From Aplysia californica (taxonomy: Eukaryota): 51,403 bases of DNA. Positions 1 through 51,403 of this stretch are shown here, one piece after another; positions within the stretch are counted from its first letter, which is position 1; each line of letters opens with the position of its first letter. The stretch is taken from positions 868,071 to 919,473 of the forward strand of contig NW_004797397.1 of NCBI RefSeq assembly GCF_000002075.1. Direction: 5' to 3'. The notes under the pieces were generated by a model that did not search any database, was not told the DNA's origin, and saw only the letters and a program-made list of their open reading frames with translations. Made by a program: the position numbers and the translations under genes.

Positions 1-167
1 GGCTTCAACTTGGTTGGAACTGTTGAGCGGGCGACGCAACGTTAGGGCCTCTCCCTATATAGTTACTCCAAGGGTTTAATGCACCTATCGACACTTTTAC
101 CAGGGATCTCAGAGTATAACGTCCATTATAAAAATCAGAAAGGACCGATCCAAGTGGGGAAACTCAA

Positions 168-237
168 GTAAAGTGCCTTACCCAAGGACACAACGTCGGA
201 TTGAGCTGAGACTCGAACCCCCCGAACCAGCAGTCTC
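168..237 (-). mobile_element. tRNA-derived SINE fragment with CORE-like domain
   Basis: The minus strand reads a B-box-like GGTTCGAGTCTC followed by GTTGTGTCCTTGGGTAAGGCACTTT, a motif typical of CORE/V-type SINEs. A related copy lies at ~43385-43440. The element may extend toward position 1. Confidence 0.6.
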
Positions 238-314
238 ATTTCTGTTGGTCAGAAGTATTGAAAACTTGGACTATTAAATCAGATTCTGTCTCTCCGATTG
301 TTGTTCGCTGTTCT

Positions 315-385
315 TGTGACATCGGGAATCAAACCCGGGTCCCCTGTATAGGACGGGGAAATGCCAACCGCTACACCACTGACGT
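315..385 (-). pseudogene. Degenerate tRNA-like sequence (tRNA-Gly-like pseudogene or SINE head)
   Basis: The minus strand reads ACGTCAGTGGTGTAGCGGTTGGCAT...CAGGGGACCCGGGTTTGATTCCCGA. A-box and B-box are recognisable and the layout resembles tRNA-Gly, but the anticodon and acceptor arms do not pair properly. Confidence 0.55.
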
Positions 386-969
386 CGGCTGTGTGCGTCT
401 GTGACGTAAACAATTAATACAAAGGAAGACAATCGGAGTCGGTACTTTTGAAGTGAGATATTGATTGTTCGGGATATTGGATTAAAATAGATTAAATATA
501 ACAGTCAACAGGTCATTCATTGTGATTTATTACTCATTATTGTGACTTTACGTACACGGTTTAATAATTTTAACGGTTGTAATTTTTTTAAGTTAATAAA
601 AAAAAGGAATTTTTAAAAGTTGAGAAAAGTATCAAGAAACTCAAGGGAACCAGGCTGACTACAAACATTCGAAAATAAAAATGCCAGGAAGAAGTGTGGA
701 AATACAAGTTGTCATTCCCTTTTTCTGACACGAGGTTCTTACTCTATTTGTATTCCATGTCACCATTACTTTAAACTATCATTATTGTTACTTTTTACAT
801 AAACACAAACATCTACAGGCAACTAAAAGCTTCCAGGGTTTGTGCTAAAGAAAGCATAGTACTGGGGACTTATAGCTTACATGTGTAATAATAAGTATTT
901 GATAACAACGGTTTGAAAACAATACTTCTTCTTTTACTGTGCCTCACTGCAAACGACAGCCGTGAGATA

Positions 970-1340
970 CTGAGGATGGCTGGTCAATGTTTGTCGGTCT
1001 TCTTTTGAGAAATCTGCTCTTTGATGTCTGCTGGTGACTGTTCGATGACCTCCCTTTGATTTCTGCTGGTGACTGTTCTATTACCGCCCTTTGATTTCTG
1101 CTGGTGACTGTTCTATGACATCCTTTTGATTTCTGCTGGTGACTGTTCTATGACCTCCCCTTGATTTCTGCTGGTCACTGCTTAGTGACTGCCCTTGATG
1201 TCTGGTGGTCTCTCCTGGGTGACTGCCCTTTGCTGTCTAGTGGTCAATGTTGGATAACCGCCCTTTGATGCCTACTGGTCATAGCGGGGGAGTCTGTGAT
1301 GTAGACAATGGAGGCCGTGTCTAAGCAAGGGCCGACCATC
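970..1340 (+). repeat. Distal module of 35-bp tandem repeats (diverged variant), upstream of kinase copy 1
   Basis: About 8 units resembling CCCTTTGATTTCTGCTGGTGACTGTTCTATGACCT. It has the same leader (GGCTGGTCA..TGTCGGTCTTCTTT) and trailer (TGTGATGTAGACAATGG..AAGCAAGGGCCGAC) as the other modules. Confidence 0.85.
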
Positions 1341-1724
1341 GTTGATGCTGTTTGTTTGTTTTCTTAATACATCCACGAAAAAACACATCACTGATTGTTG
1401 TAAAATGAACTACATTAAAATAAAATTATGTTATTGTCTATCAATTCACACGGTAACTGGTTCCTTAAACCATATGCTTTCCGTATTAACACACAACAGT
1501 TTCTATAACCACCATTTCAAGGAAAAATAATCAAAAACAACGAAAAAAGTACAGAAAAGACAGCGATACTTAACTTTGCGACAAATAAAGTACAAAGAGG
1601 CTGCAGATATATTGCTTGTTTAAACTTTGTCAAGTTTGTCAAAAGAGTTTTTTGTGCAATAAATCGTATGCAAGAAAACATAACAAGAGTTTCTTTAACT
1701 CTGTTGCACTTTGTACATCATCTG

Positions 1725-2112
1725 TGAGCTTGTGAGAGTGGTTGGTCAGTGTGTGTCGGCCTACTTTGGGGAAACTGCCCTTTTGATCTCTGCTTGTCAT
1801 TGTTGGGTGACAACCCTTTGATGTCTGATGGTCATTCTTGAGTAACTACCCTTTGATGTCTACGGGTCGGTTTTGGGTGACCCCCTTTGATGTTTGATGT
1901 TCCATGTTGGGTGACCGCCCTTTCATGTCTGAAGGTCATTGTAGAGTTACCGCCCTTTGAATTCTGATGGTCCTTGTTGGGTGACCGCCCTTTGATGTCT
2001 GATGGTCATTGTTGGGTGACCGCCCTTTGATGTCCGATGGTCAATGCAGCCGGCGTCTGTGATGTGAACAATGGAAGCTATGTCAAAGCAAGGACCGACA
2101 ATCGGTGTCGGT
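1725..2112 (+). promoter_or_regulatory. Promoter-proximal 35-bp tandem array (TCF/helper/Sox motif-containing), copy 1
   Basis: Unit GTTGGGTGACCGCCCTTTGATGTCTGATGGTCATT. CCTTTGA(T/A) cores at ~1815, 1850, 1884, 1954, 1989 and 2024, with a variant CCTTTCAT at 1919. It ends ~45 bp before the TATA box. The repeat is seen directly; the regulatory role is inference. Confidence 0.65.
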
Positions 2113-2158
2113 GATTTTGAAGACAAATACCCCTCTTTAGGGGGACGCTTGACTCCAC

Positions 2159-2193
2159 TATAAAAGTGAAGGGGTCTGGACATTCCTTCAGTT
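2159..2193 (+). promoter_or_regulatory. Pol II core promoter: TATA box plus initiator, copy 1
   Basis: TATAAAAG at 2159-2166 and TCAGTT at 2188-2193 put the TATA T at -31 relative to the Inr A (2190), the canonical spacing. The same arrangement occurs with TATA at 6645, 13609, 20521, 27313 and 34224. Confidence 0.8.
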
Positions 2194-2278
2194 CAGCATA
2201 TCGCTCTCGCAGTGACAGGTTGGATACGTCTTGTATTTTCCTCTACAGAATTTCTCGACAACTCGGCAGATATCTAGC

Positions 2279-3826
2279 ATGGCTACTCTCACGTTTCCCG
2301 ATGTCACCGTCATTCGTGATGGAGACTTTCTGAACAATTTCAACTTGAAGTTTGTGCGTGTCCTTGCCAAGAAGAAGAATTCGCTAGTTTTGGAAGCTTC
2401 CATGAAGAACGACGACTCCATTCGTAAGGCAATCAAGAAGATCCCTTACCTGGACAGTAAAGGACGACATCGAGGTCTCGAGGACAGCACCGAGGAGTTG
2501 ACCATCATGCACAACGTTCAGCACCCGCACCTCATGAAGATGGACTGGGTGGTCACGTGTGACAGCTTCCTGGCTATCTATATGCCCCTGTGTTCTCAGG
2601 GATCTTTGGATGGATTGCGTCAGTCGCTCCAATGGGACCAAGTGGAACGGGTTTTCGTACAAACCGCCTGTGCCCTGAGATATCTCCACGACCAGCGCTG
2701 TGTACACGGGGACGTGAAGCCAGGCAACATCTTCCTAGACGCCTCCGGCAACGCCATCCTCGGAGACTTTGGTTGTTCTCAGATCTTACCTGATGGAGAA
2801 AACACCGTGAGTCGCTGGAGAGGAACTCTGGGATACCATGGACCTGAGTTTTTCCTTGGTTACAAATTCGACCCTTTTCTGGTAAGTTTTTCTTCTTTAT
2901 TTTTTACGTTTCAGCCTTGATTTGTTGTGGTCATTACACAGGTTAGACGTGCGTTTTTAGCACACAGAAAGGTATCTGCTGTTTGTGTTTATTCTGCCAA
3001 AGAAATATTATTACTTTTATGTCTACGCTTTCACCCTTTTGTCTAATTCATCGGTATTAGGGTGTCATCACTTTTATTACACAATCTATCTATATTATTT
3101 GTAGCATGATATCGTTATCAATTGCTTCAATTTTTATGATGTTTGATATTAATGTAACGTGATTCCGATGTCTAATGTTCCGGTCATTTGTTTTCTTTTT
3201 TTTCAGATGGACGCATACGCACTGGGAGCCACGCTGTGGTCTTTGGTTTTCAGACTCAAACCAGCAGACCTGGATCTACTGGACGTTGTGAGGAATTTTT
3301 CTCTGCCCGAAATGTTCAGGTAAGACAGCTATAATACTGTCATGGTTTACTGAATTGTATTATATATTAGAACGCAGTAGAATGGTTTCCACCATAGACG
3401 TTTTCGTTGTATGCTTTGATGTGAAAGTATAAATTGTATTGAAACGTTGATGAAGTTCTGTGTGGATACGGGGCTTAAATAAACTAAAACATTTTTATAT
3501 CTTTGACAGCATTTTTTTCATATAACTGAAGACTTTTATGCTTCAATTATTATACATTACTAATACCATCTTGCATCGCTTGGTATCCAGTTATATATCA
3601 TGTTATGTGTCATCTTTGAAGCATTTTAAACGCATGTTATCATTTCTTTTTACTAATATTTAATTTGCTAAAACTTTTCTAACCTCAATCTGTGTTTGTT
3701 TTCCTCCACAGAGAAGTTCTGAAAGGACTTTTGCGCGGAGATCCTCAGAAGCGACTGTCTGTTCCCGGCCTCTTGGAGTTCTTGTCTACTCGTGAGAAGC
3801 TCAGGGGAATTATGGAGGGTTTGTGA
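2279..3826 (+). CDS. Divergent Ser/Thr protein kinase, copy 1 (276 aa; exons 2279-2881, 3207-3319, 3712-3826)
   Basis: Exon 1 has KAIKK, alphaC EE, HGDVKPGN, DFG and GTLGYHGPE. GT-AG splicing adds MDAYALGATLW (subdomain IX) and LLRGDPQKRLS (subdomain XI). Splice phases 0 and 2 are consistent; 831 nt including TGA. Confidence 0.92.
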
Positions 3827-3870
3827 GAAACACGGACCTTTGGTAGTCGCAACCTTTTTTCTTTCTATTA

Positions 3871-4723
3871 ACTAATTTGATACTAATTTTTCTTTCCTAC
3901 TAACAGTAATAGCACAACCCAACACCGAGCTCTTTTAAATCTCGCTGACTTAATTTTAATTACAGTTTTGGTACCATTAAAAGCAATAACATATTTTTTT
4001 AAAAGATTAACCCGAACACTAACGAATTAAAAAAAAACCCTTTTTAATTGACACTAGGTATAAAGTAACCAATATTAAGTAAATGTACTCCACAAACTAA
4101 AAAACACTAAATTAAATACACTTCAAAAACTGAAAGGAAAAGAACACTGAGTAATCAAAACTAACTGTAACATATTAACTGATCAAGAATAATTATACAA
4201 CACTAACTGGATAACGCTAAGAAAGACCAGCTAGCCAATGCTAAAACACTAGCTAAGCATCATTACACCTTATCTAACAAACTCAAGTTGTAAATTAAAT
4301 ATTACTAGATTTAAATTTAAGGAAAAACAGACTAAAAAGTTATTCAGAAAAGAGCTTAAGTAATGAATACTAACTTTAACTTAACAATATTAACTAATCA
4401 GCAATAACTATAAAACCATAACTGAATAACGCTAACTATGAAATACCAGCTGGCCAATTCTAAAACACTAGCTAACCATCATTACACCTCATTTAACAAA
4501 CTCAAGTTGTAAAACATTAGCTGTCTCCATCAACCACTGACAAACCTGCGCCCACTACTAACTTATCAATGCCAACAATTAAAGAACACATATTAACCGC
4601 TGATAAACCAAAATCAACCTCTAACTACCCACCATTAACCATTTTAACAACCATTTTAATTACTAACTTACCAACACTAACCACTAACTAACCAACCCTA
4701 ACAACTAATTAACTAACACTAAC
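3871..4723 (+). repeat. A/C-rich low-complexity block with many ACTAAY motifs (presumptive 3' UTR), copy 1
   Basis: 16 ACTAAC/ACTAAT by hand count, plus an internal diverged duplication (~4171-4295 vs ~4386-4515). First downstream AATAAA at 4887, more at 5055 and 5071. Equivalent blocks at 8357-9208, 15317-16169, 22233-23083 and 29020-29873. Confidence 0.8.
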
Positions 4724-5869
4724 TCCCCCAGACGTGAGCGCTCGGTAGCGCCGTCTTTTTAATCAGGCCTCAGTGTACTGTGTACTCTGTGACGGTCCCA
4801 AGCCCGTGAAAACTGAGAGGGAAAAGACGAGTTCTGTGATGAAGAGAACTGTAGCAATGTGGACAAATTAAAAATGCGCCTATGAAAATAAACATTGTTC
4901 CCCCTTTGCCCTCTGCGAAATATAACCCTAAATACTGAGCATACAAGTGCTTCAACTCTTTTTTGACATACTACTCTCCTTTTTCAATTTCCAGTTTTAC
5001 AAATTTGCCCTCATTTTCTTGATCTTTTCAGCTCATTGTTACTTTTATAACAACAATAAATAATTTTAAAAATAAAGAAGACATGCCTTCTAAACAAAAG
5101 TAAAGAGACTACGATAAACAACATTGAGCTGTTTCAGCTTGGGCTGGAGGGTTTACAACAGGTCTTTCGATTTCTTTGTTTGATTCAAAATGTAGCAACC
5201 TTATTCGTGTGTCATATCGCTGAGCATTACCAGAATGTTCTTAGAGTAAATCTAGTATTCTCTGCCGACACAGCCAGTATGTATGTGTGTCTGTATGTGT
5301 GTTTGTTTGTTTGTTTGCTGTATATCCAGAATCCAGACCATTTTGGACACAACTGAAATCGCGCCGGGGAAAAACAGAGTCATTTTCAGTAACTCCACAG
5401 ATAAAATGTCTTGTAAAAGGCGTTACTCACTACAAGATCAGAAGCCCTCACCTCTGCGAACTCTTCCCTTTGCCCTCCTCCCCTCCCCTCCCATTTCATC
5501 AAACCCCTACATTCCCCAAAGGGCACCTTTCCACCCATTCCCCTCCACCCACACTTCTTCTATATGCTTCTACATTCCATTCTCTTCGAATACGTTTTGT
5601 TTACTGAGACTTTTAAAAAAACCTTTAAAAAACCCACCAAAAGAACCAACAACCAAGAGCAACAAAAACGAACACACAAACATAAACAAACGTGATCAGT
5701 CTCCCCATACCCCGTGACCTGAGAAAGAGAAGAAAACAAGGAAGAAATTCCCCAGTAGTCCGTCAGGAAAACCGAACAATGACCAATCCCAACACTCTCA
5801 GTTCAGTCGCCTGTCTCCCCTCGACACCTCTCATTTCCCCACCCCGCACCCCTCCACCCTCTCCCCCCT

Positions 5870-5969
5870 NNNNNNNNNNNNNNNNNNNNNNNNNNNNNNN
5901 NNNNNNNNNNNNNNNNNNNNNNNNNNNNNNNNNNNNNNNNNNNNNNNNNNNNNNNNNNNNNNNNNNNNN
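5870..5969. other. Assembly gap (100 N)
   Basis: Run of N. Confidence 1.
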
Positions 5970-6174
5970 AGGAAAAATAATCAAAAACAACGAAAAAAGT
6001 ACAGAAAAGACAGCGATACTTAACTTTGCGACAAATAAAGTACAAAGAGGCTGCAGATATATTGCTTGTTTAAACTTTGTCAAGTTTGTCAAAAGAGTTT
6101 TTTGTGCAATAAATCGTATGCAAGAAAACATAACAAGAGTTTCTTTAACTCTGTTGCACTTTGTACATCATCTG

Positions 6175-6598
6175 TGAGCTTGTGAGAGTGGTTGGTCAGT
6201 GTGTGTCGGCCTACTTTGGGGAAACTGCCCTTTTGATCTCTGCTTGTCATTGTTGGGTGACAACCCTTTGATGTCTGATGGTCATTCTTGAGTAACTACC
6301 CTTTGATGTCTACGGGTCGGTTTTGGGTGACCCTCTTTGATGTTTGATGTTCCATGTTGGGTGACCGCCCTTTCATGTCTGAAGGTCATTGTAGAGTTAC
6401 CGCCCTTTGAATTCTGATGGTCCTTGTTGGGTGACCGCCCTTTGGGGGGGGAGGGGGCATTGTTGGGTGACCGCCCTTTGATGTCTGATGGTCATTGTTG
6501 GGTGACCGCCCTTTGATGTCCGATGGTCAATGCAGCCGGCGTCTGTGATGTGAACAATGGAAGCTATGTCAAAGCAAGGACCGACAATCGGTGTCGGT
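6175..6598 (+). promoter_or_regulatory. Promoter-proximal 35-bp tandem array, copy 2
   Basis: As in copy 1, with one extra unit partly replaced by a G-run. TATA at 6645. Confidence 0.6.
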
Positions 6599-6764
6599 GA
6601 TTTTGAAGACAAATACCCCTCTTTAGGGGGACGCTTGACTCCACTATAAAAGTGAAGGGGTCTGGACATTCCTTCAGTTCAGCATATCGCTCTCGCAGTG
6701 ACAGGTTGGATACGTCTTGTATTTTCCTCTACAGAATTTCTCGACAACTCGGCAGATATCTAGC

Positions 6765-8312
6765 ATGGCTACTCTCACGTTTCCCGATGTCACCGTCATT
6801 CGTGATGGAGACTTTCTGAACAATTTCAACTTGAAGTTTGTGCGTGTCCTTGCCAAGAAGAAGAATTCGCTAGTTTTGGAAGCTTCCATGAAGAACGACG
6901 ACTCCATTCGTAAGGCAATCAAGAAGATCCCTTACCTGGACAGTAAAGGACGACATCGAGGTCTCGAGGACAGCACCGAGGAGTTGACCATCATGCACAA
7001 CGTTCAGCACCCGCACCTCATGAAGATGGACTGGGTGGTCACGTGTGACAGCTTCCTGGCTATCTATATGCCCCTGTGTTCTCAGGGATCTTTGGATGGA
7101 TTGCGTCAGTCGCTCCAATGGGACCAAGTGGAACGGGTTTTCGTACAAACCGCCTGTGCCCTGAGATATCTCCACGACCAGCGCTGTGTACACGGGGACG
7201 TGAAGCCAGACAACATCTTCCTAGACGCCTCCGGCAACGCCATCCTCGGAGACTTTGGTTGTTCTCAGATCTTACCTGATGGAGAAAACACCGTGAGTCG
7301 CTGGAGAGGAACTCTGGGATACCATGGACCTGAGTTTTTCCTTGGTTACAAATTCGACCCTTTTCTGGTAAGTTTTTCTTCTTTATTTTTTACGTTTCAG
7401 CCTTGATTTGTTGTGGTCATTACACAGGTTAGACGTGCGTTTTTAGCACACAGAAAGGTATCTGCTGTTTGTGTTTATTCTGCCAAAGAAATATTATTAC
7501 TTTTATGTCTACGCTTTCACCCTTTTGTCTAATTCATCGGTATTAGGGTGTCATCACTTTTATTACACAATCTATCTATATTATTTGTAGCATGATATCG
7601 TTATCAATTGCTTCAATTTTTATGATGTTTGATATTAATGTAACGTGATTCCGATGTCTAATGTTCCGGTCATTTGTTTTCTTTTTTTTCAGATGGACGC
7701 ATACGCACTGGGAGCCACGCTGTGGTCTCTGGTTTTCAGACTCAAACCAGCAGACCTGGATCTACTGGACGTTGTGAGGAATTTTTCTCTGCCCGAAATG
7801 TTCAGGTAAGACAGCTATAATACTGTCATGGTTTACTGAATTGTATTATATATTAGAACGCAGTAGAATGGTTTCCACCATAGACGTTTTCGTTGTATGC
7901 TTTGATGTGAAAGTATAAATTGTATTGAAACGTTGATGAAGTTCTGTGTGGATACGGGGCTTAAATAAACTAAAACATTTTTATATCTTTGACAGCATTT
8001 TTTTCATATAACTGAAGACTTTTATGTTTCAATTATTATACATTACTAATACCATCTTGCATCGCTTGGTATCCAGTTATATATCATGTTATGTGTCATC
8101 TTTGAAGCATTTTAAACGCATGTTATCATTTCTTTTTACTAATATTTAATTTGTTAAAACTTTTCTAACCTCAATCTGTATTTGTTTTCCTCCACAGAGA
8201 AGTTCTGAAAGGACTTTTGCGCGGAGATCCTCAGAAGCGACTGTCTGTTCCCGGCCTCTTGGAGTTCTTGTCTACTCGTGAGAAGCTCAGGGGAATTATG
8301 GAGGGTTTGTGA
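6765..8312 (+). CDS. Divergent Ser/Thr protein kinase, copy 2 (exons 6765-7367, 7693-7805, 8198-8312)
   Basis: Same exon structure as copy 1. Catalytic loop HGDVKPDN; frame intact. Confidence 0.92.
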
Positions 8313-11249
8313 GAAACACGGACCTTTGGTAGTCGCAACCTTTTTTCTTTCTATTAACTAATTTGATACTAATTTTTCTTTCCTACTAACAGTAATAGCA
8401 CAACCCAACACCGAGCTCTTTTAAATCTCGCTGACTTAATTTTAATTACAGTTTTGGTACCATTAAAAGCAATAACATATTTTTTTTAAAGATTAACCCG
8501 AACACTAACAAATTAAAAAAAAACCTTTTTAATTGACACTAGGTATAAAGTAACCAATATTAAGTAAATGTACTCCACAAACTAAAAAACACTAAATTAA
8601 ATACACTTCAAAAACTGATTAGGAAAAGAACACTGAGTAATCAAAACTAACTGTAACATATTAACTGATCAAGAATAATTATACAACACTAACTGGATTA
8701 CGCTAAGAAAGACCAGCTAGCCAATGCCAAAACACTAGCTAAGCATCATTACACCTTATCTAACAAAGTCAAGTTGTAAATTAAATATTACTAGATTTAA
8801 ATTTAAGGAAAAACAGACTAAAAAGTTATTCAGAAAAGAGCTTAAGTAATGAATACTAACTTTAACTTAACAATATTAACTAATCAGCAATAACTATAAA
8901 ACCATAACTGAATAACGCTAACTATGAAATACCAGCTGGCCAATTCTAAAACACTAGCTAACCATCATTACACCTCATTTAACAAACTCAAGTTGTAAAA
9001 CATTAGCTGTCTCCATCAACCACTGACAAACTGCGCCCACTACTAACTTATCAATGCCAACAATTAAAGAACACATATTAACCGCTGATAAACCAAAATC
9101 AACCTCTAACTACCCACCATTAACCATTTTAACAACCATTTTAATTACTAACTTACCAACACTAACCACTAACTAACCAACCCTAACAACTAATTAACTA
9201 ACACTAACTCCCCCAGACGTGAGCGCTCGGTAGCGCCGTCTTTTTAATCAGGCCTCAGTGTACTGTGTACTCTGTGACGGTCCCAAGCCCGTGAAAACTG
9301 AGAGGGAAAAGACGAGTTCTGTGATGAAGAGAACTGTAGCAATGTGGACAAATTAAAAATGCGCCTATGAAAATAAACATTGTTCCCCCTTTGCCCTCTG
9401 CGAAATATAACCCTAAATACTGAGCATACAAGTGCTTCAACTCTTTTTTGACATACTACTACTAAAAAACACTAAATTAAATACACTTCAAAAACTGAAA
9501 GGAAAAGAACACTGAGTAATCAAAACTAACTGTAACATATTAACTTTTTCAATTTCCAGTTTTACAAATTTGCCCTCATTTTCTTGATCTTTTCAGCTCA
9601 TTGTTACTTTTATAACAACAATAAATAATTTTAAAAATAAAGAAGACATGCCTTCTAAACAAAAGTAAAGAGACTACGATAAACAACATTGAGCTGTTTC
9701 AGCTTGGGCTGGAGGGTTTACAACAGGTCTTTCGATTTCTTTGTTTGATTCAAAATGTAGCAACCTTATTCGTGTGTCATATCGCTGAGCATTACCAGAA
9801 TGTTCTTAGAGTAAATCTAGTATTCTCTGCCGACACAGCCAGTATGTATGTGTGTCTGTATGTGTGTTTGTTTGTTTGTTTGCTGTATATCCAGAATCCA
9901 GACCATTTTGGACACAACTGAAATCGCGCCGGGGAAAAACAGAGTCATTTTCAGTAACTCCACAGATAAAATGTCTTGTAAAAGGCGTTACTCACTACAA
10001 GATCAGAAGCCCTCACCTCTGCGAACTCTTCCCTTTGCCCTCCTCCCCTCCCATCCCATTTCATCAAACCCCTACATTCCCCAAAGGGCACCTTTCCACC
10101 CATTCCCCTCCACCCACACTTCTTCTATATGCTTCTACATTCCATTCTCTTCGAATACGTTTTGTTTACTGAGACTTTTAAAAAAACCTTTAAAAAACCC
10201 ACCAAAAGAACCAACAACCAAGAGCAACAAAAACGAACACACAAACATAAACAAACGTGATCAGTGTCCCCATACCCCGTGACCTGAGAAAGAGAAGAAA
10301 ACAAGGAAGAAATTCCCCAGTAGTCCGTCAGGAAAACCGAACAATGACCAATCCCAACACTCTCAGTTCAGTCGCCTGTCTCCCCTCGACACCTCTCATT
10401 TCCCCACCCCGCACCCCTCCACCCTCTCCCCCCCTTCCAATCCGTTCTCTGTTCTTCATTACTCCAACCCCTCCCATCCCTCACCTGTTTTTAATATTTG
10501 AATTATTTTTTTTAAAACAAAACAAACCCAACGTGGTCAGTCTCCCCATTGATCTGAGAGTGAGAAGAAAACAAGGATTATCAAAGAAAGATGAACACAG
10601 TTAACATTTCTTTGTCGAAGGCCAGAGAACCCAAACAATGGCCAATCATAACACTCTCAGTTCAGTCGCTCGTCTTGGGATCTTACAATGGGTGAATAAA
10701 AGGCGTGGCTTAAGATATGAGGGCCGTCCTATTCCACGTTTGTAGCCACTCGTGATTTAACTTACTGTGTCAAAAAAATGTCATTAAAGGCACATGGGTT
10801 ATTTCTGCCAACGAAGTACAGGATGTAGTTACTTTTACAATGTGTCCCCGTGGTTTTATGCACTTCGCATAATTTAGCCAAATTTGATCATTTTTTTGCG
10901 TAATTTCTAATTTTTTTCCCTTTTTTGCTCTTTGTATAAATTAACAGAATCGCATAATTTCACATTTTTGGGTTCAGTTTGCATAATTACACATTTTTTC
11001 TTTCATAAAAAGACGGGGCAGTACAAAGTATATGAAATGTGTTTTGAAAAGTGAAGCATTAATAAATATATTTTTACTTTAATTTTTTTAATTCCTATTA
11101 TGAGGTATTGGGAGTGGGGGGGGGGGGGGGGCTATGTGGTGGTTAGGTTTCTCTAACTAACCACGTTGTCACAAGGCTTTATTTACAACAAAAAAATAGT
11201 ACAATTCTGTTCCCGATCTTCCTTCAGCATCTATTCCCGCGAAGAAGCA

Positions 11250-13562
11250 AGTGAGAAAGGCTGGTCACTGTGTGTCGGTCTTCTTTTGGAGAACAAGCCT
11301 TTGATGTCTACTGGTCACTATTGGGTGACCGCCCTTTGATGACTTCTGGCCATTGCAGCGTCGTCTTTGATGTAGACAATGGAAGCCACGTAAAAGCAAT
11401 GTGGGGGGGGGGGGGGTGAATCTTTGTTGATGTTATTGAAGACAAAAAAAAAACACTCTTAGATAATACGGTGGAAACAAGTAATAAAACCACGACATAA
11501 TATTGTCAGCCCAATAATATCATCTAAACATTATTGTTTTCTAAAAGCACCGATTAAAAGAACACACAAAATGAAAGCAGGTACAAGCCTTTGGGACAAA
11601 GAAAGTACAGTGGGCCCCGCTCACATGTTGCTCCATTAAGCTTTTTCAAATTTGTCAAAATAATTTATTTGTGGTATAAATATTGTTAGAAGGAAAATAA
11701 AATTGACATGAGCTTTCTTTAACTGTGAGCTTGTGAGAGTGGCTGGTCAGTGTGTGTCCGCCTTCTTTTGGGAAACCGCCCTTTGATCTCTGCTCGTCAT
11801 TGTTAGGTGACCGCCCTTTGATGTCTACTGGTCATTTGCCAATGTTGAGTGACCGTCCTTTGATGTCTAGTGGTCACTGTGGTGATGTCTCTGGTGTAGG
11901 CAATTAAAGCCGTGTCAAAACGTGCCAACGGTCACAAACATTAATTTTCTGTTTTATTTACATAATAAAATTTAACACGTTATCTTTTGATAGTATTTAT
12001 TACGTTATCCAATATTTAGCCTTCATTCAAGTTTACTAACGTCATTTTACAAACATCAGTATGTCTGTTTCTATTAAGGGTTTATTTATTTAAATCATTG
12101 CCATGAGGCCTCGTTTACTACTAAATACTATACTACTTTGGTTCACGTACTTGCTTCAGCATCCATTCCGGCGAAGAAGCAGGTGAGAAAGGCTGGTCAC
12201 TGTGTGTCGGTCTTCTTTGGGGAAGCCGCTCTTTGACATGTGCTAGTCGAGGCTGGGTGACCGCCCTTTGGTGTCTGGTAGTTGTTATTGTGTGACTCCA
12301 CTTTGATGTCTACTGGTCACAGTTGGGTGACCACCGTTTACTGACAGGTGGTCACAGACGGATAACCGCCCTTAGTTTCTGATGGTCATTGTTGAGTGAC
12401 TGCCTTTTAATATCTGCTGATCTCTACCGGGTGACTGTCCTTTGATGACTGGTGGTCTCTACTAGGTGACTGCCTTTGTTGTCTGGGGGGGGGGGGGGTC
12501 AATGTTGGATAACCTCCCTTTGATGCCTACTGGTCATAGCGGCGGAGTCTGTGATGTAGACAATTGATGCCGTGTCAAAGCAAGAGCCGACAATCATTAT
12601 TGATGTTTATGACAACATCCCCCTTCTCCCACCCCCAAATAAATATTTTGTTTTAAAATGAAAGAAAACAGAAAAAAAGACAAAAACAAACCAAAAACAA
12701 ACAAAACAAAAACAGCAAAACAAACCCCCCCCCCCCCCCCACTGAATATACACTAGTAAAAAATTAAATATGGAGGTTCATACTATTCTCAACTAATTCA
12801 CCCGTCAAAGAGCTGTCTAACTTATTAAAATTTACTTATCGTGTTTACATATAACTATTTTTATGAGTAAAGTAAAGTAAAGTTGTTCCCGAATCCGATC
12901 TGGACATTGGAGATTGCCATGTTAGTGAGACAACTTACAAGAATTTCGGCCTTTTCTATGAGAACCGATTGAAAACAAAGAAAAACAAAACAAATAGAAA
13001 ACAAATCAAAGAAGGAAAGACTTGACTGAGAGCATTTTACTTTGAGGGAAAAAAGGTTGCTTGTTCATACTTTTTCAAATTTGTCAAAATAATTCTTCTT
13101 TTTTTTCGACATATCGTTTGCAGGAAAACGTGACAAGAGTTATCTTTAACTCTGTTGCACTTTGTACATCATCTGTGAGCTTGTGAGAGTGGCTGGTCAG
13201 TGTGTGTCGGCCTTCTTTGGGGAAGCCGCCCTTTGATGTCAGACGGTCATTGTTGGATCACCGCCCTTTGATGTCTGATGGTCATTCTTGAGTAACTACC
13301 CTTTGATGTCTACGGGTCGGTTTTGGGTGACCCTCTTTGATGTTTGATGTTCCATGTTGGGTGACTGCCCTTTCATGTCTGAAGGTCATTGTAGAGTTAC
13401 CGCCCTTTGAATTCTGATGGTCCTTGTTGGGTGACCGCCCTTTGATGTCTGATGGTCATTGTTGGGTGACCGCCCTTTGATGTCCGATGGTCAATGCAGC
13501 CGGCGTCTGTGATGTGAACAATGGAAGCTATGTCAAAGCAAGGACCGACAATCGGTGTCGGT
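11250..13562 (+). promoter_or_regulatory. Four modules of 35-bp repeats upstream of copy 3 (~11250-11400, 11725-11925, 12180-12595, 13173-13562)
   Basis: Each module is a shared leader, then 3 to ~10 degenerate 35-bp units, then a shared trailer. About 16 same-strand CTTTGA(T/A) cores by hand count. TATA at 13609. Confidence 0.65.
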
Positions 13563-13728
13563 GATTTTGAAGACAAATACCCCTCTTTAGGGGGACGCTT
13601 GACTCCACTATAAAAGTGAAGGGGTCTGGACATTCCTTCAGTTCAGCATATCGCTCTCGCAGTGACAGGTTGGATACGTCTTGTATTTTCCTCTACAGAA
13701 TTTCTCGACAACTCGGCAGATATCTAGC

Positions 13729-15272
13729 ATGGCTACTCTCACGTTTCCCGATGTCACCGTCATTCGTGATGGAGACTTTCTGAACAATTTCAACTTGAAG
13801 TTTGTGCGTGTCCTTGCCAAGAAGAAGAATTCGCTAGTTTTGGAAGCTTCCATGAAGAACGACGACTCCATTCGTAAGGCAATCAAGAAGATCCCTTACC
13901 TGGACAGTAAAGGACGACATCGAGGTCTCGAGGACAGCACCGAGGAGTTGACCATCATGCACAACGTTCAGCACCCGCACCTCATGAAGATGGACTGGGT
14001 GGTCACGTGTGACCACTTCCTGGCTATCTATATGCCCCTGTGTTCTCAGGGATCTTTGGATGGATTGCGTCAGTCGCTCCAATGGGACCAAGTGGAACGG
14101 GTTTTCGTACAAACCGCCTGTGCCCTGAGATATCTCCACGACCAGCGCTGTGTACACGGGGACGTGAAGCCAGACAACATCTTCCTAGACGCCTCCGGCA
14201 ACGCCATCCTCGGAGACTTTGGTTGTTCTCAGATCTTACCTGATGGAGAAAACACCGTGAGTCGCTGGAGAGGAACTCTGGGATACCATGGACCTGAGTT
14301 TTTCCTTGGTTACAAATTCGACCCTTTTCTGGTAAGTTTTTCTTCTTTATTTTTTACGTTTCAGCCTTGATTTGTTGTGGTCATTACACAGGTTAGACGT
14401 GCGTTTTTAGCACACAGAAAGGTATCTGCTGTTTGTGTTTATTCTGCCAAAGAAATATTATTACTTTTATGTCTACGCTTTCACCCTTTTGTCTAATTCA
14501 TCGGTATTAGGGTGTCATCACTTTTATTACACAATCTATCTATATTATTTGTAGCATGATATCGTTATCAATTGCTTCAATTTTTATGATGTTTGATATT
14601 AATGTAACGTGATTCCGATGTCTAATGTTCCGGTCATTTGTTTTCTTTTTTTTCAGATGGACGCATACGCACTGGGAGCCACGCTGTGGTCTCTGGTTTT
14701 CACACTCAAACCAGCAGACCTGGATCTACTGGACGTTGTGAGGAATTCTTCTCTGCCCGAAATGTTCAGGTAAGACAGCTATAATATGTCATGATATACT
14801 GATATATCGTGTTTAGAACGCAGTAGAATGGTTTCCACCATAGACGTTTTCGTTGTATGCTTTGATGTGAAAGTATAAATTGTATTGAAACGTTGATGAA
14901 GTTCTGTGTGGATACGGGGCTTAAATAAACTAAAACATTTTTATATCTTTGACAGCATTTTTTTCATATAACTGAAGACTTTTATGTTTCAATTATTATA
15001 CATTACTAATACCATCTTGCATCGCTTGGTATCCAGTTATATATCATGTTATGTGTCATCTTTGAAGCATTTTAAACGCATGTTATCATTTCTTTTTACT
15101 AATATTTAATTTGCTAAAACTTTTCTAACCTCAATCTGTGTTTGTTTTCCTCCACAGAGAAGTTCTAAAAGGACTTTTGCGCGGAGATCCTCAGAAGCGA
15201 CTGTCTGTTCCCGGCCTCTTGGAGTTCTTGTCTACTCGTGAGAAGCTCAGGGGAATTATGGAGGGTTTGTGA
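13729..15272 (+). CDS. Divergent Ser/Thr protein kinase, copy 3 (exons 13729-14331, 14657-14769, 15158-15272)
   Basis: Intact. Substitutions S>H (exon 1, CDHF), R>T and F>S (exon 2). Confidence 0.92.
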
Positions 15273-18132
15273 GAAACACGGACCTTTGGTAGTCGCAACC
15301 TTTTTTCTTTCTATTAACTAATTTGATACTAATTTTTCTTTCCTACTAACAGTAATAGCACAACCCAACACCGAGCTCTTTTAAATCTCGCTGACTTAAT
15401 TTTAATTACAGTTTTGGTACCATTAAAAGCAATAACATATTTTTTTAAAAGATTAACCCGAACACTAACGAATTAAAAAAAAAACCCTTTTTAATTGACA
15501 CTAGGTATAAAGTAACCAATATTAAGTAAATGTACTCCACAAACTAAAAAACACTAAATTAAATACACTTCAAAAACTGAAAGGAAAAGAACACTGAGTA
15601 ATCAAAACTAACTGTAACATATTAACTGATCAAGAATAATTATACAACACTAACTGGATAACGCTAAGAAAGACCAGCTAGCCAATGCTAAAACACTAGC
15701 TAAGCATCATTACACCTTATCTAACAAACTCAAGTTGTAAATTAAATATTACTAGATTTAAATTTAAGGAAAAACAGACTAAAAAGTTATTCAGAAAAGA
15801 GCTTAAGTAATGAATACTAACTTTAACTTAACAATATTAACTAATCAGCAATAACTATAAAACCATAACTGAATAACGCTAACTATGAAATACCAGCTGG
15901 CCAATTCTAAAACACTAGCTAACCATCATTACACCTCATTTAACAAACTCAAGTTGTAAAACATTAGCTGTCTCCATCAACCACTGACAAACTGCGCCCA
16001 CTACTAACTTATCAATGCCAACAATTAAAGAACACATATTAACCGCTGATAAACCAAAATCAACCTCTAACTACCCACCATTAACCATTTTAACAACCAT
16101 TTTAATTACTAACTTACCAACACTAACCACTAACTAACCAACCCTAACAACTAATTAACTAACACTAACTCCCCCAGACGTGAGCGCTCGGTAGCGCCGT
16201 CTTTTTAATCAGGCCTCAGTGTACTGTGTACTCTGTGACGGTCCCAAGCCCGTGAAAACTGAGAGGGAAAAGACGAGTTCTGTGATGAAGAGAACTGTAG
16301 CAATGTGGACAAATTAAAAATGCGCCTATGAAATAAACATTGTTCCCCCTTTGCCCTCTGCGAAATATAACCCTAAATACTGAGCATACAAGTGCTTCAA
16401 CTCTTTTTTGACATACTACTCTCCTTTTTCAATTTCCAGTTTTACAAATTTGCCCTCATTTTCTTGATCTTTTCAGCTCATTGTTACTTTTATAACAACA
16501 ATAAATAATTTTAAAAATAAAGAAGACATGCCTTCTAAACAAAAGTAAAGAGACTACGATAAACAACATTGAGCTGTTTCAGCTTGGGCTGGAGGGTTTA
16601 CAACAGGTCTTTCGATTTCTTTGTTTGATTCAAAATGTAGCAACCTTATTCGTGTGTCATATCGCTGAGCATTACCAGAATGTTCTTAGAGTAAATCTAG
16701 TATTCTCTGCCGACACAGCCAGTATGTATGTGTGTCTGTATGTGTGTTTGTTTGTTTGTTTGCTGTATATCCAGAATCCAGACCATTTTGGACACAACTG
16801 AAATCGCGCCGGGGAAAAACAGAGTCATTTTCAGTAACTCCACAGATAAAATGTCTTGTAAAAGGCGTTACTCACTACAAGATCAGAAGCCCTCACCTCT
16901 GCGAACTCTTCCCTTTGCCCTCCTCCCCTCCCCTCCCATTTCATCAAACCCCTACATTCCCCAAAGGGCACCTTTCCACCCATTCCCCTCCACCCACACT
17001 TCTTCTATATGCTTCTACATTCCATTCTCTTCGAATACGTTTTGTTTACTGAGACTTTTAAAAAAACCTTTAAAAAACCCACCAAAAGAACCAACAACCA
17101 AGAGCAACAAAAACGAACACACAAACATAAACAAACGTGATCAGTCTCCCCATACCCCGTGACCTGAGAAAGAGAAGAAAACAAGGAAGAAATTCCCCAG
17201 TAGTCCGTCAGGAAAACCGAACAATGACCAATCCCAACACTCTCAGTTCAGTCGCCTGTCTCCCCTCGACACCTCTCATTTCCCCACCCCGCACCCCTCC
17301 ACCCTCTCCCCCCTTCCAATCCGTTCTCTGTTCTTCATTACTCCAACCCCTCCCATCCCTCACCTGTTTTTAATATTTGAATTATTTTTTTTTAAACAAA
17401 ACAAACCCAACGTGGTCAGTCTCCCCATTGATCTGAGAGTGAGAAGAAAACAAGGATTATCAAAGAAAGATGAACACAGTTAACATTTCTTTGTCGAAGG
17501 CCAGAGAACCCAAACAATGGCCAATCATAACACTCTCAGTTCAGTCGCTCGTCTTGGGATCTTACAATGGGTGAATAAAAGGCGTGGCTTAAGATATGAG
17601 GGCCGTCCTATTCCACGTTTGTAGCCACTCGTGATTTAACTTACTGTGTCAAAAAAATGTCATTAAAGGCACATGGGTTATTTCTGCCAACGAAGTACAG
17701 GATGTAGTTACTTTTACAATCTGTCCCCGTGGTTTTATGCACTTCGCATAATTTAGCCAAATTTGATCATTTTTTTGCGTAATTTCTAATTTTTCCCCCT
17801 TTTTTGCTCTTTGTATAAATTAACAGAATCGCATAATTTCACATTTTTGGGTTCAGTTTGCATAATTACACATTTTTTCTTTCATAAAAAGACGGGGCAG
17901 TACAATGTATATGAAATGTGTTTTGAAAAGTGAAGCATTAATAAATATATTTTTACTTTAATTTTTTTAATTCCTATTATGAGGTATTGGGAGTTTGGGG
18001 GGGGGGGGGGGGGGCTATGTGGTGGTTAGGTTTCTCTAACTAACCACGTTGTCACAAGGCTTTATTTACAACAAAAAAATAGTACAATTCTGTTCCCGAT
18101 CTTCCTTCAGCATCTATTCCCGCGAAGAAGCA

Positions 18133-20474
18133 AGTGAGAAAGGCTGGTCACTGTGTGTCGGTCTTCTTTTGGAGAACAAGCCTTTGATGTCTACTGGTCA
18201 CTATTGGGTGACCGCCCTTTGATGACTTCTGGCCATTGCAGCGTCGTCTTTGATGTAGACAATGGAAGCCACGTAAAAGCAATGTGGGGGGGGGGGGGTG
18301 AATCTTTGTTGATGTTATTGAAGACAAAAAAACAAACACTCTTAGATAATACGGTGGAAACAAGTAATAAAACCACGACATAATATTGTCAGCCCAATAA
18401 TATCATCTAAACATTATTGTTTTCTAAAAGCACCGATTAAAAGAACACACAAAATGAAAGCAGGTACAAGCCTTTGGGACAAAGAAAGTACAGTGGGCCC
18501 CGCTCACATGTTGCTCCATTAAGCTTTTTCAAATTTGTCAAAATAATTTATTTGTGGTATAAATATTGTTAGAAGGAAAATAAAATTGACATGAGCTTTC
18601 TTTAACTGTGAGCTTGTGAGAGTGGCTGGTCAGTGTGTGTCCGCATTCTTTTGGGAAACCGCCCTTTGATCTCTGCTCGTCATTGTTAGGTGACCGCCCT
18701 TTGATGTCTACTGGTCATTTGCCAATGTTGAGTGACCGTCCTTTGATGTCTAGTGGTCACTGTGGTGATGTCTCTGGTGTAGGCAATTAAAGCCGTGTCA
18801 AAACGTGCCAACGGTCACAAACATTAATTTTCTGTTTTATTTACATAATAAAATTTAACACGTTATCTTTTGATAGTATTTATTACGTTATCCAATATTT
18901 AGCCTTCATTCAAGTTTACTAACGTCATTTTACAAACATCAGTATGTCTGTTTCTATTAAGGGTACATTTATTTAAATCATTGTCATGAGGCCTCGTTTA
19001 CTACTAAATACTATACTACTTTGGTTCACGTACTTGCTTCAGCATCCATTCCGGCGAAGAAGCAGGTGAGAAAGGCTGGTCACTGTGTGTCGGTCTTCTT
19101 TGGGGAAGCCGCTCTTTGACATGTGCTAGTCGAGGCTGGCTGGGTGACCGCCCTTTGGTGTCTGGTAGTTGTTATTGTGTGACTCCACTTTGATGTCTAC
19201 TGGTCACAGTTGGGTGACCACCGTTTACTGACAGGTGGTCACAGACGGATAACCGCCCTTAGTTTCTGATGGTCATTGTTGAGTGACTGCCTTTTAATAT
19301 CTGCTGATCTCTACCGGGTGACTGTCCTTTGATGACTGGTGGTCTCTACTAGGTGACTGCCTTTGTTGTCTGGGGGGGGGGTCAATGTTGGATAACCTCC
19401 CTTTGATGCCTACTGGTCATAGCGGCGGAGTCTGTGATGTAGACAATTGATGCCGTGTCAAAGCAAGAGCCGACAATCATTATTGATGTTTATGACAACA
19501 TCCCCCTTCTCCCACCCCCAAATAAATATTTTGTTTTAAAATGAAAGAAAACAGAAAAAATGACAAAAACAAACCAAAAACAAACAAAACAAAAACAGCA
19601 AAACAACCCCCCCCCCCACTGAATATACACTAGTAAAAAATTAAATATGGAGGTTCATACTATTCTCAACTAATTCACCCGTCAAAGAGCTGTCTAACTT
19701 ATTAAAATTTACTTACCGTGTTTACATATAACTATTTTTATGAGTAAAGTAAAGTAAAGTTGTTCCCGAATCCGATCTGGACATTGGAGATTGCCATGTT
19801 AGTGAGACAACTTACAAGAATTTCGGCCTTTTCTATGAGAACCGATTGAAAACAAAGAAAAACAAAACAAATAGAAAACAAATCAAAGAAGGAAAGACTT
19901 GACTGAGAGCATTTTACTTTGAGGGAAAAAAGGTTGCTTGTTCATACTTTTTCAAATTTGTCAAAATAATTCTTCTTTTTTTTCGACATATCGTTTGCAG
20001 GAAAACGTGACAAGAGTTATCTTTAACTCTGTTGCACTTTGTACATCATCTGTGAGCTTGTGAGAGTGGCTGGTCAGTGTGTGTCGGCCTTCTTTGGGGA
20101 AGCCGCCCTTTGATGTCAGACGGTCATTGTTGGATCACCGCCCTTTGATGTCTGATGGTCATTCTTGAGTAACTACCCTTTGATGTCTACGGGTCGGTTT
20201 TGGGTGACCCTCTTTGATGTTTGATGTTCCATGTTGGGTGACCGCCCTTTCATGTCTGAAGGTCATTGTAGAGTTACCGCCCTTTGAATTCTGATGGTCC
20301 TTGTTGGGTGACCGCCCTTTGATGTCTGATGGTCATTGTTGGGTGACCGCCCTTTGATGTCTGATGGTCATTGTTGGGTGACCGCCCTTTGATGTCCGAT
20401 GGTCAATGCAGCCGGCGTCTGTGATGTGAACAATGGAAGCTATGTCAAAGCAAGGACCGACAATCGGTGTCGGT
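18133..20474 (+). promoter_or_regulatory. Four modules of 35-bp repeats upstream of copy 4
   Basis: Homologous to 11250-13562. The proximal module has one extra unit. TATA at 20521. Confidence 0.65.
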
Positions 20475-20640
20475 GATTTTGAAGACAAATACCCCTCTTT
20501 AGGGGGACGCTTGACTCCACTATAAAAGTGAAGGGGTCTGGACATTCCTTCAGTTCAGCATATCGCTCTCGCAGTGACAGGTTGGATACGTCTTGTATTT
20601 TCCTCTACAGAATTTCTCGACAACTCGGCAGATATCTAGC

Positions 20641-22188
20641 ATGGCTACTCTCACGTTTCCCGATGTCACCGTCATTCGTGATGGAGACTTTCTGAACAAT
20701 TTCAACTTGAAGTTTGTGCGTGTCCTTGCCAAGAAGAAGAATTCGCTAGTTTTGGAAGCTTCCATGAAGAACGACGACTCCATTCGTAAGGCAATCAAGA
20801 AGATCCCTTACCTGGACAGTAAAGGACGACATCGAGGTCTCGAGGACAGCACCGAGGAGTTGACCATCATGCACAACGTTCAGCACCCGCACCTCATGAA
20901 GATGGACTGGGTGGTCACGTGTGACAGCTTCCTGGCTATCTATATGCCCCTGTGTTCTCAGGGATCTTTGGATGGATTGCGTCAGTCGCTCCAATGGGAC
21001 CAAGTGGAACGGGTTTTCGTACAAACCGCCTGTGCCCTGAGATATCTCCACGACCAGCGCTGTGTACACGGGGACGTGAAGCCAGACAACATCTTCCTAG
21101 ACGCCTCCGGCAACGCCATCCTCGGAGACTTTGGTTGTTCTCAGATCTTACCTGATGGAGAAAACACCGTGAGTCGCTGGAGAGGAACTCTGGGATACCA
21201 TGGACCTGAGTTTTTCCTTGGTTACAAATTCGACCCTTTTCTGGTAAGTTTTTCTTCTTTATTTTTTACGTTTCAGCCTTGATTTGTTGTGGTCATTACA
21301 CAGGTTAGACGTGCGTTTTTAGCACACAGAAAGGTATCTGCTGTTTGTGTTTATTCTGCCAAAGAAATATTATTACTTTTATGTCTACGCTTTCACCCTT
21401 TTGTCTAATTCATCGGTATTAGGGTGTCATCACTTTTATTACACAATCTATCTATATTATTTGTAGCATGATATCGTTATCAATTGCTTCAATTTTTATG
21501 ATGTTTGATATTAATGTAACGTGATTCCGATGTCTAATGTTCCGGTCATTTGTTTTCTTTTTTTTCAGATGGACGCATACGCACTGGGAGCCACGCTGTG
21601 GTCTTTGGTTTTCAGACTCAAACCAGCAGACCTGGATCTACTGGACGTTGTGAGGAATTTTTCTCTGCCCGAAATGTTCAGGTAAGACAGCTATAATACT
21701 GTCATGGTTTACTGAATTGTATTATATATCAGAACGCAGTAGAATGGTTTCCACCATAGACGTTTTCGTTGTATGCTTTGATGTGAAAGTATAAATTGTA
21801 TTGAAACGTTGATGAAGTTCTGTGTGGATACGGGGCTTAAATAAACTAAAACATTTTTATATCTTTGACAGCATTTTTTTCATATAACTGAAGACTTTTA
21901 TGTTTCAATTATTATACATTACTAATACCATCTTGCATCGCTTGGTATCCAGTTATATATCATGTTATGTGTCATCTTTGAAGCATTTTAAACGCATGTT
22001 ATCATTTCTTTTTACTAATATTTAATTTGTTAAAACTTTTCTAACCTCAATCTGTATTTGTTTTCCTCCACAGAGAAGTTCTGAAAGGACTTTTGCGCGG
22101 AGATCCTCAGAAGCGACTGTCTGTTCCCGGCCTCTTGGAGTTCTTGTCTACTCGTGAGAAGCTCAGGGGAATTATGGAGGGTTTGTGA
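20641..22188 (+). CDS. Divergent Ser/Thr protein kinase, copy 4 (exons 20641-21243, 21569-21681, 22074-22188)
   Basis: Frame and splice sites intact; HGDVKPDN. Confidence 0.92.
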
Positions 22189-24927
22189 GAAACACGGACC
22201 TTTGGTAGTCGCAACCTTTTTTCTTTCTATTAACTAATTTGATACTAATTTTTCTTTCCTACTAACAGTAATAGCACAACCCAACACCGAGCTCTTTTAA
22301 ATCTCGCTGACTTAATTTTAATTACAGTTTTGGTACCATTAAAAGCAATAACATATTTTTTTTAAAGATTAACCCGAACACTAACGAATTTTTAAAAACC
22401 CTTTTTAATTGACACTAGGTATAAAGTAACCAATATTAAGTAAATGTACTCCACAAACTAAAAAACACTAAATTAAATACACTTCAAAAACTGATAGGAA
22501 AAGAACACTGAGTAATCAAAACTAACTGTAACATATTAACTGATCAAGAATAATTATACAACACTAACTGGATAACGCTAAGAAAGACCAGCTAGCCAAT
22601 GCTAAAACACTAGCTAAGCATCATTACACCTTATCTAACAAACTCAAGTTGTAAATTAAATATTACTAGATTTAAATTTAAGGAAAAACAGACTAAAAAG
22701 TTATTCAGAAAAGAGCTTAAGTAATGAATACTAACTTTAACTTAACAATATTAACTAATCAGCAATAACTATAAAACCATAACTGAATAACGCTAACTAT
22801 GAAATACCAGCTGGCCAATTCTAAAACACTAGCTAACCATCATTACACCTCATTTAACAAACTCAAGTTGTAAAACATTAGCTGTCTCCATCAACCACTG
22901 ACAAACTGCGCCCACTACTAACTTATCAATGCCAACAATTAAAGAACACATATTAACCGCTGATAAACCAAAATCAACCTCTAACTACCCACCATTAACC
23001 ATTTTAACAACCATTTTAATTACTAACTTACCAACACTAACCACTAACTAACCAACCCTAACAACTAATTAACTAACACTAACTCCCCCAGACGTGAGCG
23101 CTCGGTAGCGCCGTCTTTTTAATCAGGCCTCAGTGTACTGTGTACTCTGTGACGGTCCCAAGCCCGTGAAAACTGAGAGGGAAAAGACGAGTTCTGTGAT
23201 GAAGAGAACTGTAGCAATGTGGACAAATTAAAAATGCGCCTATGAAAATAAACATTGTTCCCCCTTTGCCCTCTTCGAAATATAACCCTAAATACTGAGC
23301 ATACAAGTGCTTCAACTCTTTTTTGACATACTACTCTCCTTTTTCAATTTCCAGTTTTACAAATTTGCCCTCATTTTCTTGATCTTTTCAGCTCATTGTT
23401 ACTTTTATAACAACAATAAATAATTTTAAAAATAAAGAAGACATGCCTTCTAAACAAAAGTAAAGAGACTACGATAAACAACATTGAGCTGTTTCAGCTT
23501 GGGCTGGAGGGTTTACAACAGGTCTTTCGATTTCTTTGTTTGATTCAAAATGTAGCAACCTTATTCGTGTGTCATATCGCTGAGCATTACCAGAATGTTC
23601 TTAGAGTAAATCTAGTATTCTCTGCCGACACAGCCAGTATGTATGTGTGTCTGTATGTGTGTTTGTTTGTTTGTTTGCTGTATATCCAGAATCCAGACCA
23701 TTTTAGACACAACTGAAATCGCGCCGGGGAAAAACAGAGTCATTTTCAGTTACTCCACAGATAAAATGTCTTGTAAAAGGCGTTACTCACTACAAGATCA
23801 GAAGCCCTCACCTCTGCGAACTCTTCCCTTTGCCCTCCTCCCCTCCCCTCCCATTTCATCAAACCCCTACATTCCCCAAAGGGCACCTTTCCACCCATTC
23901 CCCTCCACCCACACTTCTTCTATATGCTTCTACATTCCATTCTCTTCGAATACGTTTTGTTTACTGAGACTTTTAAAAAAACCTTTAAAAAACCCATCAA
24001 AAGAACCAACAACCAAGAGCAACAAAAACGAACACACAAACATAAACAAACGTGATCAGTCTCCCCATACCCCGTGACCTGAGAAAGAGAAGAAAACAAG
24101 GAAGAAATTCCCCAGTAGTCCGTCAGGAAAACCGAACAATGACCAATCCCAACACTCTCAGTTCAGTCGCCTGTCTCCCCTCGACACCTCTCATTTCCCC
24201 ACCCCGCACCCCTCCACCCTCTCCCCCCTTCCAATCCGTTCTCTGTTCTTCATTACTCCAACCCCTCCCATCCCTCACCTGTTTTTAATATTTGAATTAT
24301 TTTTTTAAAAACAAAACAAACCCAACGTGGTCAGTCTCCCCATTGATCTGAGAGTGAGAAGAAAACAAGGATTATCAAAGAAAGATGAACACAGTTAACA
24401 TTTCTTTGTCGAAGGCCAGAGAACCCAAACAATGGCCAATCATAACACTCTCAGTTCAGTCGCTCGTCTTGGGATCTTACAATGGGTGAATAAAAGGCGT
24501 GGCTTAAGATATGAGGGCCGTCCTATTCCACGTTTGTAGCCACTCGTGATTTAACTTACTGTGGCAAAAAAATGTCATTAAAGGCACATTGGTTATTTCT
24601 GCCAACGAAGTACAGGATGTAGTTACTTTTACAATCTGTCCCCGTGGTTTTATGCACCCCGCATAATTTAGCCAAATTTGATCATTTTTTTGCCTAATTT
24701 CTAATTTTTTTCCTCCTTTGCTCTTTGTTAAAATTAACAGAATCGCATAATTTCACATTTTTGGGTTCAGTTTGCATAATTTCAAATTCTTTCTTTCATA
24801 AAAAGACGGGGGCAGTACAATGTATATGAAATGTGTTTTGAAAAGTGAAGCATTAATAAATATATTTTTATATATTATACAATTCTGTTCCCGATCTTCC
24901 TTCAGCATCTATTCCCGCGAAGAAGCA

Positions 24928-27266
24928 AGTGAGAAAGGCTGGTCACTGTGTGTCGGTCTTCTTTTGGAGAACAAGCCTTTGATGTCTACTGGTCACTATT
25001 GGGTGACCGCCCTTTGATGACTTCTGGCCATTGCAGCGTCGTCTTTGATGTAGACAATGGAAGCCACGTAAAAGCAATGTGGGGGGTGGGGGAATCTTTG
25101 TTGATGTTATTGAAGACAAAAAAAAAACACTCTTAGATAATACGGTGGAAACAAGTAATAAAACCACGACATAATATTGTCAGCCCAATAATATCATCTA
25201 AACATTATTGTTTTCTAAAAGCACCGATTAAAAGAACACACAAAATGAAAGCAGGTACAAGCCTTTGGGACAAAGTACAGTGGGCCCCGCTCACATGTTG
25301 CTCCATTAAGCTTTTTCAAATTTGTCAAAATAATGTATTTGTGGTATAAATATTGTTAGAAGGAAAATAAAATTGACATGAGCTTTCTTTAACTGTGAGC
25401 TTGTGAGAGTGGCTGGTCAGTGTGTGTCCGCCTTCTTTTGGGAAACCGCCCTTTGATCTCTGCTCGTCATTGTTAGGTGACCGCCCTTTGATGTCTACTG
25501 GTCATTTGCCAATGTTGAGTGACCGTCCTTTGATGTCTAGTGGTCACTGTGGTGATGTCTCTGGTGTAGGCAATTAAAGCCGTGTCAAAACGTGCCAACG
25601 GTCACAAACATTAATTTTCTGTTTTATTTACATAATAAAATTTAACACGTTATCTTTTGATAGTATTTATTACGTTATCCAATATTTAGCCTTCATTCAA
25701 GTTTACTAACGTCATTTTACAAACATCAGTATGTCTGTTTCTATTAAGGGTACATTTATTTAAATCATTGTCATGAGGCCTCGTTTACTACTAAATACTA
25801 TACTACTTTGGTTCACGTACTTGCTTCAGCATCCATTGCGGCGAAGAAGCAGGTGAGAAAGGCTGGTCACTGTGTGTCGGTCTTCTTTGGGGAAGCCGCT
25901 CTTTGACATGTGCTAGTCGAGGCTGGGTGACCGCCCTTTGGTGTCTGGTAGTTGTTATTGTGTGACTCCACTTTGATGTCTACTGGTCACAGTTGGGTGA
26001 CCACCGTTTACTGACAGGTGGTCACAGACGGATAACCGCCCTTAGTTTCTGATGGTCATTGTTGAGTGACTGCCTTTTAATATCTGCTGATCTCTACCGG
26101 GTGACTGTCCTTTGATGACTGGTGGTCTCTACTAGGTGACTGCCTTTGTTGTCTGGGGGGGGGGGGTCAATGTTGGATAACCTCCCTTTGATGCCTACTG
26201 GTCATAGCGGCGGAGTCTGTGATGTAGACAATGGATGCCGTGTCAAAGCAAGAGCCGACAATCATTATTGATGTTTATGACAACATCCCCCTTCTCCCAC
26301 CCCCAAATAAATATTTTGTTTTAAAATGAAAGAAAACAGAAAAAATGACAAAAACAAACCAAAAACAAACAAAACAAAAACAGCAAAACAACCCCCCCCC
26401 CCCCCCCCCACTGAATATACACTAGTAAAAAATTAAATATGGAGGTTCATACTATTCTCAACTAATTCACCCGTCAAAGAGCTGTCTAACTTATTAAAAT
26501 TTACTTATCGTGTTTACATATAACTATTTTTATGAGTAAAGTAAAGTAAAGTTGTTCCCGAATCCGATCTGGACATTGGAGATTGCCATGTTAGTGAGAC
26601 AACTTACAAGAATTTCGGCCTTTTCTATGAGAACCGATTGAAAACAAAGAAAAACAAAACAAATAGAAAACAAATCAAAGAAGGAAAGACTTGACTGAGA
26701 GCATTTTACTTTGAGGGAAAAAAGGTTGCTTGTTCATACTTTTTCAAATTTGTCAAAATAATTCTTCTTTTTTTTCGACATATCGTTTGCAGGAAAACGT
26801 GACAAGAGTTATCTTTAACTCTGTTGCACTTTGTACATCATCTGTGAGCTTGTGAGAGTGGCTGGTCAGTGTGTGTCGGCCTTCTTTGGGGAAGCCGCCC
26901 TTTGATGTCAGACGGTCATTGTTGGATCACCGCCCTTTGATGTCTGATGGTCATTCTTGAGTAACTACCCTTTGATGTCTACGGGTCGGTTTTGGGTGAC
27001 CCTCTTTGATGTTTGATGTTCCATGTTGGGTGACTGCCCTTTCATGTCTGAAGGTCATTGTAGAGTTACCGCCCTTTGAATTCTGATGGTCCTTGTTGGG
27101 TGACCGCCCTTTGATGTCTGATGGTCATTGTTGGGTGACCGCCCTTTGATGTCTGATGGTCATTGTTGGGTGACCGCCCTTTGATGTCCGATGGTCAATG
27201 CAGCCGGCGTCTGTGATGTGAACAATGGAAGCTATGTCAAAGCAAGGACCGACAATCGGTGTCGGT
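24928..27266 (+). promoter_or_regulatory. Four modules of 35-bp repeats upstream of copy 5
   Basis: Homologous to 11250-13562. TATA at 27313. Confidence 0.65.
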
Positions 27267-27432
27267 GATTTTGAAGACAAATACCCCTCTTTAGGGGGAC
27301 GCTTGACTCCACTATAAAAGTGAAGGGGTCTGGACATTCCTTCAGTTCAGCATATCGCTCTCGCAGTGACAGGTTGGATACGTCTTGTATTTTCCTCTAC
27401 AGAATTTCTCGACAACTCGGCAGATATCTAGC

Positions 27433-28975
27433 ATGGCTACTCTCACGTTTCCCGATGTCACCGTCATTCGTGATGGAGACTTTCTGAACAATTTCAACTT
27501 GAAGTTTGTGCGTGTCCTTGCCAAGAAGAAGAATTCGCTAGTTTTGGAAGCTTCCATGAAGAACGACGACTCCATTCGTAAGGCAATCAAGAAGATCCCT
27601 TACCTGGACAGTAAAGGACGACATCGAGGTCTCGAGGACAGCACCGAGGAGTTGACCATCATGCACAACGTTCAGCACCCGCACCTCATGAAGATGGACT
27701 GGGTGGTCACGTGTGACAGCTTCCTGGCTATCTATATGCCCCTGTGTTCTCAGGGATCTTTGGATGGATTGCGTCAGTCGCTCCAATGGGACCAAGTGGA
27801 ACGGGTTTTCGTACAAACCGCCTGTGCCCTGAGATATCTCCACGACCAGCGCTGTGTACACGGGGACGTGAAGCCAGGCAACATCTTCCTAGACGCCTCC
27901 GGCAACGCCATCCTCGGAGACTTTGGTTGTTCTCAGATCTTACCTGATGGAGAAAACACCGTGAGTCGCTGGAGAGGAACTCTGGGATACCATGGACCTG
28001 AGTTTTTCCTTGGTTACAAATTCGACCCTTTTCTGGTAAGTTTTTCTTCTTTATTTTTTACGTTTCAGCCTTGATTTGTTGTGGTCATTACACAGGTTAG
28101 ACGTGCGTTTTTAGCACACAGAAAGGTATCTGCTGTTTGTGTTTATTCTGCCAAAGAAATATTATTACTTTTATGTCTACGCTTTCACCCTTTTGTCTAA
28201 TTCATCGGTATTAGGGTGTCATCACTTTTATTACACAATCTATCTATATTATTTGTAGCATGATATCGTTATCAATTGCTTCAATTTTTATGATGTTTGA
28301 TATTAATGTAACGTGATTCCGATGTCTAATGTTCCGGTCATTTGTTTTCTTTTTTTTCAGATGGACGCATACGCACTGGGAGCCACGCTGTGGTCTCTCG
28401 CTGTGGTCTCTGGTTTCAGGTAAGACAGCTATAGTTGTGAGGAATTTTTCTCTGCCCGAAATGTTCAGGTAAGACAGCTATAATACTGTCATGGTTTACT
28501 GAATTGTATTATATATTAGAACGCAGTAGAATGGTTTCCACCATAGACGTTTTCGTTGTATGCTTTGATGTGAAAGTATAAATTGTATTGAAACGTTGAT
28601 GAAGTTCTGTGTGGATACGGGGCTTAAATAAACTAAAACATTTTTATATCTTTGACAGCATTTTTGTCATATAACTGAAGACTTTTATGTTTCAATTATT
28701 ATACATTACTAATACCATCTTGCATCGCTTGGTATCCAGTTATATATCATGTTATGTGTCATCTTTGAAGCATTTTAAACGCATGTTATCATTTCTTTTT
28801 ACTAATATTTAATTTGCTAAAACTTTTCTAACCTCAATCTGTGTTTGTTTTCCTCCACAGAGAAGTTCTGAAAGGACTTTTGCGCGGAGATCCTCAGAAG
28901 CGACTGTCTGTTCCCGGCCTCTTGGAGTTCTTGTCTACTCGTGAGAAGCTCAGGGGAATTATGGAGGGTTTGTGA
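27433..28975 (+). CDS. Kinase copy 5 with rearranged exon 2 (exons 27433-28035, 28361-28419, 28861-28975); shortened isoform or pseudogene
   Basis: Exon 2 carries a 13-bp duplication and a copied donor TTCAG|GTAAGAC at 28419/28420. Using it keeps phase 2 and gives a protein 18 aa shorter. Using the original donor (28468) includes an in-frame TAA. Confidence 0.7.
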
Positions 28976-31831
28976 GAAACACGGACCTTTGGTAGTCGCA
29001 ACCTTTTTTCTTTCTATTAACTAATTTGATACTAATTTTTCTTTCCTACTAACAGTAATAGCACAACCCAACACCGAGCTCTTTTAAATCTCGCTGACTT
29101 AATTTTAATTACAGTTTTGGTACCATTAAAAGCAATAACATATTTTTAAAAAAGATTAACCCGAACACTAACGAATTTTAAAAAAACCCTTTTTAATTGA
29201 CACTAGGTATAAAGTAACCAATATTAAGTAAATGTACTCCACAAACTAAAAAACACTAAATTAAATACACTTCAAAAACTGATTAGGAAAAGAACACTGA
29301 GTAATCAAAACTAACTGTAACATATTAACTGATCAAGAATAATTATACAACACTAACTGGATAACGCTAAGAAAGAGCAGCTAGCCAATGCTAAAACACT
29401 AGCTAAGCATCATTACACCTTATCTAACAAACTCAAGTTGTAAATTAAATATTACTAGATTTAAATTTAAGGAAAAACAGACTAAAAAGTTATTCAGAAA
29501 AGAGCTTAAGTAATGAATACTAACTTTAACTTAACAATATTAACTAATCAGCAATAACTATAAAACCATAACTGAATAACGCTAACTATGAAATACCAGC
29601 TGGCCAATTCTAAAACACTAGCTAACCATCATTACACCTCATTTAACAAACTCAAGTTGTAAAACATTAGCTGTCTCCATCAACCACTGACAAACCTGCG
29701 CCCACTACTAACTTATCAATGCCAACAATTAAAGAACACATATTAACCGCTGATAAACCAAAATCAACCTCTAACTACCCACCACTAACCATTTTAACAA
29801 CCATTTTAATTACTAACTTACCAACACTAACCACTAACTAACCAACCCTAACAACTAATTAACTAACACTAACTCCCCCAGACGTGAGCGCTCGGTAGCG
29901 CCGTCTTTTTAATCAGGCCTCAGTGTACTGTGTACTCTGTGACGGTCCCAAGCCCGTGAAAACTGAGAGGGAAAAGACGAGTTCTGTGATGAAGAGAACT
30001 GTAGCAATGTGGACAAATTAAAAATGCGCCTATGAAAATAAACATTGTTCCCCCTTTGCCCTCTGCGAAATATAACCCTAAATACTGAGCATACAAGTGC
30101 TTCAACTCTTTTTTGACATACTACTCTCCTTTTTCAATTTCCAGTTTTACAAATTTGCCCTCATTTTCTTGATCTTTTCAGCTCATTGTTACTTTTATAA
30201 CAACAATAAATAATTTTAAAAATAAAGAAGACATGCCTTCTAAACAAAAGTAAAGAGACTACGATAAACAACATTGAGCTGTTTCAGCTTGGGCTGGAGG
30301 GTTTACAACAGGTCTTTCGATTTCTTTGTTTGATTCAAAATGTAGCAACCTTATTCGTGTGTCATATCGCTGAGCATTACCAGAATGTTCTTAGAGTAAA
30401 TCTAGTATTCTCTGCCGACACAGCCAGTATGTATGTGTGTCTGTATGTGTGTTTGTTTGTTTGTTTGCTGTATATCCAGAATCCAGACCATTTTGGACAC
30501 AACTGAAATCGCGCCGGGGAAAAACAGAGTCATTTTCAGTAACTCCACAGATAAAATGTCTTGTAAAAGGCGTTACTCACTACAAGATCAGAAGCCCTCA
30601 CCTCTGCGAACTCTTCCCTTTGCCCTCCTCCCCTCCCCTCCCATTTCATCAAACCCCTACATTCCCCAAAGGGCACCTTTCCACCCATTCCCCTCCACCC
30701 ACACTTCTTTTATATGCTTCTACATTCCATTCTCTTCGAATACGTTTTGTTTACTGAGACTTTTTAAAAAACCTTTAAAAAACCCACCAAAAGAACCAAC
30801 AACCAAGAGCAACAAAAACGAACACACAAACATAAACAAACGTGATCAGTCTCCCCATACCCCGTGACCTGAGAAAGAGAAGAAAACAAGGAAGAAATTC
30901 CCCAGTAGTCCGTCAGGAAAACCGAACAATGACCAATCCCAACACTCTCAGTTCAGTCGCCTGTCTCCCCTCGACACCTCTCATTTCCCCACCCCGCACC
31001 CCTCCACCCTCTCCCCCCTTCCAATCCGTTCTCTGTTCTTCATTACTCCAACCCCTCCCATCCCTCACCTGTTTTTAATATTTGAATTATTTTTTTTAAA
31101 ACAAAACAAACCCAACGTGGTCAGTCTCCCCATTGATCTGAGAGTGAGAAGAAAACAAGGATTATCAAAGAAAGATGAACACAGTTAACATTTCTTTGTC
31201 GAAGGCCAGAGAACCCAAACAATGGCCAATCATAACACTCTCAGTTCAGTCGCTCGTCTTGGGATCTTACAATGGGTGAATAAAAGGCGTGGCTTAAGAT
31301 ATGAGGGCCGTCCTATTCCACGTTTGTAGCCACTCGTGATTTAACTTACTGTGTCAAAAAATGTCATTAAAGGCACATGGGTTATTTCTGCCAACGAAGT
31401 ACAGGATGTAGTTACTTTTACAATCTGTCCCCGTGGTTTTATGCACTTCGCATAATTTAGCCAAATTTGATCATTTTTTTGCGTAATTTCTAATTTTTTC
31501 CCCTTTTTTGCTCTTTGTATAAATTAACAGAATCGCATAATTTCACATTTTTGGGTTCAGTTTGCATAATTACACATTTTTTCTTTCATAAAAAGACGGG
31601 GCAGTACAATGTATATGAAATGTGTTTTGAAAAGTGAAGCATTAATAAATATATTTTTACTTTAATTTTTTAAATTCCTATTATGAAGTATTGGGAGTTT
31701 GGTGGGGGGGGGGCTATGTGGTGGTTAGGTTTCTCTAACTAACCACGTTGTCACAAGGCTTTATTTACAACAAAAAAATAGTACAATTCTGTTCCCGATC
31801 TTCCTTCAGCATCTATTCCCGCGAAGAAGCA

Positions 31832-34177
31832 AGTGAGAAAGGCTGGTCACTGTGTGTCGGTCTTCTTTTGGAGAACAAGCCTTTGATGTCTACTGGTCAC
31901 TATTGGGTGACCGCCCTTTGATGACTTCTGGCCATTGCAGCGTCGTCTTTGATGTAGACAATGGAAGCCACGTAAAAGCAATGTGGGGGGGGGGGGGGTG
32001 AATCTTTGTTGATGTTATTGAAGACAAAAAAAAAACACTCTTAGATAATACGGTGGAAACAAGTAATAAAACCACGACATAATATTGTCAGCCCAATAAT
32101 ATCATCTAAACATTATTGTTTTCTAAAAGCACCGATTAAAAGAACACACAAAATGAAAGCAGGTACAAGCCTTTGGGACAAAGAAAGTACAGTGGGCCCC
32201 GCTCACATGTTGCTCCATTAAGCTTTTTCAAATTTGTCAAAATAATTTATTTGTGGTATAAATATTGTTAGAAGGAAAATAAAATTGACATGAGCTTTCT
32301 TTAACTGTGAGCTTGTGAGAGTGGCTGGTCAGTGTGTGTCCGCATTCTTTTGGGAAACCGCCCTTTGATCTCTGCTCGTCATTGTTAGGTGACCGCCCTT
32401 TGATGTCTACTGGTCATTTGCCAATGTTGAGTGACCGTCCTTTGATGTCTAGTGGTCACTGTGGTGATGTCTCTGGTGTAGGCAATTAAAGCCGTGTCAA
32501 AACGTGCCAACGGTCACAAACATTAATTTTCTGTTTTATTTACATAATAAAATTTAACACGTTATCTTTTGATAGTATTTATTACGTTATCCAATATTTA
32601 GCCTTCATTCAAGTTTACTAACGTCATTTTACAAACATCAGTATGTCTGTTTCTATTAAGGGTACATTTATTTAAATCATTGTCATGAGGCCTCGTTTAC
32701 TACTAAATACTATACTACTTTGGTTCACGTACTTGCTTCAGCATCCATTCCGGCGAAGAAGCAGGTGAGAAAGGCTGGTCACTGTGTGTCGGTCTTCTTT
32801 GGGGAAGCCGCTCTTTGACATGTGCTAGTCGAGGCTGGGTGACCGCCCTTTGGTGTCTGGTAGTTGTTATTGTGTGACTCCACTTTGATGTCTACTGGTC
32901 ACAGTTGGGTGACCACCGTTTACTGACAGGTGGTCACAGACGGATAACCGCCCTTAGTTTCTGATGGTCATTGTTGAGTGACTGCCTTTTAATATCTGCT
33001 GATCTCTACCGGGTGACTGTCCTTTGATGACTGGTGGTCTCTACTAGGTGACTGCCTTTGTTGTCTGGGGGGGGGGGGGTCAATGTTGGATAACCTCCCT
33101 TTGATGCCTACTGGTCATAGCGGCGGAGTCTGTGATGTAGACAATTGATGCCGTGTCAAAGCAAGAGCCGACAATCATTATTGATGTTTATGACAACATC
33201 CCCCTTCTCCCACCCCCAAATAAATATTTTGTTTTAAAATGAAAGAAAACAGAAAAAATGACAAAAACAAACCAAAAACAAACAAAACAAAAACAGCAAA
33301 ACAACCCCCCCCCCCCCCCCACTGAATATACACTAGTAAAAAATTAAATATGGAGGTTCATACTATTCTCAACTAATTCACCCGTCAAAGAGCTGTCTAA
33401 CTTATTAAAATTTACTTATCGTGTTTACATATAACTATTTTTATGAGTAAAGTAAAGTAAAGTTGTTCCCGAATCCGATCTGGACATTGGAGATTGCCAT
33501 GTTAGTGAGACAACTTACAAGAATTTCGGCCTTTTCTATGAGAACCGATTGAAAACAAAGAAAAACAAAACAAATAGAAAACAAATCAAAGAAGGAAAGA
33601 CTTGACTGAGAGCATTTTACTTTGAGGGAAAAAAGGTTGCTTGTTCATACTTTTTCAAATTTGTCAAAATAATTCTTCTTTTTTTTCGACATATCGTTTG
33701 CAGGAAAACGTGACAAGAGTTATCTTTAACTCTGTTGCACTTTGTACATCATCTGTGAGCTTGTGAGAGTGGCTGGTCAGTGTGTGTCGGCCTTCTTTGG
33801 GGAAGCCGCCCTTTGATGTCAGACGGTCATTGTTGGATCACCGCCCTTTGATGTCTGATGGTCATTCTTGAGTAACTACCCTTTGATGTCTACGGGTCGG
33901 TTTTGGGTGACCCTCTTTGATGTTTGATGTTCCATGTTGGGTGACCGCCCTTTCATGTCTGAAGGTCATTGTAGAGTTACCGCCCTTTGAATTCTGATGG
34001 TCCTTGTTGGGTGACCGCCCTTTGATGTCTGATGGTCATTGTTGGGTGACCGCCCTTTGATGTCTGATGGTCATTGTTGGGTGACCGCCCTTTGATGTCC
34101 GATGGTCAATGCAGCCGGCGTCTGTGATGTGAACAATGGAAGCTATGTCAAAGCAAGGACCGACAATCGGTGTCGGT
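31832..34177 (+). promoter_or_regulatory. Four modules of 35-bp repeats upstream of copy 6
   Basis: Homologous to 11250-13562. TATA at 34224. Confidence 0.65.
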
Positions 34178-34343
34178 GATTTTGAAGACAAATACCCCTC
34201 TTTAGGGGGACGCTTGACTCCACTATAAAAGTGAAGGGGTCTGGACATTCCTTCAGTTCAGCATATCGCTCTCGCAGTGACAGGTTGGATACGTCTTGTA
34301 TTTTCCTCTACAGAATTTCTCGACAACTCGGCAGATATCTAGC

Positions 34344-35383
34344 ATGGCTACTCTCACGTTTCCCGATGTCACCGTCATTCGTGATGGAGACTTTCTGAAC
34401 AATTTCAACTTGAAGTTTGTGCGTGTCCTTGCCAAGAAGAAGAATTCGCTAGTTTTGGAAGCTTCCATGAAGAACGACGACTCCATTCGTAAGGCAATCA
34501 AGAAGATCCCTTACCTGGACAGTAAAGGACGACATCGAGGTCTCGAGGACAGCACCGAGGAGTTGACCATCATGCACAACGTTCAGCACCCGCACCTCAT
34601 GAAGATGGACTGGGTGGTCACGTGTGACAGCTTCCTGGCTATCTATATGCCTCTGTGTTCTCAGGGATCTTTGGATGGATTGCGTCAGTCGCTCCAATGG
34701 GACCAAGTGGAACGGGTTTTCGTGCAAACCGCCTGTGCCCTGAGATATCTCCACGACCAGCGCTGTGTACACGAGGACGTGAAGCCAGACAACATCTTCC
34801 TAGACGCCTCCGGCAACGCCATCCTCGAAGACTTTGGTTGTTCTCAGATCTTACCTGATGGAGAAAACACCGTGAGTCGCTGGAGAGGAACTCTGGGATA
34901 CCATGGACCTGAGTTTTTCCTTGGTTACAAATTCGACCCTTTTCTGGTAAGTTTTTCTTCTTTTTTTTTACGTTTCAGCCTTGATTTGTTGTGATCATTA
35001 CGCAGGTTAGACGTAAGTTTTTAGCACACAGAAAGTTATCTGCTGTTTGTGTTTATTCTGCCAAAGAAATAGTATTACTTTTATGTCTACGCTTTCACCC
35101 TTTTGTCTAATTCATCGGTATTAGGGTGTCATCACTTTTATTACACAATCTATCTATATTATTTGTAGCATGATATCGTTATCAATTGCTTCAATTTTTA
35201 TGATGTTTGATATTAATGTAACGTGATTCCGATGTCTAATGTTCCGGTCATTTGTTTTCTTTTTTTTCAGATGGACGCATACGCACTGGGAGCCACGCTG
35301 TGGTCTCTGGTTTTCAGACTCAAACCAGCAGACCTGGATCTACTGGACGTTGTGAGGAATTCTTCTCTGCCCGAAATGTTCAG
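34344..35383 (+). pseudogene. Kinase copy 6, 3'-truncated (exons 34344-34946, 35271-35383; exon 3 absent)
   Basis: HGD>HED (34773-34775) and LGDFG>LEDFG (34827-34829). Homology stops ~40 bp into intron 2 and no subdomain XI exon is found downstream. Confidence 0.8.
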
Positions 35384-35883
35384 GTAAGACAGCTGTAATA
35401 TATATATACATATATCGTGTTTGCCGCTCGAGGTCCACTGTATCGCCACAATGCAATGCTTAACTACCGCTCGAACTTCCTCTAAGTGAATAGTGTAGTT
35501 ACTCTCTTTTTATGCTTGCTTATTTTTTTTTAATTACGTTGTCATAAATTATATTTTCCTTGATTATTTTTTCACCTTACAAAAGTGCAATTTTACATTG
35601 GTCCTCCCCTTCTTACACTTAACTTTTACAGGAGCCAACCCCTCCCCCCCCCCCCCCCCTTTTTTTCCCTGGCGTCAGATATTATTTGAACGTCCCCGGG
35701 GTTTTCTGGATGAATCGATCCTTGTCTAGATTAGCCTCCTGGCCTAAGATTTAAAGTCTTTCACAAATTTTTTTATACTAGATCTAGATCTATCTACCTG
35801 GTGCTACGGAACCATGAAGCAAGCTAAGTAATCAGACAACCGTGTTTACGATTGATTTACTCTAGATCTAGATTCTAGATCTA

Positions 35884-36930
35884 CCCGACCCGACCTGACT
35901 CCTGACCCGGCCCGGGTCACTGGGCAGCGGCGGCGGGCACCCCGTAGTGCAAAGGAGCGAATTGTCCCCCTTGGCGTCGTTATTTTTAGTCCTGGAAGAA
36001 CATTTCGGTGTTTTTAATGACAATTTATTATTATTTTCCCAAATTTTGCGAGAAATTGGCTAAAATTCGCGAATTCATGAAAATGGTAAAAGTTGCCCAA
36101 AAGTTGCGCTGAGGGCAAAAGTTGCGCGCGCACTTTGCGGGTTGCCCCCCGCGAATTTTCTCCTGAAGGACAGAATTAGAGCACTCCCCTCCCTGTCAGA
36201 AACCCTGGGAGATTTTTTTTTTTCCCCCCCCCAGAAATAAAAGATCCTTAAAAGAATTCTGGGTTTATTATAAATATAGGTTTATAGAAGCATGGTTTAA
36301 ATATATTTGGCGGAAATTAACGGAATAAACCCAGGAATAAACTTAAAATATTTTTGGNNNNNNNNNNNNNNNNNNNNNNNNNNNNNNNNNNNNNNNNNNN
36401 NNNNNNNNNNNNNNNNNNNNNNNNNNNNNNNNNNNNNNNNNNNNNNNNNNNNNNNNNCCCGACCCGACCTGACTCCTGACCCGGCCCGGGTCACTGGGCA
36501 GCGGCGGCGGGCACCCCGTAGTGCAAAGGAGCGAATTGTCCCCCTTGGCGTCGTTATTTTTAGTCCTGGAAGAACATTTCGATGTTTTTAATGACAATTT
36601 ATTATTATTTTCCCAAATTTTGCGAGAAATTGGCTAAAATTCGCGAATTCATGAAAATGGTAAAAGTTGCCCAAAAGTTGCGCTGAGGGCAAAAGTTGCG
36701 CGCGCAACTTGCGGGTTGCGCGCGCGAATTTCTCTGAGGACAGACTAGAGCACTCCCTCCCTGTCAGAAACCATGGTAGATTTTTTATTCCCCCACAGTA
36801 TTAATAGATCTTTATATGATTCTGGTTTCTTATTACTGAAAGAAGTTAATTATAAATATAGATTATAAGAGCAATGTTAAATATATTGCGGAAATAACGG
36901 ATAAACCAAGGAATAAACTAAAATATTTAG
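35884..36930. repeat. Direct duplication flanking a 100-N gap (36358-36457); probable unmerged contig overlap, transposon-end-like sequence
   Basis: 35884-36357 matches 36458-~36930. The left copy degrades into homopolymer errors toward the gap. It contains short repeated AAAAGTTGC motifs. Confidence 0.75.
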
Positions 36931-37550
36931 GTGACCTTATTTGGGCCACTGTATGCTGTTGTTAAGCAGAGATACAAAAACAAACAAAAACAAACTAGGC
37001 TAAAATTATAAACTGAATGAGAAAAACAGTACATGTAGTAGAATTAGAGCTAGGCCTAGTTTACTGAATGCCGAATGAGGTGAAAGTAAGTCCAACCCAA
37101 GTCTCAACACATTGCCCTAATCTAGATCCAACAAATCACTCGGATCTAGGAGGATTATGCCTCCATTTAAAACTGAAATTCACAGGTGTTCTCAAGTCTT
37201 TTGTGATAATCCAGTTTTGGCCAAATATTAGAGGTACCGTATTACCAGAGAGTTAACAAATACAGAAAAGAAGAAAGAGAAATAATGACGAAAGATGTTT
37301 AATAGGAGAGAATGAGTAAATCATATCAGCAGAGCATCCATCAACCACCTAATCTATGGTGAGTGGTGAGTAGCCAGTAGTCATACTAGAAAAGGGAGAA
37401 TACATGTACATATTTTCCCGAAACAAAAAAAGATATCCGTACTCAAACCCTTAAAAAAAATCTAAATTCTTTATCTATGCGTTGTGTGTTTGTTTAATTG
37501 AAGAAGTGCACATGGACATAATAATGGCCAGCCAGTGCAGGAAACAAATA

Positions 37551-38860
37551 CAGTGGAAACCATATATAAGGCCCGGTAATAACAGGGATCCGGTAATCCG
37601 TTTTTTCCTACTCTTTGTCTCTATTAAACGTTATCGGCAATAACAGGGCCTCATCAGAGCCCAATCGGTTATAGCAGGGACAAAGGCTCGTCAACAATGT
37701 GTTTTTAGTTTAGTTTTAGTAGACGTTTTACAGCACTCGCAACTGCATAAGGTCATATGAGCGCCAGAAGATAAGAGGTGTTACAAGAGAGTAACAAACA
37801 TAAAAAAAGAAGAAGGGGAAAAGGACGATAGATGTTTGATAGGAAAGAAAGACCAAACCACACCAAAGCACCCGCCAACCANNNNNNNNNNNNNNNNNNN
37901 NNNNNNNNNNNNNNNNNNNNNNNNNNNNNNNNNNNNNNNNNNNNNNNNNNNNNNNNNNNNNNNNNNNNNNNNNNNNNNNNNNNNNNNNNNNNNNNNNNNN
38001 NNNNNNNNNAAGCCCACGCAAGCCACGTCACTTTGCTACATGCACGCCTAAAACCCCTGTTCGTGGATACTTGTGGCAAGGGAAACTACCCATGAATAAA
38101 TAGCTGGATAAGGCCACAAATGCTTGCTTCCCTTGCATTTCTGATATAACAGGGATCCGATACAATAGGACTTTTTCTCTAGTCCTACCATCCCTGTTAC
38201 TGTTATATCAGGTTTCAACTGCAAGGCAGATGGATGGGAACACCAGAAACAGAGGGAAATAAAACAGTTATAGTGGGAAACCATACATGACAGGCCCGGT
38301 AATAACATGTATCCGATAATAACAGGGATTTTAAAAATCCTACTCTTCGTCTTTATTAAAAGTTATCGGCAATAACAGGGCCTCATCAGAGCCCAATCGG
38401 TTATAGCAGGGACAACAGTNNNNNNNNNNNNNNNNNNNNNNNNNNNNNNNNNNNNNNNNNNNNNNNNNNNNNNNNNNNNNNNNNNNNNNNNNNNNNNNNN
38501 NNNNNNNNNNNNNNNNNNNNNNNNNNNNNNNNNNNNNNNNNNNNNNNNCCACGCCACTGCAAGCACACCCAGCGGGTGAAGCGAGAGAGGACTGCGGTGT
38601 GCTGCAGTCTTCAATCTAGCCCTAAGCCAAGCTACACACATGCGTAATGTCATGCGGAGGCCTGCCACATGGCCACTAGAGAGGGCTGCAGTATGCTGTT
38701 GGTGGGTACTTGTGGCACGGGTAACTACCCATGAATATATACAGCTGTATTAGTCCACAAATGCTTTCTTCCCTTGTATTTCTGAAAGGGACCCGATACT
38801 GATATAACAACAGGACTTTTTCTCTGGTTCCACCATCCCTGTAATATCAGGTTTCCACTG
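37551..38860. mobile_element. Tc1/mariner-pogo-type MITE(s), probably two adjacent copies interrupted by gaps
   Basis: TA|CAGTGGAAACC at 37551 and GGTTTCCACTG|TA at 38860. Degenerate internal ends at ~38205-38223 and ~38270. Internal TAACAGGG motifs. Gaps at 37882-38009 and 38420-38548. Confidence 0.7.
37700..37881 (-). mobile_element. 3' end of a non-LTR retroelement (LINE/SINE tail)
   Basis: The minus strand ends ...ATGACCTTATGCAGTTGCGAG..GTAAAAC.. followed by a (CTAAA/CTAAAA)n tail. A close second copy lies at 40727-40910. Confidence 0.55.
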
Positions 38861-38872
38861 TAGATCCTATGT

Positions 38873-40282
38873 TAGCATCTGCGTTTGTCGCGGCCGCGAT
38901 TTTTAGCATTTTTGGGTCCGAGAATCGCAGCAGGGATTTTTGCATTTTTCAAGAAAGACAAAACAACAAAGCTACTTCATAACATATTAGACATGTATTT
39001 TGATAAGTTTTAAGATGTCCATGTATATCTATTTTCATGCAGAGAATATAAGTACTTTACATGACATAATTTACATGTACAGTGGAATCCTGTTATAACG
39101 AGAGGGAGGGGACCAAAATGTCCGTTATAGCAGGATTCTCGCTATGAGGGATCCAATAAGTTCAAGGGAAACTGTAAAGTACGCCTAATCTATGAGTTTG
39201 GTGTTCTGTTTTTCCTTTTGCTATCTCCCCTGATGACGATTTTGTTTCAACATGACCTCTAGGTCTTACTTGATCAAAAATCGAATCAGGTTTCTTTCTC
39301 TAGCGCTAGATCTAGCGATGTGGACTGACAGCTTGGCGTTGGAGATCAGAAGGGAAGGGCTCCGGGCTAACTCACCCGCTGTGTTTTCCACCACCCCACC
39401 ACACCCTGTGGTGCATTCTGTCTGCTTGCGCACGTCACACATTCGCTCCGTTCATCACATTGCTGTAACCTCTCCATCCCCGCATCGGAGAAGTGAGAGG
39501 CATGGTAGGCCTTGATAATCTACACTAGGCTTACCCTGACACATCACACGATGCGTTCTGCTTGTCTGCGCATGCCACACCATCCCTACTCAGTTACTCC
39601 GGCTTTCATTATTGACGCACATGGGCTCTCCTTTTCTTTGCTTCGCAAGATTACCAACAAATTTCTCAACTGGCGAGGTTTTACGTTTTATGTATAATTG
39701 GCCTATGCACTGTGCACAGCAGCAGCAATATTCCGCCATAACCGACTCTCATGTTTGTCTGATAGCGCTATATCAGTATTTTATTTACAAAGGTAAAGAG
39801 GAGAAAAAAACGGGGTTTTAGAATAATGTCTTTATAACAGACTTCTCGTTTTTTCCGGACTCGTTATAAGTGGACTCCACTGTAATAATATCCTGTAGTC
39901 CTACTTAAAAAAAAATTACACACGGTTGGGGTAAAAACAGCCAATCTTCGGATAGGTGGACACGAGCCCTAATTAAATTTGTAAATTTTTGTGGTTACTT
40001 ATCCGGGCTATTCAAACTTTGGTTTCATTCTGTTGTGAAACCTTTATTTTTCACGTTTTTACACTCTGGATGACTACAAATGATATTCTGGATGCATAAA
40101 AGTGAGCACAAGAAATTCTGGTGCTTTAGATTGTTATCTCTACTAACATATTGCTATACGTTGTCACAGAGAGTTGAAAACTTGAAAATTTATGGCAACT
40201 TTTGCAACTTTTTGTGGCAACTTTTTGACAAAAAAATGGCAACTTTTGGACAAAAAAATGGCAACAAACGCAGTCTATGCTA
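38873..40282. mobile_element. Non-autonomous DNA transposon with imperfect terminal inverted repeats
   Basis: TAGCATCTGCGTTTGT at the left and ACAAACGCAGTCTATGCTA at the right, with subterminal GGCAACTTTT repeats. A related end (GTCGCGGCCGCGACAAACGCATGCTA) lies at ~48677-48702. No clean TSD seen. Confidence 0.6.
39080..39882. mobile_element. pogo/Tigger-like MITE nested in the preceding element
   Basis: 23-bp imperfect TIRs CAGTGGAATCCTGTTATAACGAG / CTCGTTATAAGTGGACTCCACTG, flanked by TA on both sides. No transposase ORF. Confidence 0.8.
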
Positions 40283-40726
40283 GCCTAACAGAGGTACCAT
40301 CCAACCACACATAAACGGAGGACATGTTACTCATGACAAAATGAGGAACAAAGCAAAGGGCCGCGACCAGTAGATACAGGCACAGCAAAGAAAGAATATA
40401 TATATATATATATCCATAATTCTAACGAGCACTGAACTGAGTGTGAATTATTTTTGCAACAACTCCCACTGACATTCAACATCATCATAGTTTATCAACT
40501 TTCATTTTGAAGATGACAGTTTTTTCCCGTCATCTTTAACTTTAAGAGTAAATACTGGAACGAAACCCAAGCAATTGGTGTGCAATCTGTTTAACACTTT
40601 GCCATCATATTTTGGGGAAAATCCAAAGACTGGGTGGTAAACATCGCCAATTGGCGAGATGAGGCGGCAAAGTGTTAAAGATGAAGAACATATTATATTA
40701 CAATGAGAAAACAGAGTTCCCAAGAA

Positions 40727-40910
40727 AAGTTTAGTTTTAGTTTTAGTAGAGGTTTTACGGTGCTCGCAACTGCATAAGGTCATATAAGCGCCAGAAGATT
40801 AGAGGTGTTACAAGAGAGTAACAAATATAAAAAGAAGAAGGGGAGATAAGGACAATAGATGTTTGATAGGAAAGAAGAAGCAGCAAACCACACCAGAGCA
40901 CCCGCCAATC
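40727..40910 (-). mobile_element. 3' end of a non-LTR retroelement (second copy)
   Basis: Homologous to 37700-37881. A weaker fragment lies at ~44318-44380. Confidence 0.55.
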
Positions 40911-41732
40911 GCCCACTTCCCAAGAAAAGACAAATGGCAGAGTGACATCATCAAAAAACAAACAAACAACACCCCCCCCCCAACCTCGCAATACCAAAAT
41001 CAAAAATAAATAACTGAAAAAAAGAAGACATTTCTTTTTTGTGAACTAACTTTATTTACAGAAAAAAATAATTATTTACACAACCATATGTTCTGCCAAA
41101 ATGTATTCCTGGAAAACACCATATCTTTCCCCTGTTCAAAGTGTTCACCAACTTAAAGGTGCAATGACAAAAAATCCCCTACATTTAGCTTTTGAGTCAA
41201 ATATCTTCCCCGTTGCAAAACAAAGAAGAGTAGATAAAAAGCAAAATGCAACCCACAAATTAACATGCTTCTCAAACATGAAGGGGAGTACCAACCATAA
41301 ATTGAACCCCCCCCTCCCCCCCAACCAAAACAGATAATTTTAATTGTTCATCCCCTACCCCATCCAATCAAAGTACCTATCCAGCTTCCAACAACATTCC
41401 AGATTGTGCAACCTCCAGACCAAACAACAATGTACGTCGATCAGGAACACACTTGAAACAACAGATCACATTTCAATCCATTCCAAAACAAAAAACAGCT
41501 TGCTATACGTACTACCACAGGGTAGATATTTATTGAGAAATAGTATTGAGGCCTGTGCAAACCTTACCAGAGTACATATGTGCAGGAACAGTTCATCTGA
41601 ATAAAAATTACTTGTGGATCTCTTTACAATTCAAATATATGAGGCAAGTTCTCAGATAGATGAAATCTAACACCCAACAAATAATAATAATAGTCAAAAT
41701 AATATCTCGTTGTGATCTGAGCTTGCCACAAG

Positions 41733-41830
41733 CTAATTAGAAACGGCAGTCTTCTCGCCAGGTGGGTCGGTTCCCTGGTTCTTAATCTTGTAGTCCTGGA
41801 GGGCTGCCTTGATAGCATCTTCAGCCAACA
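41733..41830 (-). CDS. ISCU: ISCU coding exon 5
   Basis: (M)[16 protein letters not shown]...SN*; acceptor ttcctcag. Confidence 0.95.
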
Positions 41831-44800
41831 CTGAGGAATACAGAGAAGGAAAAAAAAAAATCCTATTAATAGCAATATCTCTGGGAATTTGAAAATGGTG
41901 AGGAAGTCTGGAGATCCCTCCTATCCTCCAAAAGTCAATTTCTTCTAACAAAGGATCATTTAAGTGTGTTATCTTCCATTTTAATAAATAAAAGACACAA
42001 ATAAAGGAATTTGCAACCACAGTCCAGCACACATATAGCAAAATAGGCGGGATACAGATATCTTTTTGTTATGTCTTAATTTCACGAAGCCAAGCATGTA
42101 CAAATGTTACATCAATGGAGATAAATACAGTTGGACTATTGGGTCAAAGTTTTTCATGAACGATGCCCCCCCCCCCCCCCCCCCCCCAGGTCAGATTTCG
42201 GTTTTTGACATTGGCTTTTTTATAATCAACCTTTTCTAGGATCAGCTGTTTTTTCCTTGACCAAAAAAACCATTTCGTATCTTTTGCTCTGTCACAGTCC
42301 ACTCTCTATAACTTCACCTCAACCTAACTTTGCAGAGCACATGCAAACTGTGCATAGTGTGCTGTCTGTTTAGTATATGGACCTTCCAGCGACAGCAGAC
42401 TATGCAATTTTAAGTGTGCAGACCTCATCTATCCCTGATCACCACTGCAAGGTATGCAATAACATGTCCCTGACCTCACCACTGCCCTCGGCTCTGTAGA
42501 AAATTTGTTGGTCTACACTCTACACCCATCACACCCACCTGCGCTCTCTACTTTAACAAATGAAAATTTGCATTTCTGTTTACTTAAATTTACACTCTAT
42601 TGTTACTTCTTTTGGTTATTTGCCTATTGTTTACGCTTCGAGCGTTAAAAAATCATATTGCCATGTGCATGTACTGTATGTGCATGCTAGATTGTATTGT
42701 TATGAAATGGAGAACAGTGTCAGCAATAACAGCAATAGAAAATAGATAAGATGTGGTACAATCTGCACTATGACAGGTTAGCTGGCAGTGTCATCATGGA
42801 ATTTTTATTAAATGCAAGGGGGGGAAAGTAGTCGTTTGTACTGATGATTGTCTTGGACAGTTGGACGTTAGAGCAGATTCGACCGTATTCATAAACACCA
42901 ATGTTGTCATAACCTTGAAATATACATTAGTCTTCCCACTGTTCTTTTTAGAACAAGTGACTGACCTGAGGCAAACTATAAGATATACTCTATGACTGTG
43001 AACAACCCTGGGTTTAAATAAAACTGTACTCAAATGATCAACTCAATTGTCAGCAATGTACAAGTACCATAGCCTGAATTCTGCACTTAGTGTGAGTGTG
43101 AGTCTCATAACACTGAAAATGCCACTGAATTTCAAAGATATGGAGAGTTCAACAGACTGGGAAACAAAGAAATTCAATGACAAACTTTACAATAACAATA
43201 GAGGCATCTCAAAATAAAATTGAAACTTTCACAAGTGGGATAACTCAAATTTGCTTTTGAAAAACTTGCGCAAAACAGTTTACTTTACCACACTTGCAAC
43301 ACTGTAAATTATGATGGAGCGGGACTTCTGAATTTAATGTCCACATCCGATAGGACAGAGCCAGTGGGAAAATAATGTGTCCAGTGCCTTTCCCAAGGAC
43401 ACAATGTTGGACCAATCTGAGCAACAAACCCTTGCACCCACAATCTCATGTTGCATTGAATTTTTGTCCCACATGACAAAAGTTAAACCCCCCCCCCCCC
43501 CCCCCCCAATGGGTTTTACTACACATGAAAAGAACAGTATAAACAGTGATCTTACTTGAGCAATGCAATTTCACAGGAGGCAGCGAAAGTTCTTTAGCAA
43601 TCTCAGTATTCTTGATTTTCAAAGCTTCGTCCATCTGTGAAATGCGAGAACAAAACACAATTAAAGCACAATGGGAGGTTGTTTATTTGTGTAAAGGAAG
43701 CACATCGACACAATAACAAGTCATAGAGAGTTAAGGGAAAAAGTAAGACGGACATACAGAAATAACAGAGAGGAAAGAAAAGAAGAAGGACCTACCAGTG
43801 GTGCCCTTCAACCACCCCCTAGCAAGGTTGTTACCTTATGCTTGGTTCGTTATGAACAAGGCTCATTAAAAATATTTTTGTCAACAAAATAAAAGAAAAT
43901 GAGAGAAACTGCTTGGTAATGTCAATAATTTCACAAATGGGTCAAGACCTCACCACAGGGACAATGTGCTTCCTCAATCCCCATCCTGCTTGGTTAGTAC
44001 AGTCATGACATCATTGATTTTTAACTTTATTTAACCTCCCTGTTAGGACGGTTCAATTAGAGTCTACATTCAAATTATCATAGCATAGTGGCAATCAATT
44101 ACCACAATTTTTTTAGACAATGCGGAAAGAGACACAGAAGAAAGTGATCATTACGATTCCTATTAGACCCAACACCCCCTTTTTTTACACAAAGCACCTT
44201 CTCTACACAGGTTACCATAAGTCATAAGCAAAATGAAAACCCAAAGTGCTCCAACCATCTTGGCCATAATCAGGGGAGAAAAAGTCGAGGTCGACAGCAA
44301 AAGTCCAATTTACAGATTCTATGTCTGATAGGAAAGAAGGAACAAGCCACATCAGAAAACCTGCCAACCACCCACAGGGCAGTAGTTCATTTTTAGCAAT
44401 TCATACTGAGTTCAATTCAAGTGAAAACTACAGTGCATTCTTAGAAAGTAAGAGCGACTTTCCACAGCACAATACAATTTCTACCATTTCCGACAGTTCA
44501 CACAACTTCACAACAAGTTCATTTGACAATCACACAGCAGAAGCATGTCTAATACACGTTCCGCTACACATTCACTAAATTGAAAATATGCACATAACAG
44601 GGGGACATCTTTAACATAGCCATTAAAGCTACAAAGACCGTCCCATTCCTCTGTCTTATTTAGCCGTATCACAGTGTGTTAACAAGAGACAGCCACAGCA
44701 AATATACACTGTAACTAAAAGAATCTTCAAAAACATTATAACAAAAACACAACTTACACTGCTCCCTTCACTTTGTTTCATAATCTCTGCCAGGAAAAGC

Positions 44801-47800
44801 CCCAAAACGAATGTTCAACTTACCGTTTTACCCTTCACCCATTCTGTAGCAAGAGAACTAGATGCAATGGCAGAACCACAACCAAATGTCTTGAACTTTG
44901 CATCAACGATCTTCCCATCATCATCAACCTTGATCTGAAGAAAGCAAGACAAGACATTAACAATCATAACATGCAACTGTACAGGTTGGGAAAAATGTAA
45001 GCAGGAAGATTAATTCCAGTTGATCAAACATAAGCCGCATGGCTTAGATGGTAAGAATAAAATATAATTCAGAACTTGTTAAGTCTCATCGGATAAATGA
45101 GAAAAGAACATCCTCATACACATACATACATGGTATATTTCTTGAAGAATATAATATAAAAACAAATAGTAGCAAAAGACAGGCGTCAAGTGTAGACATA
45201 TAATCATATCCATGCAACTTTAACACTGTCACTTTATACAAACATGAAGTTCAAGCTATTATATTTTAACCCTTAACTTACAACCTCGCATATTTTTCTC
45301 ACAAGTTCTCGATCCCTCAGGCTCAGTCCCAGAAGCTACCCTCACAGGAGCCTGACAACCCCAAACCCAGCTGGATATTTTTACTGTAACCAAATTGCCT
45401 CTGAAAAATACATTATATGTTATCTTCTAAAGATTCAAATAAACGCAGTAGAGAACTTTTAAAAAAATGTTTGCGAAAAATAATTACACACACAATCTTC
45501 AGTGTTGGCTGGGCCTAAAGAGGCAAAGGAGTTTAAAGTCTAGTAAGCACACTATGTGGGGGCTAAAACTAGCCCGGTGCTGGTAAGGGTTAATGGTAGT
45601 TTATGAGAAGTTTGCGCAACGAAAGCATATTTCGCCACTGCACAAAAGGAGAAACAAAGAAGTAGAATGAGCAGGCCACACCAGAGTGTGTGTACTGACA
45701 ACCTGCAACATCCCCCCTCCCCCCCCCCCCCCCCTTGAAAAAAAACCCCAATGCTAACCTGCAACTTCATCACATCTCCACACGCAGGGGCCCCCACCAG
45801 TCCTGTGCCAACTTTTTTGTCCTCTTTGTCTAAGGACCCAACGTTTCTCGGGTTTTCATAATGGTCAATCACCTGAAAAAAAGAAAGTTTTTTATTAACT
45901 ATAAAATTCCACAACATATATTCTACTAACTAGTGTTATTGGTTCATTCTTCCACAAAAGTTGCTAATACACAGCATCCTGACTATCATTTCAGTCAATT
46001 TGACAACTATTATAAACTCTACAGAAGGTAAAATTATCAAACTCAACCCCTTCCCCCCAAAAAACAAAACAACAACAAAATCCCAGGATTATTTCACAGT
46101 GAAAGATGGTGACCTTCCAATCAGCTGGTAGCGATCTTGAGCTTCTTTGCCATAGCTAACTTTTAATGTTTCTTGTGCATCATTCCAGATTTTATTCTAG
46201 TGCAAAAATTCAGCTCATTGCATCATCTTTATCCAGGGGGAGCTGTCTTGAGTTCATAACAAATTATAAGGACAGACATTCTACAACAGCAGGAGGGTGC
46301 CACTTTTCAAACTGCAGCAACTAGTTGCAGTGCCCCCCCCCACCCCATGTATGTGCCCCATTCTGGTACACTTGATCACTGCCATGCCTTCTTTTTTTAA
46401 AATTCAAGGACAAGTCCAAGAGCGCGGACTGACTCTTTAATGACCTATTTAGATATAAGGACGAGTCACCCTGACTGTAACAGCAGCATCAGTATCAGTG
46501 CCGCAGGTTATCCTCTGTAGAATGATTAGCAGCATGATGACATTTTTGCAGGTTGGGGTTAGTTGTAACTTAGTTGTCTGGTCTACTTGTCCAACTAGAT
46601 GTTTTAGCATTTGACTGAGTAGCCACATCACCTTACACATTTAGTGGCAAAAGTCAAAATATGCAGTTGGAATAGGCCAAACAGAGATATTCTAAATAAT
46701 CGTGCATCTGTCAAACTGTGCCAGAAAGTGTTTGCAAATAGGTGCATTTTGTAGCTTTATCTTCACTGAGCATGGAACTTTTTGAATTTTAAAAATCCAT
46801 CAGTAAACAAAAAAGTTACGGATTTTTTAATCAATTAATTTCTGGTACACTTTTATATAATGAAAAACCCCCAAAATATGGGACGTTCTTTGGTGAGTTT
46901 TGAGACAATATTCGTCATAACTCACTCATTTCTCAGAGTATTTAAAAGAAACTTGGCAACCCAGTACATTTTCTAGTGCAGAATCTAGTCCTGCTTTCAG
47001 ATTTTTCATAGCTATCCTATTTTTTGAGTTATGAAGACGTTTATAGGTAAAAATGTGGCGGTTTTCGGTGCGTTTTGAAACAATATTTGTCATAGCTCGC
47101 CTATTTCTTGGAATATGTAAATGAAACTTGGCAGTCTAGTACATTTTTAAATGCAGAATCTAGTCATGCAGTCAGATTTTTAATATCTGTCATACTTTTT
47201 GAGTTGTAAAGACATTAACAGGTAAAAAAGTGGCGTTCTTTACAGATTTACAAAGATTATCAGTCATATGTTCTCCCAAAGTCATGATATTTGAATGAAA
47301 CTTGGCAACATAAAAGGTTCTTCCTTGCCAAGCTATGCTCTGGATCAATTTGTCACAAAAATGTAAGTAGAGAGCTGGATTTATTAGTCTAATTAATCCA
47401 GTTCTGTACTAGTAAAAGCATGCATACTTTGTTATAGAAAATAAGATCGTCTCTGTGTATATTCCATTGTTCGACAGTGCCCTATTGTGTGGTAGATTAA
47501 GATGCGTTCAGAATATAGTTTACAAGTCATGGGAATATTTCGCATGTGTAGGCTACAACTCATACAATAAATGTAACATATTTACACCCCCCCCCCCCTC
47601 TCTCTCTCTCTCACGCTCGCGCACACACACACACACACATGCACGCGCGCGCACTCACGCACGCACGCACGCCTGAACGATAACAATGTATAAACGGGAC
47701 TATCTTCCCAGACTGGACTAAATAAGTACCATACTCTTTAATAACAATCTTAATGCCTCACTTTTACAAACTGAGCACACAGGACGAGTCCAAGTGTGTG

Positions 47801-50675
47801 CTTTCCCAAGAGGGGGGAATAGGCTTTCATTACGCAAACACAATGTCATATCACTTCTCAAGATGTTTGCTTTTCTGTTTCTATTCTTCTGTCATGCAAA
47901 GAAGCAAATAAAAATGACTACATCTATTGTATTGTGACTAAAATGCAACAAAAACGCAAGTTATCAAGGCCCCCGTTTAGTTTTCAAGTATCCTTCCCCC
48001 CCTTTCCGGTTCACATAAGCGGGGCCTCGTTTGTAGCGCCCGAGGCGACCGATGGCTGATGACGTCGCTCAGTGGAAATTTCCCAGCCGCAGGGCATTCA
48101 CCCAGTACGCGCAAAGGCAATGTCGCTTTTTCCCTTAGTTACTCCCACATTTTTAAAGATTACAACGCCAAAACCGCTAAACACAGAAGCTTGAATTTTA
48201 AGGGAATAAAGAAAAATGGTGTACAACGTATCAGTCAGTTTGACAAATCACAGCTCCGAAAAATCTTCAAAGCGCACCACATCAACCACTTTCGCAAACG
48301 TTTTCGACTGCTTCTAGGATGGGTACAATGTTGTCAAACTGCATACTACGAGATTGACCTCTTTTCTGATTGGCTGCCAAGTTTCATTCATATCCATTCA
48401 CGAGAAGCGGCGTGAGAGCGAGTTGAAGACAACAACCATTGCATTAGTGCGTCCCATTAAACACCCCCGCTGCGGGGGCCAAAAATCGGCAGAACAAAAC
48501 GCGCTCGGTGGGCATTGCTACAACAAGTGAGAAAGAGACGAAGTGAAGCTAGGTGAACTTTCTTTCAAAAGTAAAGAGGTTCGGTTTCTTTTTTTTTCTT
48601 TTTCTTTTTTTAATTTGACTTTTATTCCCCGATTCGGGGACCAAAAAATGCCAAAAAATCGAGCCACGATTGATTGGTCGCGGCCGCGACAAACGCATGC
48701 TAGTTCTATTTTGTGTCGTTATCAATACCCTCCGTAGATCGCACACGAGTGAACACAACACATTAAGTTTTTAAGAGCAGCACCCTTCATAGGCAACACG
48801 TCATTATATATCTCTAGCGAAAAACTGTTTGGAACTGTAGCATTTCTTTATATATAAATATTTACTGCGGACATTTTTTGGACCGATTGAACCATATTGT
48901 ATACCAACAATCTTTGGTAGAGTAATCGTACCGGGTCGGGCAGCACGTTTTTTTTTTAGCTGTCGGGCACTGGAGTACAAAAAGATCGTTTAAAACTAGC
49001 CTCAAAAGAGTGGCACACAGACCTAAAGCAACCTCCCTTACTTTCGTTGAAACAACAGTTACGGCGATATTTTGCTAAAAATAGTCCTTAAGACAGCTTT
49101 TTCTTCATCAACTGAGCAAAACAGCGTGAAGCTCTTTCCCTGGAAGAGTTAACATTGGTTGTGGATGAAGGAGCCTGTCTAGATTCCTCGTTTTGGTAAA
49201 CTCTGAAAGCTGAGAGTTATTTGCATATGAGGCCCCATCAAGGATGAAAGAGAATTTGCAGGTCAGCCTCGCCGTTTTTGCCCAAAGGGGGGGGTGCCCA
49301 GATTGTAATAACATAAAATCCGTAGTTTCTCATCCTTCGGGCACATAAAGGTAATATAGTGCCAATGGTTATATATTTTTAAGAATCAAGAATTTGTGCC
49401 TAATTTAAATAATAGTAGAGTCAGATACAGCATATTAGCTCAGTCAGACACCAGGGTAGTAAAGTCAGATACCAGCGTGTAATACAGTCAGATATCAGCA
49501 GAGTAGCAGAGTCAGATACCAGTGTAGTTGAGTGAGCCAGATGCCAGTGTAGTAGAGTCAGATACCACGTAGTAGAGTGGGTCAGAATCAGATACATACT
49601 CATTAAGATAGCTATAAATGGTGAAAACCACTTTAGACAAACTATCAAATTGTGTCCAAGTGTTGATAACAAGCATTAAAAATCATTTAAGCTTGCAAAG
49701 AAATAAATGTGATAATAACTGAAAATGACCGAATGTCAAAATACTGCCCGAATCCATGAGAGAACAAAAAAAAAATGTGTCCGAACTCGTAAATAAATCG
49801 GGCGTCACTTTTGCACCCAGTAAGGGCCTCAAATATGAGAACAAGCTGATACAGGTAATTCCTGGGGTCATCCAATCACAGAACTTCCTCTGGTTTCGGT
49901 TTGTCTCTAGGGCAAGGCAGATAGGAGATATAATAAAGCTTTAAAGTCGACGTGCCTGTTTTCGTCCTTATTTTGACCGAACCGGTAATTTTACTCTAGG
50001 CCTATACTATAGATCTAGATCTATAAAATATCTGAAATTTGCGGGAAAGGATGACCAAAGGATGTGATTTCATAGTGTTCGGAGAAATAGTGCCCAGCTT
50101 TATTTTCCCGAACGTTCGGAGAATATAGCGCCGGTCTCATATTTTTGGTCAGTCTAGCCATCATATAGATTCTAGATCTAGATCTAAATACGGCTAGGTA
50201 GTTCAGCTATCTAGAGTCTAGCTGTACTTTTAAAGTAGCCAAGCAGTAAGTGCGGCTAGCCTAGCAGTCTCGCTGTCTATCTATGTAGGCTTGCCTCTTC
50301 CTTTTCAAATCTCAAATGACCGTATGAGTATGAACTGCACAATTTCAGTTTCAAAATACCACATGGGTAGGCCTAATGCAGGACACAGTGCAGTGCGTGA
50401 AACATGTCAACAATGACTTTGCATTTTCATTCAGAACTCTGAACACGATGGATTACACAGCAAATCACAGAAGAGTCAGACTCCTCAGACTGATTGGTGT
50501 TTGGGACTTTCATCAGCAAGCTTTGACGTTACCGACTGTCCTGCAATGATCGATCTTCTCCAATATAATTTATAAAACCTACATTTTTATGATATCCAGC
50601 AGCTGGGGCTACCACACTGGCTTCGATGCGGGGAACGTTACGAATCAGCGCACTCGAAAGTCTGTGAAGCGCCAT
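41733..50675 (-). CDS. ISCU: Iron-sulfur cluster assembly scaffold ISCU, mitochondrial precursor, 164 aa (exons 50583-50675, 45759-45872, 44824-44934, 43556-43634, 41733-41830)
   Basis: The spliced translation contains [44 protein letters not shown] and [20 protein letters not shown], with three conserved Cys and the LPPVK motif. All introns are GT-AG; 495 nt. The N-terminus resembles a mitochondrial targeting peptide. Confidence 0.97.
43385..43440 (-). mobile_element. Degenerate CORE-like SINE fragment in ISCU intron
   Basis: AGTGCCTTTCCCAAGGACACAA matches the motif at 172-193. Confidence 0.45.
43556..43634 (-). CDS. ISCU: ISCU coding exon 4
   Basis: [26 protein letters not shown]; cag| and |gtaag boundaries. 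Confidence 0.95.
44824..44934 (-). CDS. ISCU: ISCU coding exon 3
   Basis: [37 protein letters not shown], read by hand (not in the ORF track); cag| and |gtaagt boundaries. Confidence 0.95.
45759..45872 (-). CDS. ISCU: ISCU coding exon 2
   Basis: [38 protein letters not shown]. Confidence 0.95.
46870..47330. repeat. ~175-bp tandem repeat (2.5-3 diverged units), possibly Helitron/HINE core repeats
   Basis: GAAACTTGGCA recurs at ~46948, 47123 and 47297, and GCAGAATCTAGTC recurs with the same period. Confidence 0.7.
47587..47672. repeat. Compound microsatellite C-run/(TC)n/(CA)n/(GCAC)n
   Basis: Directly visible. Confidence 0.9.
49412..49597. repeat. Minisatellite, ~22-26-bp units around AGTAGAGTCAGATACCAG
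   Basis: About 7-8 degenerate units. They explain the repetitive 49421-49672 minus-strand ORF. Confidence 0.8.
50583..50675 (-). CDS. ISCU: ISCU coding exon 1 (targeting peptide)
   Basis: [31 protein letters not shown] then gtaggt donor; joins exon 2 in phase 0. Confidence 0.9.
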
Positions 50676-51403
50676 GTTGAATGTTATTGAGAGCTTGAAT
50701 GAGTGAGGAGTGAGGTGAAGGTGCTCTGTTCTAGGCAAGGCAGGCCTACTTTCTGTTTGTTGTGCAACTGCGCTTTGACCTTGTCTCTGGGATAAAATAC
50801 GGTTTTGATTAGAAACTGTTTTTTGTTTAAAGAAAGTGTTTGTCATAACACTACTGGATCTATACAAACAAAATTATCATATTAAAATATACATGTAGTA
50901 TAGTTTTAAAATATTTATATTTGTTTTATTACTTGAGAGATTTCTGTGACCTAGCTAAGCCTTACCAATAATTTTCTTCTCCTGGCCTGTGCTGCTGAGT
51001 GCTGAGGTTGTTTGTAAACAAAGGGCAAAGGCTGAGGCGAACCAAGTGACGGTTCAGTGTGTGCGTTTTTGATGTTGTTATCTTCTTGGCCTAGAGCATG
51101 ACATGCAAATATAATCTAGATCTAGATCTAGTCTAGATCTAGTTTTGGATCAGGTCAGGTAAGTCTGTCCCCATATGTGTAAACTAAAATTTAACGCGCA
51201 TGCGATAATTTAAACCATTTTTAGGTTAGAGTTAGGCATCCTCCAAATTCAGTTATTGGTGATCTTGTAGATCTAGATCTAGTTCCGTTCGTTAAAGTCC
51301 ACGATCCATTTGTTTACATCCAGAGAAGAAATCCAGAAGTTTTGATGAACAAATACTTTTTGAAATAGGCTACACAAAGAGCAGGGATGCAACCTACCTC
51401 GTT

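What the first reader, a model, noticed from the sequence alone, without database searches (positions are those of the whole stretch)
970..35422. Candidate system: an amplified atypical-kinase cassette with multimerised enhancer-like repeats upstream and multimerised RNA-binding motifs downstream
Seen: every full ~6.9-kb unit has four modules of TCF/Sox-motif repeats, then TATA/Inr, a compact kinase gene, and an ACTAAY-dense 3' region ending in a hairpin. Inference: a lineage-specific, dosage-amplified gene that may be switched on transcriptionally by Wnt/beta-catenin-TCF (plus Sox) and controlled post-transcriptionally by a STAR protein, for example in germline or early embryo. I do not recognise this as a described locus, but I cannot search.
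Basis: partly seen in the sequence, partly recalled or inferred. Interest (0 to 1): 0.8.

Follow-up and report, generated by a model that had tools for sequence, protein, structure and literature searches.

The report
Tandem kinase genes ending in twister ribozymes
A sea-hare (Aplysia californica) scaffold carries six near-identical tandem copies of a small snail-specific protein-kinase gene, and each complete copy is followed by a strongly conserved self-cleaving 'twister' ribozyme, which may be a natural case of a ribozyme cutting the end of a messenger RNA.

Summary
The window holds head-to-tail ~6.9-kb units, 98.8-100% identical. Each has four modules of a 35-bp CCTTTGATG repeat, a TATA/Inr promoter, a 3-exon 276-aa kinase gene, and a G-poor 3' region with 16 sense ACTAAY ending in a hairpin.

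The hairpin's U5 tail runs straight into a full-length type-P1 twister ribozyme (62.7 bits, E 7e-12), present in five units.

- Hairpin plus twister are 92-95% identical in paralogue arrays and marine-metagenome contigs whose kinases are only ~50% identical. The sequence on both sides is unalignable.
- All 41 genomic copies of this twister class lie in arrays of this kinase clade.
- All 176 stem and pseudoknot cells pair, and 5 of the 16 pairs show compensatory changes.

The 35-bp repeat is not a dispersed element. It is a multimerised copy of a single promoter element that is conserved in another species. ACTAAY clustering is also conserved in one ~50%-identity paralogue subfamily.

Most likely this is a self-contained Pol II cassette whose transcript is cut by the ribozyme. 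No RNA evidence exists. Wnt/TCF and STAR control remain untested motif readings.

The parts
1..35422 (+). Head-to-tail array of ~6.9-kb kinase cassettes: six gene copies in the window. The array continues upstream of the window with a degenerate copy.
5870..5969 (.). Assembly gap inside the spacer of unit 1. About 2.5 kb of a unit is unrepresented, and no coding sequence is involved.
18150..20430 (+). Four paralogous repeat modules (A1 ~18150-18290, B1 ~18620-18790, A2 ~19040-19440, B2 ~20050-20430). Each is a leader, then n x 35-bp units carrying CCTTTGATG and TGGTCA, then a trailer. The same layout precedes every copy.
13609..13728 (+). Core promoter and 5' UTR of copy 3: TATAAAAG at 13609-13616, Inr TCAGTT with A+1 at 13640, and an 89-nt 5' UTR. 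The identical block starts at 2158, 6644, 13608, 20520, 27312 and 34223.
13729..15272 (+). Kinase gene copy 3 (exons 13729-14331, 14657-14769, 15158-15272; 276 aa). The other copies are 2279-3826, 6765-8312 and 20641-22188 (intact), 27433-28975 (exon 2 rearranged), and 34344-35383 (truncated, no exon 3).
15273..16176 (+). G-poor (9% G) 3' region with 16 sense ACTAAY. Seven of them lie in the last ~95 nt before the hairpin. There is no AATAAA.
16177..16206 (+). Conserved hairpin followed by U5. The other copies are at 4731-4760, 9216-9245, 23091-23120 and 29881-29910. The predicted ribozyme cleavage lies between U16206 and A16207.
   Evidence: the cleavage-site rule comes from PMC5408937
4756..4825 (+). 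Twister-P1 ribozyme of unit 1
9241..9310 (+). Twister-P1 ribozyme of unit 2
16202..16271 (+). Twister-P1 ribozyme of unit 3
23116..23185 (+). Twister-P1 ribozyme of unit 4
29906..29975 (+). Twister-P1 ribozyme of unit 5
17705..17915 (.). SINE-like dispersed repeat inserted in the spacer. It is present in the C127 units and absent from the C436/C2028 paralogue spacers.

Best explanation
The locus is a recently amplified or homogenised tandem array of a self-contained Pol II gene cassette in Aplysia californica.

**Each cassette contains, in order:**
1. Spacer modules built by multiplying an ancestral promoter-proximal element (CCCTTTGAT...TGGTCA) into 35-bp repeats.
2. A TATA/Inr core promoter and a conserved 5' UTR.
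3. A 3-exon gene for a 276-aa Ser/Thr-type protein kinase. It belongs to a family seen so far only in gastropod genomes and marine-metagenome contigs. It has a complete kinase fold and invariant catalytic residues but no glycine-rich loop.
4. A ~0.9-kb 3' region rich in ACUAAY.
5. A conserved hairpin plus U5.
6. A type-P1 twister self-cleaving ribozyme.

**Shown:** the anatomy, the ribozyme fold with compensatory changes, its exclusive linkage to this kinase clade, and its far stronger conservation than the coding sequence, both across paralogues and in other species.

**Inferred:** the nascent transcript cleaves itself between U16206 and A16207. The kinase mRNA is then released with a non-polyadenylated end (ACUAAC cluster, hairpin, U5 with a 2',3'-cyclic phosphate). 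The downstream RNA carries a 5'-OH, which also separates neighbouring units transcriptionally.

The ACUAAC cluster and the hairpin would then be the protein-binding 3'-terminal module that replaces a poly(A) tail. A STAR/KH protein is a candidate binder. The multimerised upstream units would act as an enhancer for an HMG-box or other factor whose identity is open.
For: **Array and gene model:**

**Twister**
- Rfam RF03160 matches the full model 1-68 at 62.7 bits, E 6.6e-12, five times in the window.
- On 11 variants, all 176 cells pair in P1/P2/P4/T1/T2. Five pairs have compensatory changes, one of them in pseudoknot T1. Slid controls give 30-62% pairing and 0-1 compensatory pairs.

**Linkage**
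- An exact-pattern census finds 81 copies genome-wide against 0 in the control.
- All 41 copies of the long class lie on kinase-array contigs and strands.
- The ribozyme sits 803-930 nt after the stop codon in C127, C344, C934, C804 and C170.

**Other species**
- Intronless homologues on marine-metagenome contigs carry the same twister 497 nt (L023) or 73 nt (L067, L070) after the stop codon.
- Those proteins are at most 53% identical to anything in this genome.

**Conservation profile**
- Hairpin plus twister: 92-95% identity, z 33-38.
- 3' UTR body and post-twister flank: z about 1.
- Exon 1: 67-70% identity.

**Poly(A) signals:** there is no AATAAA between stop codon and twister in six lineages. 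C344, C170 and L023 also have none of AATAAA or ATTAAA within 600 nt after the ribozyme.

**Promoter:** 262 nt are 69.5% identical to L023 (z 24) and include one copy of the repeat unit at conserved spacing.

**Kinase**
- Pfam Pkinase E 6.6e-26.
- K53, E73, H143, D145, K147, N150, D163 and G165 are invariant, and no member has GxGxxG.
- The AlphaFold model of paralogue P0001 has pLDDT 91.7.
- dN/dS is 0.25-0.66 in all paralogue pairs but one.
Against: - There is no RNA evidence at all. The one true poly(A)+ RNA run has 0 reads on the gene, and the three 'RNA?' runs look like DNA.
- The ribozyme scores 4.5 bits below Rfam's gathering cut-off, and its P1 has only four A-U/G-U pairs.
- L067 and L070 have an AATAAA about 45 nt upstream of the cleavage site.
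- One relative (P0027) comes from a source labelled 'merc', which I recall is a catalogue of poly(A)-selected metatranscriptomes. Polyadenylation upstream of the ribozyme therefore remains possible.
- The hairpin is conserved in sequence but shows no covariation, and it is absent upstream of the L068 twister.
- The Candidula homologue and two other contigs have no twister within reach.
- In the ~31%-identity kinase clade the link to the short twister class is only partial.
Confidence: 0.55

Rival explanations
1. The twister acts as terminator or insulator, not as the maker of the mRNA end. The mRNA is cleaved and polyadenylated at a weak or non-canonical site upstream. The ribozyme then cuts the downstream nascent RNA, which promotes Pol II termination and prevents read-through into the next unit of the array.
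For: - L067 and L070 have an AATAAA 45 nt before the cleavage site.
- The window 3' region has five ATTAAA.
- A relative (P0027) comes from a source labelled 'merc', which I recall holds poly(A)-selected metatranscriptomes.
- Tandem head-to-tail units need efficient termination (inference).
Against: - The conserved block extends upstream of the cut (hairpin, ACUAAC cluster) and stops exactly at the ribozyme's 3' end.
- C344, C170 and L023 have no AATAAA or ATTAAA anywhere between the stop codon and 600 nt past the twister.
- No poly(A)+ reads were found.
Confidence: 0.25
2. One reading: a poly(A) mRNA is switched on by Wnt/beta-catenin-TCF (plus Sox) through the repeats and repressed by a STAR protein through ACUAAY. 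The hairpin is only a structural end.
For: - CCTTTGATG fits the TCF core and occurs 57 times on one strand.
- One copy, plus an inverted TCAAAG, is conserved in the promoters of homologues from other species.
- ACTAAY clusters are conserved in the one ~50%-identity paralogue subfamily tested.
Against: - All repeat copies descend from one unit, so the count is one event and not 57.
- Conservation inside the unit is as high at TGGTC as at CTTTGAT, and it is low at the Sox-like core.
- The ~50% paralogue arrays lack the motif.
- L067 and L070 lack ACTAAC.
- The model ignores the ribozyme.
- No binding or expression data exist.
Confidence: 0.15
3. The array is transcriptionally silent or decaying satellite-like DNA, and the ribozyme is a passenger.
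For: - No reads in the poly(A)+ run.
- No Logan- or RNA-derived proteins in the 90% clusters.
- Copy 5 is rearranged, copy 6 is truncated with hits in the HGD and DFG regions, and an upstream copy is broken.
- dN/dS is 1.86 between the window copy (L001) and the C436 paralogue L007, although that rests on only 15 changes.
Against: - Twelve of twelve exon-1 copies of the close subfamily are open, as are all C344-type copies.
- dN/dS is mostly 0.25-0.6.
- Catalytic residues are invariant across ~35-50% divergent members.
- Promoter, 5' UTR and ribozyme are conserved across species.
Confidence: 0.1
4. The twister marks the 5' end of a (decayed) non-LTR retrotransposon inserted behind the ancestral gene, as for Perere-3 in Schistosoma mansoni.
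For: - Twister variants sit at the 5' end of Perere-3 (PMC8501958).
- Some short-class twisters in this genome lie near a LINE reverse-transcriptase fragment.
Against: - Sequence downstream of the ribozyme is unalignable between lineages, while sequence upstream is conserved.
- The spacer ORFs have no Pfam hit.
- All 41 copies of this class are tied to kinase genes.
- The reverse-transcriptase fragment near other twisters is on the opposite strand.
Confidence: 0.05

Closest known systems
Type-P1 twister self-cleaving ribozyme (Rfam RF03160)
   Same: - Full-length match to the model.
- Conserved J1-2 UAA, GCC, the CGGUCCCAAGCCCG loop region and GAGGG.
- P1/P2/P4 and both pseudoknots pair in all variants, with compensatory changes.
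   Different: - It scores 62.7 bits, below the 67.2-bit gathering cut-off.
- It has a long P3 with two U-U mismatches.
- It is fixed behind a protein-coding gene family, with a conserved hairpin directly upstream.
- Cleavage has not been tested.
[quoted passage not shown]
   Same: A twister in a repeated metazoan genetic unit. Cleavage defines an RNA end.
   Different: - There the ribozyme heads the element and the conserved body lies downstream.
- Here the conserved partner (gene, ACUAAC cluster, hairpin) lies upstream and nothing downstream is conserved.
- No RT/EN is present.
Discontinuous hammerhead ribozyme in the 3' UTR of mammalian Clec2 genes (as reviewed in PMC6765202)
   Same: A self-cleaving ribozyme between the stop codon and the end of a cellular mRNA of a duplicated gene family.
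   Different: - It is a different ribozyme class.
- It lies upstream of a poly(A) signal and is thought to reduce expression.
- Here several lineages have no recognisable poly(A) signal, and the ribozyme is contiguous.
Replication-dependent histone gene arrays (own knowledge)
   Same: Tandemly repeated compact Pol II genes. The mRNAs end in a conserved stem-loop made by cleavage, not by polyadenylation.
   Different: - Histone ends are cut by the U7 snRNP/CPSF73 machinery.
- The stem-loop consensus differs, and no Rfam histone stem-loop hit appeared.
- Here the cut would be autocatalytic.
rDNA intergenic spacers with repeated enhancers and duplicated promoter pieces (Xenopus, Drosophila; own knowledge)
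   Same: The spacers of a tandem array carry multiplied short repeats and partial duplicates of the promoter-upstream region.
   Different: Here the gene is a Pol II protein-coding gene. The repeats have no shown enhancer activity.
AMPK-related / CAMK-like kinases (SIK3, NUAK1, MARK3, TSSK6)
   Same: They give the best sequence and fold matches. For SIK3 (8oku_B): Foldseek E 1e-18, TM 0.79.
   Different: - Identity is only ~24%.
- No regulatory domains are present.
- The glycine-rich loop is replaced by a Lys-rich stretch.
- RefSeq names for the paralogues are mutually inconsistent (ppk34-like, ppk16-like, NUAK2, CDC5, At5g20050).
- There is no orthology.

Membership tests
Twister-P1 ribozyme (RF03160) | Score at or above Rfam's curated gathering cut-off (67.2 bits) | tested here: not met
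   The score is 62.7 bits (58-65 bits in relatives), with E 6.6e-12 and the full model 1-68 matched. This is a curation threshold, not a structural feature.
Twister-P1 ribozyme (RF03160) | Stems P1, P2 and P4 in type-P1 order, maintained by covariation | tested here: met
   All cells pair. Three compensatory pairs occur in P2 and one in P4. Slid controls give 30-62% pairing.
Twister-P1 ribozyme (RF03160) | Double pseudoknot (T1, T2) joining the internal loops to loop L4 | tested here: met
   T1 columns 42-44 with 64-66, and T2 columns 12-13 with 47-48, pair in 11 of 11 variants. In T1, C:G changes to U:A in 5 variants. I assigned the pairing partners from the published architecture and from complementarity.
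Twister-P1 ribozyme (RF03160) | Conserved U-A cleavage dinucleotide next to P1, and conserved core nucleotides | tested here: met
   UUUUU^AAU at 16202-16209. GCC, CGGUCCCAAGCCCG and GAGGG are present. One conserved U of UAAA is A here, and it is G or U in relatives. The cleavage rule comes from PMC5408937.
Twister-P1 ribozyme (RF03160) | Self-cleavage activity | not testable with these tools
   This needs in vitro transcription or sequencing that is specific for RNA end chemistry.
Eukaryotic protein kinase (Pfam PF00069) | Pfam score above cut-off and a bilobal kinase fold | tested here: met
   Exon 1 alone scores 91.7 bits against a cut-off of 31.7. The model of the 93%-identical paralogue P0001 has pLDDT 91.7 and pTM 0.90, with kinase matches at TM 0.75-0.79.
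Eukaryotic protein kinase (Pfam PF00069) | Catalytic residues: beta3 Lys, alphaC Glu, HxD...N, DFG | tested here: met
   K53, E73, H143, D145, K147, N150, D163 and G165 are invariant in 12 family members.
Eukaryotic protein kinase (Pfam PF00069) | Glycine-rich GxGxxG nucleotide-binding loop | tested here: not met
   The region reads LAKKKNSLV in the window protein. No family member has the motif.
AMPK-related kinases (NUAK/SIK), as some RefSeq names suggest | Orthology-level similarity and family-specific regulatory regions | tested here: not met
   The best PDB sequence E-values are ~1e-14, spread over NEK, SNF1, STK32, SIK, TSSK and CaMK. Identity is 24%. The protein is a bare kinase domain.
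TCF/LEF-responsive enhancer | HMG-site core SCTTTGATS, multimerised near a promoter | tested here: met
   CCTTTGATG occurs 57 times on + against 0.72 expected. One copy is conserved in L023.
TCF/LEF-responsive enhancer | TCF binding and response to beta-catenin | not testable with these tools
   No data. The motif is absent from the ~50% paralogue arrays.
STAR/QKI-type response element | ACUAAY core with a nearby UAAY half-site on the sense strand of the mRNA | tested here: met
   Sixteen ACTAAY and 47 TAAY (21 expected) occur in 929 nt. There are 6-11 ACTAAY in the unalignable 3' UTRs of C344, C934 and C804.
STAR/QKI-type response element | Binding by a STAR protein and a regulatory effect | not testable with these tools
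   No data. L067 and L070 lack the motif.
Ribozyme-headed non-LTR retrotransposon | A conserved element body with RT/EN downstream of the ribozyme | tested here: not met
   The downstream flank is unalignable (z -1.7 to 1.1). The spacer ORFs have no Pfam hit.

The most novel reading that the evidence does not exclude
A twister ribozyme is the hard-wired 3'-end-forming element of a whole Pol II protein-coding gene family: at least 41 genes in Aplysia, plus homologues in other, presumably planktonic, gastropods. The mRNAs it produces would be non-polyadenylated and end in an ACUAAC cluster, a conserved hairpin and U5 with a 2',3'-cyclic phosphate. This would be the first cellular mRNA-biogenesis role for twister. 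It would also be a natural, portable 'promoter-to-ribozyme' cassette that could explain why this gene family amplifies so easily.
Probability: 0.4. Interest if true: 0.9.

Novelty: new variant of a known kind. Interest (0 to 1): 0.78.

Why it matters
Twister ribozymes are widespread in eukaryotes. According to the papers read here (PMC6765202, PMC8501958), they have no confirmed cellular function beyond 5' processing of a schistosome retrotransposon.

Here a twister is locked to the 3' end of a protein-coding gene family. It is far better conserved than the protein, across paralogues and in other species.

- This gives a concrete, testable natural system for ribozyme-made mRNA ends or ribozyme-driven termination.
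- It shows a promoter element caught in the act of being multimerised into a minisatellite 'enhancer'.
- It suggests that such genes may be invisible in poly(A)-selected transcriptomes. No protein model for the six window copies appears in the collection searched.

Full-text searches found no paper linking twister ribozymes with Aplysia or molluscs.

Tried and rejected
**Expression**
- The 'RNA?' runs X1, X3 and X5 cover introns and spacer evenly, so they are DNA-like and give no splice evidence.
- The poly(A)+ raw-read run X17 has no reads on 13500-17200. It covers only the dispersed repeat at 17685-17994.
- Depth in X1 cannot be turned into a copy number.

**35-bp repeat**
- The dispersed-repeat explanation is rejected. 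Hits occur only on C127, C436, C2028, C688 and C3806.
- Repeats as a family-wide feature are also rejected. C344, C934, C804, C1032 and C170 have neither CTTTGAT clusters nor minisatellites.

**Wider searches**
- A JGI metagenome scan for the long-class twister pattern gave 0 hits.
- The Candidula locus (8-kb flanks) and the contigs L065 and L066 have no twister.
- Literature searches on the Aplysia kinome, 'ppk34-like', twister plus Aplysia or molluscs, and twister plus 3'-end formation found nothing relevant.
- The earlier-findings search for 'twister' found nothing.

**False or limited results**
- The miRNA and snoRNA hits in L022 are (GT)n/(AT)n artefacts.

- The spliced 276-aa product of the window was never joined or searched. 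Exons were searched one by one.
- The RefSeq paralogue P0001 (93% identical) stood in for the fold.
- The large representative protein search was not used.

Full report
**What the window is.** The window is G000:C127:868071-919473 of a 927,310,431-bp assembly in 4,332 contigs. Its closest database proteins are RefSeq models of Aplysia californica, taxid 6500. No protein model for the six gene copies of the window is in the collection. The 90% cluster holds only XP_035829622.1 (contig C2028) and XP_012941570.2 (C436). A broken copy 8.9 kb upstream of the window is annotated as XP_005096430.1.

**The gap, tested first.** N 5870-5969 lies in the spacer of unit 1.
- The left flank aligns to unit position 3586 (counted from the ATG of unit 3), and the right flank resumes near position ~6114.
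- The ATG-to-ATG spacing across the gap is 4486, against 6792-6964 elsewhere. About 2.5 kb of a unit is therefore not represented.
- No exon or ORF crosses the gap. Continuity cannot be judged, and I did not fill it.

**Check of the observation.**
- *Array.* Six kinase ATGs lie at 2279, 6765, 13729, 20641, 27433 and 34344. The units are 98.8-99.4% identical to unit 3, and homology ends at 35422.
- *Gene.* The model is 13729-14331, 14657-14769 and 15158-15272, with GT/AG borders and 276 aa.
- *State of the copies.* Copies 1-4 are intact. Copy 5 has a scrambled exon 2. Copy 6 stops 39 nt into intron 2 and carries G144E and G162E.
- *Modules.* Each spacer has four CTTTGAT-rich modules. They are two A/B pairs, each made of a leader, n x 35-bp units and a trailer, so they are partial duplicates of the region just upstream of the promoter. 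CCTTTGATG occurs 57 times, all on +, against 0.72 expected.
- *Core promoter.* TATAAAAG (13609) and TCAGTT (A at 13640) are 31 nt apart.
- *ACTAAY.* It is 106:10 in favour of the + strand. The total of 116 compares with 65 +/- 9 in shuffles. Sixteen lie in the 929 nt after the stop codon.
- *Hairpin.* It sits at 16177-16201 and folds at -11.7 kcal/mol, z -2.2.

So the description is confirmed. Only the 'Sox' part is weak, because that stretch is the least conserved in the repeat.

An Rfam scan places a full-length type-P1 twister ribozyme at 16202-16271 (62.7 bits, gathering score 67.2, E 6.6e-12). Identical copies lie at 4756, 9241, 23116 and 29906. It begins with the U5 that follows the hairpin. 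By the rule that twister cuts at the U-A step next to P1 (PMC5408937), cleavage is predicted between U16206 and A16207.

**Is it a real twister?** I aligned 11 different variants from this genome and one metagenome contig. With the twister architecture written out (P1, P2, P4 and pseudoknots T1 and T2), all 176 cells pair. Five pairs carry compensatory double changes: three in P2, one in P4 and one in T1. Sliding the partners gives 30-62% pairing and 0-1 compensatory pairs. I assigned the pseudoknot partners from the published architecture and from complementarity.

**Linkage to the kinase genes.**
- Every unit examined in the clade that is at least 47% identical in protein has the hairpin plus twister on the gene strand, 803-930 nt after the stop codon. 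This holds for C127, C344, C934, C804 and C170.
- An exact-pattern census finds 81 twisters in the genome and 0 for the reversed control. All 41 of the 'long' class lie in arrays of this clade: C127 x5, C344 x16, C934 x5, C436 x3, C2028 x3, C170 x3, C804 x2, plus C688, C464, C326 and C343.
- Each of the 14 C344 kinase copies listed has the element about 1.76 kb from the end of its exon 1.
- A second, 'short' class has 40 copies. It lies 1.1-6.7 kb downstream of kinases that are only ~31% identical, on C627, C2384, C546, C923, C33, C244, C351, C209, C427, C815 and C1896. About half of its copies have no recognised kinase nearby, and many kinases of that clade have no matching twister.

**Other species.** Protein searches found intronless homologues on marine-metagenome contigs.
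- L023 (P0006) has the twister 497 nt after the stop codon.
- L067 (P0023) and L070 (P0022) have it 73 nt after the stop codon.
- L068 has a twister 2.07 kb upstream of a kinase on the same strand, as expected for a preceding unit.
- P0006 is at most 53% identical to anything in this genome, so these contigs come from other organisms. They are presumably planktonic gastropods; that is an inference.
- A land-snail homologue (Candidula, 39% identical) and two further contigs show no twister.

**Conservation profile.**

| Segment | Window vs L023 | Window vs C344 |
|---|---|---|
| Hairpin plus twister | 92% (z 33) | 95% (z 38) |
| Exon 1 DNA | 67% | 70% |
| Promoter plus 5' UTR | 69.5% (z 24) | last 120 nt only: 67% (z 9) |
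| 3' UTR body and 200 nt after the twister | not above shuffles (z 1.1) | not above shuffles (z 0.9 and -1.7) |

The conserved block ends exactly at the 3' end of the ribozyme and extends upstream through the hairpin. The hairpin is conserved in sequence without covariation, and it is missing before the L068 twister.

**Origin of the repeats.**
- The 35-bp repeat DNA occurs only on contigs of the close subfamily.
- The ~50% paralogue arrays have neither the motif nor any minisatellite.
- The L023 promoter holds one copy of the unit: CTTTGAT at 215-221 and TGGTCA at 231-236, 137 nt before its TATA box. The last window unit is 134 nt before its TATA box. The trailer, with an inverted TCAAAG, is also conserved, and it is present in L067 too.

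The repeats are therefore a multimerised ancestral promoter element. This favours a cis-regulatory role but does not name the factor. Within the unit, TGGTC is at least as conserved as CTTTGAT.

**The 3' region.**
- ACTAAC or TACTAA is among the most frequent hexamers in the 3' UTRs of C344, C934 and C804. Those UTRs have ordinary base composition and contain 6-11 sites where about 1 is expected.
- A cluster lies within ~110 nt of the hairpin in every Aplysia lineage, and L023 has two copies there.
- L067 and L070 lack the motif and have AATAAA instead.
- No AATAAA lies between stop codon and twister in the six other lineages. C344, C170 and L023 have neither AATAAA nor ATTAAA up to 600 nt beyond the ribozyme.

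**The protein.**
- Exon 1 matches Pkinase at E 6.6e-26. PDB sequence hits are weak and scattered across families.
- Twelve family members share invariant K53, E73, H143, D145, K147, N150, D163 and G165, and none has a glycine-rich loop.
- The 93%-identical RefSeq paralogue P0001 models as a complete kinase (pLDDT 91.7). It is nearest to SIK3 and NUAK1-MARK3 at TM ~0.78 and 24% identity.
- dN/dS among close paralogues is 0.25-0.66. One pair has 13 non-synonymous and 2 synonymous changes.
- The genome holds well over 150 exon-1-like copies, many of them in tandem arrays.

The exons were searched separately.

**Expression.** No listed run is on record as RNA. X1, X3 and X5 cover introns and spacer, so they look like DNA. 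The poly(A)+ raw-read run X17 gives no read on the gene. The only hint of transcription in the family is P0027, whose source is labelled 'merc', which I recall is a metatranscriptome catalogue. The absence of poly(A)+ reads fits a non-polyadenylated mRNA, but it fits silence in that sample equally well.

**Mechanism and rivals.**
- *Best reading (0.55).* This is a self-contained promoter-to-ribozyme cassette. Self-cleavage at 16206/16207 releases an mRNA ending in the ACUAAC cluster, the hairpin and U5 with a cyclic phosphate. The same cut separates neighbouring units.
- *Main rival (0.25).* Polyadenylation occurs upstream, and the ribozyme serves only as terminator or insulator.
- *A silent array (0.1)* or *a retroelement relic (0.05)* fits the conservation pattern poorly.

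**Comparison with what is known, and novelty.**
- Twister is a known ribozyme class. Its only proposed eukaryotic role in the papers read here is 5' processing of Perere-3 in Schistosoma (PMC8501958).
- A hammerhead sits in the 3' UTRs of Clec2 genes (PMC6765202).
- Histone arrays make stem-loop-ended mRNAs by protein and snRNP cleavage (own knowledge).
- A twister fixed at the 3' end of a cellular protein-coding gene family, conserved across paralogues and species, was not found in any full-text search.

I rate it a new variant of a known kind, with high interest. The functional claim rests on sequence evidence only.

Noticed in passing
window 45555-45917 (-) and 50532-50867 (-): Exons of an ISCU/NifU-like iron-sulfur scaffold gene (NifU_N, E 2.6e-13) lie on the opposite strand just beyond the array. 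The 50.5-kb ORF looks like its N-terminal exon but has no Pfam hit.
   Followed up: partly
window 17705-17915, once per unit: A ~190-nt dispersed SINE-like repeat (about 1,956 first-look candidates in the genome) sits in the spacer. It is covered by poly(A)+ reads, mostly from the - side. It is absent from the C436/C2028 paralogue spacers, so the C127 array was amplified or homogenised after this insertion.
   Followed up: partly
G000 contigs C102 (5 copies), C1589 (5), C815 (4 by the exact pattern), C60, C711, C122, C535, C876: Short-class twister ribozymes recur on one strand at 5-27 kb spacing with no recognised kinase nearby. Some lie next to a LINE reverse-transcriptase fragment on the opposite strand (L059, L061, L062). 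What they belong to is unexplained.
   Followed up: partly
L023 473-1321, L067 211-1032, L070 136-969, versus window 13729-15272: The homologues on marine-metagenome contigs are intronless, while the Aplysia genes have two introns. Promoter and ribozyme are shared, so this is intron gain or loss and not retroposition.
   Followed up: no
window 28361-28473 (copy 5) and 34344-35422 (copy 6): Copy 5 has a small rearrangement or duplication inside exon 2. This could be real decay or a mis-assembly. The edge copy 6 is truncated in intron 2 and has G144E (HGD) and G162E (next to DFG).
   Followed up: yes
G000:C127:859201-859807 (L019 9131-9737), upstream of the window: A seventh, frameshifted copy with its own repeat modules lies upstream. 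It is the only copy on this scaffold with a RefSeq protein in the collection (XP_005096430.1, named 'receptor-like protein kinase At5g20050').
   Followed up: partly
window 13640-13728; L013, L014, L015, L023 (alignment A3): A 5' UTR block just after the Inr (around ATCGC..GCTCT.GCAGTGA) and a TTTCT..ACA.CT block before the ATG are conserved in all three ~50%-identity lineages. Their function is unknown.
   Followed up: no
L001 versus L007 (exon 1): The window copy and the C436 copy differ by 13 non-synonymous but only 2 synonymous changes (dN/dS 1.86 on few sites). This hints at fast protein evolution on the window lineage.
   Followed up: no
window 46892-47235 and 49413-49586: A 175-bp x 2 tandem repeat and a 21/46-bp minisatellite lie outside the array, inside the ISCU gene region.
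   Followed up: no
L022 3012-3101: Strong-looking Rfam miRNA and snoRNA hits (mir-3149 and others) fall on a (GT)n/(AT)n simple repeat and are artefacts.
   Followed up: yes

Follow-up and report, generated by a model that had tools for sequence, protein, structure and literature searches.

The kinase cassettes and their core promoter

The window analysed here, a 51,403-nucleotide stretch of the Aplysia californica genome (C127:868071-919473), contains six kinase cassettes that are arranged head to tail and are 99-100% identical to one another. The spacing between neighbouring cassettes is 4.5 kb once, with an N gap between the two copies, and 6.8-6.9 kb thereafter. Each cassette carries a kinase gene of three exons encoding 276 amino acids. 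In copy 1, exon 1 (2279-2881, plus strand) comprises 201 codons and encodes a Pkinase domain (E=1e-25); exon 2 (3207-3319, plus strand) is placed by its AG/GT boundaries and the reading frame, and exon 3 (3712-3826, plus strand), which ends in a stop codon at 3824-3826, is placed by splice signals. The total length predicted from these exons equals that of the annotated homologue P0001. Exons were kept separate in the sequence searches, and exon 1 served as the sole query; the closest protein matches are A. californica entries annotated as ‘serine/threonine-protein kinase ppk34-like’. The assembly holds ~17 copies of the cassette. The kinase open reading frames are intact in nearly every copy, and one copy located just upstream of the window (C127:859201-859647) contains an in-frame TGA.

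The core promoter of copy 1 consists of a TATA box, TATAAAAG (2159-2166, plus strand), which is conserved among paralogs, and an Inr-like TCAGTT motif (2188-2193, plus strand) whose A lies 31 bp past the first T of the TATA box and marks the putative start site. The TATAAAAG boxes of the six copies start at 2159, 6645, 13609, 20521, 27313, and 34224. This core promoter, together with a 5'-UTR block, is common even to paralogs of only 50-55% protein identity, and distant paralogs also keep the CAGTT motif. Between the repeat array described below and the TATA box lies a unique promoter segment (2055-2158, plus strand) that shows 93-96% identity among paralogs and 85% identity to L029, a 993-bp contig assembled from an independent public run. 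Within this flank (2066-2100), all paralogs carry two invariant HMG-type cores in the sense opposite to the array motif: AACAATGG, which is SOX-like and reads ACAAAGG in L029, and GTCAAAGCA. In distant paralogs, the sequence upstream of the TATA box has a reverse CCAAT box (GATTGGC) instead.

Several other features occur in the window. The spacer of each cassette contains an ATG-initiated open reading frame of 144 amino acids with no Pfam match (5283-5717, and again at 9848, 16728, 23643, and 30433). Downstream of the kinase array, an exon on the minus strand (45552-45917) matches NifU_N, an ISCU-type iron-sulfur scaffold domain (E=2.6e-13). At the array edge, positions 300-400 of the minus strand appear tRNA-like by eye, with acceptor/T-arm-like segments; ARAGORN makes no call there and finds no tRNA genes, and this stretch is probably a fragment of a tRNA-derived SINE. 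A search of Rfam over the whole window returned no family at gathering score.

A 35-bp repeat precedes every promoter

Each of the six TATA boxes has a tandem array of 35-bp units upstream of it, with ~105 bp between array and box. In copy 1 the array (1776-2054, plus strand) comprises eight units with five intact CTTTGWWS motifs and four RCCGCC motifs, all on the plus strand; Tandem Repeats Finder (TRF) reports a period of 35 and 7.6 copies at 1777-2043. The TATA box follows 105 bp beyond the end of this array and the Inr-like motif ~136 bp beyond it. The other proximal arrays, also on the plus strand, are located at 6226-6540 in copy 2, where a G-run interrupts one unit, 13226-13504 in copy 3, 20103-20416 in copy 4, which has 8.7 units and seven Wnt response element motifs, 26895-27208 in copy 5, and 33806-34119 in copy 6. 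Copy 3 was delineated by TRF, a unit scan, and motif counts, and copies 5 and 6 by TRF and motif counts. TRF places these five arrays at 6227-6529, 13226-13493, 20103-20405, 26895-27197, and 33806-34108, with 7.7-8.7 copies each. The first-pass annotation had described a unit repeated about 8-9 times beside every TATA box, and both the consensus unit and the TRF copy numbers (7.6-8.7 at the six boxes) bear this description out. TRF also detects a higher-order period of three units, or 104-105 bp, within the arrays. Across the kinase subfamily, unit number ranges from 3.7 to 8.7. Head-to-tail 35-bp units, present in variable number near the putative start site, are the hallmarks of a promoter minisatellite.

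The spacers contain additional copies. Each 6.9-kb spacer has three extra, more diverged arrays, each followed by a copy of the post-array flank, and the spacer is therefore built from duplicated promoter modules that lack a gene. All of these modules lie on the plus strand. Distal module 3 (11294-11363) has two units plus flank and distal module 2 (11776-11887) three units plus flank, whereas distal module 1 (12226-12547) has ~9 diverged units followed by a copy of the post-array flank; the modules recur ~6.9 kb further on in each later unit. Upstream of copy 1, a comparable gene-less module consists of a diverged array and a flank copy (1014-1292; TRF 1019-1281), as is evident when 1258-1330 is compared with 2020-2100. 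Homopolymer runs of G or C, 10-16 nt in length, interrupt or flank the arrays at 6436-6470, 11405-11418, 12485-12498, 11117-11132, and 12727-12741, and one such run takes the place of the middle of a unit. These runs may be genuine or may be assembly or sequencing artefacts.

The units are strongly biased toward one strand. An ungapped scan of the window at a threshold of at least 20 of 35 matches to the consensus yields 113 units on the plus strand and one on the minus strand, in agreement with the earlier statement that the CTTTGA core always lies on the same strand. CTTTGA itself occurs 108 times on the plus strand of the window and 28 times on the minus strand. One 6.9-kb unit contains 20 CTTTGWWS motifs on the plus strand and one on the minus strand, which is close to the ~16 cores per unit counted by hand in the first-pass annotation. 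Each proximal array has 5-7 intact CTTTGWWS motifs, all in the sense of the gene, and 4-6 helper-like RCCGCC motifs. Because tandem duplication and co-duplication with the gene account for both the uniform strand and the density of sites, these counts amount to one observation.

Two other accounts of the unit itself were considered and rejected. A second CWTTGWW motif (the SOX-like CATTGTT at positions 23-29, in the variable block of the unit) had suggested that each unit is made up of two sub-units of 17-18 bp; self-similarity at shifts of 17 and 18 is 15/35, no better than at shifts of 14 and 21. A nuclear-receptor-type inverted repeat (TGGTCA, 8 nt, TGACC) was discarded because the A of its first arm and the CC of its second are among the less conserved columns.

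The repeat is confined to one kinase subfamily

We searched the entire 927-Mb assembly of 4332 contigs for the repeat. With up to three mismatches allowed, the 35-mer has 62 matches in the genome, all on C127, C436, C2028, and C688. A 19-nt core with up to one mismatch has 166 matches, and the 100 of these 166 that were listed lie on C127, C436, and C2028 apart from about two chance matches. Reversed-pattern controls gave 0 matches for the 35-mer and 5 for the 19-nt core. The contigs that bear the repeat are exactly those with kinase paralogs of more than 85% protein identity, and gene and array share one strand in every case. The presence, position, and orientation of the array are fixed in all subfamily genes on C127, C436, C2028, and C688.

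Neither arrays nor unit-like sequences occur at the paralogs of 50-55% identity (C344, C804, C934, C170, C464, C1289, C1032, and C343), which have the same TATA/Inr promoter. An ancestral single-copy proto-unit was also sought in the promoters of distant paralogs and was not found; the best alignments, at 17-21 of 35 positions, are noise. Outside the assembly, L029 shares 80-84% identity with every subfamily member and is a near-identical match to none of them. Its sequence opens inside a 35-bp array and then runs through the flank, TATA box, UTR, and exon 1 known from the genome copies.

Searches of IMG/VR gave no match to the repeat, and 41 metagenome contigs have one match each and no arrays, which is the level expected by chance. 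A dispersed transposable element or satellite is rejected since both the 35-mer and the 19-nt core are confined to kinase-subfamily loci, and a viral or foreign origin is rejected given the IMG/VR result and the single chance matches in metagenomes. Because it is confined to these loci, the repeat is an innovation of one kinase subfamily and not a transposon, satellite, or foreign DNA. A scaffold from a TARA ocean metagenome (L030) encodes a 248-aa homologue of the kinase family at 50% identity, presumably from a planktonic mollusc, and has no 35-bp array in the 184 bp of the contig that are available upstream of the gene. A literature search for such a kinase array in Aplysia returned nothing relevant.

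A TCF-type motif and a helper-like site in the unit

Positions 6-13 of the consensus unit match the Wnt response element consensus CTTTGWWS (PMC4267635) at 8/8 positions, and positions 5-15 match the fly HMG consensus SCTTTGWWSWW (PMC4154663) at 10/11. The TCF HMG site proposed in the first-pass annotation is thereby confirmed as a motif, and it is intact in 67 of 138 unique units (49%). An ACCGCC directly precedes it in the consensus and matches RCCGCC at 6/6 positions, so that the reported RCCGCC-type motif abutting the HMG site is also present. In a random 35-mer of this base composition, the chance of CTTTGWWS is 1.1%, that of the helper is 1.1%, and that of both is 1e-4. This joint chance is small for a factor specified in advance and unremarkable for a motif picked post hoc in very many windows. 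Multimerised TCF sites beside a minimal promoter suffice as reporters in vertebrate cells, as in TOPflash. HMG-only reporters are inactive in flies (PMC4154663).

These matches raise the possibility of a bipartite TCF site, in which the HMG domain would bind CCTTTGATG and the C-clamp would bind ACCGCC, making the array a natural TOPflash and the kinases direct Wnt/β-catenin targets. Invertebrate TCFs carry a C-clamp (PMC3896468), and the exact matches of the consensus unit to both motifs, their numbers per proximal array, and the low joint chance in a random unit are all in keeping with this proposal. The helper consensus is GCCGCCR in flies and RCCGCC in humans (PMC4267635, PMC4154663). However, the Aplysia motif matches the fly helper at only 5/7 positions, and the first G, which is A here, was required in fly mutagenesis (PMC4154663). 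The arrangement of the two motifs also argues against bipartite recognition. The helper-like motif lies upstream of the HMG site on the same strand and abuts or overlaps it by 1-2 nt, an RW0-type geometry. Fly TCF binds best to AK6, with the helper 6 bp upstream on the opposite strand (IC50 5.1 nM), and binds FF0, with the helper immediately downstream on the same strand, at 9.4 nM, whereas RW0 was the worst of eight helper-containing oligonucleotides at 189 nM (PMC4154663). The Aplysia unit has neither of the two favoured geometries. In Kc cells and imaginal discs, RW0 was also no more active than HMG-only reporters (PMC4154663), although it drove expression in larval epidermis and corpora allata, and fly TCF bound better to an HMG site accompanied by a helper, whatever its orientation, than to a lone HMG site (PMC4154663).

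The evolution of the helper-like motif offers a second line of evidence. RCCGCC is intact in 56 of 138 unique units, and its retention is independent of that of the HMG motif (30/37/26/45, Fisher p=0.39). CCGCC holds the CpG of the unit, and the change seen most often in it, present in 35 of 136 unique units, is C to T at position 2, the decay expected of a CpG; as described below, it is also the fastest-changing block. The earlier reading of ACCGCC as a C-clamp helper is not supported by these results: the block changes fastest, is not co-retained with the HMG motif, and sits in the weakest fly geometry. The bipartite reading fails two testable features, geometry and helper conservation, and it leaves unaccounted for a second conserved block, TCTGnTGGTC. 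The HMG and C-clamp exons of an Aplysia TCF gene were not located in the assembly; a candidate β-catenin-binding exon is found on C428 (22 bits), the rest of which is half N. Overall, we regard direct regulation through a bipartite TCF site as unlikely.

Conservation across the unit

To assess conservation within the unit, 262 units (136 of them unique) were pooled from the window and nine paralogous upstream regions; motif retention was scored on 138 unique units. Events were counted by two methods because shared ancestry inflates column frequencies: independent contrasts on 57 disjoint nearest-neighbour pairs, with 123 differences, and a Fitch count on a FastTree phylogeny of unique units, with 381 changes. 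By frequency, the highest columns are T7-T9 (0.94-0.99), and CTTTGAT averages ~0.91. T14 and T16 reach 0.88 and 0.91, and the block T19-C23 0.83-0.93. CCGCC is at 0.67-0.87, and positions 18 and 24-32 range over 0.35-0.83. Taken in larger stretches, positions 5-23 are at 0.82-0.99 except for 13, 17, and 18, and positions 24-32 at 0.46-0.83. By frequency, the conservation of the second block, TCTGnTGGTC, roughly equals that of the HMG motif, and TCF leaves this block unexplained.

The two event counts differ in strength. Across all sites, the contrasts do not depart significantly from uniformity (chi-square p=0.15); the HMG core is mildly low at 2.7 differences per site versus 3.5 (p=0.26), and CCGCC has 4.6. 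By Fitch count, CTTTGAT has 7.0 changes per site where the mean is 10.9 (p=3e-4), with minima of 2 and 3 changes at T8 and T9, and CCGCC has 15, the highest of any block (p=0.004 for the excess). A11 of the HMG motif is not slow. T sites are slow throughout the unit, with 7.1 changes by Fitch count versus 12-14 for A, C, and G, so the signal of a conserved TTT is partly mutational. Among T sites only, the Fitch count gives 4.25 changes within the core and 8.3 outside it.

Taken together, these counts give weak to moderate support for protection of TTTG, and clear evidence that CCGCC is unprotected. The claim that CTTTGA(T/A) is the best-preserved part of the unit holds for the frequencies of T7-T9 and for the Fitch count, but the second block is nearly its equal and the contrasts do not separate the sites. 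Likewise, of the two conservation peaks anticipated at CTTTGAT and CCGCC, the former is recovered as the slowest segment by Fitch count, whereas the latter is the fastest-changing.

Array turnover and the case for neutrality

Exon 1 evolves with a dN/dS of ~0.5 (0.29-0.55) and a dS of 0.07-0.10 among genome paralogs and 0.31 to L029. One very recent pair, in comparisons among the window, L029, and L031-L033, has a dN/dS of 1.7 on 14 differences. Because the open reading frames are intact and dN/dS is ~0.5, the kinase genes appear to be still under some selection. Differences between paralogs amount to 3-7% in the unique promoter from array end to ATG, 2-9% in exons, 5-44% in introns, and 9-27% in the arrays, where unit number also changes. 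Compared with L029, the last two units and the promoter show 81-85% identity (83-85% for the window sequence), a level similar to the 84% of the coding sequence and unlike the 57% at the start of the intron. On these figures, the core promoter is clearly constrained. The arrays, judged against the same proxies, change at a rate near or above the neutral one and yet are never lost, a combination that fits either redundant sites in a homotypic cluster or a neutral, self-perpetuating minisatellite.

The latter explanation deserves serious weight. The array may be a neutral hitch-hiker that arose once by slippage or unequal exchange, has been kept by unequal exchange and gene conversion, and has been copied passively with the gene, in which case the TCF motif would be coincidental. 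Tandem duplication alone yields the strand bias and the site density, and the three-unit period of 104-105 bp points to unequal exchange. Several rate measures are likewise consistent with neutrality: the contrasts lack significant site heterogeneity, array divergence is at or above the synonymous rate with 3.7-8.7 units per array, and the conservation of TTT coincides with slow T sites generally. Because ~1% of random 35-mers carry CTTTGWWS, several minisatellites with such a motif are expected in a 927-Mb genome, and the gene is silent in the RNA runs read. Three observations are harder to reconcile with passive copying. Firstly, every copy retains the array at the same place, even the one at dS 0.31, whose intron is only 57% alignable. 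Secondly, the Fitch count for CTTTGAT is low, and the T sites of its core change about half as often as those elsewhere. Finally, across old array types, the unit divides into two contiguous blocks that are conserved and one block that is variable. On balance, we consider a neutral origin and maintenance a substantial possibility, though one that falls clearly short of even.

Expression and copy number

In three polyA RNA-seq runs, with 1.3-1.5 Gb read from each, only 1-2 reads per run fall on positions 900-5400, and the gene is silent there. In a public run, X1, whose kind is a guess (‘probably DNA’), word depth, which is not a copy number, is ~2300-3100 and is even over the array, exons, introns, and 3' spacer (1690-5278), with no splice joints; the flank specific to copy 1 (1353-1654) has a depth of 0-3.6. 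In six runs of 1-2 million letters each, ~80% of the words of 1700-3900 are present. If these are assumed to be random genomic libraries, the cassette would make up ~1-2% of reads and would exist in thousands of copies that are collapsed in the assembly. The true copy number of the cassette may far exceed the ~17 of the assembly, or these runs may be targeted libraries. This hint of copies beyond the assembly count merits a direct measurement of copy number.

The same data bear on a structural or recombinogenic role, in which the arrays, instead of being enhancers, would mainly provide sites of unequal exchange through which the 6.9-kb cassette expands and is homogenised, or would nucleate the silencing of a very high-copy array. 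Six copies of 99-100% identity at 6.8-6.9 kb spacing, four array-plus-flank modules in each spacer, the contrast in X1 depth between cassette and copy-1-specific flank, the high word content of the small runs (thousands of copies if random genomic DNA), and the absence of polyA RNA from the gene in the runs read would all accord with such a role. However, the depth does not translate into a copy number, the assembly holds merely ~17 copies, and the open reading frames are intact with a dN/dS of ~0.5. We consider this role improbable.

A bolder combination of these elements can also be envisaged. The locus may be a young cassette equipped with a self-made ‘TOPflash’—5-7 TCF/HMG sites per promoter and ~20 per 6.9-kb unit—that has possibly been amplified to thousands of copies and is switched on by Wnt/β-catenin or another HMG-box pathway in an unsampled stage or tissue. 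This scenario is a long shot; if true, it would illustrate how tandem duplication can create a regulatory element that gene amplification then spreads.

A multimerised upstream element as the favoured interpretation

The interpretation we favour, tentatively and at a little under an even chance, is that the repeat is a lineage-specific promoter minisatellite working as a multimerised array of binding sites, with an HMG-box factor as the top candidate and a second specificity alongside it. According to this model, a short upstream segment would have been tandemly duplicated in the ancestor of one Aplysia kinase subfamily, and the repeat would later have been copied with the gene and, in addition, three times per unit as gene-less promoter modules. 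Its most likely role would be that of a multimerised element upstream of the TATA/Inr core promoter, at about -140 to -420. The array would present 5-7 same-sense copies of a conserved block of ~19 bp, consisting of CCCTTTGAT followed by GTCTGnTGGTC, and could thereby attract multiple molecules of a sequence-specific factor and determine when the otherwise silent kinase cassette turns on. For the first half-block, the leading candidate would be a sequence-specific HMG-box protein, of the TCF type by its exact match to CCTTTGATG.

The model builds on an anatomy, a family-private distribution, a retention in all copies, and a motif match that are observed directly; that any factor binds the array, and that its binding matters, is what we infer. 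Retention of the array in all copies including L029, block-wise conservation within the unit, and the motif match together favour a functional array. Counted against it are the contrasts (p=0.15), the slow T sites, array divergence that equals or exceeds synonymous divergence, the existence of paralogs without arrays, the retention of an intact CTTTGWWS in only 49% of unique units, the inactivity of HMG-only reporters in flies, and RNA silence.

Both the functional and the neutral readings carry broader implications. If functional, the array would be a natural one-step enhancer made by duplication of a single site and carried along by an amplifying gene family, and it would be readily testable, as paralogs vary from ~4 to 9 units. 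If neutral, it is a caution: any minisatellite with a motif-bearing unit gives dense, uniformly oriented, perfect motifs, and these are one observation.

Comparison with known systems

Three groups of known systems resemble the Aplysia locus in different respects. In the tandem rRNA genes of Xenopus, the spacer contains 60/81-bp enhancer repeats and duplicated spacer promoters and is bound by the HMG-box factor UBF. Like the kinase cassettes, these genes lie head to tail, with spacers made of short repeats and gene-less promoter modules in the orientation of the gene. Unlike the Xenopus spacer, the Aplysia locus has a Pol II TATA/Inr promoter and a protein-coding kinase gene, shares no sequence relationship with it, and contains what is a candidate enhancer only.

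Promoter-proximal variable number tandem repeats (VNTRs) that modulate transcription include the human INS 5' VNTR, the MAOA upstream VNTR, and the HRAS1 minisatellite. In these cases too, a Pol II start is preceded, at a distance of a few hundred bases, by a tandem repeat of tens of base pairs, with a unit number that varies between copies and transcription-factor-like motifs in the units. The Aplysia array differs in being part of a multi-copy gene cassette and in being repeated four times per spacer.

Wnt-responsive modules with HMG-helper pairs, such as fly nkd-IntE and human SP5, and the TOPflash reporter share with the Aplysia array multiple CCTTTGAT(S) sites near a TATA promoter and a GC-rich RCCGCC within a few bases of each HMG motif. 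The Aplysia sites differ in being exact-period copies of one 35-bp unit that did not evolve independently, and they are known here from sequence alone. Their helper-like motif also follows the disfavoured geometry (upstream, same strand, abutting) and decays fastest. The array belongs to a familiar class, that of the promoter minisatellite or homotypic site cluster.
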